From Thalia democratica (lineage: Eukaryota), in contig OZ241826.1 in the NCBI GenBank assembly GCA_965202585.1, forward strand, positions 103,974,001 to 104,038,000: DNA of 64,000 nucleotides. Reading direction: 5' to 3'. Each line of letters opens with the position of its first letter. Position 1 is the stretch's first letter. Both the position numbers and the translations under genes were made by a program. Positions 1 through 64,000 of the stretch are shown here, piece after piece. The notes under the pieces are model-generated. The model was not told the DNA's origin, made no database searches, and worked only from the letters and a program-made list of their open reading frames with translations.

Positions 1-376
1 AGAGTTGTCAAAATTGTTTTTATTTAGAATTAGAAATTTTAGTTTATTTTAGTTAATCATCTAGTTTGTTTGAATTAAGATTATAAATATGAATTAATGA
101 ATTGTGGTACGTAATTATACTTTTTTCCGTAAAACTTCAAATGAAAAGTTTTTTTTAAGAACTTTATTTAAGCACTGACGAGATCTTTGATCGAAACTTA
201 GTTTGTAAAATAAATTTTTACGAGAATAAATTCATAAAAACTTTCTATTAAAATTCTGTTAAAAACTACCACATTTTATTCATTCAAAAAAACTTGCGTT
301 TAAAAGCGAATATTATTTAAGTTGACATAAAAATAACTCATTAAAAACTTTATTTGATAAAATAAAAACTAGAAGC

Positions 377-801
377 GTGCAAAAGTGAAGTTCCGTTCAA
401 AATTGACTGATTGTTTAAAATTTTTGCAGTTCATAAGTATATTCGTGAAAATATAACGTCGTGCGAAATTGACGCTTTGCAAAAATGTCGCTATGCAAAT
501 GTAACGTCGTGCAAAAGTTTTGACGTGTAAAAATGTCATCGTGCAAAAAATGACCCTGCGTGCAAAAGAGTCGCCGTGCAAATGTGTCTCTCGTGAAAAA
601 GTGACCCTGCGTGAAAAATTGACGCCGTTCAAAAGTGTCCCCTCGTGCTAAAATGACGCTCGTGCAAAAGAGTCGCCGTGCAAAAGTGACACTTCGTGCA
701 AAAGTGACGCTCGTGCAAAAGAGTCGCCGTGCAAAAGTGTCCTCTTGTGCAAAAGTGACCCTTCGTGCAAAAGTGACGTTCGTGCAAAAGTGACCCGTTC
801 C
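377..801 (+). mobile_element. Arm of a foldback/MULE-like element: array of 18-20-bp cgtgcaaaagtgac subrepeats
   Basis: About 20 subrepeats ending in TGACCCGTTCC, the same terminus as the copies at 27150-27620 and 28204-28783. Confidence 0.75.
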
Positions 802-1008
802 CAAAAAAAAAGTAGTAGATGTTCTCAATGGTAGTTTTTAAACTTACATTTTCAGATATACTAGTGTTGTTAATTAAGAGCTAAAAAAAAAGGTCTTAAG
901 TGCTTTTAATGCTAGTTTTTTGAGTAATCTTGTTAAAGAGGCCATAACTTTTTAAATATGTTTAAAAGGGATCATTTAAAAAAGAGTGTGGGAAACCCTG
1001 AGCTGCGT

Positions 1009-2225
1009 ACTGGTTTCGTCTTTAATAAATTTCATCGGGTAGACATTGTCATGATAAACTGAACAGTTCATAGTCTACTTATGCAGTTTGCAAAAGGTTT
1101 TAAAAGAAGTCTATATAATTTAACTTATATCAACTTTAGTTATCTTAGATTGCATTTGTAAACATACAAACAAAAAAAACAACATACATAATTTTAAACT
1201 AACATTTGTTTAACGAGCGGAATTAAAACTAGTTTAATACTTATTTAAGCAATGTTATAAATACATTACAAAGTTTTAATTAGTTTTGCTAACCTCATCA
1301 GTACTTTTACCAACCAGCGGATAACATATTGTTGTGGGAAAAAATTGAATTGTAATATTTAGAAGAACACACATTAAATAATCTTGAAGTTTTCTTTTAG
1401 ATTTGCATTCTAAACTTTGTTCAAAGTTTTTTATATCTCTTTCAAGTTTAGCTTTTTTATTTGGTATATTACTTAGCTCTTTTCTTATAAATTGCAGTTC
1501 GATTTTCTTCTCCTGAACGAAATCTTTCATTTCTTTTTCTCTACTATCTTTATGTATCTGAATATTTTCTTTGATTTCCTGAAAATCGTTTTGTTTTTTA
1601 TTTAGTAAACCTTTAATTGTTTTCTTCTTATTTTTTATTTCATTCTCTTTTACATTTACTTCTTCCAGTATTATTTTCACTTCTTTTTTACGCTGAAGTA
1701 GTATTTCCTGAAGTTAAAAATAAGCGTTATCATTAAATGGCTCAGGTTTTGATGCCTGAGTCCAAAAATGCACAACAAGCATATTAGCATATTACATGTT
1801 AATTTAAGTTTGACCAACTGTACATATGACAATCTTTGTACTGGTTTTGTCTTTATTAGGTATCATTAGGTAGACATTGTCATAATGAATAAACACTTTA
1901 TGTCATGATGAACTGAACAGATCATAGTCTACTTATTTAGTTTGCAAAGGTGTTAAAAGATATTTTTACAATTTAACTTAAATCAAATTTAGTTATCTTA
2001 GATGGGACGTGTAGACAAACAAAAAAAATATTCTTAAAAATCAAACTAACATCTAATTAACAAGCGGAATTAACATTATTGTAAACTATATTTTATATAT
2101 AATTGAGTTTTGAACAGTTATACTAACCTTATCTTAAGAGACTATTTAAAGATTATTATAAATATATTTCAAAGTTTTTATTAGTTTTACTAACCTCATT
2201 TATGCTTTTACCGACCAGTAGATTG
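1009..2225. repeat. Direct duplication, 1009-1330 vs 1839-2225
   Basis: Shared blocks such as gtagacattgtcat, aactgaacag.tcatagtctactt, ttagttatcttagat and taacctcat...ttttacc.accag. Confidence 0.85.
1276..1707 (-). CDS. Putative terminal exon of an unknown coiled-coil protein with a hydrophobic C-terminal segment
   Basis: Frame is open exactly from a tttttaacttcag acceptor (1708-1710) to the stop; 143 aa K/E/Q/L-rich heptad-like sequence EILLQRKKEVKIILEEV...; upstream exons not found. Confidence 0.55.
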   Translation of the reverse strand, partial: EILLQRKKEVKIILEEVNVKENEIKNKKKTIKGLLNKKQNDFQEIKENIQIHKDSREKEMKDFVQEKKIELQFIRKELSNIPNKKAKLERDIKNFEQSLECKSKRKLQDYLMCVLLNITIQFFPTTICYPLVGKSTDEVSKTN

Positions 2226-4529
2226 CACACTATGGTGATAACTGAGTTTTGTTTGAGAGCCATGAAGAAGTTAAGTTTCATAATGTATCTAAAATATCTG
2301 TAGGAATTTTTAATACGGTCTTTATATTATTGCCGGTTTTTTAATCTTTAAGTATTGCAAAATTGGATATGTATGTAAAATTAAAGCTTTCCTCAACTAA
2401 TATTTAACTATTAAAGTTAAGAGTTTGAGGTAAACTAGAGTTATGAATGTATATCTGATGCAAGTAAAACCATTATATAATTATTATATTTTACTAAAAA
2501 AAAATAAAGTAAGATTTTATCTAGTAATCACTAGTTCACAGTATTAGCTGGCTAGTAAAAGCGCGATAAGCAAAAGGGCCAAGGGGGTTTTGGCATAGCG
2601 AGTAAACGGGTCAAAATATAGATATGCTTAAAAAAATATAACAATAATTACAATAGGTGTTCTTGGGCTTGTAATAAAAAATAATCTCTTCAGAAAATTT
2701 ACGGGAGATTTCAAACTTAACTTCAATTATTTAGTTTGAAGCGAATGAGGCCTTTAAATTTGAAATTTTTTAAAATTGTCGCATTAAACAACAAAATTAA
2801 AATATTTGGCATCATACTAGAAAACATTGATAATATATAATTAGTATAGCTTTAAAACATCGCAATAATAATATAACTTAATAAAGTAATTGTAATTTAG
2901 GGCAGAATTTCAAATGATAGTCTTTAAAAATATCTGAGGGTTCAAAGCTTTACTTCGACTGGATATTTTAATTATATGAAACCATATGACACCATAAAAC
3001 AATTGACAATGATTAACTTAATAAAAAGTATAATGTTGTAAGGTATTGATACTAGTACATTAAGTTGATTGTATTTTAATCATAATCAAATTCTACCTTA
3101 TTTAATTACTAGATGCTAGTTTAGTCATTTATATAAATCAGACGAAACAGTATTAAAAATTGATCTATTATATAACGAACCACAAAAAAAAATATTATAA
3201 CACCACTATTTTATAAACAAAACTAACTTATTAAACTAACTCGGAATAAATAAAACTTAACAATAGCTTGAGTTTATTAAAAAGATACTTTAAAAGTTTA
3301 ACTCATATGAACTGTAGAAGTTTTCAAGAACTTTAAAACAGCTAAGTTTTAATCAAAAGATACTTTTTATACTTGAGTTATAAAAATACACTAATAAGTT
3401 TACATACAGGTTTAATAAATAATAAAAGTCTAATTCTTAAACTCTGGGTATTATCAACCACAACCTCTAGATAACGATTAAATTGCCTCAGATACTTGCG
3501 TTCTGGTTGACTGATTTTTCAGTATTTTCAATGTTCAAACAATTAACATTAGACAATGGAAGAGCATATAAAAGGTGCATACCATTTCAATATATCAACA
3601 ACTCTGTAACTTATTCAAAAAGTGATTATACTGTTGTACATGAACATATCATCTTGTATTATACGGTTGTGAATAAATTTTTATTTTAAAATAATGTAAC
3701 AGCACATTATTTTTTCACCCTTTACTTTTCTTAAAATTTTTAATTTGTTTCTTTATGATTTAATAATTATAAAGTGCAACCCGTAAATAAATATTTAAAG
3801 TTGTAATATGGTCAACAAACTGTTTTCCTAAAGAATTTGATACTTACATTTCTAAATTTGTCCTTAATAATAAGAAAAAAAAACGGTCCTGAACTTTTAT
3901 TTAGAATAAAAAACCTAAAACTAATTATCTTAATAAATAATTATAATTAAATTATTGCTTAAGCTTATGCTTGATTAATCTCTAATTGAAAAATAATTTT
4001 CTATCTAGTTCATTTTTGCAAAATATGTACAAAAGAAGTTTTACTTGTTAATAAACTAATTAGGATTTGTTTAAGAAAACTTATTTTTTGAGATTAAAAA
4101 CTAAAGAAAAACTCTAATAATCTTCAAATTTATAAAAATATAGTTAATTACTATGTATACATTAACATTAATTTTTTTTTTATAAGAAAAAAATTTAAAT
4201 ACTAATTTCAAAATTAATTTATTTCAATTTTTTACTGTAAATACAATGTGCCAAAGTCTTTTAAAATGGATGCAGTTTAGCATATGGAAGTCGACTTTGT
4301 TTGACATTTTAAATAGTAAAAAAAAATTTTGAAAGTTTAAAGCAGAAAAAGACGTGCAAATCTTTTATTATTTATTATGCATGGCATAATAAACAGAACT
4401 TAAACTACATTACGAGAAAATTAATTTTTGTAATAATATGTAAAAATGCTTATCCATAAATATTTCAAAAAATCTTGACCAACATGTCTGGAAAATTGCA
4501 AAAAAAAAAACTGTACATAAAAAATTATT

Positions 4530-4989
4530 GGAACATGTCTAAATTGCACTAAGACAATATTGCACGAGGGGAGTAAATAGCACGAAGGGTCAATTTTGCA
4601 CGAGAATATAAAAATGTTATAAAAAAATACAAAAAAATATTAATAACAAAAATAACAAGGAGAAAAAAATTACTGACCAAGGGTAAGGATTAGAGGTAAC
4701 TGTGAGAGTACAAATAAAAAAATAACAAATAAAAACTACTAGAAAAAAAATCTATTAAAAGAAAAATTAATCGACCGAGGGTAAGGGTTAAGGGTAACAG
4801 TGAAAGTAAAAACAAATTAAAAAATTAAAAATATTAGAAAGATAAAAATTAAACAAAAATTACTAAAAAAACTAAAATAAAAATTTCAAAATTTCAAACT
4901 GTACAAAAATGGTCTTCGTGCAAAATTGACCCTCCATGCAAAAGTATCTTCATGCAACTTTTACGCTGGTACAAGTTTGACACCTACCA
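4530..4989 (-). mobile_element. Foldback/MULE-like non-autonomous element
   Basis: GGAAC..GTCTAAATTGCAC left end, gcacga and gtgcaa arms, central gggtaagggtta units, and TTGACACCTACC right end; inverse orientation to 28204-28783. Confidence 0.7.
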
Positions 4990-6930
4990 AAAAATTATAA
5001 CCAAATTATAACATTTTTGGTTCTATCAAACTTAACAAACTACAGGCTACTGAGTTATGTAGTAATTCAGTTGACGATATCAATTTTATCTTTTTAGCTT
5101 TTTTATCTTAACTCTGACTCAGAAATATTATTTAAAAAAAACAGATATAACAAGTATTAAAAAAAGTACTACCCCAAAAATAAATTAATTATACATGGAA
5201 AAAAATAATAATGTTTGCTATACTTATGTTTACTCACTCACTCAAAATTTTGAGTTAAACTCATTGGACAACTTATTTTAAAAAATTAATAAATTTTGCT
5301 TTATGTATTTTATGTCTATCTAAAATCAGTTTTACTCCTAGTGATTTTTTTTCCTGACACCTTTTACTTTAATATTGTTTCCTTTTTATCAACAAAAAGT
5401 TTATATACATTAAACATTATGGCTGTTTGTATATTAGAATACGGGCTCTTTTATGTAAAATATAAAATTCAGCTTTTTTTATTGTAACAGTTATTTCTTT
5501 TCTGAAGCAGTAAATTAAAAGATACAAAATTTTCCTTTTTTTTTTTAAACTACCATAAATTTATTTTAAATACATTCATAATTAAAAATCTGATATGGTA
5601 GATAAAAAAGTTAAATAAAAAAGTATTTGTGTTTTTAAGTAATTTTATCTATTTTGGAAGTTTAATCTTTTGAGTTAACTTAAAATTTTTAATGTAAAAT
5701 AAAGGGGTAAAAAATATGGACACAAACTATTAAATTGTAAATAAAGTTTTTTAAGAAAAAAGCCTGAGATGCAAATGAATAATTGAAAGTTGTATGATAA
5801 CTTACATGCACAAACTCATACTAATTACACATACAAACCATGATACTATAAAAGGGTTAAATAGTTAAATTCAAAAATCATGAAACTTAGTAAATTTTAA
5901 GCATAACAAGTAACTTAATTTTAAAATTTCAATACTTGTTAAATACAGAATTTTTCAATGTTTAAAGACTTTTTTCAATAAAACTCTAGTTCATTTTCTC
6001 AAAAAAAAAAACTCAATTATATATTTTCTAATAAAAGTATACTAAGTAAAGTTTGTAGATTAATTAGAATTTTTTATAAACTTTTTTTTTCAGCAACTAA
6101 ATAATGTTATTTTTTTTTTTTGTAAGTCAAAGGTCTGCAGGCAATTGATGCTTGTGGGCCAAATTTCCTTTTTCTTAATCTACGCGGGCCTCAGTTTTAG
6201 TTTTAATTACGTTTTAATACCGTTTAAGTTTTAGTTTTAGTCACACTCAAAATTACATTGTTTTAGTTTTATTGAAAATCTTGCTTTTATTTACTTTATT
6301 AATTTAAACTTCTTTTAGTTACAACATAAGGCTCTTTTAAATTTTACATATTTAATGAACTAAATTTTACTTAGACTATTATACTTAAGTCTTAATAATA
6401 TATTTACTTTTTCGAAGACTTAATATAATTAGCACTACGTGGCACCCTATGACGAAATACTAATGCTTTTTAACTTTAGTGAGACAAAAGCAAAATTTAT
6501 TTTACACTACTAATAACAATCAGTTGAAAAAAGATTTTGTTATTTTCATTTAAATAGAAATAATAAAACAGCTTGAATCTTTTACAAAAACTTCCAGCTA
6601 ATATAAGCTGGCTAGTTTTTACTAAATTTAATACAAGTCTGAGAATATATTTCCTGAAATCTTATAATACTTTTTAATACAAACTCAGTTTCGGTCAAGC
6701 TTTTATTAAAAAGTCTTAAAAGATTTGAATAACATGTTATTTTTCCTTTAGAAGTTGAGATCTTTTGTTTGTTTTTAAAAATCAAAACATATAACTAGTC
6801 TGAGAATATTTAAAAAATAGCAACACTAAAAACTATATTTTAAAACTAAATTTATTAAACAATGAAAATCAACAAGAACCATTTTTACATAATGTTACAG
6901 AAAAATCTTACAAATTGTATTAGTTTAAAG

Positions 6931-7125
6931 CAGTGCTTCTGAAATGGGGTTCCGCGGAACCCTAGGGTTCCGCGACGCCTCCCAGGGGTTCTGCGAAGCC
7001 TTTCAAAATTTCAAAATTTATGTAAAAATTTTTTAAATTTTATGTAAAATTAAAATTAGGGGTTCCGCGGAAAAGTTGAACTTTGGAAAAGGGTTCCGCC
7101 ACAAGAAAAAGGTTCAGAAGCACTG
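6931..7125 (+). mobile_element. hAT-type MITE
   Basis: Perfect 13-bp TIR CAGTGCTTCTGAA and perfect 8-bp TSD GTTTAAAG. Confidence 0.92.
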
Positions 7126-8253
7126 GTTTAAAGCATAGAAATAAATAACTTATTTTTTATACTTAATCATTTTTTTACTGGTTTATTTTGTGAAAGATTG
7201 TTTTTCCGTGTGGTAACCATGGTTTATGTAAAATAAATAAAAAAAAATTGTTTTTGAGTTATTTTTGACCATAAGAAAAAAGTGTAAGCATATAAACAGG
7301 CCATTAGTACTGTGTCATTATATATTCTTATTCTTGGTAAAATAAGTTTCCTTTATTTTTATCACAAAGCAAGGCATTGTTAAGTACACCGTTGTTCTGT
7401 TTAATAAGTTTAAGTGTAGAATAGTATGTTTAAATTGCTTCTCAAGTCTAAGAGGGTGATAGCTACTTTTTATCAAGGTAAAGGAAAATTATTCTTAGTG
7501 ACTGAAACCTAGCTTGAACCAGCCTGAGTTTATTAAAACAGTAAAAAAAATTTCAGGCTTAAATGCACGTGCCTTGATAGCCAGTGTGAGTTTTTTAAAC
7601 TCATATGTATGCAACTAATATAAATATTGTTTTAATTTATAGCATTTTCAGGACCTAAAGTTTTACACATAATTAAAACGAAAACTGTAAATTGAAAACG
7701 ACAAAGTTCATAAGTTTTCTTTACCAATCTTACATGCAAAAAATTCAGCCTGATAATTAAAACCTAGTCGGAGGTTTTAGAATTAGAAAGAATTTAACAT
7801 TTTTTTATTCTAAACTCAAGAAGTGCCATTATAAAAATTTCTTTAAGTCGTTCTAAAATGTTCTAAAAACAATTTCTGTTATCAATAAAATCTTAATTAA
7901 CTTGTAATGAACTGCTGCAACTACTTGCATTGTTCATTGTTAGATCCGAGTATTAAGAGATTATTTAGAGCTTGCTAAAATTATGGAAGTAAGGCTTAAA
8001 ATCAAGAATGCAACATTTTATCAAAAAACTATTGCCTAGTGATTTAAAAAAGTTTAAAAACAACTTATATTTTTTGAATAAGAAATGTTGTTATACTAAG
8101 TTTGGTTATTTTCTATAATACATACTCAATATATCAAATACATCGCCTAAAATATCTTGCCTAATTTATATAAAGTAGTCTAGAATAGTTTTAACTATTT
8201 GTAGATAAAATTCACTGACGCATTATAATTATATAAAAGTATTTACAATTACT

Positions 8254-8337
8254 ATGTCCAATTTAAGTAATACAAAAACCAAGCTTTCTGCTGAGGGTCC
8301 TAAGAACCAATGTGCTAATAGTTCAACCCATCTGCAG
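8254..8337 (+). CDS. Possible first coding exon (MSNLSNTKTKLSAEGPKNQCANSSTHLQ), phase 0 donor
   Basis: Upstream tttgtag acceptor, ATG, and CAG|GTAAAA donor. In-frame partner exon uncertain; 16598 is phase-compatible. Confidence 0.25.
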
Positions 8338-9420
8338 GTAAAATATGAGGGAAAAAGGTCTGGTTGACAGTCTACCCACAGACAGACAACCATACCCAAC
8401 TGAGACTTTGGAAGTGAGCTCAACAACATCCATAGCTCAAAATTTCTTAATAAGTGTTTGTATTATTTGATGTTATAGTTTTTGGAGTGAAAAACTGTTA
8501 TCTAAACAGAATCTTCAAATAATTAAAGTTAAATCATTCTTTTTAAAGGGTTGCCAAAAAACCTCGAACCCTGGAATTTATAATTTAGGCAAAAAAAAAA
8601 CCTCGAAAATTTGTAATTTGAGAAATTTAAACAAAAAACTGGAAAAACCTGGAAATTTCAACAAAATCCCTAAAAAACCTTGAATTGAAAACAACTTTTA
8701 CATGTTATGTAACAAAACTTTTATTTGACACTAAAAATCTATCATATATATAATGGTAAAATTATTAAAATAAACTATTAAATTATCTTTAGAGTATCTT
8801 TTTAATGTTTTTATACTATTTAAAACAGTTTTTACCTTAAACTAAACGAAACTGAAATAAGTGTAACAAAATAAATTACAATAAAAGTGTTTCCAATGAC
8901 TGCTGAATTTAAGCCTCATAAGCACGAAAATTTAAAACTAAACATTGTGCTGATTATATATTATTATCTAATAATAATAAAAATTAAGAGTGTTACATAT
9001 AAAAAAATAAAAAATAAATTAAAGTTTTAAACAAAAAAAAAACTAAATCTAAACTATTTATATTATCTGCAAATAAATCATTAATACTTTTTTATCTGAA
9101 ATAGCATCATTGAAATACAGCTTTTACAACTTATGAATTAGAAATCTAAACAGCCTGAGAAATCTAAAACATTTTAAAAAGTAAGTTTTTATACTTTAAA
9201 GTTTCAAGATTTTGTAATCTAAACTGCGTCGTTTGACCACAACAAAAATTTCCGCTAAAATCTACAGGTAGTTTCCTTTTTATTAGAAATCATTGGCCAC
9301 ACATCATTATAAAAAAAGTCTCTATTATAGCTTAGTACAGCAAAGTTAGTTTGTAAAAAATACATAAAATGTTATCTCTTTACAACTCAATGTTTAAGAC
9401 ACCGTCAGTTCAGTTTAAGA

Positions 9421-9748
9421 CAGGGGTCGTTAATCTGCGGCCCTCTAAACAGACCAAAATTAGCAGCCCGCGAGGTAGTTTTTAGCTAAAATTATAGTTT
9501 TTGAAAACAATTTTTTTTGTAATAGGAACTTAGAATTAGACTCTTATTTCAATAACTACTCTTTACTAGTACTTTATAATTGCTTATTTTATCATACTTT
9601 TATTTAGGACAGTTTTTTCATACTAAATACAGCAACTATTTTATCTTGAATAAAGCCCTTGAAAACTTTTTTTCAAAATAGTGCGACCCGCGAGGAATTT
9701 TATTTAAAAAAAATTTGCCTGCGAGTTACAAAAGGCTGCCGAACCCTG
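9421..9748 (+). mobile_element. hAT-type MITE (CAGGGGTCG family)
   Basis: CAGGGGTCG...CGAACCCTG termini; degenerate 8-bp TSD gtttaaga/atttaagt; homologous to 39963-40248. Confidence 0.7.
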
Positions 9749-11109
9749 ATTTAAGTTTATAGTTTACACTCATTCGACCATATAACTAACTAATACTGTT
9801 TTATAATATATTGGAATCTGATTTTGATGGTTGTGTAGTGTAGTCAAGTGCTCATTAAGTGATGGCGAACGCATTGTAGCTTTGCTGACAAAAACTAAAA
9901 TGTTGCAAGAAGTTTATACGACATTAAGTATTTTAAATATGTTGTTTACTTTAGGTCTGGCTTATAAAGTCTTCAAAATTAAAAAAAAAGTATGATAAAG
10001 ACATTCTTATCTATATGATGATAAACGTAAATTTTAAAATGATCATTTAAGTATAAAGATAGTAAGTATGCTTATTCCTGTTCAGAAACTTAGTAACTTG
10101 ATACTTATTTCCAAAATGCCTTATAGGCCTTTAGACAAAATTTTGTTAAAAAAAGTTTAAAAATTGTATCTTTATAGATATAAACTCAATACATTTTGAA
10201 ATACCTTACACTTACAAAGATGTATACAAAAAAAAACTATTAAAGTAGCTTTTTATCTAAAGACTAAACTAATATTTAAACCTTTCAGACAAAAGTTTTA
10301 AATTTTTGAGTAACCTTGTGGTAGAAAAACGTTCAGCTTTTACTAACTGTAACCATTTGATCTTTTTAATAATTGTTTTCTTTAAACTATATAAAACTTA
10401 AACTTCAACTTTCATCACCAAAACTTTATATATATAACATGAAAAACTTATATTATTATGCACTGGTTAGGATTTTAAACACTTGCTACCTGTTAACTTA
10501 TCTTAAAAGCAAGTATAGTTTTAAGATAATGTAATTTTTATAAGATAATACATTTTTTATAATTTACAAAAAGTTTTTAGTAATTTATTTAAATTGTAGT
10601 ATTAAATGACATAAAATTTTGTTTTACTAAACATTTGCCTAAAATAGTAAAAAAATAAAACTCTTGAGTAAAATCATTTTCAGTATTTAGTTTAATACTT
10701 TAACTAAAACTTAAAAAAAATAATTGTAAATGCTAATGGCCATAAAAAAATAATTTAAAACTATGTATGCGTTCTTTATCTAAATTTTATTTACCACGAC
10801 AAACAATTCACATAAAGACAAATTGTTTTTCAACATATACAACTTACAACAGTAATCAAAACTATCTAAATAATATAATAAAACTAATAAAGATCTTAAT
10901 ATTATCGTAAGGCTGAAAGCACATGAAAACTATGGCAACTATAGATTGTGTTCTTATAAAACCTGTTTCAACATATAATTGTCTAGTGCAATGTGCACAA
11001 AAGACAAAAATCTACAAAGTAGTTATAAATTTTTTGTTGACTGTGAAAATAAATAACTATTAATTAAGTGTGCACATCACATTTTTATAACAACTTATAG
11101 CTGCATAAA

Positions 11110-11520
11110 TTAAAAGCTTATTAAGTCAACAAACAAATGATGGATCAATGACCCTAAAAGCAAGAAAATAAAAGTCAGGATGGTCAAAACCAAAAAGCCT
11201 AAAATTCGTGAAATATAGTTACAGGTAAAATATTTTGAAAACATTTTTTCCACACTTTCAGCAAGATAATAGTTTTGAATTCGGTTGATGAACGCTGTTA
11301 TCACAAACACAATTAACAAATTAATTACTGAAGAAATAATCAAGTTCAAGTTCACACCAGTTAATTGTTCTTCCATCGATTGCGTACTTGTTTGTGCATG
11401 TAATACTCGATCTTCGAAAAGCTTTTCATCGTGGTTGTCATTCATATGATGTTTGAAATAACTTAAGCTAGTGTTCGACTTCATGTCCTGTTTGGTGCTA
11501 GCTAATTCTAAATTGTTCAT
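11110..11520 (-). CDS. Orphan 136-aa ORF with two predicted TM helices
   Basis: aaaATG start, hydrophilic N-terminus, two hydrophobic stretches, richer in GC than its flanks; family not recognised. Confidence 0.5.
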   Translation of the reverse strand: MNNLELASTKQDMKSNTSLSYFKHHMNDNHDEKLFEDRVLHAQTSTQSMEEQLTGVNLNLIISSVINLLIVFVITAFINRIQNYYLAESVEKMFSKYFTCNYISRILGFLVLTILTFIFLLLGSLIHHLFVDLISF

Positions 11521-12904
11521 TTTCCTTTTTTATAAAGCTTAAAAATTTTTCTGAAATTTTTATACTAGTTAGATTCTATTCAAGAAAATTTGCTTAAACC
11601 ACTATTTAAGTAAACTAAAATCATAGTTTCTACAAACCTGTCACAGTCGTTTCAAAAATTATAAAAAGAACGACATAGTCTATTAGAGGTATATCAATGG
11701 CTTTATAAGAAATATCAAAAAGTCTAGTTTAACATAACAAACAATGTAGTATTTATACCAAAATACTTATATATCACTAACTTATTACCAAACACTATGA
11801 AAAAATATAAAAATTATTCGACTACAAATACTCAGAAAAAAGTTTAGTACTCATTTGGTATTTCATTTAATTCAGCATAAAGCAAAACAAGTTATAATTT
11901 AAAATACAATTATAAAACTTTGAAAAAAATATTTTTTCTTAATGATAATGTTTAATAAATAAGTCTTCGGTTGATACTTTAAATCAAAATAAATTTAAAA
12001 TTATAAGCTTTAACTAAAAGTAAGTCAACAACTCAAATTTCATATACTTGTAAATAAAATTAGTGCATTAAACTTAATCTTAAATTTTAAAGCAAAAACA
12101 TATAATACTTATAAAACAAGAACTGAATCATCCTTATTAATTAGTATCAGTATATATTTCTATTAGTATAGAACGAACTACTTAAAATTAGAATTTTGGT
12201 TTAATTCATTATAAAATGTCACTGAAAAACGTTTTCTGATTAAGCATACCTATATAGAAATTTAGTTAAAATTTCAATACAAAAAAAAAATAATTTAAGA
12301 ACCAATTTGAAAATATTTGTTGAAATGTCATTATATATATGTCATGTTTGAGATTTTGAATGAAACTGTCAGTTTTTGTAAACTATATAGTCAAAACCGG
12401 AAAAACAAAAATACAATGCCAAGTAAATGTTTGTGATTCTGCATAAATATAACCCAATTTATGTTAAATATGTTATTAAATTGATAAATGTTTCTTTTTT
12501 TTTAATTGAAACTTCTAAAATAAAATATTTTAGTATAACTTTATTACCTATGTAGTAAGAAGTAAACCTGTGTATGGTATGGATATGGGCACAGTTAATT
12601 TCTGGTTACTACTCATCATAATTAAATCCTACCTTATTTAACTATTTTAGTAAATTTTATATAAACCAGACAAGACAGTTTTTAACAATGTATCTTTTAT
12701 TAGAGAACCACAAAACACTGTTATATCAACACTATTTCAAAAATATAATTTACTTATAAAATTATTATGGACTAAATAAAACTTCACAAAAACTTAACTT
12801 AAAGTAAAAGCTTCCTTTAAACTTTAAGTATATATGAACTATGAATTATAAAATGTTTAAATTTTTTTTAAATAAAACTTCTTGTAGTTGAACCATAAGA
12901 AACT

Positions 12905-14297
12905 TCAATAAATTTGCATTCAGTTTTTACTAAATAATAAAGGTCTAACTCTTAGTCTCTAGGTCTTACCAGCAACCAAATAAGTTAATGCAGCTGGAAA
13001 GAGTTTTTAAATATTATAACTGTTTGCAGAAATCCAAATAAAGCCATTTTGTTTACTAAAACCACACATTCAATTTTCGAAATAAGAATAAAAAGGAAAT
13101 GCAGCAGGCTTAATGCAACTATAATAAAATCCTACACAAACAGGCTCCTGATATGCACACACTAATAACATTAACAATCATCAAAATTACATACTCAGCC
13201 ACTTTAATTAAAATTCGTAAGTAGAATGTTTAGAGTTTTAAACACTTTAAAAAAAATCATCTTAACGACATTAGCTATGTGTCTAACTTTAACAGGAATG
13301 TAAACAACTTACTGTAGATTGTAACTATCATATCAAAGACAAAAACCATAAATAAATAACTATTAAGTTTTAATTACACTATCAGGAACAAAAACTTCAA
13401 AAGAATTATAAGGAATTGCAGATTCTTTAAAAAGATATTACAGATTTTTACGAAAATTTGCTATATTTGACATATTTTTCCAAAATTGACATACTTTATC
13501 CAATTTTACTACTTTTTGTTGTAATTGCAATAAATTTGACGCTTTTACCTCATTCTTTATGTTGTTATTAAATAAAACATATGGTGCTATATTTGCCATT
13601 TTTTGCACAACTTTTCATATTTTCCATTATTCAATAGTATTGATACATATTTTCTCATTTTTGCAATTTTTTGTTAAAATTGCAATATTTAAGCCAAAAA
13701 TAGTTATATTTGCCAAATTTTGCCATATTTGCCAAAAAGTATTATAAATAAAAGAAATTTTTATAAAGAATAGTATTTTTTACATCTACATTTGATGTTT
13801 TATCCCTGATAATTTAGTTTAAACTTACTAGTTGTACAAATGAAGTTGTTGTCCCTGATATGATAGTTTATATTTACAGTCTGCAATAGTGTTTTACATT
13901 CGTGTTGAAGTCGGACTTACAACTTATTTTGCAAAGATGGAATTTTTATAAAGTGTCTAAAACTCAAAACAGTCTTTTAAAGAAGTATAGGCAAAGTAAA
14001 TCAATGTGTTTTTTTTTTGTTGATTAAAATGTTATGAGTGTGTACATATCTGTTTCCTCTTTGTAAAAGATTTTATTGAGGTTATAATGAACCTGCTACA
14101 TTTGTTTGTATTTCATATTTTGAAGAATGAATATGTAGTTTTAGTAAACAAAATGGCTTTTATTTTCGGGATTGTGCAGACTAACATGATATTGAATAAC
14201 TCTCTCTAGTTTCATTAGTTTTTCTGGTTGTTGGTGAGACCTAGGGAGATAGAACTAGACCATTATTATTAATCAAAAACTGCATGCGAATTTATTA
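12905..14297. repeat. Large degenerate inverted duplication
   Basis: 12905-13185 matches the reverse complement of 14020-14297; weaker match extends inward to about 13400/13790. Confidence 0.75.
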
Positions 14298-15709
14298 GTG
14301 TATTTTTATGTTATAAGTATAGAAGTTTTATTTGAAAAATCATTTGTTTTAGAGTTCTTAAAGCATCCTTTAAAAAATTTTATGGTTCATATTAGTTGAA
14401 ATTTTAAATTCTTTTTTACTTAAAGTTAAATTGTTGTTAATTTTTATTTTTAAATAAATTTTATAAGTAAGTTATACTTTTATTTAGTGTTCTTATGACA
14501 GTGTTTTAATGTTCTATTTATAAAAGATACATTAGTAAAATTGTCTTTTCTAAATTATATAAAGTAGTTTAGAAATGTATATATTGATTTTAAGATACTT
14601 ATAAATAAGGTAGCATTCTATTATAATAAGTAGTACCAATAAATAGGTATGCTAACACTAAAACCTTACATAGTTTCACCTTTACCTACATAGCTAATAA
14701 AGTTATACCAAACTTTATTATTTTTAGAAATTATACTTATACTGAAAAATTGAACACCAATTTCTTAACATTGTTATCAAAAACCGGGTTATATTAAAAG
14801 AGAACCAAAAAACTTTTCCCTAAGTATGACAATTGTTTCTAAATAATACTTTAATTTAGTTTTAATTGTTTTAATTTCGATAATTTACAAAAACTGATTA
14901 TATCATTTCAACTTCTCTACTACGACATTAATATAGTGACATTTCAACTTTTTTTTTAATTTGTCTCTTAAAGTAAACTACTATGTTTTGTTTTAACTTT
15001 TCAAGGAAAAAAGTTATGAGAAACCCAAGAATTTTTTTTTAAATATTACTATAAAGTTAGTCTAGTTACAATTAAGTAATATAGTTTTCAAGATCCAGTT
15101 TTAATTAAATAGTTTTATATAAATGATAACTTAAAGATGTATTACTTCTTGTTTTGAACATATTATTTATTTTTGCTTTAGAATCTAAGAAAACGTTTAA
15201 CTCTCACACTATCTACAAGTATTGCAAACAATGGTCGTTGAGTTACTTTTTAATTTAAGCTTTTTAATCTTTGTTTTCAAGTATTCTCCAAATATTCATA
15301 TACTAGACATAAGTTAGAAAAAAAAATAGAGGTTTATATTAATATACTTATTTTATAATTAGTTTTGCATTATGTTGAATTTTGGTCAATACAAAATGAG
15401 TACTATGTTTTTGTTGTGTATTTCTAATTGAAAACTTTTTCATATTTTTGTACTAATGAGACTATTAAGTTATTCAATATATATAAAACATATTTCAAAA
15501 GACAAATTTAGTTAACTTACTAAAATGTAATTTTGATAATTTTTTATTGATTATGTACATACTAATTTACATTATAATAAAAAATAATTTAAATTTTTGG
15601 TTAGTAAGTACATTTTTTAAAAGTGTTTTTAAATAAAACCTAATATGGTTATTTGTCTTTACTAAAAACGATTGCTCAATTTACTGGGACGTAACGAGCT
15701 TATTTAACG

Positions 15710-15913
15710 AGAGGTGTTCAAATCAAATATTTTGTTTACAACCAGGTTTCGGTGACAAAAACTTTAAGACTTCTTCAAGTAAAATAAAACACTAAACTGC
15801 GCATAGTAGGTAAACTGCACTGTTCAGTTTACTATTTTATTTTACTTGAAGAGGTCTTAATGTATTTGTCACCGAAACCGGGTAGTAAATAAAATATTTG
15901 ATTTGTAACCTCT
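15710..15913. mobile_element. Palindromic MITE-like element
   Basis: About 90-bp inverted arms (agaggt..caaatcaaatatttt...ggtttcggtgacaaa...cttcaagtaaaataaaa) around a short loop. Confidence 0.7.
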
Positions 15914-16046
15914 ATTTAAATTAAATCTAAAAAAATTGTAGAACATAGCAAAAAAATATGTAACTATATTTTTTAAATCCTAGACTACCTCTGTTAAGAG
16001 GTAAACATAACTGACTTTTTTAAATATAAACTTCACAATATTTTAG

Positions 16047-16907
16047 GTTTTATAAAGGTTTAGTAACAAAATGTCTAAAACTCAATTAAAAAAGCCAAGC
16101 TTTTTGATGTGTTCTTTCTACCAGTGAGGTAAGTTCTAAATATATCACTTTTTAAAATAAATTGGTGCAATGTTTGAATTTAATTTGATATATAATTTTA
16201 TTTATAAAAAGATAAATAAGCAGCAAAAAATTGTAACAAGATAAAAAATTAAACAAAAAATCTTTTTGTTTGAGCTTTAAATACGGCTAACATTTAAAAA
16301 CTCTGTAACTTATTTAATGAACAAATTTGTTTGAAAAGTTTTGTAAACTATAGTATTTAGGTATTATTCTTAAAAATACTTTAATAAATTGTTATAAATG
16401 AACTTTGTTTAGAAAAAGATACTAAGCATTATATTTAGAAGATAATAAAGTTCATCATTATAAACCATTTCGAAATTAGTTGTATACCCTCATGAATAGT
16501 ATTGTTACAAATTTCAACTATCTTATATAATCTATTAAAACTTGTGACAAATATAAAAAATAATGTTACATTAAACTAAAATTTTCAATATATGTAGGTA
16601 GAACTGAAAATCAGAAAAGTACGAGTTAGTTTGAAAATAGAAAACTTACAAAAAGAAGAAGCATCTTTAGTTGAAAAAGTTCACGGATTAAAAAAAAAAA
16701 TCGATGAAATACAATTAAAACAAAAAGAGTTGGTCGAAGAAACTGGTAGTTCACGTATTCTAAAAAGTTTATATACTAGATTCAAGGCATGTTTTCCAAA
16801 CAATAAAAAAAGCTAGAGTACGAGACGAACTAAAGACAAACCAAAAACAATTAGCTGTTGCTAAAAGAATGTTGGAGTCATTGAAAACAGAATCCGATGG
16901 TATATAA
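16047..16907 (+). pseudogene. Coiled-coil gene fragment with frame disruptions (pseudogene or consensus error)
   Basis: Exon 16047-16128 (ttttag acceptor, AG|GTAAGT donor, TGA just before the donor). Exon from 16598 is open from its acceptor; the coiled-coil continues in the +1 frame after the A7 run at 16805-16811 to TAA at 16907. Confidence 0.5.
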
Positions 16908-19382
16908 GATAATCTACAAAACATTTACAAAATAAAAACTATATGATTCCTGATCCTTACTTTTATATTTTTGTTAATACCATCCTTAGTTGAATGTTTT
17001 AGTGGAATATCTTTATTAAGTTTTTTTAACACAAACCATGCTGTTGTTTACTTTTCATGCATACGCCTAATTTCAACTTACTTTTAGTAAAGATTATGAA
17101 TGTAATTAAATAAGGTTATTATTTTTCAGTTAACTATCCTAACTTAAGTCCTGGTTTTCGTGGTCTCTTAGGTATTACATAACTAAAGAAGTTTTTAAAG
17201 TTATTTTTTTTCTACAAACATCTTGTCTGTAGTTATTGTGGATACATATAAACTGCGTTTTTTATTAGCAATGCTGATTTTGTTAATTAATAAAACGTAT
17301 TTCAAACAATTGAGATTATTCTCATTTATCTATTGTGTAATTTTCTGTTAAGAGTGAATCAAAATAAGTAGAATATAAATTACCTAAAATTTTATTTAGT
17401 AATCAAAGTTTATAATTACTTAACAATGAAGTGTACTTAATGTACTTTAAAAGTTCTAATGAATAAATAAGGTAGGGGTGGGCAACTTACGGACCCTCGA
17501 GTGTTTTTTAAATTTTAAAGATATAAAATTTCAAAAGATAATATAATAAAATAAACAGTCCGCGCTTAAAGTGTACATCCTGCAAAGGTCAATATAAAAT
17601 TCTTTTATAAAACTTTGTTACATACTTATACAAAACCAAACTGTTAGAAATTGACTTTAAAAACATGATTAGAATTGGCGTTTTATTTTAATGTTTACTG
17701 ATAAAATCACCATTTTTTCATAATATTTTATGTTATTCTTACTTAGTTGGAATACCTTTTTGTCAAAATATCCAAAGCTTATTGTTTGTTTAAGTCTGAT
17801 ATGTTACAAAGCTACCTTTGTCAATTACCATGTCAATTCTTTTTGTAGACATAAAAACATCTGAGACGTCTCAATCTTCACCTTAATTTGTCACAGAATG
17901 TTAGTAAATTAAAAGGAACCAGAAAAGTGTTTAACCGTATCCTTAAAACTAGATTCATGCCAAGTCCGAAACTTTTATTTCAGTTAGAACCCGACGGACC
18001 TCGTTCTAAATTTAAAATTAATATCTAGTCTGACTCAGATAATATTATTAAATTAGGATATTGTATGATACTGATATAAAATGGTATTAACAGGCTGGAT
18101 ACAGATACTGGATTTGGTAAATCACTAAATCGAAATGCTCCAGCCCGTAAAAGAATGAATTTTCCGGATCCAGCCCGCTTTTTATAACGTTTCCCACCCC
18201 TAAATAAAGTAAACCACAACATTTTATCAGTAAGAGTTACTAAAATTTTTAAAATTCAATAAACGTATGTTGTATAACGTTTTAAGATTTACATAAAAAC
18301 AACTTATAGTAAAAATACCACAAAAAAAGTAAAAGTTAATAGAAGTGTTTAAACTTTTATTAGAAAAGAGTTTAAATATAACACTAGTATATTAATATAG
18401 TTAAGATAAGGTTAATCTTTTAAGTGAGTGAAAGTAATTTCTTACAATACTATATATTGTTTTTTTTTTGCATTTATTTATAGTCTATAGAGGTAATTAA
18501 AAAAAATTAAAAAAGATATTTATCATTATTTATCATTCCTAAAATAGGTTATTAGCAGTTTACTTTTTATATTAATTTTTTTTAGATTACTTCCTTAAGG
18601 GCAAAGCTGAATGATTCAACACTTTTTTTTTTGATGTATATCCCAGAAAAAACATTTTTTAAATAAATTAAAGCAAATAATCTGTAAAAAATGTACTTTA
18701 TCTTTTTTATAATTTTAACTGTCAGTATCATAGCAAAGTCTTATTCTTGAAATTAAACTTTTAATAGATAAAAATTGTTTAACATATCAAAATATTAGTT
18801 TTCTAACAAAAGAATTTTTTATATTACATCTTGTACTATTTATTAACTGATGCAAATTTTTTGACTTTTACAAGTGTTATATTAAAGTTAAATTAAACAC
18901 TAATGTTTCAATTTAATTTAAGTTAATTTAAAATGTTTTATTTCCCTAAAAATATAAAACGGTATGTTTTATAAGAAAAAAATCCATTAGTTTTTTTGGT
19001 TTAAAATAATGTATGTTATACATTAAAAAATTAAACGCTTTTGTTTGATAAAACTAATCATTTTAAACAAAAGCACAGCTAATAATGATTACAAAAGTTT
19101 AGTTTTTGAAACCAGTACCGAAAAGAGCTAATAAAATTAAAGCTACTCAACTATTAAAACTAATAATATAAACAGTGTTTAAGGTCTAGGAAAATAAAAT
19201 ACTAACATATTCTTTTTTAAAAATTAAAACAGTTTTATTAAAAATAATATAATTTATTTTAAAAGGATCAAAAAAAAATTACAATCAAATATTGTTAAGT
19301 ATTTTAAAGAAAAAAAGTTATACATAGCATTTTTGAAATAAAAATAAACAAAATGAGTAAAAACTAACATAAAAATATTCAC

Positions 19383-19791
19383 TAAAATTAAATAAACTGT
19401 TGTTTTAGTAACCAAGCAAACTCTTTTTATAAAACTTTCTATTTGACTAGTAAAATAAAAATACATTTCTAGCAAAAAATCAACAAGTAATTTTAACTAC
19501 AACTGCATAGATACTCTTTTAAAACTTATATTAAGCTTTGTGATTAAAGTATGATAAAAATTGGTATATCATAAAATTTTGTTGTAAAATTAAATAAACT
19601 GTTGTTTTAGTAACCAAGCAAACTCTTTTTATAAAACTTTCTATTTGACTAGTGAAATAAAAATACATTTCTAGCAAAAAATCAACAAGTAATTTCAACT
19701 ACAACTGCATATATATTCTTTTAAAACTTATATTAAGCTTCGTGATTAAAGTATAAACAAAATTGTTATATCATAAAATTTTGTGGTAAAA
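19383..19791. repeat. Two-copy tandem duplication, about 202-bp unit
   Basis: Near-identical adjacent units starting taaaattaaataaactgttg at 19383 and 19585. Confidence 0.92.
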
Positions 19792-19923
19792 TACTTAATA
19801 GTTTAATAAAAAATATTTCGTAAAAGTCTTGAAATTTTATACGTTTACAAAATCTAAATAAAAAAAATCAATTTAGATTTAATAACTATATTGTTTATTG
19901 AACAACAAAAATGCTCAAAAAGT

Positions 19924-20006
19924 TTGGTCTTGAGGACCTGGTGCACGAAAAAACCTTTTGGTTATCGAGTCATGCATCAGAACAGTTTAACGTCATGTCC
20001 AGGACT
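19924..20006 (+). repeat. About 85-bp dispersed hairpin repeat, copy 1
   Basis: ggacctggtgcacga...ggttatcgagtc...gtccaggact; other copies at 22865, 29155 and 33224. Confidence 0.8.
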
Positions 20007-22864
20007 ATAATTTTTATATTTGTAATTAAAAAAATTAAACTGTTATAAAACAGTTTTTTTTTCGTCTTTTTGACCTTCAAACTAAACTTGTTTATAAGAA
20101 ATTCTTTAAAGCATCATTTTAAATTAGAATTATAAGAATGAAAATTTAAGTGAGTTTAACTTTAAAACAACCAACTACTTGAACACTTTTACAACTGTTG
20201 TCGTTCTAAACGTCATTGCTCTTTCCTTTTAGCTTTCATCAAATAAAAGAATAAATTCTCTAACTGAGTATCTACATTTTTTTCAAAGTGTTTATAATTA
20301 GTTACAGTATTTCAAAATGTAGGTATTATGATCAAGGCATGGTTTTCGCGAGCTGTCAATGTGTAAATACTCTGCAAATGTTCGAATGTCAAACAAATTG
20401 TCATTGTCAATTTCAATAGTGCCTATAATTATATACTTCATAACTTTTTAGAACACGTCATTGTTACTCACTGTGGAATTGACTTCCAAGTTATTATAAA
20501 TGACATGACTTATGGTTGCTGAAATAAGGCTTCAGTATGGTATCAAAATATTGAGACTTTTTTATCAGTTTCTGTTTGTCTGCTAAAAACACTCTATTTT
20601 CAACCAAGCTTTAACAATTAATTCGTCAGAACTTGATCAGATCAATTTCTATCCTCATTTTTAGATAACTCCTTCAATGATAGAGCCAATCGAAACGTCT
20701 TTTGGAACCATTTAGAAACTAAAATTTTATGTGAACTACTTTTTCCGAAACTTAGAACAGAGTTTAATAAAAAAAATTATTTTTTTATTGTCTAGTCAAT
20801 TACAGCTAAATTGACTAAAATTAATTAATAACTAAAAGGATCTGTTAATAAATTATGCAAATATATTTCATTGTTATTAAAAAAATATTCTATGTAACAA
20901 CTTTTTATACATGCTTTTGAGAAACAAGGTTTCTTTTGTTGTTTTAAAAGTCAAAAATGTACCATAGTTTATGTAACATATGATAAGCACATTTTTTAAT
21001 AAATGTTGCACTTTCAAATGTTCTTTAACATAAACTTTATAAAAGTATTTATAGATATTGCTAAGAAATTTATGCCAATTTTTACGCAAGTTAAAACAAG
21101 TTTTATAGCTCAAATTGTACAAACAAAGACAAACTAATTTTGACGTAGAAAAATAGTTATTAAATATTATTAATCAACCAACCCCGAATATGCTAATTTT
21201 TAAATACTTTGTTCTATCGGTTCTTATTTCAAATTAATAAGTAGTTTTTCAACTATCTTCAGCAAAGATAAAGTTTTTTTTACGCCAACGTTAAATAATA
21301 ACTAAACTTGAAATCTATCAACAACAGTTCGTATACAATCGTACTAATAACAAGGTTTTTGAGAAATTTATTCAAGGTTTTCGAAAGTTACAATTTTTAA
21401 ATATACTTTTATCATAAAATTAAGTTTAAGTTCAACAACTTTGTTAGATACTATAACAACATTGAAAACATAATAAAAATATGAAAATACTTTAAATATA
21501 TTTTAAAAAAGGAACTATGTCAAATCGAAAATTTATTACTACACCTTCAAAAATTGTTTAGAAATAAATTTGAATTATAAATACTAATCTTCTGTCTAAT
21601 TAAAAAAAAAATACCGACAGAAAATTGTAAGCTTTTTTTCTTTTAACTCTCAAGTATTCTAAAAACTAAACCAAAGATGAATTTTCCTGATTAAAAAAAC
21701 TTTAATTTAGAACTTATGTTTCTTAATATTATTACCATATTATTTTTAAACTTACAAGATCATCAGTCTATTTCGCAGTGAACAATTAAAAAAGAATGTA
21801 GAAAGAGAATTACTACTATTAATTACAATGCTTATGTACTAACCAGACATTTTCGGCAAAATTTTTCTGTAAATACCATATTTTAATATAATAATATAAA
21901 TGCAGTATGTTATGCACTGCATAATAAATCAAAAAGTTCAACTCCTTTTTTACTGCTTAAACATTTTCTAAGACACAATTGTGTTTGCTAATATCACTAA
22001 AACTTATTAAAATAAAAAACACTATTTTCAATTTCAAAAGTGTTAGAATAAATTGCACTTTAACTTAGTAATTTTTTATAACAAGTGTAATACTTAATTT
22101 ACAACTTTTTTATCATACAATTTATGTACAATCAGTTAATAAACATGTATAAATATAATTTATACTGATAGTAGCTGCTAATTTCAGATAAAAAACTAAA
22201 CTAAGTTATCTGCTAACCAAATTAAGTTGGAAAAACAATTCAACAAAGCCTGAAAATTAAGATTTTGCACTTAATACTTATCAACATAAATAAATGCACT
22301 ATTTATATATTAAAATGTTTAAATAAATTAGTTTGTTTAAAAAATATTATACCATAAATTTGATTTTATTACTTGTACTTAACTTTTGTATTTTTTAAAT
22401 CATCATCTAATGCCTTTGCTTGCTTATTAAGTGGCTTGAACAATAAAATAAACTAGAGTTGACAGAGTAAAGATAGCTTTTGATAAAACAAAAAATCTAT
22501 TTTATAAACTTTAAATATCCTGCTCAAGTAGTAGCGTGGCTTTTATTAAAAATAGTTTGTCAACTATGCATTACAGTTTTTCCAATCAAACGAAACTTTA
22601 TGAAACTTTTTAAATACAAATAGATGTTTTCAAACGGGTAAGTTTGATGTAATTTTTTTTCTATAAGTCATGTATATCACTAAAAACTTAGAGTAGTTTT
22701 GTTTCAAATAAAAAACATGTTATTTGTTATTAAATCTAGACTTACATAATGTAATAATTATTAAAAAAATGTTTTATTTTTATTTACATGATTAAAAAAA
22801 AATATAAGTTTTTACTACCTTATATATTTTTCTTTAATTTAACAATAAACACCGATTAAAATAC

Positions 22865-22950
22865 TTGGACTAAGGACCTTGTGTACAAAAAACCTTTCGG
22901 TTATACAGTCGTACACGCACAACATGGAAACAATTCATATCTTGTCCACC
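22865..22950 (+). repeat. About 85-bp dispersed hairpin repeat, copy 2 (degenerate)
   Basis: ggaccttgtgtacaaaaaacctttcggttatacagtcgtacac...cttgtcca. Confidence 0.7.
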
Positions 22951-24105
22951 ACAACTTTAATATTAATATTAATTAGTACCTAAAAAATTTACTTAATCTT
23001 TTTTATTAAATAATCATGAAAATAGCATGAAACTAAATAACTAGAATTCACATGAAAAGTTTTGTAGGAAAAAGAAAGAAAATTTGTATATAAGTATTTT
23101 GTGGCATTTAAGTTTGTAAAATGTTTCTCATATCTGGGACTTTATAAGTTCTATAGCTACAAGTTAAGCAGCCAATTAAAAACAAAACTTTCTAATTTTT
23201 ATATCAATTACTGTATATTTTTATTATTTACCTAGCTATTATCCATTTAAACATATTCTCATGCAAAATTAAATTAATAATTGCTTACTTTGATTTTTAT
23301 AAAATAAAATTCTAAACAACCTGATTTAGACATAAAACTTGATAAAAGCAATACACATTATTAAAAACTGAGACATTTTTCACTAAATTATATATGTCTA
23401 TAATTTGGATAACAATTTTCCTATCAGCAAGGCTTTTTACAACTGATAAAAAATTAATTTTTTTGTGATGAACTGCAATCATTTTTAGTTTTTACTATAA
23501 ACCAAAGTTTTAATTTAGTTTGCAACAGCGTTGTAAGATTATTGGTGGATTTTATTTTTGCAGTAGTGTTGGTAAACACTTACTTAGGGTTATGTGGTTT
23601 ATGATTTTGTCACTTTGATGGCTACACATTTAAATTTTAATCGTTTTAGTCTTTTCAGTCTAAATAAAATTTACTTCTGCTAGGTGTAGTGTAATATTAA
23701 AAAAGTCATATAAACAACTTTTTAGTTAGCAAAACTACTGCACTTCCAACTACTAAAAATTCATATAAGTAATATAAAAAACTTATATATTGATTTACTT
23801 GGTATTCATAACATTAGAACAATGCTTATTTGCTTGTCTTTTCATTTTTAAATGTTAATCATTAAAGAGGTTAAAAGTAAGTACTGATGTTTTTTTTTAT
23901 TTAAGAAAACTTATTAATCATTGTTATATATCACATTTTTTTAGTTTTTATTAATCAAACAATATTGTTTATATAAAAAATTAAATTTTGGCCTGAAAAA
24001 CTAATATTATAAATGGAACTGTATACTATCAGCTCAGTTTACATACATTCACTATTATCATAGCCATAGATTGGTTACATTACAGAGAGTAAAAAACTGG
24101 GTTAA

Positions 24106-24818
24106 GGGCATAGGAGGTTTAGGCACTTTTATTACATGTAGATCTTATTTTATAGATTTTTACCCCAGCTAACATGTTTTCACCTTTTTTGATAATTATA
24201 ATTAGTTAGACTTTGAAATATGAGGGGACAAAACTGGAGAGTTCAATAGGTTTCCTATGTAAGGCCAATTTTAAAAGACAAAAAAAAGACTATTTCATAG
24301 ATAATATTTCTTCTCCTACAGTTTTTAAGCTATATTTCTTCATTTTCAAGTAAAATGTTAACTTAATAGTAAGTAGTCCTATTGTAAATTTCTTTTTATT
24401 TGATATTTTTTTCTTCTTAAATAAATTAAAAAAAAAGGTTTTTTATTATCATTAGTCATGTTTAATTTTAAGTTGTTACAATAGGATTTTTGTTTTTTTG
24501 CAATAAACTTTTGCTTAAAAATTGAGGTCAATAGTTTACAAAAGAAGGAAGGGATAGATTTTTAGTCCAATAGCTAACAAAAGAAGGAACAGATAGGTGT
24601 TTAGTCAATTTTTTAGTTTCTTAATTTAATTGATTATGAAAAAGTTATTGCCTTTTAGTATATATCAAAAACGTTTTAGATAAAAGACTATATCTCAAAA
24701 ACTGATAAGATTTTTAAATTTTAGAAAAGCAGACTCAAAGTTTATACTTAAAGCTTTCATATAATAGCAAATTTTATTTTTTGTAAGAAAAATGTCCTTA
24801 CCTCAATTCCCTATGCCC
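24106..24818. mobile_element. PIF/Harbinger (Tourist-like) non-autonomous element
   Basis: 9-bp TIR GGGCATAGG/CCTATGCCC flanked on both sides by a TAA TSD. Confidence 0.7.
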
Positions 24819-25685
24819 TAACGCTGGTTGAAAACACAAAATTTTAGAACCTTTTTTCAAAAAAAATATAACACAGATTTGCTACACAACCATTATAAAC
24901 CAGGATATAATGTTTTTTTTACTCAGGCTGACTAGTGACAGTTTTAAGATTTTTTCAAATGTCAGGACAGATTGTTTCTTTGTCTTGAATGAGTTTCAGT
25001 TGATCTAGTTTCAATATTATTCAAATAGTTTATTTTTATTGGTTTTAAAAGCATTTTTCTATTTGCTCTATCCAAAGAAAATAATCAAGTGAGGTTTCAT
25101 TTTGGCCTATTGAGTCATATGACTCTCATTGTGTGCTTAAATTGCTCTAAATATACCCATAATTTTTTGAAAAAAAAAAACAGAATTAAAAAAAACCTTT
25201 TTAAATTTTGAGCTTACAAATAGTATATAACATTTTCAATGGAGCTCTACCACATAAAATAAAAATGTTAAAATAATATACATGTATAATTTCTGTTAAG
25301 TTTGTGTAATTAATGCAAGCTTAAAACTTGACATAAATTTTAAAGTTTTTCAGGCAGTTTTTGAACAGAAAGATGTATTTTGTTATAAAAATTTACTTAT
25401 AAAAGTTAGATAGGTATTCTTATTTACTTATTTTGATCACTTTATTTTCTTTAATCATCAATTTTAAAAAAATATATATTATCTGTGCTATTTCTATTGG
25501 AAAAAAATTAAGAAAGGTAACTGTATAACTTTGTTTAGTACTGATAATCTAATACAAACTTTTGTTTTTAATGTTCACAATCATTTCAAATATATTAGCT
25601 ATAATAATATTTTTCTTAATACTAATTTCAAAATATAACAACATTTGTAGAAAAGTAAACTGTAACCTAAATCAAAGTACCAAAG

Positions 25686-28600
25686 ATGAAATCAATTAAA
25701 GAAATGCAGGCAAGAAAACCAGTTGAACTTCAACCTCATGGTATGAATAAATATGATTTGGGAGCTTTATCTGATGATCAGCAAGTTAAGCTGACTACAT
25801 TTAAAGTAAAAAAACTTTTACTTTAAGTTAAATGAAAATTTAGTTACTTTATTTCAATTTCTTATCACTTTTAACTATGCTTAAAAGTAGTTTTTTAAAT
25901 AGCTGTACTAATAATAAAGATAAATTAAAATTGCACTGTTAAATGTAATTACATAGTGTCTTTAATAAACTTTTGCATTTTAGCATTTTAGTTTATTATT
26001 TTTGTTAAAAATTTAGACCTAAACTTGCAATTTTGTTTTTAAAATGTCTTATAAAATTTGTTACATTACTTGTATTTTACTAATTAACTTATTTAAAATG
26101 AATCTTGTTAAACACTATTTACTGAGATAAAATAAGTTAATATAAAATAATATATATACTATAAGATAAATAGTGCAAGTTGCTATTGTTAGAATAAGAT
26201 CATTTTTAGTTTTAGGAAGGTAAAGTATTTTCATAAAGCTTGATTTTTTGTAGGTTTATACATAATATTTAATTTCCTTTTAAGGTATTTTACAATAAAT
26301 TTAAGTAAAATTAATCAAAGTTGGAGATTTCAATATCTTACACTTGAATGAGATAACCAAAACTGCAAATAATAGTTATCATTAAGAAGATGTGATTCAG
26401 TAATTTATTTAAACTTATACAATCTAATGTTTTAAACTGTAATCAACGTTTTTGAGGGAATTCGAATTTATAATTCAGAGTAGTTTTAATATTTTAAAAA
26501 TATATAATGTTTTGGGTTATTTCAGTTTAAAGTTATAAATAAAATTAAGTAATTTTACACAGAATAAAGTTTTGACTTTTTTTTAACCACACTAGAAGTT
26601 TAAGTTTTAAGATGTTTATGCTCAAGCAAAAGCATTACCATAAATTTTACAGTTAACAAACAATCTTATTTTTAAGAACAAAAAATATTTTCAATGAAAT
26701 GACTTACAATTAAGTAATTTAAAGTACCTTTAAGTACACTTAAAGAAAACTTTAACATTATATTTTTACAGATAAGGCAGAGACTACAAAATGAGGAATA
26801 CATCAGAAAGCACCCAGAAATGCAGTTTCTCATTCATGGATTTATGAGGTTGCTTTAGTTATCTTAAACATGTTTAAGTGTAAATTGTTGTAAGTTTTAA
26901 ACTTTTAATTTAAAGTTGGCTAAACTTACAAATAATTTGTTTGCTATTTTTAGTTTCTAAAGTTTTTTATGTGATATCAATCAAAAAACAGTATTTGAGA
27001 ATTTTGAATGTTTTTTTTTGAAAATCTAGGAGCTATAATTTTCTTACCTCTTACACTTAGATTGTCATGAATTATTTTTACAAATTAAGTCAAACAGCTA
27101 AAATTATTAAATATGCAAGATAGTTTTATTTATAACAGCAATAAAACAAGCTCATAGCCACAATGTTAGATATACTTGTAAATGTCAAAATTTCACAAAC
27201 GTACATAATTGCACAAGGGCACAAAGTTGCACTAAGATACTTTTGCACAAGCAGACAATTTTGCACGTTTTGAATTTTTTTTTTAAATTTTATTTCTTAA
27301 TTTTACTATCACAGTTACCCCTAACCCTTACCCTTTGTCAGTAACTTTTTTCTTTTAGTTTTTTTCAATAATTCATTAAGTATTTATTTTTGTTTTATTT
27401 TTAATCTTGTGCAAAATTGACCCTCCGTGAAAATTTTCTTTGTGCAATTTTGTACCCTCGTGCAATTATGTAATTTTGTGAAATTTTGACAGCTACAAGT
27501 ATATATAACATTGAGGCTATAAGTGCATCATAGCAATTTTGTCCCCTGTGCAAATTTGTTTTTGTGCAATTTAGTAACCTAGTGCAATTTTTTTTCTTTG
27601 TGTAATTTAGACCCGTTCCCATATATTCCATGTGCTTGCTTATGAATAATGAGTTTAGTTGAGTTTTAAGCCCTAATTTTTATACACATTGATAATCATA
27701 AGAGCACCTGGGACAAAGTATGAGGTGATTTGAAAATGTTTTTAGGGGCTTGGATTATTTTCTAAAAACAATCTTAGTTTGACTGTATAGAACCTGGAAA
27801 AATTAGCCTCAAAGTTTTAAGCCTAAATTAGTTTTACATGTGGCAGTTATAAAAAATATAATTGTGCAACCACTTGAAGAAGTTTCATAGAGGTTATCAT
27901 TTTCAATTGCTTAAAGTTTTTTTGAAAAAATCATAAGTGCATCCGTGAAACTTTCTTTGAATCATATCAAATTCCGTACAGTGTTTCTTTGTGATAATTG
28001 CCACATGTTAAACATTTTGAATTACAAGGTCAAACTTTTATAGTCCCATACAGTTTACATTGGTGTGTTTCCAGAATAAATTAAGCAAAGTCTCACTAAA
28101 AGTTTATTCAATTCACTTGCCCAAGGTGTTCTTATGATAGTTCATAAATAAAAAAAATTAGAGCTAAAAACCAAAAAATACAATTTTATAGCTCCCTAAT
28201 GTGGGTAGCTGTCAAGTTTTCACAAGCGTACATAATTGCACGAGGGCAAAAAATTGCAAAATGATACTTTTGCACGAGCAGACAATTTTGCACGAGTTAT
28301 TCTTTTTTTTGTTGACTTGAATTTTTTTTTCTTTTTACCATCATTGTTGCTCCTAACCCTTACCCTTGGTTGATAATTTTCCTTTTTTTTGTTGTTTTTT
28401 TTTTACTTTAACTGTTACCTCTAACCCTTACCCTCTGTTGGTAGCTTTTTTTATCGTTTTATAAAGTTTTTAATATTTATTTTTTTGTTTTTATAATAAT
28501 TTTTATTAGTTTTTTTATATTCTTTTATTTTAACTATCACTGTTACCCCTAACCCTTATCATCAGTCAGTTACTTTATTTTCTTTTATCTTTTTTATTAA

Positions 28601-30349
28601 TTTATCTTTTATTTTTTTTTTTTTGTTTTTTTTTTACTCGCGTGCAAAAATGATTCTCCGTGCAAAATTGTAACTCGTGCAAAATAGACTTTTGGTCCAA
28701 AAGTTTCTTCGTGCAATTTAGTCCCCTTGTGCAAAATTACCTTTGTGCAAATTAGTAACCTTGTTCAATTTTGACCCGTTTCCCCTTATGTATATACAAT
28801 ACATGTGTAAATACAAAAAGTTTGGCATATCTGCAGGGTGGGTATATCACTTCTACACAGAATTGTTAAAAATGATGTACAAAAATTTATTATTTTTATG
28901 CTCAAAAATGACAAGCTCTTATTTTCAAATAAGTTTTACTAGGATTTATGTGGTAGAGTATTAAGTTTAACTTGTTTATATAATAAATTTATATTATAAT
29001 TAAACAGAGAATTATTGCTGAAGAAGCCGGAAGATGTCCGTCAATTTGCATCAGATCATTTCTTACATCCTGAGCTTCCCATGAAGATCAAAGAGCAGGT
29101 TTTGATAATGTTTATAATTATGTAATTGTTACAAATAATAAAAAGACAAAACATTTGGTCCTTGGACCTGGTGCACGAAGGACTTTTCGGTTATCGAGTC
29201 GCACACCACGGATACCTTTTAATGTCTTGTCCAGGACTAAATATTCAAACTTTATGTTGCAATATATATAATTATAGATGCAGGTTGTAAATTTATGTAG
29301 TATTACTGTACTTAGAAACTATTTTTATTATAATAAACTCCCCTAAGTTGGTCCTCATTTATCCTTTGGCAGGCCGCAGTTTGCCAGACTCAATCGTGTT
29401 TTAATCATTATGTTTTAAAATTTTCCAAAATTGTTTCGGTTTAAAGCTTTTGAGTTTGAGTTTCGTTAGATTTTGATTTAAAGTTCACATATCACAATTA
29501 GTGGTCTACGAGATCCAAATATTTAGCCCAAATAATAATCTTCATAAGTGTAGTAGTTAAGAATACAATAAATTAAACTATAAAATGTAATTTCATACAT
29601 CCCTAAGTACTTATGAAGTAAGAACAGGTTGAACAAACAAATAAAACTGTAAAAATATATATATGATTATAGAAGCAGGTTGTGGAGTTAAGTAGTATTA
29701 CTGAACTTAATGTATATAAATTAATTTTATCCTCGTAAATCCCTTAGCAGGCCAGTCACTATTTTAATTCACTCGTTTTATAATCATTATGTAAAGCTGA
29801 CAACAATGTTTTGATTCAAAGCTATTGAGTTGGCGGTTTCTAATTTTTCATTTAAAATTAGCATATTAGTGGTCTACTGCAGTGCTTCTGAACCTTTTTC
29901 TAGTGGCGGAACCCTTTTCCGAAGTTCAAAATTTCCGCGGAACCCCTAATTTTAATTTTACGTAAAATGTAAATAATTTTTACATAAATTTTTAAATTTC
30001 GAAAGGCTTCGCGGAACCCCTGAGAGGCACCGCGGAACCCTATTTCAGAAGCACTGGTCTACTGTATCGGAGGATGTAGCTAATTGTGTTTAATTAAACT
30101 CATCAAAGCTTCCATTCTTCACAGGTGGCCAGACAACAAGACAACACTCCCACCAAGTGTCCATTCCTATCAACTAGCGATGTTTCAGCCAATCACGTTG
30201 AGGAATTTGTTTTGAACAAGGAGATTGATGCGTTAGCTGAAAATGAGGTTGGTGAAACTTCGACCAATGAAAATCAAGAAAGCGACGAAACTTCAGCCAA
30301 TGACGATGAAGAAAGCGGTGATACTACCTCCAGTGGTGATAGTGTTTAA
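25686..30349 (+). CDS. RIIAD1: RIIa domain-containing protein 1 orthologue (170 aa, 4 exons)
   Basis: Exons 25686-25805, 26772-26848, 29008-29098, 30125-30349 with matching phases. Translation YDLGALSDDQQVKLTTFKIRQRLQNEEYIRKHPEMQFLIHGFMRELLLKKPEDVRQFASDHFLHPELP aligns by eye with vertebrate RIIAD1 as I recall it (DPGALS..Q..L..FKI..R..NE.Y.R.H.E...LI.GF.RE..LK.P.....FA.D.F..P.LP). Confidence 0.9.
27150..27620. mobile_element. Composite foldback element in RIIAD1 intron 2
   Basis: Inverted ends at 27150-27190 and 27481-27525, plus an extra arm ending in TAGACCCGTTCC. Confidence 0.7.
27695..28138. mobile_element. MITE with imperfect TIRs in RIIAD1 intron 2
   Basis: atcataagagcacc...ggtgttcttatgat inverted ends. 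Confidence 0.5.
28204..28783 (+). mobile_element. Foldback/MULE-like element with an 8-9-bp TSD
   Basis: GGTAGCTGTCAA...TTGACCCGTTTCC imperfect termini; flanks cctaatgt(g) and ccttatgt(a); three internal units containing cctaacccttacc. Confidence 0.75.
29155..29238 (+). repeat. About 85-bp dispersed hairpin repeat, copy 3
   Basis: ggacctggtgcacga...cggttatcgagtcgcacacca...gtccaggact. Confidence 0.8.
29270..29879. repeat. Degenerate tandem duplication in RIIAD1 intron 3, period about 390 bp
   Basis: Shared gcaggttgt...gtagtattactg.actta, gcaggcc, taatcattatgt, aagct.ttgagtt and attagtggtctac blocks. Confidence 0.65.
29880..30056 (-). mobile_element. hAT-type MITE, same family as 6931-7125, inverted
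   Basis: Same TIR; perfect 8-bp TSD GTCTACTG; about 18-bp internal deletion. Confidence 0.92.
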
Positions 30350-30462
30350 ATGAATGGGGGGAATTTTTTTAAATAGTTTTGTTTGTGTTTGTAAAACTGG
30401 ATTGTTTAGTTATACTGTAATTTATATGTTTAATTTAAAGCAAGTAGTATTCACTGCAATAG

Positions 30463-30468
30463 AATAAA
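30463..30468 (+). terminator. Candidate polyadenylation signal for RIIAD1
   Basis: AATAAA about 115 nt after the stop codon; weak evidence in AT-rich DNA. Confidence 0.35.
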
Positions 30469-31500
30469 CTTGAATTTTATTTAAGTATAAAGGTCTAGTT
30501 TAAATATAATATCTTTAAAAGCTGATATTTTTACATCATAAGTTCAAATTAAGAAAACTCTTGTACACTCTTTAAAATACTTTAAACTTTTAATCCCTTT
30601 AAAACACTGTCTATTTAAATTAGATTATGGACTCGACTCTACACGTGTTCAAAGCTTGTAGAAACTTGTGTTTTTATAATAGTTTTAAGCTGTTAATCTA
30701 GCATAACTATGAAAAAATTTAATTTGTAAATTTTTTTACGCAATCAAAAATATAGCTGTCTTAAAACAAAAGCTGTTTTCAACTGTTCTTTAAAAAATCA
30801 CTGTGTTTCAAACATTATATTTGTTTTAAAAAGTTTATTTAACACTTGTATGAGTTTTTTGCTTTCATTTCAAAAATGGTAAATATTTCAAAAGTGTTTA
30901 GTTTTAAAAACTAATCTTAAAAATTTGAACTAAACCTAAAATAAAGAATATTTTTAAAGCAAACAAAATTTAACTAAGTATGATTTTTGGAGTAATAATA
31001 CTTTGTTAGTTTTCTGTTGTTGTGATAAATATACTCTATAGTAAAACTAAAGAAAAAAACTGTTCTATATATTTTGCTATTTTTTTCTGTTAAAATCTTT
31101 AAGACTATTAATTTTAATTTAAGCACATAATTTTTGGAAATGTTTTATATAGGTTTTACTTAAATGAAAATTACTTTTTGTAATATATATTTTTTTTTTA
31201 CGTTTTTAATATTCACTGTTTTCAAGTTTTGCTTAGTTTGAATAAATTCTACTAAAGTTAATGCTTTAATTCAAATAACGTTAATATCATTTTTTTGAAA
31301 GATAGTATTATTTAACATACAATATTTTAATCAAAAAATATGTTTTATTGTCAGTTATAATTTTTAATAAATCATCATTTTTTTTATATAATTTTTAATT
31401 AAAGTCAAAATTTACTCATTAGAAGCATACAAGGTTCGTGTTTACAAATTTACTAATTTAATTTAGGAAACATACTCAAAAATATTATATTTTTTTATAG

Positions 31501-31754
31501 CAGGGTTTCCCAAACTTATTTTCAAAAAGCCCCCTAAACAGAAATTTAAAAAATCTATGGCTCCCTCCAACATTACTCAAAAAACTACCATTAAAAATAC
31601 CTAGATCCTTTTTTTTTTTTTTTTGCCCTTCATCATCAACTCCATAATATCTAGTGTAAGTTTCTACCTCATGACCTCTCTGTGGTCCCTTTAGAGTTCA
31701 TGCCCCCCTTCTTTGCTCCTCATGGCCCCCTAAATTCCTGTCGAGAAACCCCTG
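31501..31754. mobile_element. hAT-like MITE
   Basis: CAGGGTTTCCC...GAGAAACCCCTG termini; TSD decayed. Confidence 0.55.
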
Positions 31755-33223
31755 TTGTAAACGTTAGATTACAAACAGATATTTGTGCTGTTTCTTTAAA
31801 AAAGTTTTGAATACTCGAAAGATATTAGTATGCGTATAAATGTTTTTTTTTTTTTGTAAATTTTTTTGTACTCGTTCAGAATATTCAATTTTGCACTGTA
31901 ACAAAATAAATTTAATGTATTATTCCTTAAAAGCAACAACTAATGCTTAAATGTTTTGAAATATATATATTTTTTTTCTTTAGTAAAAAAGTTTAGTTTT
32001 TTAGTTTAAAACTTAATAAAATGTTACATAGTATTTAAGAAAACAACAAAATTAAAAAAAACAATTTTTTAGATAAAAGACGTTCTTAACTAATTGTTTT
32101 TAGTTAGATATTTACACATGTTTTTTTAAAGCATTATTAACTAAGTGTAATAACTAACTTTTTTATCTTGAAACTTTGTTGATCTAAAAATTAATAGAGA
32201 TACTTGATTCAAATAAGCTCTTATTCCTGAAACTAACACTTATTTTTGTAGATCTCATAATTTAATTGATCTGTTGAACAATATTCTGGTGTAAGGTTAT
32301 AACTCAATGCTTTACAAGTTCGATAAATAAAGAAGCGTTATAATTTTCAAGTCTGTTTTCTTACTACGTGTTGGCGTTCTTTATATTTTCGTTCAAACTA
32401 AGGTAATTTTAAAGCTGTCAAAAGTCGAATAATTTAGTTGCTTACAAACTCAGTATCAAAAGATACAAACCAATTGGTATAGCCTCGAACAACGAGTAAA
32501 TATATTTTTATATAAAAGTAAGATCGAAACAAAGATCCATTAACTTGACTTAAGAAACATATTACAAAACTCATCATTAAATGAGCTTATAAATAATTTA
32601 AGTAAATACGTTGGTGATCGTGTTAACGATGTTGCATATTAGACTTATAAAATTCTTGATTGATTTAAGATTTTATGAAGAGACTTCTTTAGAAGTTGAC
32701 ACCTTTATTTTTTGTAACAATTGAAAGTTTTACTAATATAGTTCGGCGTTATACAAACAGTTTTGTTGCCTTTCACTTTTTCATTTGCTTACCATATTTA
32801 AAGTAACTTAAGCTTTTTATATTTTTTTTACTTGTTTTGAATTACAAAACTCTTCTCAGATTCTGCTATCAACTTGCTACAAAGTCCCATGTATAAAAAT
32901 TACTAGGTTATTTAATTGGTAGCACATCGATAAAAACAATATTAAACTTTGCTGTTTAAAAATTATTTTCTTCAAACGCATTCTTATAGTTTTGTTTGAT
33001 AAAGAAAGAAGAAATTTACAAAACTAACTAAAAGATACTTTACCAGCTGTTTCAACAGCAATACTTGTTTAAAAGTTGGTTTACAAATAGTTTAACACAG
33101 CATAAAATTAATTCTACAATAGTTTAAGTTTTATTAAAACCTCTTGGTAAGTTTTTGAATAAATGCATAACTAACAACATAACACAAACATCAAAAGTAT
33201 ATAGCAATACTAATTAGCAGACG

Positions 33224-33300
33224 GCAAGACAAGACGTTAAAAGGTATTCGTGGTGGACGACTCGATAACCGAAATATTTTTTCGTGCACCAGATCCCACA
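33224..33300 (-). repeat. About 85-bp dispersed hairpin repeat, copy 4 (inverted)
   Basis: Reverse complement reads ggatctggtgcacga...cggttatcgagtcgtccacca...aacgtcttgtc. Confidence 0.75.
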
Positions 33301-33860
33301 ATTGTTCAAGAGCTTTTTTTATGTTCAGTAAAATATATACATAGTAAAACTTTTGTCAAATTATTAAGGTAGTTAGTAATTAACAGTATTTTAATAAACA
33401 CTATTTTAAAACAACAAAAAAAAAATTTAATATTTTTTCTACTTATATATCAATAAATTAAACATGTTTAAGGTCTGTTATTAATACAATGAAATATGTA
33501 AACAAAAATAAAAACAAACAAATTTTCTAAACGATGATAAAGTATAAAAATGTTCATAAGCATAACTTGCTGGCTTCAGTGTCGCGATTAAGTTTTCAAT
33601 TTTTACAACAGTGAGTTCAAGTTTTCAAGTTAAACCATTTAAAGATAAAAGTTCTTTAAATTTTAAAACTAATTGGTTTTTGAAAAAAGTTTTTAAAAAG
33701 ACTTTAACAAGGTAAAATACAGGTTCTCAAGTTTAAACGCTTTAGAAAAAAAACACTTTTAACTATTTAGAAATAGCTGGTCACTTAAGAAAGTATACAA
33801 AACAACATTATTGATTAGTTGTGATTTTTATACAAAATATAGTAAAACTTTTATTATTAA

Positions 33861-36800
33861 TTACAATCGTCTCGAATAAACAAACAGAGCTATTGATAAC
33901 ATAAGAAATGTAATCGCCAGTCCTCCGCATACATAAGCAACTAAACTATTTTTAGCTTTTTTTATAGTCTTTGTTGTATTAGTGCTTGTCAGTGTTGGCT
34001 CAATGTCTTTATCTTGTAGATCTAAAAAAAATGCGACTTATTGATAATTAAAATTTATTAGAGCTTAAAAACAAAAGACTAGTCGCAAAATAAAAAAATA
34101 CAAAAGGTACTCTTGAGAATCGGCGTTTTTAACTAATTAAAACAGTTAGAATTAAAAGAAGTTAAAACAATTTATACAACTCACTGTTAGTTTCGTGTAT
34201 AGTTTTGCAGTTTCTTTGTACAATTTGGGGCTTTACTACTGATGTATATTTCTCACACACTTCATTTCCGTTGTCACAATAAACTTTGCTGTTGTCGTCT
34301 ATGCAGACATCTACAAAGTTTATACATTTCTAAACAGTTGTACAATTATATTTTTTAGATAAACATTGATATAATATTTTTTTTCGGTTGAAAGAGCTTC
34401 AAAAAATATTTATTTGATCAAAACAATTTTTAATAAAATCAGAGTTTCCAAATCTAAATGTGATTAATTTTAAAGAACTTAATTTTGTTGTTGACATTAC
34501 TTTTCTGTTCTACTTGAATTTATACGCAAAGGTATACACAGTTGATATATTTGTTTGTTTTTGACGTGCTCACGCATTATTGGTTTTAATGATTGGTTCT
34601 CTTCTTTTTGAAGTTTTAAATCAAGAAAAGGCAGACGCTCAATTTTCTGCTCTTTAATGTGTATTTTTAATGAGAAAATATTTTTTAGAATGATTTCTTG
34701 CGAATTATTTTGGAGTCGAATTTTACGAACGTATCGTTAACTTTATCTTTAGTTATTTGGTTTTAAATGATGCGTCTTTTTGTTTACATACAATGCGTAA
34801 CACGCAGAGCTAAGAACGCGTCAACATTGCTACATGATGTTTGTGTTTCAATGCAAGAATAAACCCGTTGAGAATAGATCAAACATTATTCTCAATACTA
34901 TTTATCAAGTGTTTGGTTTTGAAGATTAAAGAGTCTTTTAATTTGGACACTATTTTAAGGTTCATTGCAGTACAAACTATTATGTCAAAACTTGTTGTTT
35001 TTCATTTTTATCAAACTTTATGTAATGGTTGGACAATTTATACAAATACAGTAATAATTTTAAACAAACATTACAGTGAGTAGCTAAAAGACTTTAATAA
35101 TAATCTGTCTTAATTTCTTCATGCAAAGTGGTGTATACCAATCTGTCAATTAACTCCTATTGTAAGTCTTAAGAATCAGCTTAATATTATGTTAAAATAT
35201 TTAGAATAATTTTGTATTCATCTAAAAACAACTAAATTTAACATACATAGCTACAACAAATATATAAGTTTTTTATATAGTGAAAAAGCCAAATAAATTC
35301 GGTTTTGTATTTTACAACTTTAATTTAAAGTTACTTTATAAGCATAGTAGTTGATTTCTACAAAAAGAAGAAAACTAACTTTGTGTTTCTTTTTTGAAAC
35401 AACAAAAGTCCATTTTGTCTTCAACAAATCTGCAGACACTCTTGTTGTCATCGCACAGTTTTTCTTGTTGTGACTTTTTGCATTTTTCATCTGTTTGGAT
35501 TTAATGCTATAACTTTTTTTTCCTGCGTTACTGGCTAGGTTTATTTTAAATGTGTTAAATTTTTTTTAACTAACAACATGATTTTTATCATCAAATACGC
35601 TTCTAAAAGTTTGGTAAACAAACAAGAGGAAGAAATTTAAAGTTGTACAGGTCTTACTTTTATAATTTTTTTAATAATTTATCTATAAAAACATTAGACC
35701 ACAGAGTATAGTATTCCTTTATTTTTTTGTAAAAGTATGTAAGTACATATTTGTTACTATAAAACTCTTAGTTCAAGTAAATGACTTAAAGTGAAGTAAG
35801 TGACTTTCCTAATGATTGTGAAGATCAATGTATAGTATATCAATTTTGAAACAATTTGATTAAGTTAAACTTTAAGTCTAGTTGATTTCAATGACATTTT
35901 ACAACCAAACTTAAAAGAAAACAGAAACTAATTAGTATAAACTTTTAAACCACAAAACAAACTTAGCCAAGCGAGTCGTGTGGCGTACTCCAGATTGTAA
36001 TGTTCTTCATCAGCCATATTCCTTGGTGGTTTTATTACGCACTTCCACTTTCCCGCCATATCATTTCGCGGTTCACTGATCACAAAATGACCGCTAGTTG
36101 TCGCACTAAACGCGCCAGTTGCACCTTTGTATTTACCAGTGGGGATCACATGTATATAGTTTGTGCCCTATTAAAACAAGTTGACATTAATAAAACGGAG
36201 TTATTAAGTAAATAATTAGATCATAACTAGAAAATTATGGGTATAATAATTGCAGAGAACATCAATTTGTAGTTTTTCAAGAATTTTTTTTGTTAAAATG
36301 AATAATACATTTTTGGTTAAAATAATTTGTTAAGTCATTTTATTATAAACTATAGTTACTAAAGCTAACAAAGTTTATTTAGCTACTAAAACTACGGCTC
36401 GCGAGGGGAAAAAGTGCGGTCCGTGACGTTTTTTAATTGAGAAATTAAAAATGAAAAACAAAAAAAAAAGTCAGAGCATTAAAGCTTACTAGGATTTAAA
36501 TTAATTTTTTATTATTACTATTTAAGTTAACATTTTGCTTAAGAATAGTCGTCCTATATATTAAACATATAGCAAATATTCTTAAAAGTCTCACAGATAA
36601 ACAGTACGCAAAGTATTTACAAACTATCTTCTCAGAAGTATAAAAGTTTCATACAACAAAATAGATAGGAAGAAACGTATCAATAAAGCTTAAAGAATCA
36701 CAAAAAAATCTATTACATTTTCTTTTGTACAATGCCTTTATTTTAATAAAAGTGTTATTTAGCTATTGTTTTTTGACCAGAAATTTTATATTCAGAAACA

Positions 36801-38037
36801 AGTGTAGTCATAACTACGTTTTTTACAAACAGCTAACCGTTTTGTTAATTTTAGGAACCAGTTTAGCGACTAGATGTTCTTTTCCATCGGCTTCAAGCAG
36901 AACGAGAACAGTGAACCTCCAACTTCTCGGTTTACTGCTGGCAAGTTTGAACAGATGATCAGATAACTTGGCATCGAAGCACGGAAGAGGTAAGTTTCGG
37001 GCTGACAAGCTTGTTTCTACTTCAGTAGCTGAAATAATGTCACGCAATTAAAATTAAAATGAATATTTTCGCAGGTGAGGTTTTTTAGTTACATCTTTTA
37101 AACTGTTATTAGCATATTATAAAAAAATTTGATACGGACATACCCAATTTTAAAAAATCAATCTAACTACCTTGTCAGAATTAAAATGTTTGTATACATA
37201 GTTGCCAAAATTTAAATATTTTTTATTTGGGCTTAGTAAATTTACATGCTGGTTAACAAAAAAGCTCTAAATCATGGCAACTATGACTGTATACATAGAC
37301 AGTTGTAGTTTTAGACTCTTAGTTACACGTAGAATTGTTTATTTTATTAATAAATGTATTACGAATTATTATTTATAATTTATAACAAAACTTCTTATAA
37401 AGCGCCCATAAAGTTTTCTGCACCTGAAATTACATTATCCCAGAGCCGCCTCTGCTTTATTTAGATTTAAAATTTAGAAATTTCAAAAGTTTCAAATAAT
37501 AAGAGACATCAAGTTTTAAACATGTTGTTTAGTATTACAGCTACACTTAGTTTAGTTATACTACTTGTTTATTTCAAAAAGCCCCAAAACTAATTAATTG
37601 TAACTAAATAACTTATTATAAGTTTTAGATATTTTTAAAAACATATGGTTAAACGTGTAATACTAATATAAGTTATACTAAAAATACTTTTAGCTTCTTT
37701 TATGTGTATTGGTAGTTTCAAAAAATGTCTAGAAGTTGAAATTAAAAATGTTTTACTAAAACTATGATTAACTACAAAGAAAGAAAAACAAGCATTTTAC
37801 AACTCGTTAAGCATTTATTGTTTCAGTAAATCTTAAATATTATAAAAAGTTAACTTTTATTTTGTTAATAACAAGTTTTAACCAAACTTTTTTATTTCTA
37901 GCCTATACGAACTCCACTTTGTGTTTGTAAATTAACAACAACTTACTTATATAAGTACTTTGTTGGCTTAAGTTTTCACATATTGTCGTATAGAAGAAAC
38001 TGAATAGAATAACCACATTCAAAGCTATAATTTTCAT
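33861..38037 (-). CDS. Type I membrane protein (294 aa): signal peptide, Ig-like domain, two Cys-rich modules, Thr stalk, TM helix, 4-aa tail
   Basis: Exons 38037-37947, 37028-36838, 36167-35963, 35490-35380, 34310-34185, 34021-33861; phases 1/0/1/1/1; 885 nt total. MKIIALNVVILFSFFYTTIC signal peptide; LPLPC, SW and GHFVISEPRNDMAGKWKC resemble Ig B, C and E-F strand motifs; LVAYVCGGLAITFLMLSIALFVY TM helix. Confidence 0.8.
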
Positions 38038-39962
38038 GATTATATTTATGTTGAATTTATTTTCGCCTGCACTTAACTTGTTAAACAATTTAAATAGTGT
38101 ATCTAAGGTTTTTTTTTTATGATTATTTAAAAAAAAGCTATTAACTTAGAATCGTTTTTATTATCAAAACTAATTATTTTAGGACATACTTATACCTAGT
38201 CAAAATATTTTTTAAGCCTTAAATTCTAAACAAAAACATGTTTTAACAATATAACTAAACATGTTTTAAGTACAGTTTTAAATCTAGTTTATTAAACAAA
38301 CGAAAATATGCTCAAAAAAATGACTAAATAATATAATCGTATCAAGTAGAAACAAAAACAAATAATATTTCTAAACCCTTCTAAAACAAAAGCATTCTAA
38401 ACAGGCAGTTAAATTATCAATAAAGAAATAAAAATGTAAATCCACTAACTTTTTTAACTATTTTTAAAATCTTAACAATGAAAACCAAAGCAATAGTAAA
38501 ACTTAAACAAAAATTAATTTAAGTAGTGTTTTAAAACCTTCAAGTTAGTTTTTATGTATCTTTAAGACTTGCATAAAAAAGATAATAAGATACTTTGTTT
38601 CTATAATCTAAGAAGTAACAAAAACTAACCTCATAAAAACATTTGAACCACTAATGATAACAAAATATTACACAACTGCATATTTGGATTAATAGCGATT
38701 AATAAATGAGCATACTAATCTCTTGTATTATGTAGTTACTAGGTGACTGCTCATTTTACTTATTCAGCTTAACCTTTATTATTCAATGTATAAATTAGTA
38801 ATTGGTTGTATAAATTAAAAGCAATTAGTAAATCAACTGACACCCGTGCTTTTGTTTTGTATTTAAACACTATATTATGAGTGTTGACTACACAAATACA
38901 CCTTGAAATTTATCTTGTTTGTTGTTGTAAACTTTATTTTTACTTTAATATTAATAAATTGCTTATCATAAAAATACTTCTACAGTTACTAAACTATAAA
39001 GTTTTAAAAGTTTTCAATTGCTTAAACTTAGTATCTACCAGACTTTTTTGTCAAGGTACGGCCAAATCCAAGTTTATTTAAAGAAAGGTAATAGTTTTTT
39101 TTAGAACAAAGTGTCTATTTTGTAACTATTTTATTAGTAACTATTTTGAAAGTTAAACTCATTAAATTTATAACAAAAAGCTTTATTAAACGACAATTGT
39201 AAGCCATTAAGCGTTTTTTTTTAATATTTGGAACGTTGACAAAACGCTTTTTAAGTAAATCGTACGTTTGAAAAACATTGAACATGTATTATTTTTTCAT
39301 TCAAAACAATTCAAATATAAGAAGCTTTACTCAACATAATTTATCAGAGTTATATTTATTTAAAGTTTTTTGTTAAGGTTAATATTTGTAAATGCAAAAT
39401 ATAAATACAAACTTGAAAATTAAGAACATATATAAGCAAAAATTAAGCAAAAATATCTGGAGGTGATCTGTAAAATCAGTTTATTTGTAATACTAATAAC
39501 AATTTTTTTTTGAATACGAGATAAAACACTTCAACAAAGTGTGCAGATTTGAAAACTTTGAGGATTGTGTATATTGTACAAAACTTTATAATCTTTTAGC
39601 TGTTTTAAAGCACTTGAAGTAAAAAATAAATTTCATCATAGTTTATTATATTTAGACACGTAACTTTATTTAAAAAAAACTAACCAAAAATCAATGATTA
39701 ACGCGAACCAAGCGTTATCTAAAGCGTTTATTGGTATACTAAAATAATGTTTATTGTTTTGATTCCACTTTCATGATTATATAATCCTATATTTTTTAAT
39801 TACTTTTTCTCCATTAACACTTGTATAGTTTCAGCTTAATATTTAGTTTACTCGGATTTATGTACAGTTTATATTTTGGCGGGTGTTTAGCTTGTTTTTA
39901 ACAAAGAAATAATTTTGAAAGCTAGCTAAAATATGTGAAAAAGATAAATTATAACGTTACCT

Positions 39963-40248
39963 CAAGGGTCGGCAAACTTAAAGGGCCCGCGAGGTACTTT
40001 TTATGTAAATACGTACTATTTTGAAACCAGAAAAATAAACGGTTTTGTATTTAAAACTTAGAGTTAGACTTTTAATTCAATAAAAACACTTTACTGGTGT
40101 TTTATTATTGCTTATTTAACCATATTTTTGGTTTTAAACATTATTTCCATGCTGCTATTTTATAATGACTGCGGTACTCGAAGTCTACTTTTTACATAGT
40201 GCGACCCGCCAGCAATTTTTTCGAGTTACAAAAGGTTGCCGACCCCTG
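39963..40248 (+). mobile_element. hAT-type MITE (CAGGGGTCG family)
   Basis: CAAGGGTCGGCAA...TTGCCGACCCCTG termini; internal similarity to 9421-9748. Confidence 0.7.
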
Positions 40249-40928
40249 CAATATCTCTATACTAGAAAAAATGTATTATTATTGTTTATTATTTACCATG
40301 ACAACAATGGAAACATACGTAGATTATTGATGTTTTAACATTAATATTTCTAATTTTTTAGTATGCTGTTACTGAAGTCTTAACCATTTTTCAAAACTAT
40401 AGTAAAACTTAAACTAAGCTCTTGGTGTTTCTAAACATCAGTAGAAAACCATATAAGTTTTAAGATTTCAAATGTGTTATGTTTACAAAATTAAACATTT
40501 ACCACACTTTTTACTTAATATATATACATTTTAGTTTTTAAAGCTATGCAGTTACAACTGTTATTCATAATACTTTTATCAATATTTTAAATAATAAACT
40601 AATACTTTAAAACAAACAACCAAGTTTTGTCAGCTTTTATAAAGCTTTTTTTTAATGCAGGAACAATAAAAAATAAAAATAAACAAAATTTTAAAATACA
40701 ACACTTTTTTTGGCAAGCTAAGAGCTTATTTTGAATGCAGTAAAAATAAAATAATAAAAAAAGGCATCGAAAACATTTGCATCACTAAGTAAATATTAGT
40801 AATGACAAATATTGACGACAGATACGAGTCTCAGGTCTGTTTCAAGAATTCATCGGCCGGTCAGGGTATTATAGAAATCTGGTTTCTATAAATAATCAGG
40901 TTGTCATAGAGACACGTTTCCACGGAGA

Positions 40929-43900
40929 TCAGTTGTCATGGGAGTCCTTGGATCCCACTCCAGCTGTCATGGCAACTGCGTGCCTCTTTATTGTGTCATC
41001 AAAGCATTTTTGCAAGTCTGATGACATCCCTCTCTGGTAGTGCGACAACTGGAAAAATTTAATGTTTCAAAATTTGGAAATCAAATATTTATGAAGTTTT
41101 AAAAACAACTAGTTTGTTTGTTTGGCTTGTTACTAATTAGTGTGAAAGATTTTAAACAGTATAAGTGCGAAAATATAAATCTAAAAACTAATGGTGAGAT
41201 TTTGCTAAAAATTAATTATACTCACCTCACTACCGAAGGATGGGTTCTTGTATGACGTCATCTTGGTGACGCTGACGTCATAATTTGTCGGTTTCGTGAC
41301 GCACTCTGTGTTCATGTCACAGGTGCATGACGTAATTTGACGGTAGTTGATCGTTTGCTGTAAATTATTATATTTATTTTGTGATAAAATCTAAATCTTT
41401 AGAGGTTCATCTTTAAAGACTTATTAAAAGCTAATAAATATGTTAGTTGTTAAATTATTTTTACAAAGCATACAAGACAAATAAAGCTTTTAACTAAAAA
41501 ACTAAACATTTCATCAAGTTTAAATGTTATTTAGATATAACATTTTTAATTATATAATTATATATTATATATAAACTACATAACAATTCCCACTCACAAC
41601 AGTATCGTCAAGGCAGTCGGTGGTCACGGTGACATTGTCGTAAGTGGACGGTGTGCAGCAGGTACAGGTGTGCACCATTTGCAGGAAGGAGGCACCGGAC
41701 GAGCACAAACCGCTGCACCACGTCACAACTATCGGTTGCCTGGCAACGCAGCCGTTTTCGAACTGGTACTGGTCGACCGTGGTTGATGACAGGTCACATG
41801 GTCGCTCGGTGAAGGAGCCTGATAAGGTGTTTTTTATTTTTTAGTTTATTATTTTCACGGTCTACTGTAGTTATTGAAAACTTACTAATCATTAATTCAA
41901 AAGCTTTTTTTTTCTTTTTTGATAAAAATAAAAAAAATTAATCTTAGATTTTTTAAAGTACTTAAAATTAAAAACTCTATCAAGTATATTTGTAAAAAAT
42001 CGGTTTAAAAAAAAACTTTAAATGCTTAATTTTTATCACTAATTATATTTGAAATGAAATTTGTCTAAATAAAATACAACCACTTACATTCTTGGCAACA
42101 TTTATCTTTATCATAGACAACTTCTCCCTGTAAAATAAAAATAGAAACTTAGTACTTTAAAGCTTTGCGTATACTAAAAAATATTGTCAGCATTCTTTTT
42201 TAGTGTATGTTTACATATAACTTTTAATTTATTCAAAAGCAAGAAAAATTTATCTGTTTTTATTTTTATTCAAATAGCTTTTGAAATCTAAAACTTTAAG
42301 TAATTTCCAAAAGTTGCTTTAAAGTGCTACTTACTCCCATTTTGAGGCAGTTTTCAGCATCAAATACAGGACAGTTTACTCTTTCTTCCAATAAAAGAAC
42401 AAAGCCATCACCATCATCTACACATTTGTAAACTTCACATCTGTCTCTGGTTGTATCTCCCATCTAAGTTATAAGAGTTATAAAAATAACACATAGTTAA
42501 TAAAATTGTAAACATTACATTTATCTCTGATTGTATCGCCTTTCTAAATTATATTAGATTTTAAGTTTTGCTTAAAATAAAAGTTAAAAATATCTACTAC
42601 GTGGATATTGTTTTACTAAATACTTATAAACAAAAAAACAAGAAGGAATATTATAAATTTAACTACTTTTACAACAAACAATAAACCTCTAATAATGTTG
42701 GTGTGTTGTCAATAGAAATTGAACATCTTATTGGTTTACATCTTCCACAACAATCTCCTGCTACTTGTTCTCTCTCAAAGTCCTAAAATGCGAAAAAGTA
42801 TTGAGTTTTATAAGCTTAAAAGCTATTTTTATCTTAATATGAATATAAATGCAGGATTTGTAATTAAGTATACATAATACATGTAATGATATTTTTAGTT
42901 TTAAAATATTTTTAAGCTTTAAAAACAATAACAAAAGTAAGTAAAGTCATACTAATACCTACTGCTACACAAGTTATTACTATTTCTCAAATCAACTTAG
43001 TAAGCCAATAAACAGTATTGCTTTTATATTTAGTGGGAAGATTTGTTTTAAAAAAAAATTCTAAAATTACAAATCACAATTATTTGTTGAAAGTCCAAAC
43101 AATTGCCGAACAAACCATAGGACATGGGGTGCAAGTAATGTGTTGGCAGGTAGTCACATGGAAACCATCTTCACCCCTTGTTGTTAGAGAGCAGTTGCAA
43201 GACGTACAATCATCTGGTTGCCATACACTGCCCGGTTGTTTCTATAATAATTAGTTTGGTTACAAACTGTTTAGATATAGTAAGTACAAAGATTGTAATT
43301 TAAAATTTATTGAAGCTTAAATCAAGCTAATAACACATTAACTGCTTTGTAATTATTAATTAAAACTTATTTTATTTGGAAAAAAAGCTTTTAACTAGAA
43401 TAGTAACTTTTTAACTTTAACAAAGAAATATTTAACAAATTTCAAAGTACACTATGTAAAAACTCACAATAGTTTTGCTGTTATCAGCGTCTGTTATGCA
43501 AACTTCAGAAGGTTCTGTAAAAAAATGTATCGCTATCAATTTTTTTCAAAAAGATACTTGACAAGCTAGCTAATAGTGATATATTCATACAAATTGTCAT
43601 TGACGTTACGAAAATATTTGCTTCTATATTATTAGAAAGAACATGTCAATTTGATACTCTTAAATAGTTTGTTTTACTTGTTAACTAAACACATAACATT
43701 ATTTAAACAAACCACAAGTGCATTTATTACAGCATTGAGTTTAATCACAATATATTAATAAAAAATAAAAACTCTTAAATGAGTCTAAAACATCATTAGT
43801 TGAACATGTAAAACTAACTAATCAATTCATATAATGTAAACTTACCGCAAGTGCACTTATTGCAGCACTGCGTTTCGTCGCAGCTCAGCTCGTACCCGAA

Positions 43901-46900
43901 CTCGCATTCTTGTGACGTCACAGTTTCCGGACAAACGACTTCCTTGTGAGTGACGTGAGGTTTGTCGTTTATGACGTCACAAACGTACATTCCGCACGAT
44001 CCCTCACCTTTCCATTCCTCGCCAACCTGAAATTTGTTTGACGTCTTAATAATACAGAGTTAATTATCGAATAGTCGAACAGAAAAAGTATAACATATCT
44101 TTTTATTTTAACTTTTATATTTGTTTAATTAATTTTCAAGTAGTGCGTAAAATATATATTCTTTAGTCCTTTTGAACTCCTTCTTATGTTTTTATTTATA
44201 ATGAGAAACTATGACTTTAAGGCTTCACATTATATTTTACAGAATATTTTCAAAAGCAATTGTTAACAAAAAATAGAAAAGAAACATTTTATTCAACTAA
44301 CCGAGTAAAGATCGAACTTTCCATTTTGGTTTTCAACAACGCATTGTGTTAGTTCGCATTCAGGACAACACTTGCCTTCCACTTCTACTGCTTCATATCC
44401 CTGTTTAAACAACAAAAGATAAACAAAAATTTCAAATGGTTTCGGAAATTTTTTTATAAGATATCCTATGAACATGCAGCAAGTAGAACAACCTTCTCAA
44501 ATAAAACTCTGAATAGAAGAACTTATATCAACAAAAGCTAACAAGTACAATAACAACTAACAGGTTGACAAGTGTTGCAAGTCTCATTGATGTTCTCGCT
44601 CATAATCACGTGACTTCCCTGTTCGTTCACGCATGAAAGCACATAGCACGGATGAACTTCGTCCTCCCAAACATCTCCGTCATGCTTCACTGATTTCACG
44701 CCGTTGTCGTCCTCATACACGCACACCGGTCGTGGTACTGTTTGTGAAAAACGACTAAAATATAAAGACTTTTTATAAGTATATAAATAGATAAAGTTAC
44801 AAAATATAAGTAAAACAGTTATTCCACTTGGAGTCCATTAACAGAAATTAGTAAAATCATAAGCATTTTTTTCCTAGGTGCAAATTTAATGAAAACTTTG
44901 GTCTTTAACATAAACTTGTAAAAATTTGTTTACAAACTAAACTGAAGATAGTAATTTTTTTGTAAATATATTAACAAATTTTTAAAAAGTTCTTTTATTA
45001 AAACTAGAAATAAAATATATAAAACACTTTTTTATGCAAATTGGCTTATATTAGCCGATATTTTTATGTAAATTTTACAAAACATACCACAAGTGTAAGT
45101 TGAGCAGCCGCAACCATCAGTACTTCTTTCAACTTCTTCTCCCTGATAAATATTAATAAAAATTTTCTTGAGTGTTGTTTTCTTTGTTTTGATTAATATT
45201 TAAGCAATGAAGCTACAAAAAATACATGCTTAATTAATTGGTTTATTTTTAGTTGGTCGAAAATATACAGTTTTTTAAATAATAAACTGTTCGTAAAACG
45301 TAAAGATAAAATAGTCAGAAACATTTGTTATTAATGACTAAAATATATACGAAACTAACAATTTCACACTCAAAGGTTGCGTCATCACCCTTGAAGCTTC
45401 CATCTGGACATACGTCAGGACACTTGCATATGACGTCATCACAGCACGGTGTGGGAATTGAAGTGGGGACAAGAGGAAGGTGGCATTTGAGAGTGGGTTT
45501 CACACATTTCGATCTTGAAAATAGCTTTTATTGAATGTTGGCTTTAAAAACTTTGAAATAACTGTTCATTGTGCTGAAAACTTTAATTTTTAACAAATCA
45601 GTACAGTAACCTCTCGCTTATTTACGCACATTGTGTCCACAGAAAAAATGCGTAAAGATACGAGAGATCGTAAAGATACGAAAGGTACCAAATATACTTA
45701 CTATAATGACTGTTTTTTGATGTTGCTTCTAGTTAAAAGCAGACTGGAAACTTTCCAACTTTTAACAATTTGTTTTCTTAATTTATAAATATGAAAAAAA
45801 AAGATAAAACTATACATATATTTAAAAAAGGGGTTTAAATTTATATTAAATAATAATACTTGTTAAAATTTTTTACTAATTTTGATATTAATAATAAACA
45901 ATTGAGATTTGTGTTAATTGTAAACTCTTTATTTATTAAGTACTACTGCTACTTTTTGCTAGGAAGTTTCATTAGATTTCTTTTTTAGATGTTGATCCAT
46001 ACAAAGGGCAAGAGTGCTATATTATTTATTTGTGTTTTAAACTCTCATTATTTCATTATACTTTCAATAATACAATTTACCCCAGTCATATTTCTTTCAG
46101 AATTTTAATTTAATTTCTTATTTTTAATAAAATTTCTGATTTACTTTGGTATAACTAAATGTTTATCAATTAGTTAAGAACATAATTTTACAAAGTCTAA
46201 AGGTATAGAGAGGTGAGTTAGCATCCAAAAACATATTTTAAATAAAAAATATACAATAAACCTATTTTGTGCAATATTAGAAAAAGATAAAGTTTTCATT
46301 TTTGGAATCTTTTAGAATTCTAAAATGCGTAACTAAACGAGAGTGCGTAACGTCATGAGTGCGTAAAGTTACGAGAGGTTACTGTAACAAAAAAACAGAA
46401 CGATAAATGATTTAAAACTACTAATAATATGTTTTTAATTGATTTTCAGATAGTTTACACAAAAATAAGCAATATTATACACAACAGTAAATTTTACCTG
46501 TCACAAGCGCATTCGTACACTGGTTTGCAAATACTTGCTTTTGATTGGACAAGAGTTTCCTGCATTCCGTATTTACACGAAGGAGGTCTCACCGCAGGAC
46601 ATGCAGTGTAATTACATGCTGTTTAGAAAATTGTTTAAATTGATAAACAGGTTGGTAAGGAAATTGTTATTTTAATGCTTACTTTAGTGGCGTATTTATT
46701 TATTCTTATATTTTCAAACAAAAATTTTGATTCTAAAACAAAAGCACCAGCTAAAATCATTGTTTGCTACAAATTTTAAATTATAATTAGTTTTTGTTTC
46801 ATGCTGCACAATCTTATTATATTCAGATTAAGGTTTTTCTTACTTATTAGCAACTAGCACTTAAGGTAAATGAATCTAAATGAATTTTCTATACTTCAAC

Positions 46901-49900
46901 TGAAAGTACTGTTGTACTTAACTATTTATTAGCAACCAGTACTATATGATAATAGATTCAAACTCACCGCACTCGTACTGTGGACAACAAGCTGAAGACC
47001 CGACAGTCTGCTGCAAATACTGGCATGAGTCCTGGCACACTGGAGTCTCACTCTCAGGACATGTTTGTTCGGTGCATTTGATCTCAAGTGTTCTTCCGTC
47101 GCACGAACAAATCACACAGGGGTTTTCTTCATCCACCCAAGAAACTCCCGACTGTTAGAGTTTAATAGCTTTTAACATTTATAACAAAGTTTTCTATATG
47201 GTTCTGTTTTTATATATATATTTATTTCTCTACTTAACAATAATAGTTATGTTTTATACTTTAGTTCTTTTGAACAATTATCCCTTTCGATAATAGGTAA
47301 TTTTAAAAACTGTTTAAGAAAAACTTGTTATGAAATTATTTTTTAAAGTTGATAACAAATATCTATATTTTCCAAAAATAATTTATCTTACTTCTCTGTA
47401 TATTCCGGCTTCCTGATCAAAGCACATATCACACAGTTCTTCTTTCTGGCACTTTCCACTGATAACAACTTCTCCCTCAGGACAATCAATGAAGCACCCT
47501 TCAGCCTTCTCCATGCTAAAATCCTCCTCATACCTGTTTTCGCATGTTCTCTCATAAGGTTGCTTCCTGCATGGAGAATACACGTGGCCATCGGGACATG
47601 TCAGTTCTGTTTGGAAAAAAGTACTATTTCAATTTAGTTGAAAAATAGTATGTAAATGTTTTAATTTCATTCTATTAAAGCAAAGTTTTTGGTTTTTCAT
47701 TTTTTACACCTAGCAAGAAAAGTAGTTTTATACATAATCTATTTCAAAACAAACTATGTATAGATACAAGTTCAATTTAGAATAAAACTTAAAGTATATC
47801 TATATTTTACCAGTTTAATACATCAAATAAATACTAACCACACTGTTCAGTTCTCCAGTCAATACACTTTCCAGCGTGTTTGCAAGCTTCCGCAAAGCTG
47901 GCAAGTGAATCACAAGCAGTTCGTTTCTCCTTACAAGTATCTACTTTGCACGATTCATAGTATCTCTCTGTAATTATTTGGATTATCTTTTCAGTCACAA
48001 ACAGTTTTAAGTTTAGAAAATTCGTTTTTATTAGGCTTTTTTTTTGCTTTTTTTTTATATTTTCAAGTATATTAAAACTAGTTGAGGAAACTAAAATAAC
48101 AATTCAGAGAAAAATATTCTAGAAAATATGTACATTTTTCAAACTGTTTAGTTGTCTAAGAAAATCAAGTTCAAGTAACTTCGCTACAAACATAATTTCA
48201 TTACACCGTACAACTTGAAATGCCAATAAAAGTTTTACTACCATAACTTATAGCATCGCGACAATTTTTGAACTCTGGCTTGTTGATGATGTCATCACAC
48301 ATTACGTCATAGTTGTCGTTACAAACTGGCGGTTTCGGTTCCGGTTCCACGCAGTCGCCCTGATAATAAAAGTTTTTTTATAAAAGACTAAAACAGTTTA
48401 TGAGTATAAAGAACAATATAATAGAATATTTTCTTTTAGAAGATTGTTTCTCTAAATTCTTTAGTAATACCTTTAAAATATTTTAAAAAACATTATAGAA
48501 AAATTAAATGAGAAAAAAAAACTATTGTGACCCATAATTGTCGAATTACTAGGATATTAAACTTATATGTTTAAACAAATATACCTCTTCAACGAGCCAA
48601 TCGTGGCCCATTTTTGTCGGGTTCGGCGCCAAACTTCCGTCTTTCAGTTTCAGTTCATCAGCTTTTCTCCTATTGCAGTTACCTGCAAAGTAGAATCGAT
48701 TTTATTACAAGCATGTTTATATACATACTTGTTGCATTTGTTTTCTGTTTACGAAGACAGTTTTTAACTTAGATTTTTGAAGTACAAAAATGATACAAGA
48801 TGTAATTGCTTGTAGTTTGTTTGTAAGGCTTATTATTAAAATAAAAAATTGTAGAGAAATTTAAATTTGTCCCATTTTTATAACTCATACTTACCGCAAA
48901 GCCCCTCAACTCTGCTGTCCCACTGATAAGCGGGCAGGGTAGCAGTCACTAGGTGGTGCTCAGGAGTGAACTCGAGTTCCAACCCGATCATTTCGCTCTT
49001 CACTACTAAAGTGTACTCGCCAACCTCCGTTATCCTCATGTTCATTCCCTCGTCGTATGGTAGTTGCGCTACGTAATCGTTCACAGTGACCTATTTTTAT
49101 TTCATGATTAATCACTTTTTTAAAACAAGAAAAAATCCTTAAGTACAAAACTTTTAGAAACAAACTCCCAACTAGCTATTCAAAAATATTTTGTTATAAC
49201 TATATTTTCCCAGTTAAAAAAAACTTAGTCAAGAGATTTGGTGAATTCTAATATTCTATTATTATGTCATGTAAACATAAAAACTTCAAAAAACAAAGTC
49301 TAAACTAACGGTGAGATCGGGTGACAGCAGATACGTCATTTCTCCTCTTTCGATCTTAACTGACGTAATGCAGGCCACTGTTACGTCATCAGTGCAAGGA
49401 ACTGCCGAGTAGCTTACGGTGAACTGTGACGTAGGATCTTTTATCTTGTCTGATGACGTAATGAGGGTCCTGCTTCCGCATTCTTGGGTTGTGGGGGCTG
49501 GGATCGTGTAGTAAGATCCGTCGAATGTGTGGAACTGTGAATCTCCTCCCAAAGAACAATAACCTAGTAAAATAAGTTTTTTGAACAACGGTTTTTTTTT
49601 ACTTTTAGTTGTAAATGTTTATAGTAGTTTTTACAACACTATTAGCACAAGTCATGCATATATATACACTGTTTTTTGTTCTTATCTATTTTTTACGCAA
49701 ATCAAAAATGTCACAAATCAAGCTTTATTTTAGGTTGTGAAAGTTTTTAAAAATACATTAAATATTTTTAATTTTCTTTTGTCAATTTTTTTAATATTTA
49801 TTCAAAACTATCTTACATTGACATTCCCATTGACAGTTGCAGTCTTCATCCAGATACAACACAGGTTCGAATCCGTTATCACACATTGGTCGCTTTTGCT

Positions 49901-52900
49901 TCTCACAAGCGAGTCTCTTATTATGCAGCACAACCAACCCGTCATCGTGACATTTGTAGTACTTGCAAGAATCTCCTTCGTCTGGGTAGATCACTTCATC
50001 CAGCTCGAGTATCTGGTGTTAAAATAAATAAGAATAGCTGATATTTTTTAGTTTGTTATAAACAGTAATGATTTGAAGTAAAATGGACAAATATTGTTTA
50101 ACTACATTAAAAAAAAAATACAGATTTTAGAAAAGATAAATAATGTAAGAACTGTTGCATGAGATCAAACAAATATAAGTTTATTTAAAACTTCTTATTT
50201 TAATATTTACATGTAAGATTTTTTTTTTCTTTTTATTAATCAAGCCATACAAAATGAAGTTACCTGAGTAGATGCAGTTTCATCATCATAATGCAAGCAA
50301 ATGTTTTCAGAATGAGTTGTAGATTGTAGCTCCGTTGTTATTGCTTTAGTAGTTTCTGCTTTTGTTGTAGGCGCTTCTGTTGTTGTTGTCTTTTTAGTTG
50401 TAGGTTCAACTTTCTCTGTCGTTGTTGTCTTTTCAGTTGTAGGTTCAACTTTTTCTGTCGTTGTTGTTTTTTCGGTTGTAGGCTCAACTTTCTCTGTAGT
50501 TGTAGTCTTTTCTGTTGTAGTTGTCTTTTTAGTTGTAGGTTCAACTTTTTCTGTCGTTGTTGTCTTTTTAGTTGTAGGTTCAACTTTTTCTGTAGTTGTT
50601 GTCTTTTTAGTTGTAGGTTCAACTTTTTCTGTAGTTGTTGTCTTTTCAGTTGTAGGTTCAACTTTTTCTGTCGTTGTTGTCTTTTTAGTTGTAGGTTCAA
50701 CTTTTTCTGTAGTTGTTGTCTTTTTAGTTGTAGGTTCAACTTTCTTTGTTGTGGTTGCTTTTTCAGTTGTGGTAGTTTTGTCTGTTTTCTGTTTAGTAGT
50801 CGTTGTTTTTTGTGTTGTAGGTTTAACTCCTTCTGTAGTTGTCTCAACTTCTTTTTCAGTAGTTGTAGTAACCTTCTCTGTGGTTGGTTCAGACTTCACA
50901 GTTGTTGTTGTCAATTTAGCTTCTGTTGAAGTTGCTTTCGTTTCTGCTGGTATGAGTTTAGTAGTTGTTGAAACTTCTGTTGTTGGTTGAACGATTGCAG
51001 GCTCTATTGAAATTAAAAGTAAATAGGTAAATGGATTGAAAAACTGAATAATTTATATTCAAAATAACGAATTGGAACATTTATCTAGAGAATAATTGAT
51101 TATTGTTTATCAATTTCAAGTTTATTTAACACTTCTTTTTATGTTCTATGTACAATTTTGTAACAAACGTTGTTAATGTTCATTGTCATGATAATTAACT
51201 ATTAAAAAAGGGCTGTATTTTATTCTATCACTAAAAGTGTTCATTCATTTCTATCTAAACATTTTTAAAGGTTTTATTAGTGCGCAAAATACCTGACAAC
51301 ATCTTAAAAAAAATTTAAACGCTACCTTCGGTTTTGCAGTACAGTATTGACAAGTTGACAGCCGCGTTCTGAAGCTGCATGTTGTCAGGCATGATGACGC
51401 CCTCTTCACCCTCGGTGGACAACCTTTCGATCAGGTTTTCCCTGGCGGAGTTGACGCCGACGGCCGCTATTTTGAAGTCGTGATCCTCGTGGAGCTCCGT
51501 CACCAAGCTGTCGACCGAACCCGTGCTGTGAGTGTTCGCCAGCACCACTATCGCCTGTTAGGAGTGAATATATGTTTAATGGTTGAAACTTTTCTACAGT
51601 TAATAAAGTTTTTAGCTTTATCAGATACTGTATTTTAAACATGCTAAACTTAGTTGCTGAAACAAAATATATTTAACTAAGCCTTAGTAAAGTTTTACTG
51701 TTACTCAAATACGACATACTGTATTTACATAGAAAGCATCAGTTAGCTTATTTCTAGTTTATGGTAGTTTATTGATCTTTTATTATGCTTGTTAAAACTT
51801 TCAGTTACATTTTTTCTTGATATTTTATGTAACTAAAAGATTTGTTTTAACACTAAAAAATTTTTTGAAAACTCAACTTCTTCTTGAAACTTTTGAATAA
51901 GTAGTTCACTTTTACTTCACGACAAAAAGACCTATACCTTTTTAACTTTAATTTAATTCAAAGTTATATACCTTTTTAACGGGCCTTCCATCATCGGTTA
52001 TTGATCTCGTCTTCCTGACAATTTCATCTTTCACTTTCTTGAGAGCTTTCGAAACATCAGACGGCTTCGGAGGACTCGGTTTCAGTTTTGTGAGAACCTC
52101 AGCTATCTTAGTGATGTTTGTGCTCAGTTCTAGCTCGATCTAACATGTGATTGAATATTTTAATAGTGTTTATAACCTTTAGTTGTCTATGACTAGTTAC
52201 AAAATAAATCAGAAAACATACTATTCTATTACAATATATGTATACTTTATATAAGTTTAAGAAAAGGTTTTTAAACACGTTAATCTAAAATACTAACAGA
52301 AAATTAATTATATAAAAACCTTTAAAATATTTAATACATGTCTAGAAAATAAACTTAAACTTGCGACTCAAAAAGGCAAAAGTACATTTTGTAAGTAGAA
52401 TAACAACTACAAACTAACAGTAGCTCCTTCATTATCGTATGAGATGATGCTTCCTCTGGAGCAGTTGTTTCCGATGTAAATTCCTCGCAGGAACTTCAAA
52501 GCGAACGCTGCCATTTCCCTCAGTTCCTCCTCATTGTCGGTTGCTGTGTCGATGATCGTCACAAGGTCGTAAGCGTTGTCACAACAAGCGGCAGGGTCAT
52601 CTGTTAAATGTTAGAAACATAAATTTTAATATTTATAAAATTGAAGTATTCATTACTTAAAATATTTTAAAGATCGTATGCATTGTCACAACATGCGGCA
52701 GGATCATCTTTTTTATTTGATTGTTAGTTGTTTTATACAGTATTTTTTAACTAACCTTTAAAGCATTAAAAAAGCTACATTCTTTTAGATAGATTGTGTT
52801 AAACTTTTGTGTTTATCATATTTGTGTGTTTCATCTGTTATATTTGATAGTTGTTTTGTACACAGTATATTTTAACTGACCTTTTAAGCATTTAAAAATT

Positions 52901-55900
52901 GTTTCCTTCTTTTAAATAGCTTGTGTCAAACTTATGTGTTTATTAGCACGGTTATAATAAAATAGTAAGTTATGACTTTATTTTATACTGTATAGTTTAT
53001 ATGATACTTGTCCTTTAAAAAAATATTTTTCTTAATGAAGAATTTAAATGTTTTTCACTTAAATAAAACATTAAAGAGTTAAAGAGAGACCAAAAAAATG
53101 TTAAGCATGTTGACAACGATATGTTGAAACAATAACATTTTAGCCAAAATTATGGACTCACAGCTAGTATATAATAAACTCGAAAAATTTTATAAAAACA
53201 AAAGTTAAAACAACTACCCACCGGGATATATCAACGGAGGCACGTATTCGGGGAATGGGGGCTGCGTGGGTTGGCCGCAAGAGGCGCTGCAACACCGCAC
53301 CCTGGCGCTGTAGTCATGGCAATACAGTCCTTGTTGTATTGGTACATCCAAGTGGAAACACATGAGTGGAAAGAGCGGGTGGCAAATCACATTGTCTTGT
53401 ATCTCGCCTGCATCGCTCTGTTAAATAATTATTAAACATATCAGTTTAAAAAAAATAAATCAAATATTTTTCAGCATAGTTTACATAGTACATTTTTACA
53501 TAATTTTTGTATTAAAGAACTAATCTAGCAATCGACTAATTTAGAAGTTTAACTTAGTTGGATCTACTAGGTATAAAAAACGAATAGAACTATAAAATTT
53601 TCAAATTATGTGATTTTTTTTTACCTTGCACTCAATGTCAACACCCTGATATCCAATATCGCACATTCCATCATAGTCTATCGTACTGTCCGCCCAATTT
53701 TCAATGTCTCCAATATTTGATCTGGTTGGATGGTCATCGTTTCTGAATTCTGTAGATATGAATGTTTTAAAATATGCAAGTTTCAAACCAAATTAAAGGT
53801 TTACAATATTTTTTGTTTAAATATATAAATAAGTTTGAAATAAGTTGTTTTAAAATATGCAAGTTTTAACCAAAATAGATGTTGAGAAGTTTGTGCTCTA
53901 GAACTTTAAATGCTTTTGATTAAGAAACACAAAACTTGAAATAGATGAATTTAAACAATCATTAGAACTAATTAACATTTAGTTACGATAGTTTTTGTTC
54001 CTTAAAATAACAAAGTTAAGTTTTTGTTATATTTTATATCAATCTAAACTCTAGTTGAATTTACAATATAATTTTTTCAACCATTTAACAAAAAACGGAA
54101 TAAGTAAAACTACTAAGTTATCCTCATATCTTATTACCTGTCCAATAGCAAATACAGTCTTCCTCGGTGTAAGAAGGAGTAACAATTGTTGTTGTTGCTT
54201 TGTATTTCCTGGTTGTTTGTTGGGCTTTCTTTGTTGTTGTACTAACATCCTCGTCTGTTGGTAGAAACAGTATAAATAAAGTTTTATTTTGTTAGCACTT
54301 GAATGACTGAACTTAATTTAAAATTTCAAGAAAATTTTATTCAATACTGATACAGCTAGCTTTCACAATAAGTTAATGTAGTTTAACAACGTATTAACAA
54401 AACTATTTATCACTAGCTCTAACACTCTGTAGCTTTACTTAGTAAACTCTGTATACTTAGTTTCGAAATAAATTTTTTAAACGGTGTTTTTTAATTTTAC
54501 ATTATAGAACTCCTAACCTGGCCTCCACTTATCAACAATATCGTCGGTGACGTTCTTGTTATTCAGCTGCTCGTAGTTTTTCACAATCGTACAGTTTTCA
54601 GTTATTTTCTCCATGGAAGCAACGTCTGCAGCCTTGATGCCTATGCATGCTGTCTTGACTCCGCAAATGTGGTGCGATCTCACGAGGTCAAGTTCCTCTA
54701 CAGCCAGTGATAAGTCGTCCTGTTAACAATTATTTAATTTGTAAACAGATTTGTTTTGAAAACATATCAATAATAAATCTATTTTTGGCTTTTGAAATAA
54801 AAATTTTCTAAAGCTTATAATTATAAATTTAATTTTATCAACTAATATACGTCATAGTTCAACTTATACAGCTCTAGCTTTGAAAATGCAATAAAAAATC
54901 AGAAAATTGTATGTGTATAAATATAAATACTGCCATTAAACAACCTTAGGACGAGCATCAGAAACGAGATAGAAGTTCCACTTAGACTGGGGCCTACCGT
55001 ACTTCCTCATCATTTTGACCGCGTGCACCAGAGACTTTGATGTTTTCAGAACTTGCGCGGGAACCGGACTCAGATTCCTGATTTCTTCAATAAGCTCGTC
55101 CAGTTCTGAAATGTCGAAAACTTCTGATTCGGTGAGAGGGTTAGAACCGAACGGAATGATTGATACCTGTTCATAACAATAGTTTTTTGATAATAAGAAA
55201 CATTTAACTTGCAAAATCATAACTAAAATTTTCTCAGTTATTTCAGAACATAATAATAATTTAGTTTTTTTTGTTTTCAAACACAAAACTTTTATAATTT
55301 TATTTGTCTGTCAAAGTATAAAACTTTTATTTATCATTAAAGATAGCAGTTAAAGGTCTCAAGGTATTAATATAGAAAGAAGTCTAACTTCCAATACTTT
55401 AGGACTTTGTTTTAAAACGGTTTTTTATAAAGCAAAAAAACAGTTAAAAATAAAACCTCATTCAAATAGAATTAAGTTAAGTTTCACTTTGTTTAAGTAT
55501 ACTAAATCGTACAACTTTTATCATAAACAAACTTTATTTCCGTCACCGGCCAGATTAGTCCTCCTGACAACTTCGACCAAGGCCAGTTTGAGTTGGTCCA
55601 AATTTTTATCGCTGATACCAGCAACGTCCACTATCACCATGGAATCCGAAATACGCGGGTCGCAGGTTGGTTGTTGGGGCAATGTCGTCTCGAGTTTTGG
55701 TGACGTCATCACTTTAACAGTTGTCGTCACAATCGGTTTTATTGTGCTGGTTGTTGTGACAACTGGTGTGGTCTTCTCAGATGTTGTTGTGGTCTTTGGT
55801 TTCGTTTCGGGTTCAGGTTTAGGAGTTGTCGTGGCAACAAACTTTGTTGTGGATGTCGTCTTAGCAACGGAACTTGTTTTCGGTTCTGTTTCAGGTTCAG

Positions 55901-58900
55901 GTGTCGAAGTTGTTGTTTGAATAACTTCTGGTGTTGTGGACACTGAAAATATACATTTACTTAACAAAGTAATAAAAGAAACTTCTATAAATGATATACT
56001 GTGTTATCAAATTTTAGAACTTTTTATACACCTAAAGCCTTTAAAGACTATAATTGCTTTAACTCAGCTAATTCAAAAATTTATAATTTTAAATTTAAAA
56101 ATAAGTAATCATTTTAACCTGATTTAAGTACATTTAAGTTGAATTTTTTTATATAAAAAATTTTACACAAAACTCACGCTGTCTCGTAGTAGTCGGAGTG
56201 ACTGCTAATTCACACAACTTCCTCGTAACGTCATCCGCCGACTGTGACGTAATTTCGGTGACGTGGAATGCCGGGATGTTGTTGTAAGCCAGGTTAGTTA
56301 TGACGTCATTTATAGCTTGGTCGTTGTCGCTTGGTGTCTCCTGGTGTATGAGGAGAATCGCCTTCGGTATTTGCTTGCGAGTCTTCGATGTTAACAGGAG
56401 GACGTCTGTAGCATTTTGATTACATTTATTAAATTTGTATTATTTTAATTATATTTTTTTGAAATGTTAGAAGAGCATACTTTGTTTTTAGTTATATTTA
56501 AATTAATCTTTTCAGTTTTTAGTTTTTAAACGTTTAAATTAAGGTAACACCAACATGAAGCATGGTTTGAACATAATAGAAATGTTTAAAGATGTTACGA
56601 ATTTTTGTATAAAACCTACAAACCTGATACAAAGTCTAAAGCAGGATGCAATAGGAACATTCCATCTTCGGAAGTGGTGAGAGTTGGTAGTTGATCCAAA
56701 TTTTTACGGGCTTCCACTGCTGTTGGACTGTCCATGAAATCCAACCACAAACGAGGGGTGGCGCTGTATGTTGTCAGGGAGAAACGCGTCTTACTTGCCT
56801 GTGAGTAGTTTAATTATTCAAGTAAAAAATAACGAACTATTTATATGTGGTACAAAGGTATCTAATGTTTAAAATTTCTCAACTATCAAAAAACATTTTA
56901 AACTAAAAAAAAGAATCATTCCAGAGTAGAGAATATTTATTTCTAGTTTAATATTTCATAAAGCGTTTTTCCTACAAATCAACCAACGTACCCCGATGTC
57001 CATTGATAGCACGACTTCCTTCAAATAAGCGACCACTTTCTCCTTCAGGTACATGTCACCTAGCAACCTGCTGTCCACCAGCACCGCAACGTCCATGGCA
57101 ACCGAGCACGTGACCTCGTCCACGTGTTTGAAGGGCGGCAGCTCGGTTGGGGGTAAAGTCGGTTGGGGTTCTGGGGACGGGGGGTAGCCCGCGTTCTGGC
57201 ACAAGTCGTTCCAGATGATTGAGGCGAACTGACGCGTGTAATATTGCAAGGATGCAACACTGTTTGTTTTTTTTTTTCGTTTTTTCACCGGATTTATATT
57301 TTTCAAAAATACTGAAACTTTAATTTTAATTGATGTATAACAATAGTTTTTTAAAGACATAACTTGCTTTATTTTGAATTAAACTTGTCTAAAATATTTC
57401 TTATTATTTTACAACATAATTCTAAAACAGGTTTTATTAGGAAGTCATTCGTACAAAAACTATTGAATACTTACTTTTTGTACTTAATTTTGTAGTCGAA
57501 GTTGGTGAGTTGGTCGTTACTCAAGGTGGCGCTGTTTTCCGTGACAACGCTGGTGAACAACACCTCGTTGTCATGCAAATTCCTTAGCGACGCCTTATTG
57601 AGTAACACTTTGCCCCTTCTGATCGTCACAAACGTCAGAAGTTTCTTCACATCTTTACCGCTTCTTCCAAACTTATCGAAAATCCTGATCGCTCTTTCGG
57701 CTCCGACTTTGTACGAGAGTCCCTTGGAAGCGGTTGAAAGTTTGAAATTATTAACTTGGGTCTTCAAAGCTTCCCTGTCTCCTTGGAAACCGCGGTACAG
57801 GTTTGACACTTTGCCCCCGAACTTGACAACCGCCACTCTCGTTTGATCGTCGCCGAATGAAACAAGAGAAGAGAATTTCTTTATAAACTTTTTGAGAGAG
57901 GCCAAATTGCGGGGTTTGTGGAAGAAAAGATCGTCAACCGCTAGTATTAATTCAACTTTGCAATCCATCCTGGGAGCTGGTACCGTGGGTTGTGGTACGA
58001 ATTTGGTGCTTTCCTCGTACGGCTCAGCAACGTCACAGAACAACTCTAATAACTCGTACTCCAACGTGAGAAGGTCGTAGAGTCTCGTAACAGGGATTTT
58101 CCCGTTCACATCAGTGGAAAGATACTTTCCTTTGGGGAATTTTATTCCGCCGATGAAAAACGTGAACACCTTGACGTTCATCTTTTGCGCGTACCTCATC
58201 GCGGACTCGAGATCGTCCATGCTGTTTCTGCCCACCATCAACAAAATGTACTGCAGAGACACTTTCTTATTAGCAAGATCGTTGATCGTGTTGTTGAGGG
58301 CCAACCCCGCGTTCGATGGGTTGAAGGTTATTCCCTGGTGTTGCATCTTATCGAGTATCTCTACAGTCTCTGCCATCCCTATGAAGTCTTTGGACTCGAC
58401 GTTGAACTCCATGTGCGAGTTTGCTCCGTAAGCGTACCCCATGAACCTGTTTGCTCTGGCGTAGATGCTTCCCGCTCCTATCAGCTTCATTACCTGTTAC
58501 AACCAAATACCAGGTTAAAATTTTGCTTCTTACAAGACTAATTAAGGTTTTGTAAATTAAATAGTTAGAGCAGAAGTGTTTTACAAGTTGTTAGATTGAA
58601 AGTACAAGAATATTCTAAGTATAAGTTTTTTTTGTTATTATTGTATATCCATAAGCTTGCACTCCTATATAATTCAAACATATGCTTAATTTTATAGTAG
58701 TACAATAATTAATGTGTGAACATATATTACCTGCTTGATGAAATGAGTTACTTTTCTTCCGTCGCGGCTCGGACTAAACAATGACACGTCATAAAGGAAC
58801 GTGACGTCACCAGCAGGACATACAACCGACTTGGGTATTTCCACGGGCGGAGGTGGTTCGTACGGGGCGCACGAAATGCCTGCCAACGATACCACTGCGT

Positions 58901-61900
58901 CCTGCAGGAAGTTCTCCTTGGTAACGGGGATTTCCACGTAACCGTCGTCGAGGTTGTAGGACGGGAGAAAGTATTCCTGCTCGACCACCATCGAGATTAT
59001 TCGGATTCCCTTCTCGATGTATTCTCTCCTGACTGCTTCAATGCCTGATGAGTTACCGGCTCTGAGTGATATTAGGACTATGACTTTTCTGGAATCTGTA
59101 GATTCGGTGAAGAAATTAACAGTTTCTGATAGAACATCAGAGACTGGGAACAATTCGCTATTTCCATCATCCAGGTTGACTGTGTTGTACTGGCTACCGA
59201 GATTGATGTTCGCGTTTCCAACCAAAACGACAGGTCTCGTTGTTTTGAAACCAAACTTAACTGCTGCTTTCTTGAAAAAGTTCTTTGTGACGCTTCTAAA
59301 TTTACCCTTGTTGAATAGCGAGCTATCAACTGCAAAAGCCACCTCCATCTTTGCTTCACATATGCTCTCTGTTATTGGTCGTTTTGGAGCGCTGCAGACG
59401 TAATCGAGTATTCTGTTTGTTGATTTATATACTTTCTTTGGTAATGAGTCGCCTTCAAACTGTATGCTCTTCAACATTTTTCTTGAACTGGAAAGAAGCT
59501 GGTCGCTGTTTGGTGACACAATAACTGAAGTGTATTTGTTCAACTCAAAGTCGTCTAAAGCTTCAAAAGTTTCAGGGTTTTCATCAACCGGTCTGCCTGT
59601 CACCGCAACGAATACTTTAGAAGCGGAAGTCAGCCTTCTGGGGAACATTGGTTCTCTGTTCATAAACTCCAAAGTGGAGCCGAAATTAACATTTTCAGAT
59701 ATTTGTTGGATATTTTTCAAATCAACCTCCTTGGCTCTTCTCTTCTCCTCCCAAAGAACGTCCTCAAGGGCGAGATCGGGTGAGGATAAGTAAACTCTCG
59801 GTTCATCAACGTCGGAGTGGAAGACGATTACCAGCCTTACCTTTTTACCATCAACCTTGAGCGCTCTAGTCAGCTGCAATGTGAGATCAGCAACTGAGCT
59901 TGTGGATTTCAACACAAACGAGCTCCTGTCGATCAACAACACGATGTCAGATTCAACGTGACCCTCGCACTTCAATACAACAGATGGAGCGTGGATCGGC
60001 AGGTCGTCGCAAACAGTCCTGACTACCTTGTAACCGGCGTCAGGTAGCTCGCTCCTGCCCAAGACAGGTATGTACAACTCAGGGTTGGAAGAAAGGGTTC
60101 TGGCGGTGAAACCAGCGGATTTCTCGTCGTCCGCGAACACGGTGACGTGCACGTCGTTTTCGTACAACCGCTTGATGACGCCGTTGCTCACTTTTTGCAG
60201 TTTTCGTTGAGTTAGTAGCTGTTAAGAAAAAACATTTATTTTATATTAATAGGTGCAACTGCCACCTCATAAGTATGGCAAAATATAGTTATCAAAAAAA
60301 GTTTTTTTTTTATGAAAAATTCTAAAAATCTTGAAATCTTCATAAGCGACCAAAGATATAATTTCAAAATAGAAATTTTAACTTACAACAATGCCCTTCA
60401 CATTTGATGAGTCGTAGTTAAAGTTGTTTAATAAGCTATTCATTGATGTCTCAATATCAAGCTCATTAGTCATTTGCAATGCTGCAGTAGTGTAGTCGTT
60501 TACGTTGGAATTTAAATTGTCTACTAATTGATCTACATTATTTCCTGGTACTTGATCTAAGTTTCCGTCCAAAGTTATTCCGAATAACTTGAGCTGAAAA
60601 AAACAAAGTTTTTATAAAGTTTATTTGTTGTTTCTCTATATAAAAACTAAAGTTATAAAGTTTTCCGATAATACAAAGTTTAGAAAAACTTATATAGATA
60701 ATGTTTTAAAAAAATTTAAACTGTTGTTTTAGCAGAACACTAAAAATGTTTTAAAACTACAATTATGCAATAAAATAATAAACTAAGACGTGTTTACCTG
60801 AATAGCGGAACTAGATATTTCGAGACCTTGCAACGCATTCATCAAAAACAAGTTGATTGCTTCAGTTGTGACTTCAACAGGATTATAGTTATAAAAAGCT
60901 AAGTCAATTGCAATTAATAGTTGCGATGAAACATCACATAAAGGAATTGGTGTTGTTACTGGCAAAGTAAATTCAAGTAGCTCAGTTGTTGTTGTAATTT
61001 CAGGTTCAACAGTTACAGTTGTTGTTGTAACACCTGGTTCAACCTTCTCAGTTGTTGTAGTAACTCCTGGTTCGACCTTTTCAGTTGTAGTAGTAACGCC
61101 TGGTTCAACCTTTTCAGTGGTTGTAGTAACTTCTGGTATAACCTTTTCAGTTGTAGTAGTAACGCCTGGTTCAACCTTTTCAGTTGTTGTAGTAACTTCT
61201 GGTATAACCTTTTCAGTTGTTGTAGTAACTCCTGGTTCAACCTTTTCAGTTGTTGTGGTAACACCTGGTTCGACCTTTTCAGTTGTTGTGGTAACACCTG
61301 GTTCGACCTTTTCAGTTGTTGTGGTAACACCTGGTTCGACCTTTTCAGTTGTTGTAGTAACACCTGGTACAACCTTTTCAGTTGTTGTAGTAACTCCTGG
61401 TTCAACCTTTTCTGTTGTTGTAATAACTTCTGGTTCAACCTTTTCTGTTGTTGTAGTAACTTCTGGTATAACCTTTTCAGTTGTTGTGGTAACTCCTTGC
61501 ACAGTCTTTTCAGTCGTTGTTGTAACACCTGGTACAACCTTTTCAGTTGTTGTAGTTACACCTGGTTCAATCTTTTCAGTTGTTGTAGTAACACCTGGTT
61601 CGATCTTTTTAGTTGTTGTAGTAACACCTGGTTCAACCTTTTCAGTTGTTGTGGTAACTCCTGGTGTAGCTTCTGGCACAGTTTTTTCGGTTGTTGTAGT
61701 AACCCCTGGTTCAACCTTTTCAGTCGTTGTAGTTACACCTGGTTCAACCTTTTCAGTTGTTGTAGTTACTTCTGGTTCAACCTTTTCAGTTGTTGTAGTA
61801 ACTCCTGGTTCTACCTTTTCAGTTGTTGTAGTAACACCTGGTTCAACCTTTTCAGTTGTTGTGGTAACACCTGGTTCAACCTTTTCAGTTGTTGTGGTAA

Positions 61901-64000
61901 CACCTGGTTCGATCTTTTCGGTTGTTGTAGTAACACCTGGTTCAACCTTTTCAGTTGTTTTAGTAACTCCTGGTTCAACCTTTTCAGTTGTTGTAGTAAC
62001 ACCTGGTTCAACCTTTTCAGTTGTCGTAGTTACTTTAGGTCTTTCCGGTGAAGTCGTGGCTGTAAGTTAAACAACGCACTCTAATTAAGATTCAGATAGT
62101 TTTAATATAAGATATGGATAAGTTTTCAGAACCTCAAAAGCTAGCATAATCTTTTTAAGTGCAAGTAAATGTTTAGTACTTAAATTAATCAGTAGACGAA
62201 TTTGTCATTATACTTTACTGAAATACACAATAGTTGAGTAAGTTGTAGAAAAATTTAACTAAGTTTCTATCTTATTGTTTAAATGTTTTTATTTTAAGTT
62301 TGACTTCATACTTGATAAAAAATTTGCATTTAACACATACTAGTAACGTCAATGCTGCACAATTTTCTTCCAATTTCCTCCACGCTTTGTGACGTCATAG
62401 CACTCGGGTCTACGTCGATCACTAGAGTGTGCGGTTCTTCTGCCAACATTTCACGCTTCAATTGTAACTTTGTGACGTCATCGTCAGGCACATCGGTTGC
62501 CATGACAACCACGGCGAAGGTGCGGTACTTCCTCACACCCTCTCCGGAGTGGATGGTGTCGGTGACCAGGTCGAGGGCCGGTGAGAGGTAAACTTTACCG
62601 TAGGTCGTCGTGGGCGCTGTCATGGTGATGGACTCGATGAGATGCCGCGCCATTTTCGGTGTTTCTGATTGGCGAAGGCTCACCAGGGTTTTGGGGCCGG
62701 ATGAAAATTGAATGATCGAGAATCTTGTTCTGGTTGGCTGCAAGTTTATTAAATACTTTAATTAAATACATTTGTGCATCTAGATATTTTTGAATCTTAA
62801 AGAAACATTTTAAGTTCGTTTTTAAAAAGTAAGTTAAGTATAACAGACAAATAGTAAAATTTTTATAGATTTTAATTAGAAATATCTTAGATTTATAATC
62901 AAATTTATCTTTTAACTACATTATAAAAACTTTAAACTTAAAAATGTAGTTTCAAACATATAATCCAAAAAAAATTGTACTAACCTGTACATCCATCTTC
63001 TGAATTATTTCTCTTATCACGCTCTTCACAGTCGCAATCTTACTGGCTGATGACGTCTGTCTCCTGTCCAATAGGAACACGATATCCATGGGTTTCGAGC
63101 AGAACAGCTGGCTGGGTGGCAACTCAGTGACTGGTGTCTTCGGTTGCCTAGTAACCACATCGATTTCAGTGTTCTGGCAAACATCTTTCCACAAGATGGC
63201 AGCTACTTGTTTCGCCTTCACTATCAGGTTCTTTAGTCTGTATAGTATTAATTTATTATTAATATGAAATATTTCTATCTTTAGAAAATTTGATAATACC
63301 TATAAAATTTTATTTAATTATAGTAAAAGTTTTCAAATTAAGTTAATTTTCTTACGAGCAGTTTCACTCTCAGCAATGATCAAAAAAAATGTTTATTATA
63401 TTTAAAAACAAGTATTAATAACAATTTGTATAAAACAGCTTTAAAGATTTAAGAAGCACAAGTTTAGTTTAAATATATTTTAAACAATAATTTTGATTAG
63501 CTTATTGTAATTTTTATACAATTTTTTGTTTTTTGAAATTTACAAAACTGTTTGCCTTTATTGTTAGATAATACCTTAAAGTATGTTAGATATGCTAACA
63601 AAACCTTTAAACAACTGTGATAAAAAAATCTTTTAAGTGAAGATATTTTCAAATATGTTAAACCGAACAACAAAGTTATTTTTTACTTTTCATTGTAATC
63701 ATTTACAAACCTCTTAGCTTTGATGAATTTACCGATGTTGCTCAACCTTCTGTCACCTATAAAAAGCGCGTCGTCAGTGACAACCGATATTACTTCAACC
63801 CCATTCTTCAAAACTCCTTTCAACTTCTCAACCGACAACAACCTCTCCTTCTTCGGTTTCCTCCTTGCTACGAACATCACCACCTTAAGAACATCTTCCT
63901 CGTTTCTTCCGTTTTCTTCAAGGTAGTTTGTTGCAAAATCGAGGGTGTCTTTGTAGTTGACTGGTCCGCTTTGCGTTTTCGGTTTTATTTTGTTGACTAA
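40929..64000 (-). CDS. Giant vWF-like / gel-forming mucin, 5'-truncated by the window edge (42 exons, about 3,762 aa in window)
   Basis: Exons in transcription order: 64000-63687, 63237-62985, 62737-62341, 62059-60798, 60593-60387, 60218-58731, 58493-57475, 57259-56992, 56798-56624, 56405-56178, 55942-55533, 55166-54945, 54719-54518, 54254-54138, 53749-53625, 53417-53222, 52600-52419, 52139-51972, 51554-51326, 51003-50264, 50012-49817, 49563-49310, 49090-48895, 48682-48585, 48359-48242, 47967-47839, 47606-47392, 47151-46968, 46618-46498, 45513-45360, 45142-45088, 44737-44562, 44400-44302, 44026-43846, 43514-43468, 43241-43116, 42782-42687, 42463-42335, 42127-42088, 41818-41598, 41357-41226, 41048-40929 (TGA). 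All introns are GT-AG, phases match at every junction, and the sum is 11,289 nt (divisible by 3). Domains recognised from sequence motifs. Confidence 0.92.
41226..41818 (-). CDS. C-terminal cystine knot (CTCK) of the mucin
   Basis: PCDL...GCV...WCSGLCSS...CTCCTP...DCLD...ITSCTC, with the C-x-G-x-C, C-x-CC and terminal C-x-C motifs. Confidence 0.88.
42088..47151 (-). CDS. VWC-like Cys-rich modules of the mucin
   Basis: Repeated W-x(3-5)-C-x2-C-x-C...CC-x2-C patterns: WVDEENPCVICSC...CCPQYEC, WEDEVHPCYVLSC...CCPEC, WQPDDCTSCNC...CCGRC, and others. Confidence 0.8.
45604..46384. mobile_element. Tc1/mariner-pogo (Tigger-like) non-autonomous element in a mucin intron
   Basis: Perfect 13-bp TIR CAGTAACCTCTCG, TA TSD on both sides, subterminal gcgtaa repeats. 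Confidence 0.88.
47392..49563 (-). CDS. VWD-C8-TIL assembly (D4-like) of the mucin
   Basis: CYCSLGGDSQFHTFDGSYY and VEGLCGNCN (VWD); YYESCKVDTC...ACDSLASFAEACKHAGKCIDWR (C8); CPDGHVYSPC...TC...EGCFIDCPEG...C (TIL). Confidence 0.9.
50375..50743 (-). repeat. Coding 39-bp minisatellite, 9 copies of KVEPTT[K/E]KTTTTE plus one truncated unit (Thr-rich domain 3)
   Basis: Seen directly in ORF 50240-50914. Confidence 0.95.
51326..52600 (-). CDS. Tenth VWA domain, downstream of CysD
   Basis: CCDNAYDLVTIIDTATD...RGSIISY...AIVVLAN...FKIAAVGV...LYC across three exons. Confidence 0.8.
53222..54160 (-). CDS. CysD (Mucin2_WxxW-type) domain of the mucin
   Basis: Spliced translation CICYWTEFRNDDHPTRSNIGDIENW...IECK...VICH...MC...CHDYSARVRCC matches the C-WT-x-N-D-P / GD-E / C-DY-x-R-x-C pattern of gel-forming mucin CysD domains. 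Confidence 0.8.
54518..64000 (-). CDS. VWA (von Willebrand A) domain array of the mucin: 9 domains, the first partial, interrupted by two Thr-rich regions
   Basis: Repeated Cys-(x)n-hydrophobic beta strand-Asp domain starts: CSKPMDIVFLLD, CDVSSQLLIAID, CEGHVESDIVLLID, CEAKMEVAFAVD, CPAGDVTFLYD, CKVELILAVD, CSVAMDVAVLVD, CDPRISDSMVIVD. TRVAVVKF / TRFSIIQF beta strands and closing helix-Cys (RKLC, LFC, DVC) are also present. Confidence 0.85.
60972..62036 (-). repeat. Coding 33-bp minisatellite, about 32 copies of PGVTTTTEKVE (mucin Thr-rich domain 1)
   Basis: Visible 33-bp periodicity inside exon 62059-60798, with one VPEAT interruption. Confidence 0.95.

Follow-up and report, generated by a model that had tools for sequence, protein, structure and literature searches.

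The locus described here raises the question of whether a single gene can carry, on one polymer-forming scaffold, both the PTS tracts of gel-forming mucins and the VWA domains of von Willebrand factor (VWF), which are usually treated as the alternative cores of the two kinds of protein (PMC6109156, PMC4948705, PMC3308698). A preliminary description, made from the 64,000-nucleotide stretch of Thalia democratica DNA analysed here (the window), proposed such a hybrid. In our view the locus is probably one expressed tunicate gene for a secreted VWF/gel-forming-mucin scaffold of ~14,500 residues with a block-copolymer core of VWA and PT/CysD modules, a disulfide polymer that would make a putative sticky filament or gel, mucus or filter material.

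Positions 40929-64000 of the window are the 3' quarter of one expressed tunicate gene. Read on the minus strand from 64000 to 40929, they hold its last 3,753 codons; the full model, obtained by exon chaining and extended upstream, comprises 128 exons over 85.7 kb, with ~43.5 kb of coding sequence, and encodes 14,488 amino acids. All introns of the chain are GT-AG, the frame is kept throughout and internal stops are absent. The stop codon of the model lies at 40929, exactly where the preliminary description had placed the beginning of the feature, and the statement that the gene continues beyond the window agrees with the 74% of the protein that is encoded upstream of position 64000. In numbering extended beyond the 64-kb window (ext), the ATG of the candidate first exon is at ext 126655; this exon, signal-like and with a short hydrophobic stretch, was used instead of seven earlier predicted 5' exons, which were discarded as spurious, and the protein would thus begin with a putative signal peptide. 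From this start the predicted protein runs through six EGF domains, D1-D2-D'-D3 and ~41 VWA units with ~2,850 PT-rich residues, the part in the window being its C-terminal end. The model protein contains 353 Cys and no TM segment, and on the latter ground a membrane mucin was dismissed. The mitochondrial code of the genome, in which AGR stands for Gly, is that of a tunicate. A calpain-like ORF adjoins the locus; a search for homologous proteins with it gave one match.

The RNA comparison covered positions 47800-53500 of the window, ~5.7 kb of the 86-kb locus. Within this stretch the metatranscriptome contigs fall on exons alone, leave every intron bin at zero depth, and contain exact GT..AG joints at six modelled introns (52600|53222, 51554|51972, 51003|51326, 49563|49817, 48682|48895 and 48359|48585); exons 110-111-112 are spanned by one contig of 537 nt. 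RNA and genome differ at 34 positions, all within exons, 26 of them synonymous and 8 replacement, and the GC content is 0.454 in exons versus 0.228 in introns. The joints connect CysD-VWA-VWA-PT, and Cys module-VWD-VWD-C8, the junction between the PT exon and the Cys-rich module (49817..50012) being represented by loose RNA ends of 13-14 nt only. Since the joints link CysD, VWA, PT, VWD and C8, the VWA and VWD halves lie on one mRNA, as the preliminary description had supposed, and not on separate transcripts, the outcome that it had named as a refutation.

This result bears directly on the alternative that the locus consists of two or more same-strand genes or mutually exclusive transcripts, for example a D1-D3 plus VWA gene followed by a VWA-PT-D4-CK gene, the 14,488-residue model being a chaining artefact. 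An exon chainer finds some in-frame path whenever one exists, the RNA comparison is restricted to 47800-53500, and the database proteins that are nearly identical with the giant exons derive from genomic ORFs of one exon and not from transcripts. Nevertheless, we consider a split locus improbable: the VWA-to-VWD junction is crossed by spliced RNA, each giant exon has a consensus acceptor and donor in compatible phase, the core holds no start-like or terminal exon, no cystine knot and no D-assembly, and in this scaffold family both ends are needed on one chain. Furthermore, the same alternation of VWA and PT blocks is found on one strand of an independent contig from a more distant organism. 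In the preferred single-gene reading, D3 is modelled as continuous with the five super-modules described below.

The domain order listed in the preliminary description, from the VWA and PT blocks through CysD to VWD-C8-TIL, VWC and CTCK, was recovered in full on the minus strand in the same place, including the CysD, VWC and CTCK elements, which are sub-threshold (Table 1).

Table 1. Features of the gene within the window, in the order of transcription; the super-module number follows the letter of the VWA unit type.
Feature	Position	Strand	Evidence and remarks
C-terminal part of VWA unit e4 (unit 32)	63711..64000	-	3' end of super-module 4 giant exon, which reaches ext 66223; continuous ORF
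End of e4 and VWA unit f4 (unit 33)	exons 63237-62985, 62737-62341	-	Pfam VWA E 3.3e-7 (above cut-off); in-gene HMM E 1.8e-34
PT exon	60798..62059	-	~31 copies of the 11-residue repeat TTTEKVEPGVT; TRF 33 nt x 31; donor cag|gtaaac at 60798
VWA-like unit a5 (unit 34), middle exon	60387..60593	-	in-gene HMM E 8.7e-25, full-length coverage
Tail of a5, complete b5 and c5 (units 35, 36), first ~45 residues of d5	58731..60218	-	496-codon exon
Remainder of VWA unit d5, larger part of e5 (units 37, 38)	57475..58493	-	339-codon exon; Pfam VWA E 6.7e-11, 2 stretches
End of e5 and VWA unit f5 (unit 39)	exons 57259-56992, 56798-56624, 56405-56178	-	in-gene HMM E 2.3e-37
Short PT tract (~100 residues), then VWA unit 40	exons 55942-55533, 55166-54945, 54719-54518	-	in-gene HMM E 3.6e-27
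CysD-like module	exons 54254-54138, 53749-53625, 53417-53222	-	10 Cys; RNA joint 52600|53222 to next VWA
VWA unit 41 (last)	exons 52600-52419, 52139-51972, 51554-51326	-	in-gene HMM E 1.4e-24; Pfam VWA weak, E 0.0068
PT exon, 246 codons	50264..51003	-	13-residue repeat (39-nt period, TRF), type TTTEKVEPTTKKT; RNA coverage and joint to preceding VWA exon
Cys-rich module between PT and VWD	49817..50012	-	7 Cys; RNA joint 49563|49817 to VWD exon
VWD	exons 49563-49310, 49090-48895, 48682-48585	-	Pfam VWD E 4e-7 and 1.3e-5, above cut-off, profile 1-77 and 77-142
C8	exons 48359-48248, 47967-47839	-	Pfam C8 E 5.6e-10, passes cut-off; RNA coverage
TIL-like exon at D4 TIL position	47392..47606	-	8 Cys; position and Cys pattern only
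~Five VWC-like modules	42088..47151	-	twelve small Cys-rich exons, mostly two per module
Cystine knot (CTCK)	exons 41818-41598, 41357-41226	-	Pfam Cys_knot E 0.0017, sub-threshold
Last coding exon	40929..41048	-	~40-residue tail and stop codon (model); AATAAA-type signal ~40656

The VWA units were counted with an iterative in-gene HMM whose seed was a Pfam-verified unit. The count gives one partial and nine complete VWA-like units in the window, units 32-41 of 41, so that the figure of at least 10 VWA domains proposed earlier holds for the window and greatly underestimates the gene, in which all of the ~41 units of the model are enclosed by the third VWD assembly on one side and the last on the other. 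Thirty of them are arranged as five super-modules of six units each, types a to f. At default stringency, Pfam searches of single exons missed most VWA units and all Cys domains split over several exons; these were found with relaxed thresholds, paralog profiles and folds. The Pfam VWA (PF00092) cut-offs are reached by types d, e and f and by all uninterrupted giant exons, among them the giant exon of super-module 4 (E 1.9e-18, 3 stretches), which was also modelled with AF2. Types a, b and c taken alone stay below the cut-off, and profiles built from type a or type c copies alone reached no external VWA domains.

Units b and c, although below the Pfam cut-off, have the alpha/beta Rossmann-like VWA fold according to the structural models. 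The AF2 model of the 496-codon exon has a pLDDT of 73 (80-94 in the cores), and its top Atlas clusters are all VWA. Within it, b5, with a weak Pfam VWA match (E 0.008), superposes on vWF A1 (1oak, Z 15.6, rmsd 3.0, 176 aligned residues), and c5, with no Pfam match, on the VWA-like domain of TFIIH p44 (6ro4_D, Z 13.9); the pair is spanned by tandem-VWA structures, namely PTMP1 and the collagen VI C-terminal region. A paralogous unit d resembles collagen VI a3 N2 (6snk, Z 20.4) and vWF A3 (1atz, Z 19.4). In the fifth super-module only, unit d is interrupted by an intron (58494-58730), and in the sibling species the ORFs P0005 and P0008 are also set apart. With the type f profile, VWA domains of collagen VI are found (E 1.9e-11 at Z=1e6). 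Type a, split over three exons, is the weakest-supported unit type and is tied to the others through in-gene profile links only, with a 62% hhalign probability against type f; because its coding sequence spans three exons, it has no reference fold. The first strand of a5 starts at ~60990, at the end of the PT exon that precedes it.

The PT-rich residues of the whole model form about eleven Thr/Pro tandem-repeat tracts with 198 TTTEK motifs; the linker before VWA unit 40 has a PTS fraction of 0.54. A single CysD-like module is present in the whole core. One of its three exons matches Pfam Mucin2_WxxW (PF13330) over profile positions 50-88 of 88 (E 0.013, sub-threshold but specific), and its sole PDB match is a 100-residue Mucin-5B chain (8oer, E 0.86), aligned at the end as ...C.DY..RV.CC. 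Where WxxW is expected the module reads C-x-C-x-W-T-F-R, the second Trp being missing.

Both ends of the predicted chain carry modules typical of disulfide-polymerising proteins. Outside the window, at ext 121745-109746, there are three N-terminal VWD-C8-TIL assemblies, in whose exons Pfam identifies three VWD (E 6e-9, 1e-7 and 4e-9), three TIL (E 1e-13, 5e-14 and 7e-4) and two C8 domains (E 8e-19 and 1e-14), and which match the D-assemblies of VWF, MUC2 and MUC5 in the PDB with E 1e-17 to 1e-20 per domain. The D1-D3 region that the preliminary description had expected upstream is thus present as D1-D2-D'-D3, preceded by a start that appears signal-like. Model residues 1-1,450 contain no RX[KR]R, and D2 is not followed by a furin-type site of this form. 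At the other end, exon 49310-49561 of the VWD gave no PDB sequence match, the Cys-rich module before it no Pfam match, and the TIL-like exon (47392..47606) no match in either. A VWC match is found in exon 43241-43116 (Pfam E 4.6e-4, sub-threshold), and the pattern C..C.C...CCP.C recurs in the exon translations. The top PDB match of the cystine-knot exon is the VWF CTCK (4nt5, E 0.02), with the Cys aligned. Both VWC and Cys_knot remain below the Pfam cut-offs because introns split the two domains.

The five super-modules are 32-36% identical to one another and, as judged from their sequences, are the products of an ancient six-domain duplication. Within the genome the super-module is confined to this locus. 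Each copy has its own ortholog in contigs of a sibling species, with 72-89% identity, and single exons of 2.5 kb encode four or more VWA domains. VWA modules make up ~44% of the chain and PT tracts ~20%. A Cys pair flanks each VWA unit. The MIDAS motif DxSxS, a mark of metal-dependent ligand binding, occurs in two of the 41 units and in none of those in the window; many genuine VWA domains lack it as well. The giant-exon profile retrieves arrays like those of collagen VI alpha3, with E values as low as 1e-138, and a search for homologous proteins with the giant-exon alignment returned one sibling ORF. With 41 VWA domains in one protein, against 12 in human collagen VI alpha3, the gene represents extreme modular protein growth.

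Assemblies often go wrong where long exons stand in tandem or PT repeats occur, and the super-modules could in principle be a product of mis-assembly or an array of pseudogenes in decay. The likelihood of this is negligible. The identity of only 32-36% excludes collapsed or duplicated reads as their source, all copies are open with conserved Cys positions, the changes between RNA and genome are mostly synonymous, and a separate ortholog corresponds to each copy. In addition, reads of a DNA run are present in all 30 bins of the stretch compared (47800-53500).

For this single expressed gene, a working model can be put forward by analogy with VWF and MUC2. The chains would pair tail-to-tail through the cystine knot and form head-to-head multimers through D3 disulfides. 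The PT tracts may be densely O-glycosylated, hydrated spacers, and the VWA blocks may serve as metal-independent nodes of protein binding or self-association, a role modelled on the collagen VI N-domains, vWF A1/A3 and mussel PTMP1. Polymerisation, O-glycosylation and VWA binding are all inferred from these known proteins. Such chains would make up a filament or gel that is sticky and can be cross-linked, and a pelagic filter feeder would most plausibly use it as an extracellular mucus or as filter material. The preliminary description had suggested a secreted glycoprotein that polymerises and carries an extensive array of adhesive-type domains, which accords with the predicted architecture, that is with the D assemblies and the cystine knot. 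Mucus and filter nets of salps are important for the flux of particles in the ocean, and the salp gene is a concrete candidate for the protein of which either is made.

A single protein of this kind might have another role, as a structural or adhesive matrix polymer of the tunic or body wall similar to the VWA networks of collagen VI and matrilins, or as a haemolymph wound plug, a true 'proto-VWF'. The VWA units are nearest in sequence to collagen VI alpha3-type arrays, their folds match vWF A1/A3, collagen VI N2/N5, collagen VII and byssal PTMP1, and there are more than two VWA residues for every PT residue; an ascidian proto-VWF is, moreover, mentioned by Hynes 2012 (PMC3308698). On balance such a role seems somewhat unlikely, since the Thr/Pro-rich repeat residues and the CysD are hallmarks of gel-forming mucins, not of matrix VWA proteins or VWF, and since the model contains no Gly-X-Y run, no RGD and, after D2, no furin-type site. 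Plankton metatranscriptome coverage fits an abundant secreted product and does not discriminate between the roles.

Of 164 relatives of the VWA units, a protein of Octopus is the single one in which a VWD occurs as well, and the whole domain order is present in none. Within a search whose reach did not extend to annotated long proteins of Ciona, Oikopleura and other salps, the order was not found in any described protein. Searches for usable literature on von Willebrand factor-like genes in the endostyle, or on salp mucous-net proteomics, found none. Within this reach, the earlier suggestion of a possibly undescribed architecture is supported, and the reviews cited above treat PTS and VWA as alternative cores.

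By sequence, the nearest known relatives of the VWA units are the collagen VI alpha3-type arrays, together with related multi-VWA proteins from amphioxus and scallop; a single protein contains as many as 20 matching stretches. The N2 domain of collagen VI alpha3 is a top structural match, and its long VWA runs are likewise mostly MIDAS-less. Unlike the salp protein, these arrays lack VWD, C8, TIL and CK ends, and they have no PT repeats between blocks. A collagen identity was dismissed, as no run of >=5 G-x-x triplets occurs anywhere in the model; RGD is also absent from it. PTMP1 of mussel byssus (PDB 4cn8), on whose two-domain structure the pairs b+c and d+e superpose over ~320 aligned residues, is similarly an extracellular adhesive/matrix protein of a marine invertebrate, but it is small, with only two domains and neither polymerising ends nor PT repeats, and the resemblance is one of fold only.

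Two other tunicate members of the D1-D2-D'D3...D4-VWC-CK scaffold, each with lineage-specific central modules, have been reported. Ci-GFM1 of Ciona is a gut gel-forming mucin of 2,880 amino acids with a chitin-binding domain and a 50-residue PTS, described in a paper that assigns VWA domains to human VWF (PMC6109156). The ascidian 'proto-VWF', with differently arranged domains, is mentioned without detailed description as unpublished data (Hynes 2012, PMC3308698). Every block that defines MUC2, MUC5AC and MUC5B has a counterpart in the salp protein at the corresponding place, the VWC and cystine-knot modules below the Pfam cut-offs; its core contains tandem-repeat PTS tracts and a CysD-like module, likewise below the cut-off, and its C8 exons score slightly higher to mucins (MUC2, MUC5AC) than to VWF. 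However, gel-forming mucins are devoid of VWA domains (PMC4948705), and because of the ~41 VWA units in its core the salp protein is not a conventional gel-forming mucin; it also differs in having only one CysD, without the second Trp, and an N-terminal EGF region.

VWF has been treated as a vertebrate or chordate innovation (PMC6109156, PMC3308698, PMC4948705). The sister group of vertebrates is now seen to possess an expressed gene, under purifying selection, in which PTS and VWA cores are interleaved and the VWA block takes the VWF position. Since both cores occur in one tunicate gene, the origin of the VWF A domains becomes directly testable by phylogeny. It is conceivable, though doubtful, that the salp gene is a tunicate ortholog or co-ortholog of vertebrate VWF which has retained the PTS/CysD core of mucins. 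If so, the entry of VWA domains into the mucin scaffold would predate the split of tunicates and vertebrates, VWF would have arisen by loss of PTS and paring of a large VWA array down to A1-A3, not by a vertebrate-specific insertion of three VWA domains, and the ancestral 'VWF' would have worked in a filter feeder, as an extracellular filament with adhesive properties, and not in haemostasis.

The differences from vertebrate VWF are considerable. VWF has three VWA domains against ~41 in the salp gene and neither PTS nor CysD, whereas PTS repeats and a CysD-like module are present in the salp protein; this protein is also about five times longer, has six EGF domains before D1 and lacks RX[KR]R after D2. 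Yet the scaffold is the same, with the VWA block between D3 and a D4-type assembly, and a Cys pair encloses each VWA unit, as it does A1 and A3. A1 is the top structural match of unit b, and A3 is within 1 Z of the best match of unit d. About half of the residues of the D2 TIL exon are identical to VWF 651-719, with 65 bits for the best single stretch; the 129.6-bit score of this exon against VWF adds up the matches to four TIL domains and plays no part in the argument on orthology.

All long open frames between 40 and 64 kb of the window, which spans G000:C1:103974001-104038000 and contains no N bases, lie on the minus strand, and the coding stretches are made visible by their GC content, 0.454 in exons vs 0.228 in introns; for the Thalia democratica genome the published figures are 25.3% GC overall and about 17 points more in coding sequence (PMC13746493). 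The gene was modelled, with 135 kb of DNA upstream of the window added, by a Viterbi exon chainer that scored codon log-odds and GT/AG position weights, kept track of phase and was retrained on its own output. The result is a single minus-strand chain with its stop codon at 40929, exactly where the preliminary description had set the start coordinate of the feature. The first seven exons of the initial chain were dropped as implausible, and their place was taken by one exon at ext 126655 (ext being window numbering carried on past 64000 into upstream DNA), a candidate for the first exon of the gene; it reads ATG…MKSFNFFVLTVILT/gttagt and has a direct in-frame junction to the first EGF exon. 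The final model comprises 128 exons and 14,488 residues, including 353 Cys, over 85,727 bp, with a median intron of 273 nt; the last 3,753 residues, ~26% of the protein, are encoded in the window. No TM-like segment, Gly-X-Y run or RGD was found in the full protein model. The next sizeable upstream minus-strand ORFs, with a calpain-type peptidase C2 domain, lie at ext 171307-172628, ~45 kb past the candidate start; their only database relative found, 42% identical, is on an ENA contig.

Architecture of the modelled gene and RNA joints within it (super-module, PT tract plus six VWA units, five copies; PT, Pro/Thr-rich repeat tract)
Feature	Content	Position	Strand	Basis
N-terminal part	signal-like start, six EGF, then D1-D2-D'-D3		minus	model
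Core	single VWA units mixed with PT tracts, five super-modules interleaved		minus	model
Super-module	PT tract and VWA units a-f; b-e within one exon of ~2.5 kb		minus	model
End of core	PT, VWA, CysD, VWA, PT		minus	model
C-terminal assembly	Cys module without family assignment, VWD, C8, TIL-like exon		minus	model
C-terminus	~5 VWC-like modules, CTCK, tail of ~65 residues		minus	model
RNA joint	CysD to VWA	52600/53222	minus	metatranscriptome contig
RNA joints	VWA to VWA to PT	51554/51972, 51003/51326	minus	metatranscriptome contigs
RNA joint	Cys module to VWD	49563/49817	minus	metatranscriptome contig
RNA joints	VWD to VWD to C8	48682/48895, 48359/48585	minus	metatranscriptome contigs

The exon model and domain matches bear out the domain order of the preliminary description throughout, and its ten VWA domains hold as an in-window count, the gene total being about 41 by iterative HMM. 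The upstream extension it had proposed in search of D1-D3 brought in D1-D2-D'-D3: Pfam recognises three TIL and two C8 domains and the starts of three VWD domains in the upstream exons, whose sequences also match PDB entries for the D assemblies of VWF, MUC2, MUC5AC, MUC5B and FCGBP strongly. In single-exon Pfam scans VWA, VWD and C8 scored above the cut-offs, VWC and Cys_knot below; the best PDB match of the cystine-knot exon is VWF CK. The CysD-like module has the pattern C-x-C-x-W-T-F-R…GD-x-E…IEC…C-x-DY-x-x-RV-x-CC, matches Pfam Mucin2_WxxW over the C-terminal 39 of 88 positions (E 0.013), and has a Mucin-5B chain as its sole PDB match. The PT tracts sum to ~2,850 residues; their main repeat is the 11-mer TTTEKVEPGVT (31 copies of 33 nt in the window exon), and in the last tract the repeat unit is a 13-mer.

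Before D1, at ext 124841-122283, there are six consecutive one-exon EGF-like modules of six Cys each, the last perhaps truncated in the model; such an N-terminal addition is not known from VWF or vertebrate gel-forming mucins. An exon between two VWA units (ext 84382-84097) is of Gly/Ser/Asn/Tyr-rich low complexity ('GDDTDYNGMFNSTSYYGGPGNGSLSNGSVSNEYGGVFGDYSYGGNGSS'), unlike the PT tracts. A tandem array of repeated 'FISTGSCVQYNDQVNVYFIYNF', open in several phases, is located at ext 78773-79326 (L003:6773-7326 of a fetched stretch; ~14.8-15.3 kb past the window end), and is intronic in the model, within the 1.4-kb intron of super-module 2 that leads from the PT/unit-a exon to the next exon.

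The run of five VWA domains was the weakest part of the preliminary description, because the 509-codon open frame 58695-60221, with the 496-codon exon 58731-60218 as its coding part, had no match in a single-exon Pfam scan. The five giant exons (the long exons of the super-modules) can be aligned end to end, with 32-36% of residues identical and the Cys positions conserved. In all four uninterrupted copies Pfam VWA is above the cut-off, each time in 3-4 stretches; unit b of the window copy matches positions 1-136 of the 174-position profile with E 0.008. A giant-exon profile matched 261 proteins among 1.84 billion representatives, the named ones, below the sibling-species ORFs, being collagen VI alpha3/alpha6-like arrays of sharks, lamprey, gar, birds and scallop, with up to 21 matched stretches per named protein, and also a 6,024-residue amphioxus protein. 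AlphaFold2 models fed with paralog/ortholog alignments had a mean pLDDT of 73 (domain cores 80-94). The unit d model superimposes on collagen VI alpha3 N2 (6snk; Z 20.4, rmsd 2.7 Å, 179 of 188 residues) and on vWF A3 (1atz; Z 19.4), unit b of the window exon on vWF A1 (1oak; Z 15.6, rmsd 3.0 Å, 176 of 196 residues), and unit c of the same exon on the VWA-like domain of TFIIH p44 (6ro4_D; Z 13.9), and the tandem-VWA structures of PTMP1 and the collagen VI C-terminal region stretch across units b and c. The predicted structures show a VWA fold for units b, c and d. For the window exon, every look-alike in the ESM Atlas is a VWA cluster. An iterative HMM seeded with one Pfam-verified unit only converged on 41 units, nearly all at full-length coverage. 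External VWA domains are within reach of the small profiles of types f and e by themselves; for those of types b and d the reach is marginal, and these types are supported by folds or Pfam matches. Type c is assigned by its fold and in-gene links, and type a, split over three exons, by in-gene links only (hhalign to f, 62% probability, 117 columns). The DxSxS motif is kept only in units 3 and 13 of the 41, and in none in the window.

When aligned to window 47800-53500, the RNA contigs of a single marine metatranscriptome sample (two runs) are confined to modelled exons, with depth 0 in all six purely intronic bins, while a DNA run covers 30 of 30 bins. The RNA joints, CT..AC (GT..AG on the minus strand), are exact at six modelled introns, and a single contig of 537 nt bridges three exons; at the PT to Cys-module junction, 50264/50012, RNA is present only as 13-14-nt loose ends reading the edge of the partner exon. 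Every one of the 34 listed differences between RNA and genome is exonic, 26 being synonymous, and within folded-domain exons synonymous differences outnumber replacements 21 to 3. At least from CysD to C8 the gene is one spliced, constrained mRNA; for this part the joints did not bear out separate transcripts for the VWA and VWD halves, which the preliminary description had named as the refuting case. RNA support is that of window 47800-53500 and stops short of the upstream 60 kb.

The giant-exon module occupies one locus only in the 801.8-Mb genome assembly. Database ORFs from marine contigs match the individual super-modules 1, 3, 4 and 5 at 72-89% identity, and since these sibling-species matches are super-module-specific, the duplications are older than that species split. 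Super-module 5 has an extra intron within VWA unit d (window 58494-58730), absent from the four upstream copies. It is mirrored in the sibling species, as the separate ORFs P0005 and P0008 match its two halves and are interrupted at the same position; whether gained here or lost from the other copies, the intron thus changed before the split as well. The same layout recurs on one strand of a 27-kb ENA contig (GC 0.42, ~24% identity) from a more distant organism: the start of a unit is followed by a giant exon encoding four VWA units, a unit in two exons, and then a Thr/Pro tandem-repeat ORF. On an ENA contig of another organism that carries the related VWA/PT locus (L018:20401-21003), the PT ORF is followed closely on its downstream side by a hAT-type transposase ORF (Dimer_Tnp_hAT).

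Elsewhere in the genome, the standard code puts Arg at universally conserved Gly positions of COX1 on contig C1833 (G000:C1833:6815-11131, stretch L020), and the canonical GGFGN, HLAG and GGGDP are obtained only with AGA and AGG read as Gly. This COX1 has 34 AGA/AGG codons requiring Gly and five in-frame TGA codons. AGA/AGG as Gly belongs to translation table 13, the ascidian/tunicate mitochondrial code, of which this COX1 is direct evidence in the genome. The best COX1 matches, at 92% and 88%, are entries from a source labelled 'merc'. Several COX1-like stretches rich in TAA, TAG and TGA stops are also present on nuclear contigs (G000:C4:56.84-56.95 Mb and G000:C757:31294-32138); they probably stem from mitochondrial DNA copied into the nucleus, and the intact COX1 is that on C1833.

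By analogy with the VWF and MUC2 scaffolds, the chains would dimerise tail-to-tail via the cystine knot and form head-to-head disulfide multimers via D3, and the Thr-rich repeats would be densely O-glycosylated. Judging from their relatives (collagen VI N-domains, vWF A1/A3, collagen VII and PTMP1), the VWA units could serve metal-independent protein binding or self-association. The product would be a very long filament made of six-unit blocks of sticky modules with stiff, hydrated glycan spacers in between, suited to a cross-linked net or gel holding particles; such a polymer may be used as a feeding filter, gut mucus, tunic matrix or wound plug.

PTS and VWA are treated in the literature as the alternative cores that tell mucins from VWF (PMC6109156; PMC4948705), and in the house proteins of Oikopleura VWD and VWA are found on separate oikosins (PMC3390340). 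Of the 164 VWA-unit relatives that were fetched, one only, an Octopus protein, also had a VWD, and none had the whole order. The affinity of the D assemblies is mixed: the D2 TIL exon has its best single stretch with VWF (65 bits, about half of the residues identical), and the C8 exons score slightly higher with MUC2 and MUC5AC. No furin site was found after D2 in the protein model. The gene is classed as a new variant inside the VWF/gel-forming-mucin superfamily. Its PTS and CysD-like module, together with an undecided orthology, keep it out of VWF proper, and its VWA domains set it apart from conventional mucins.
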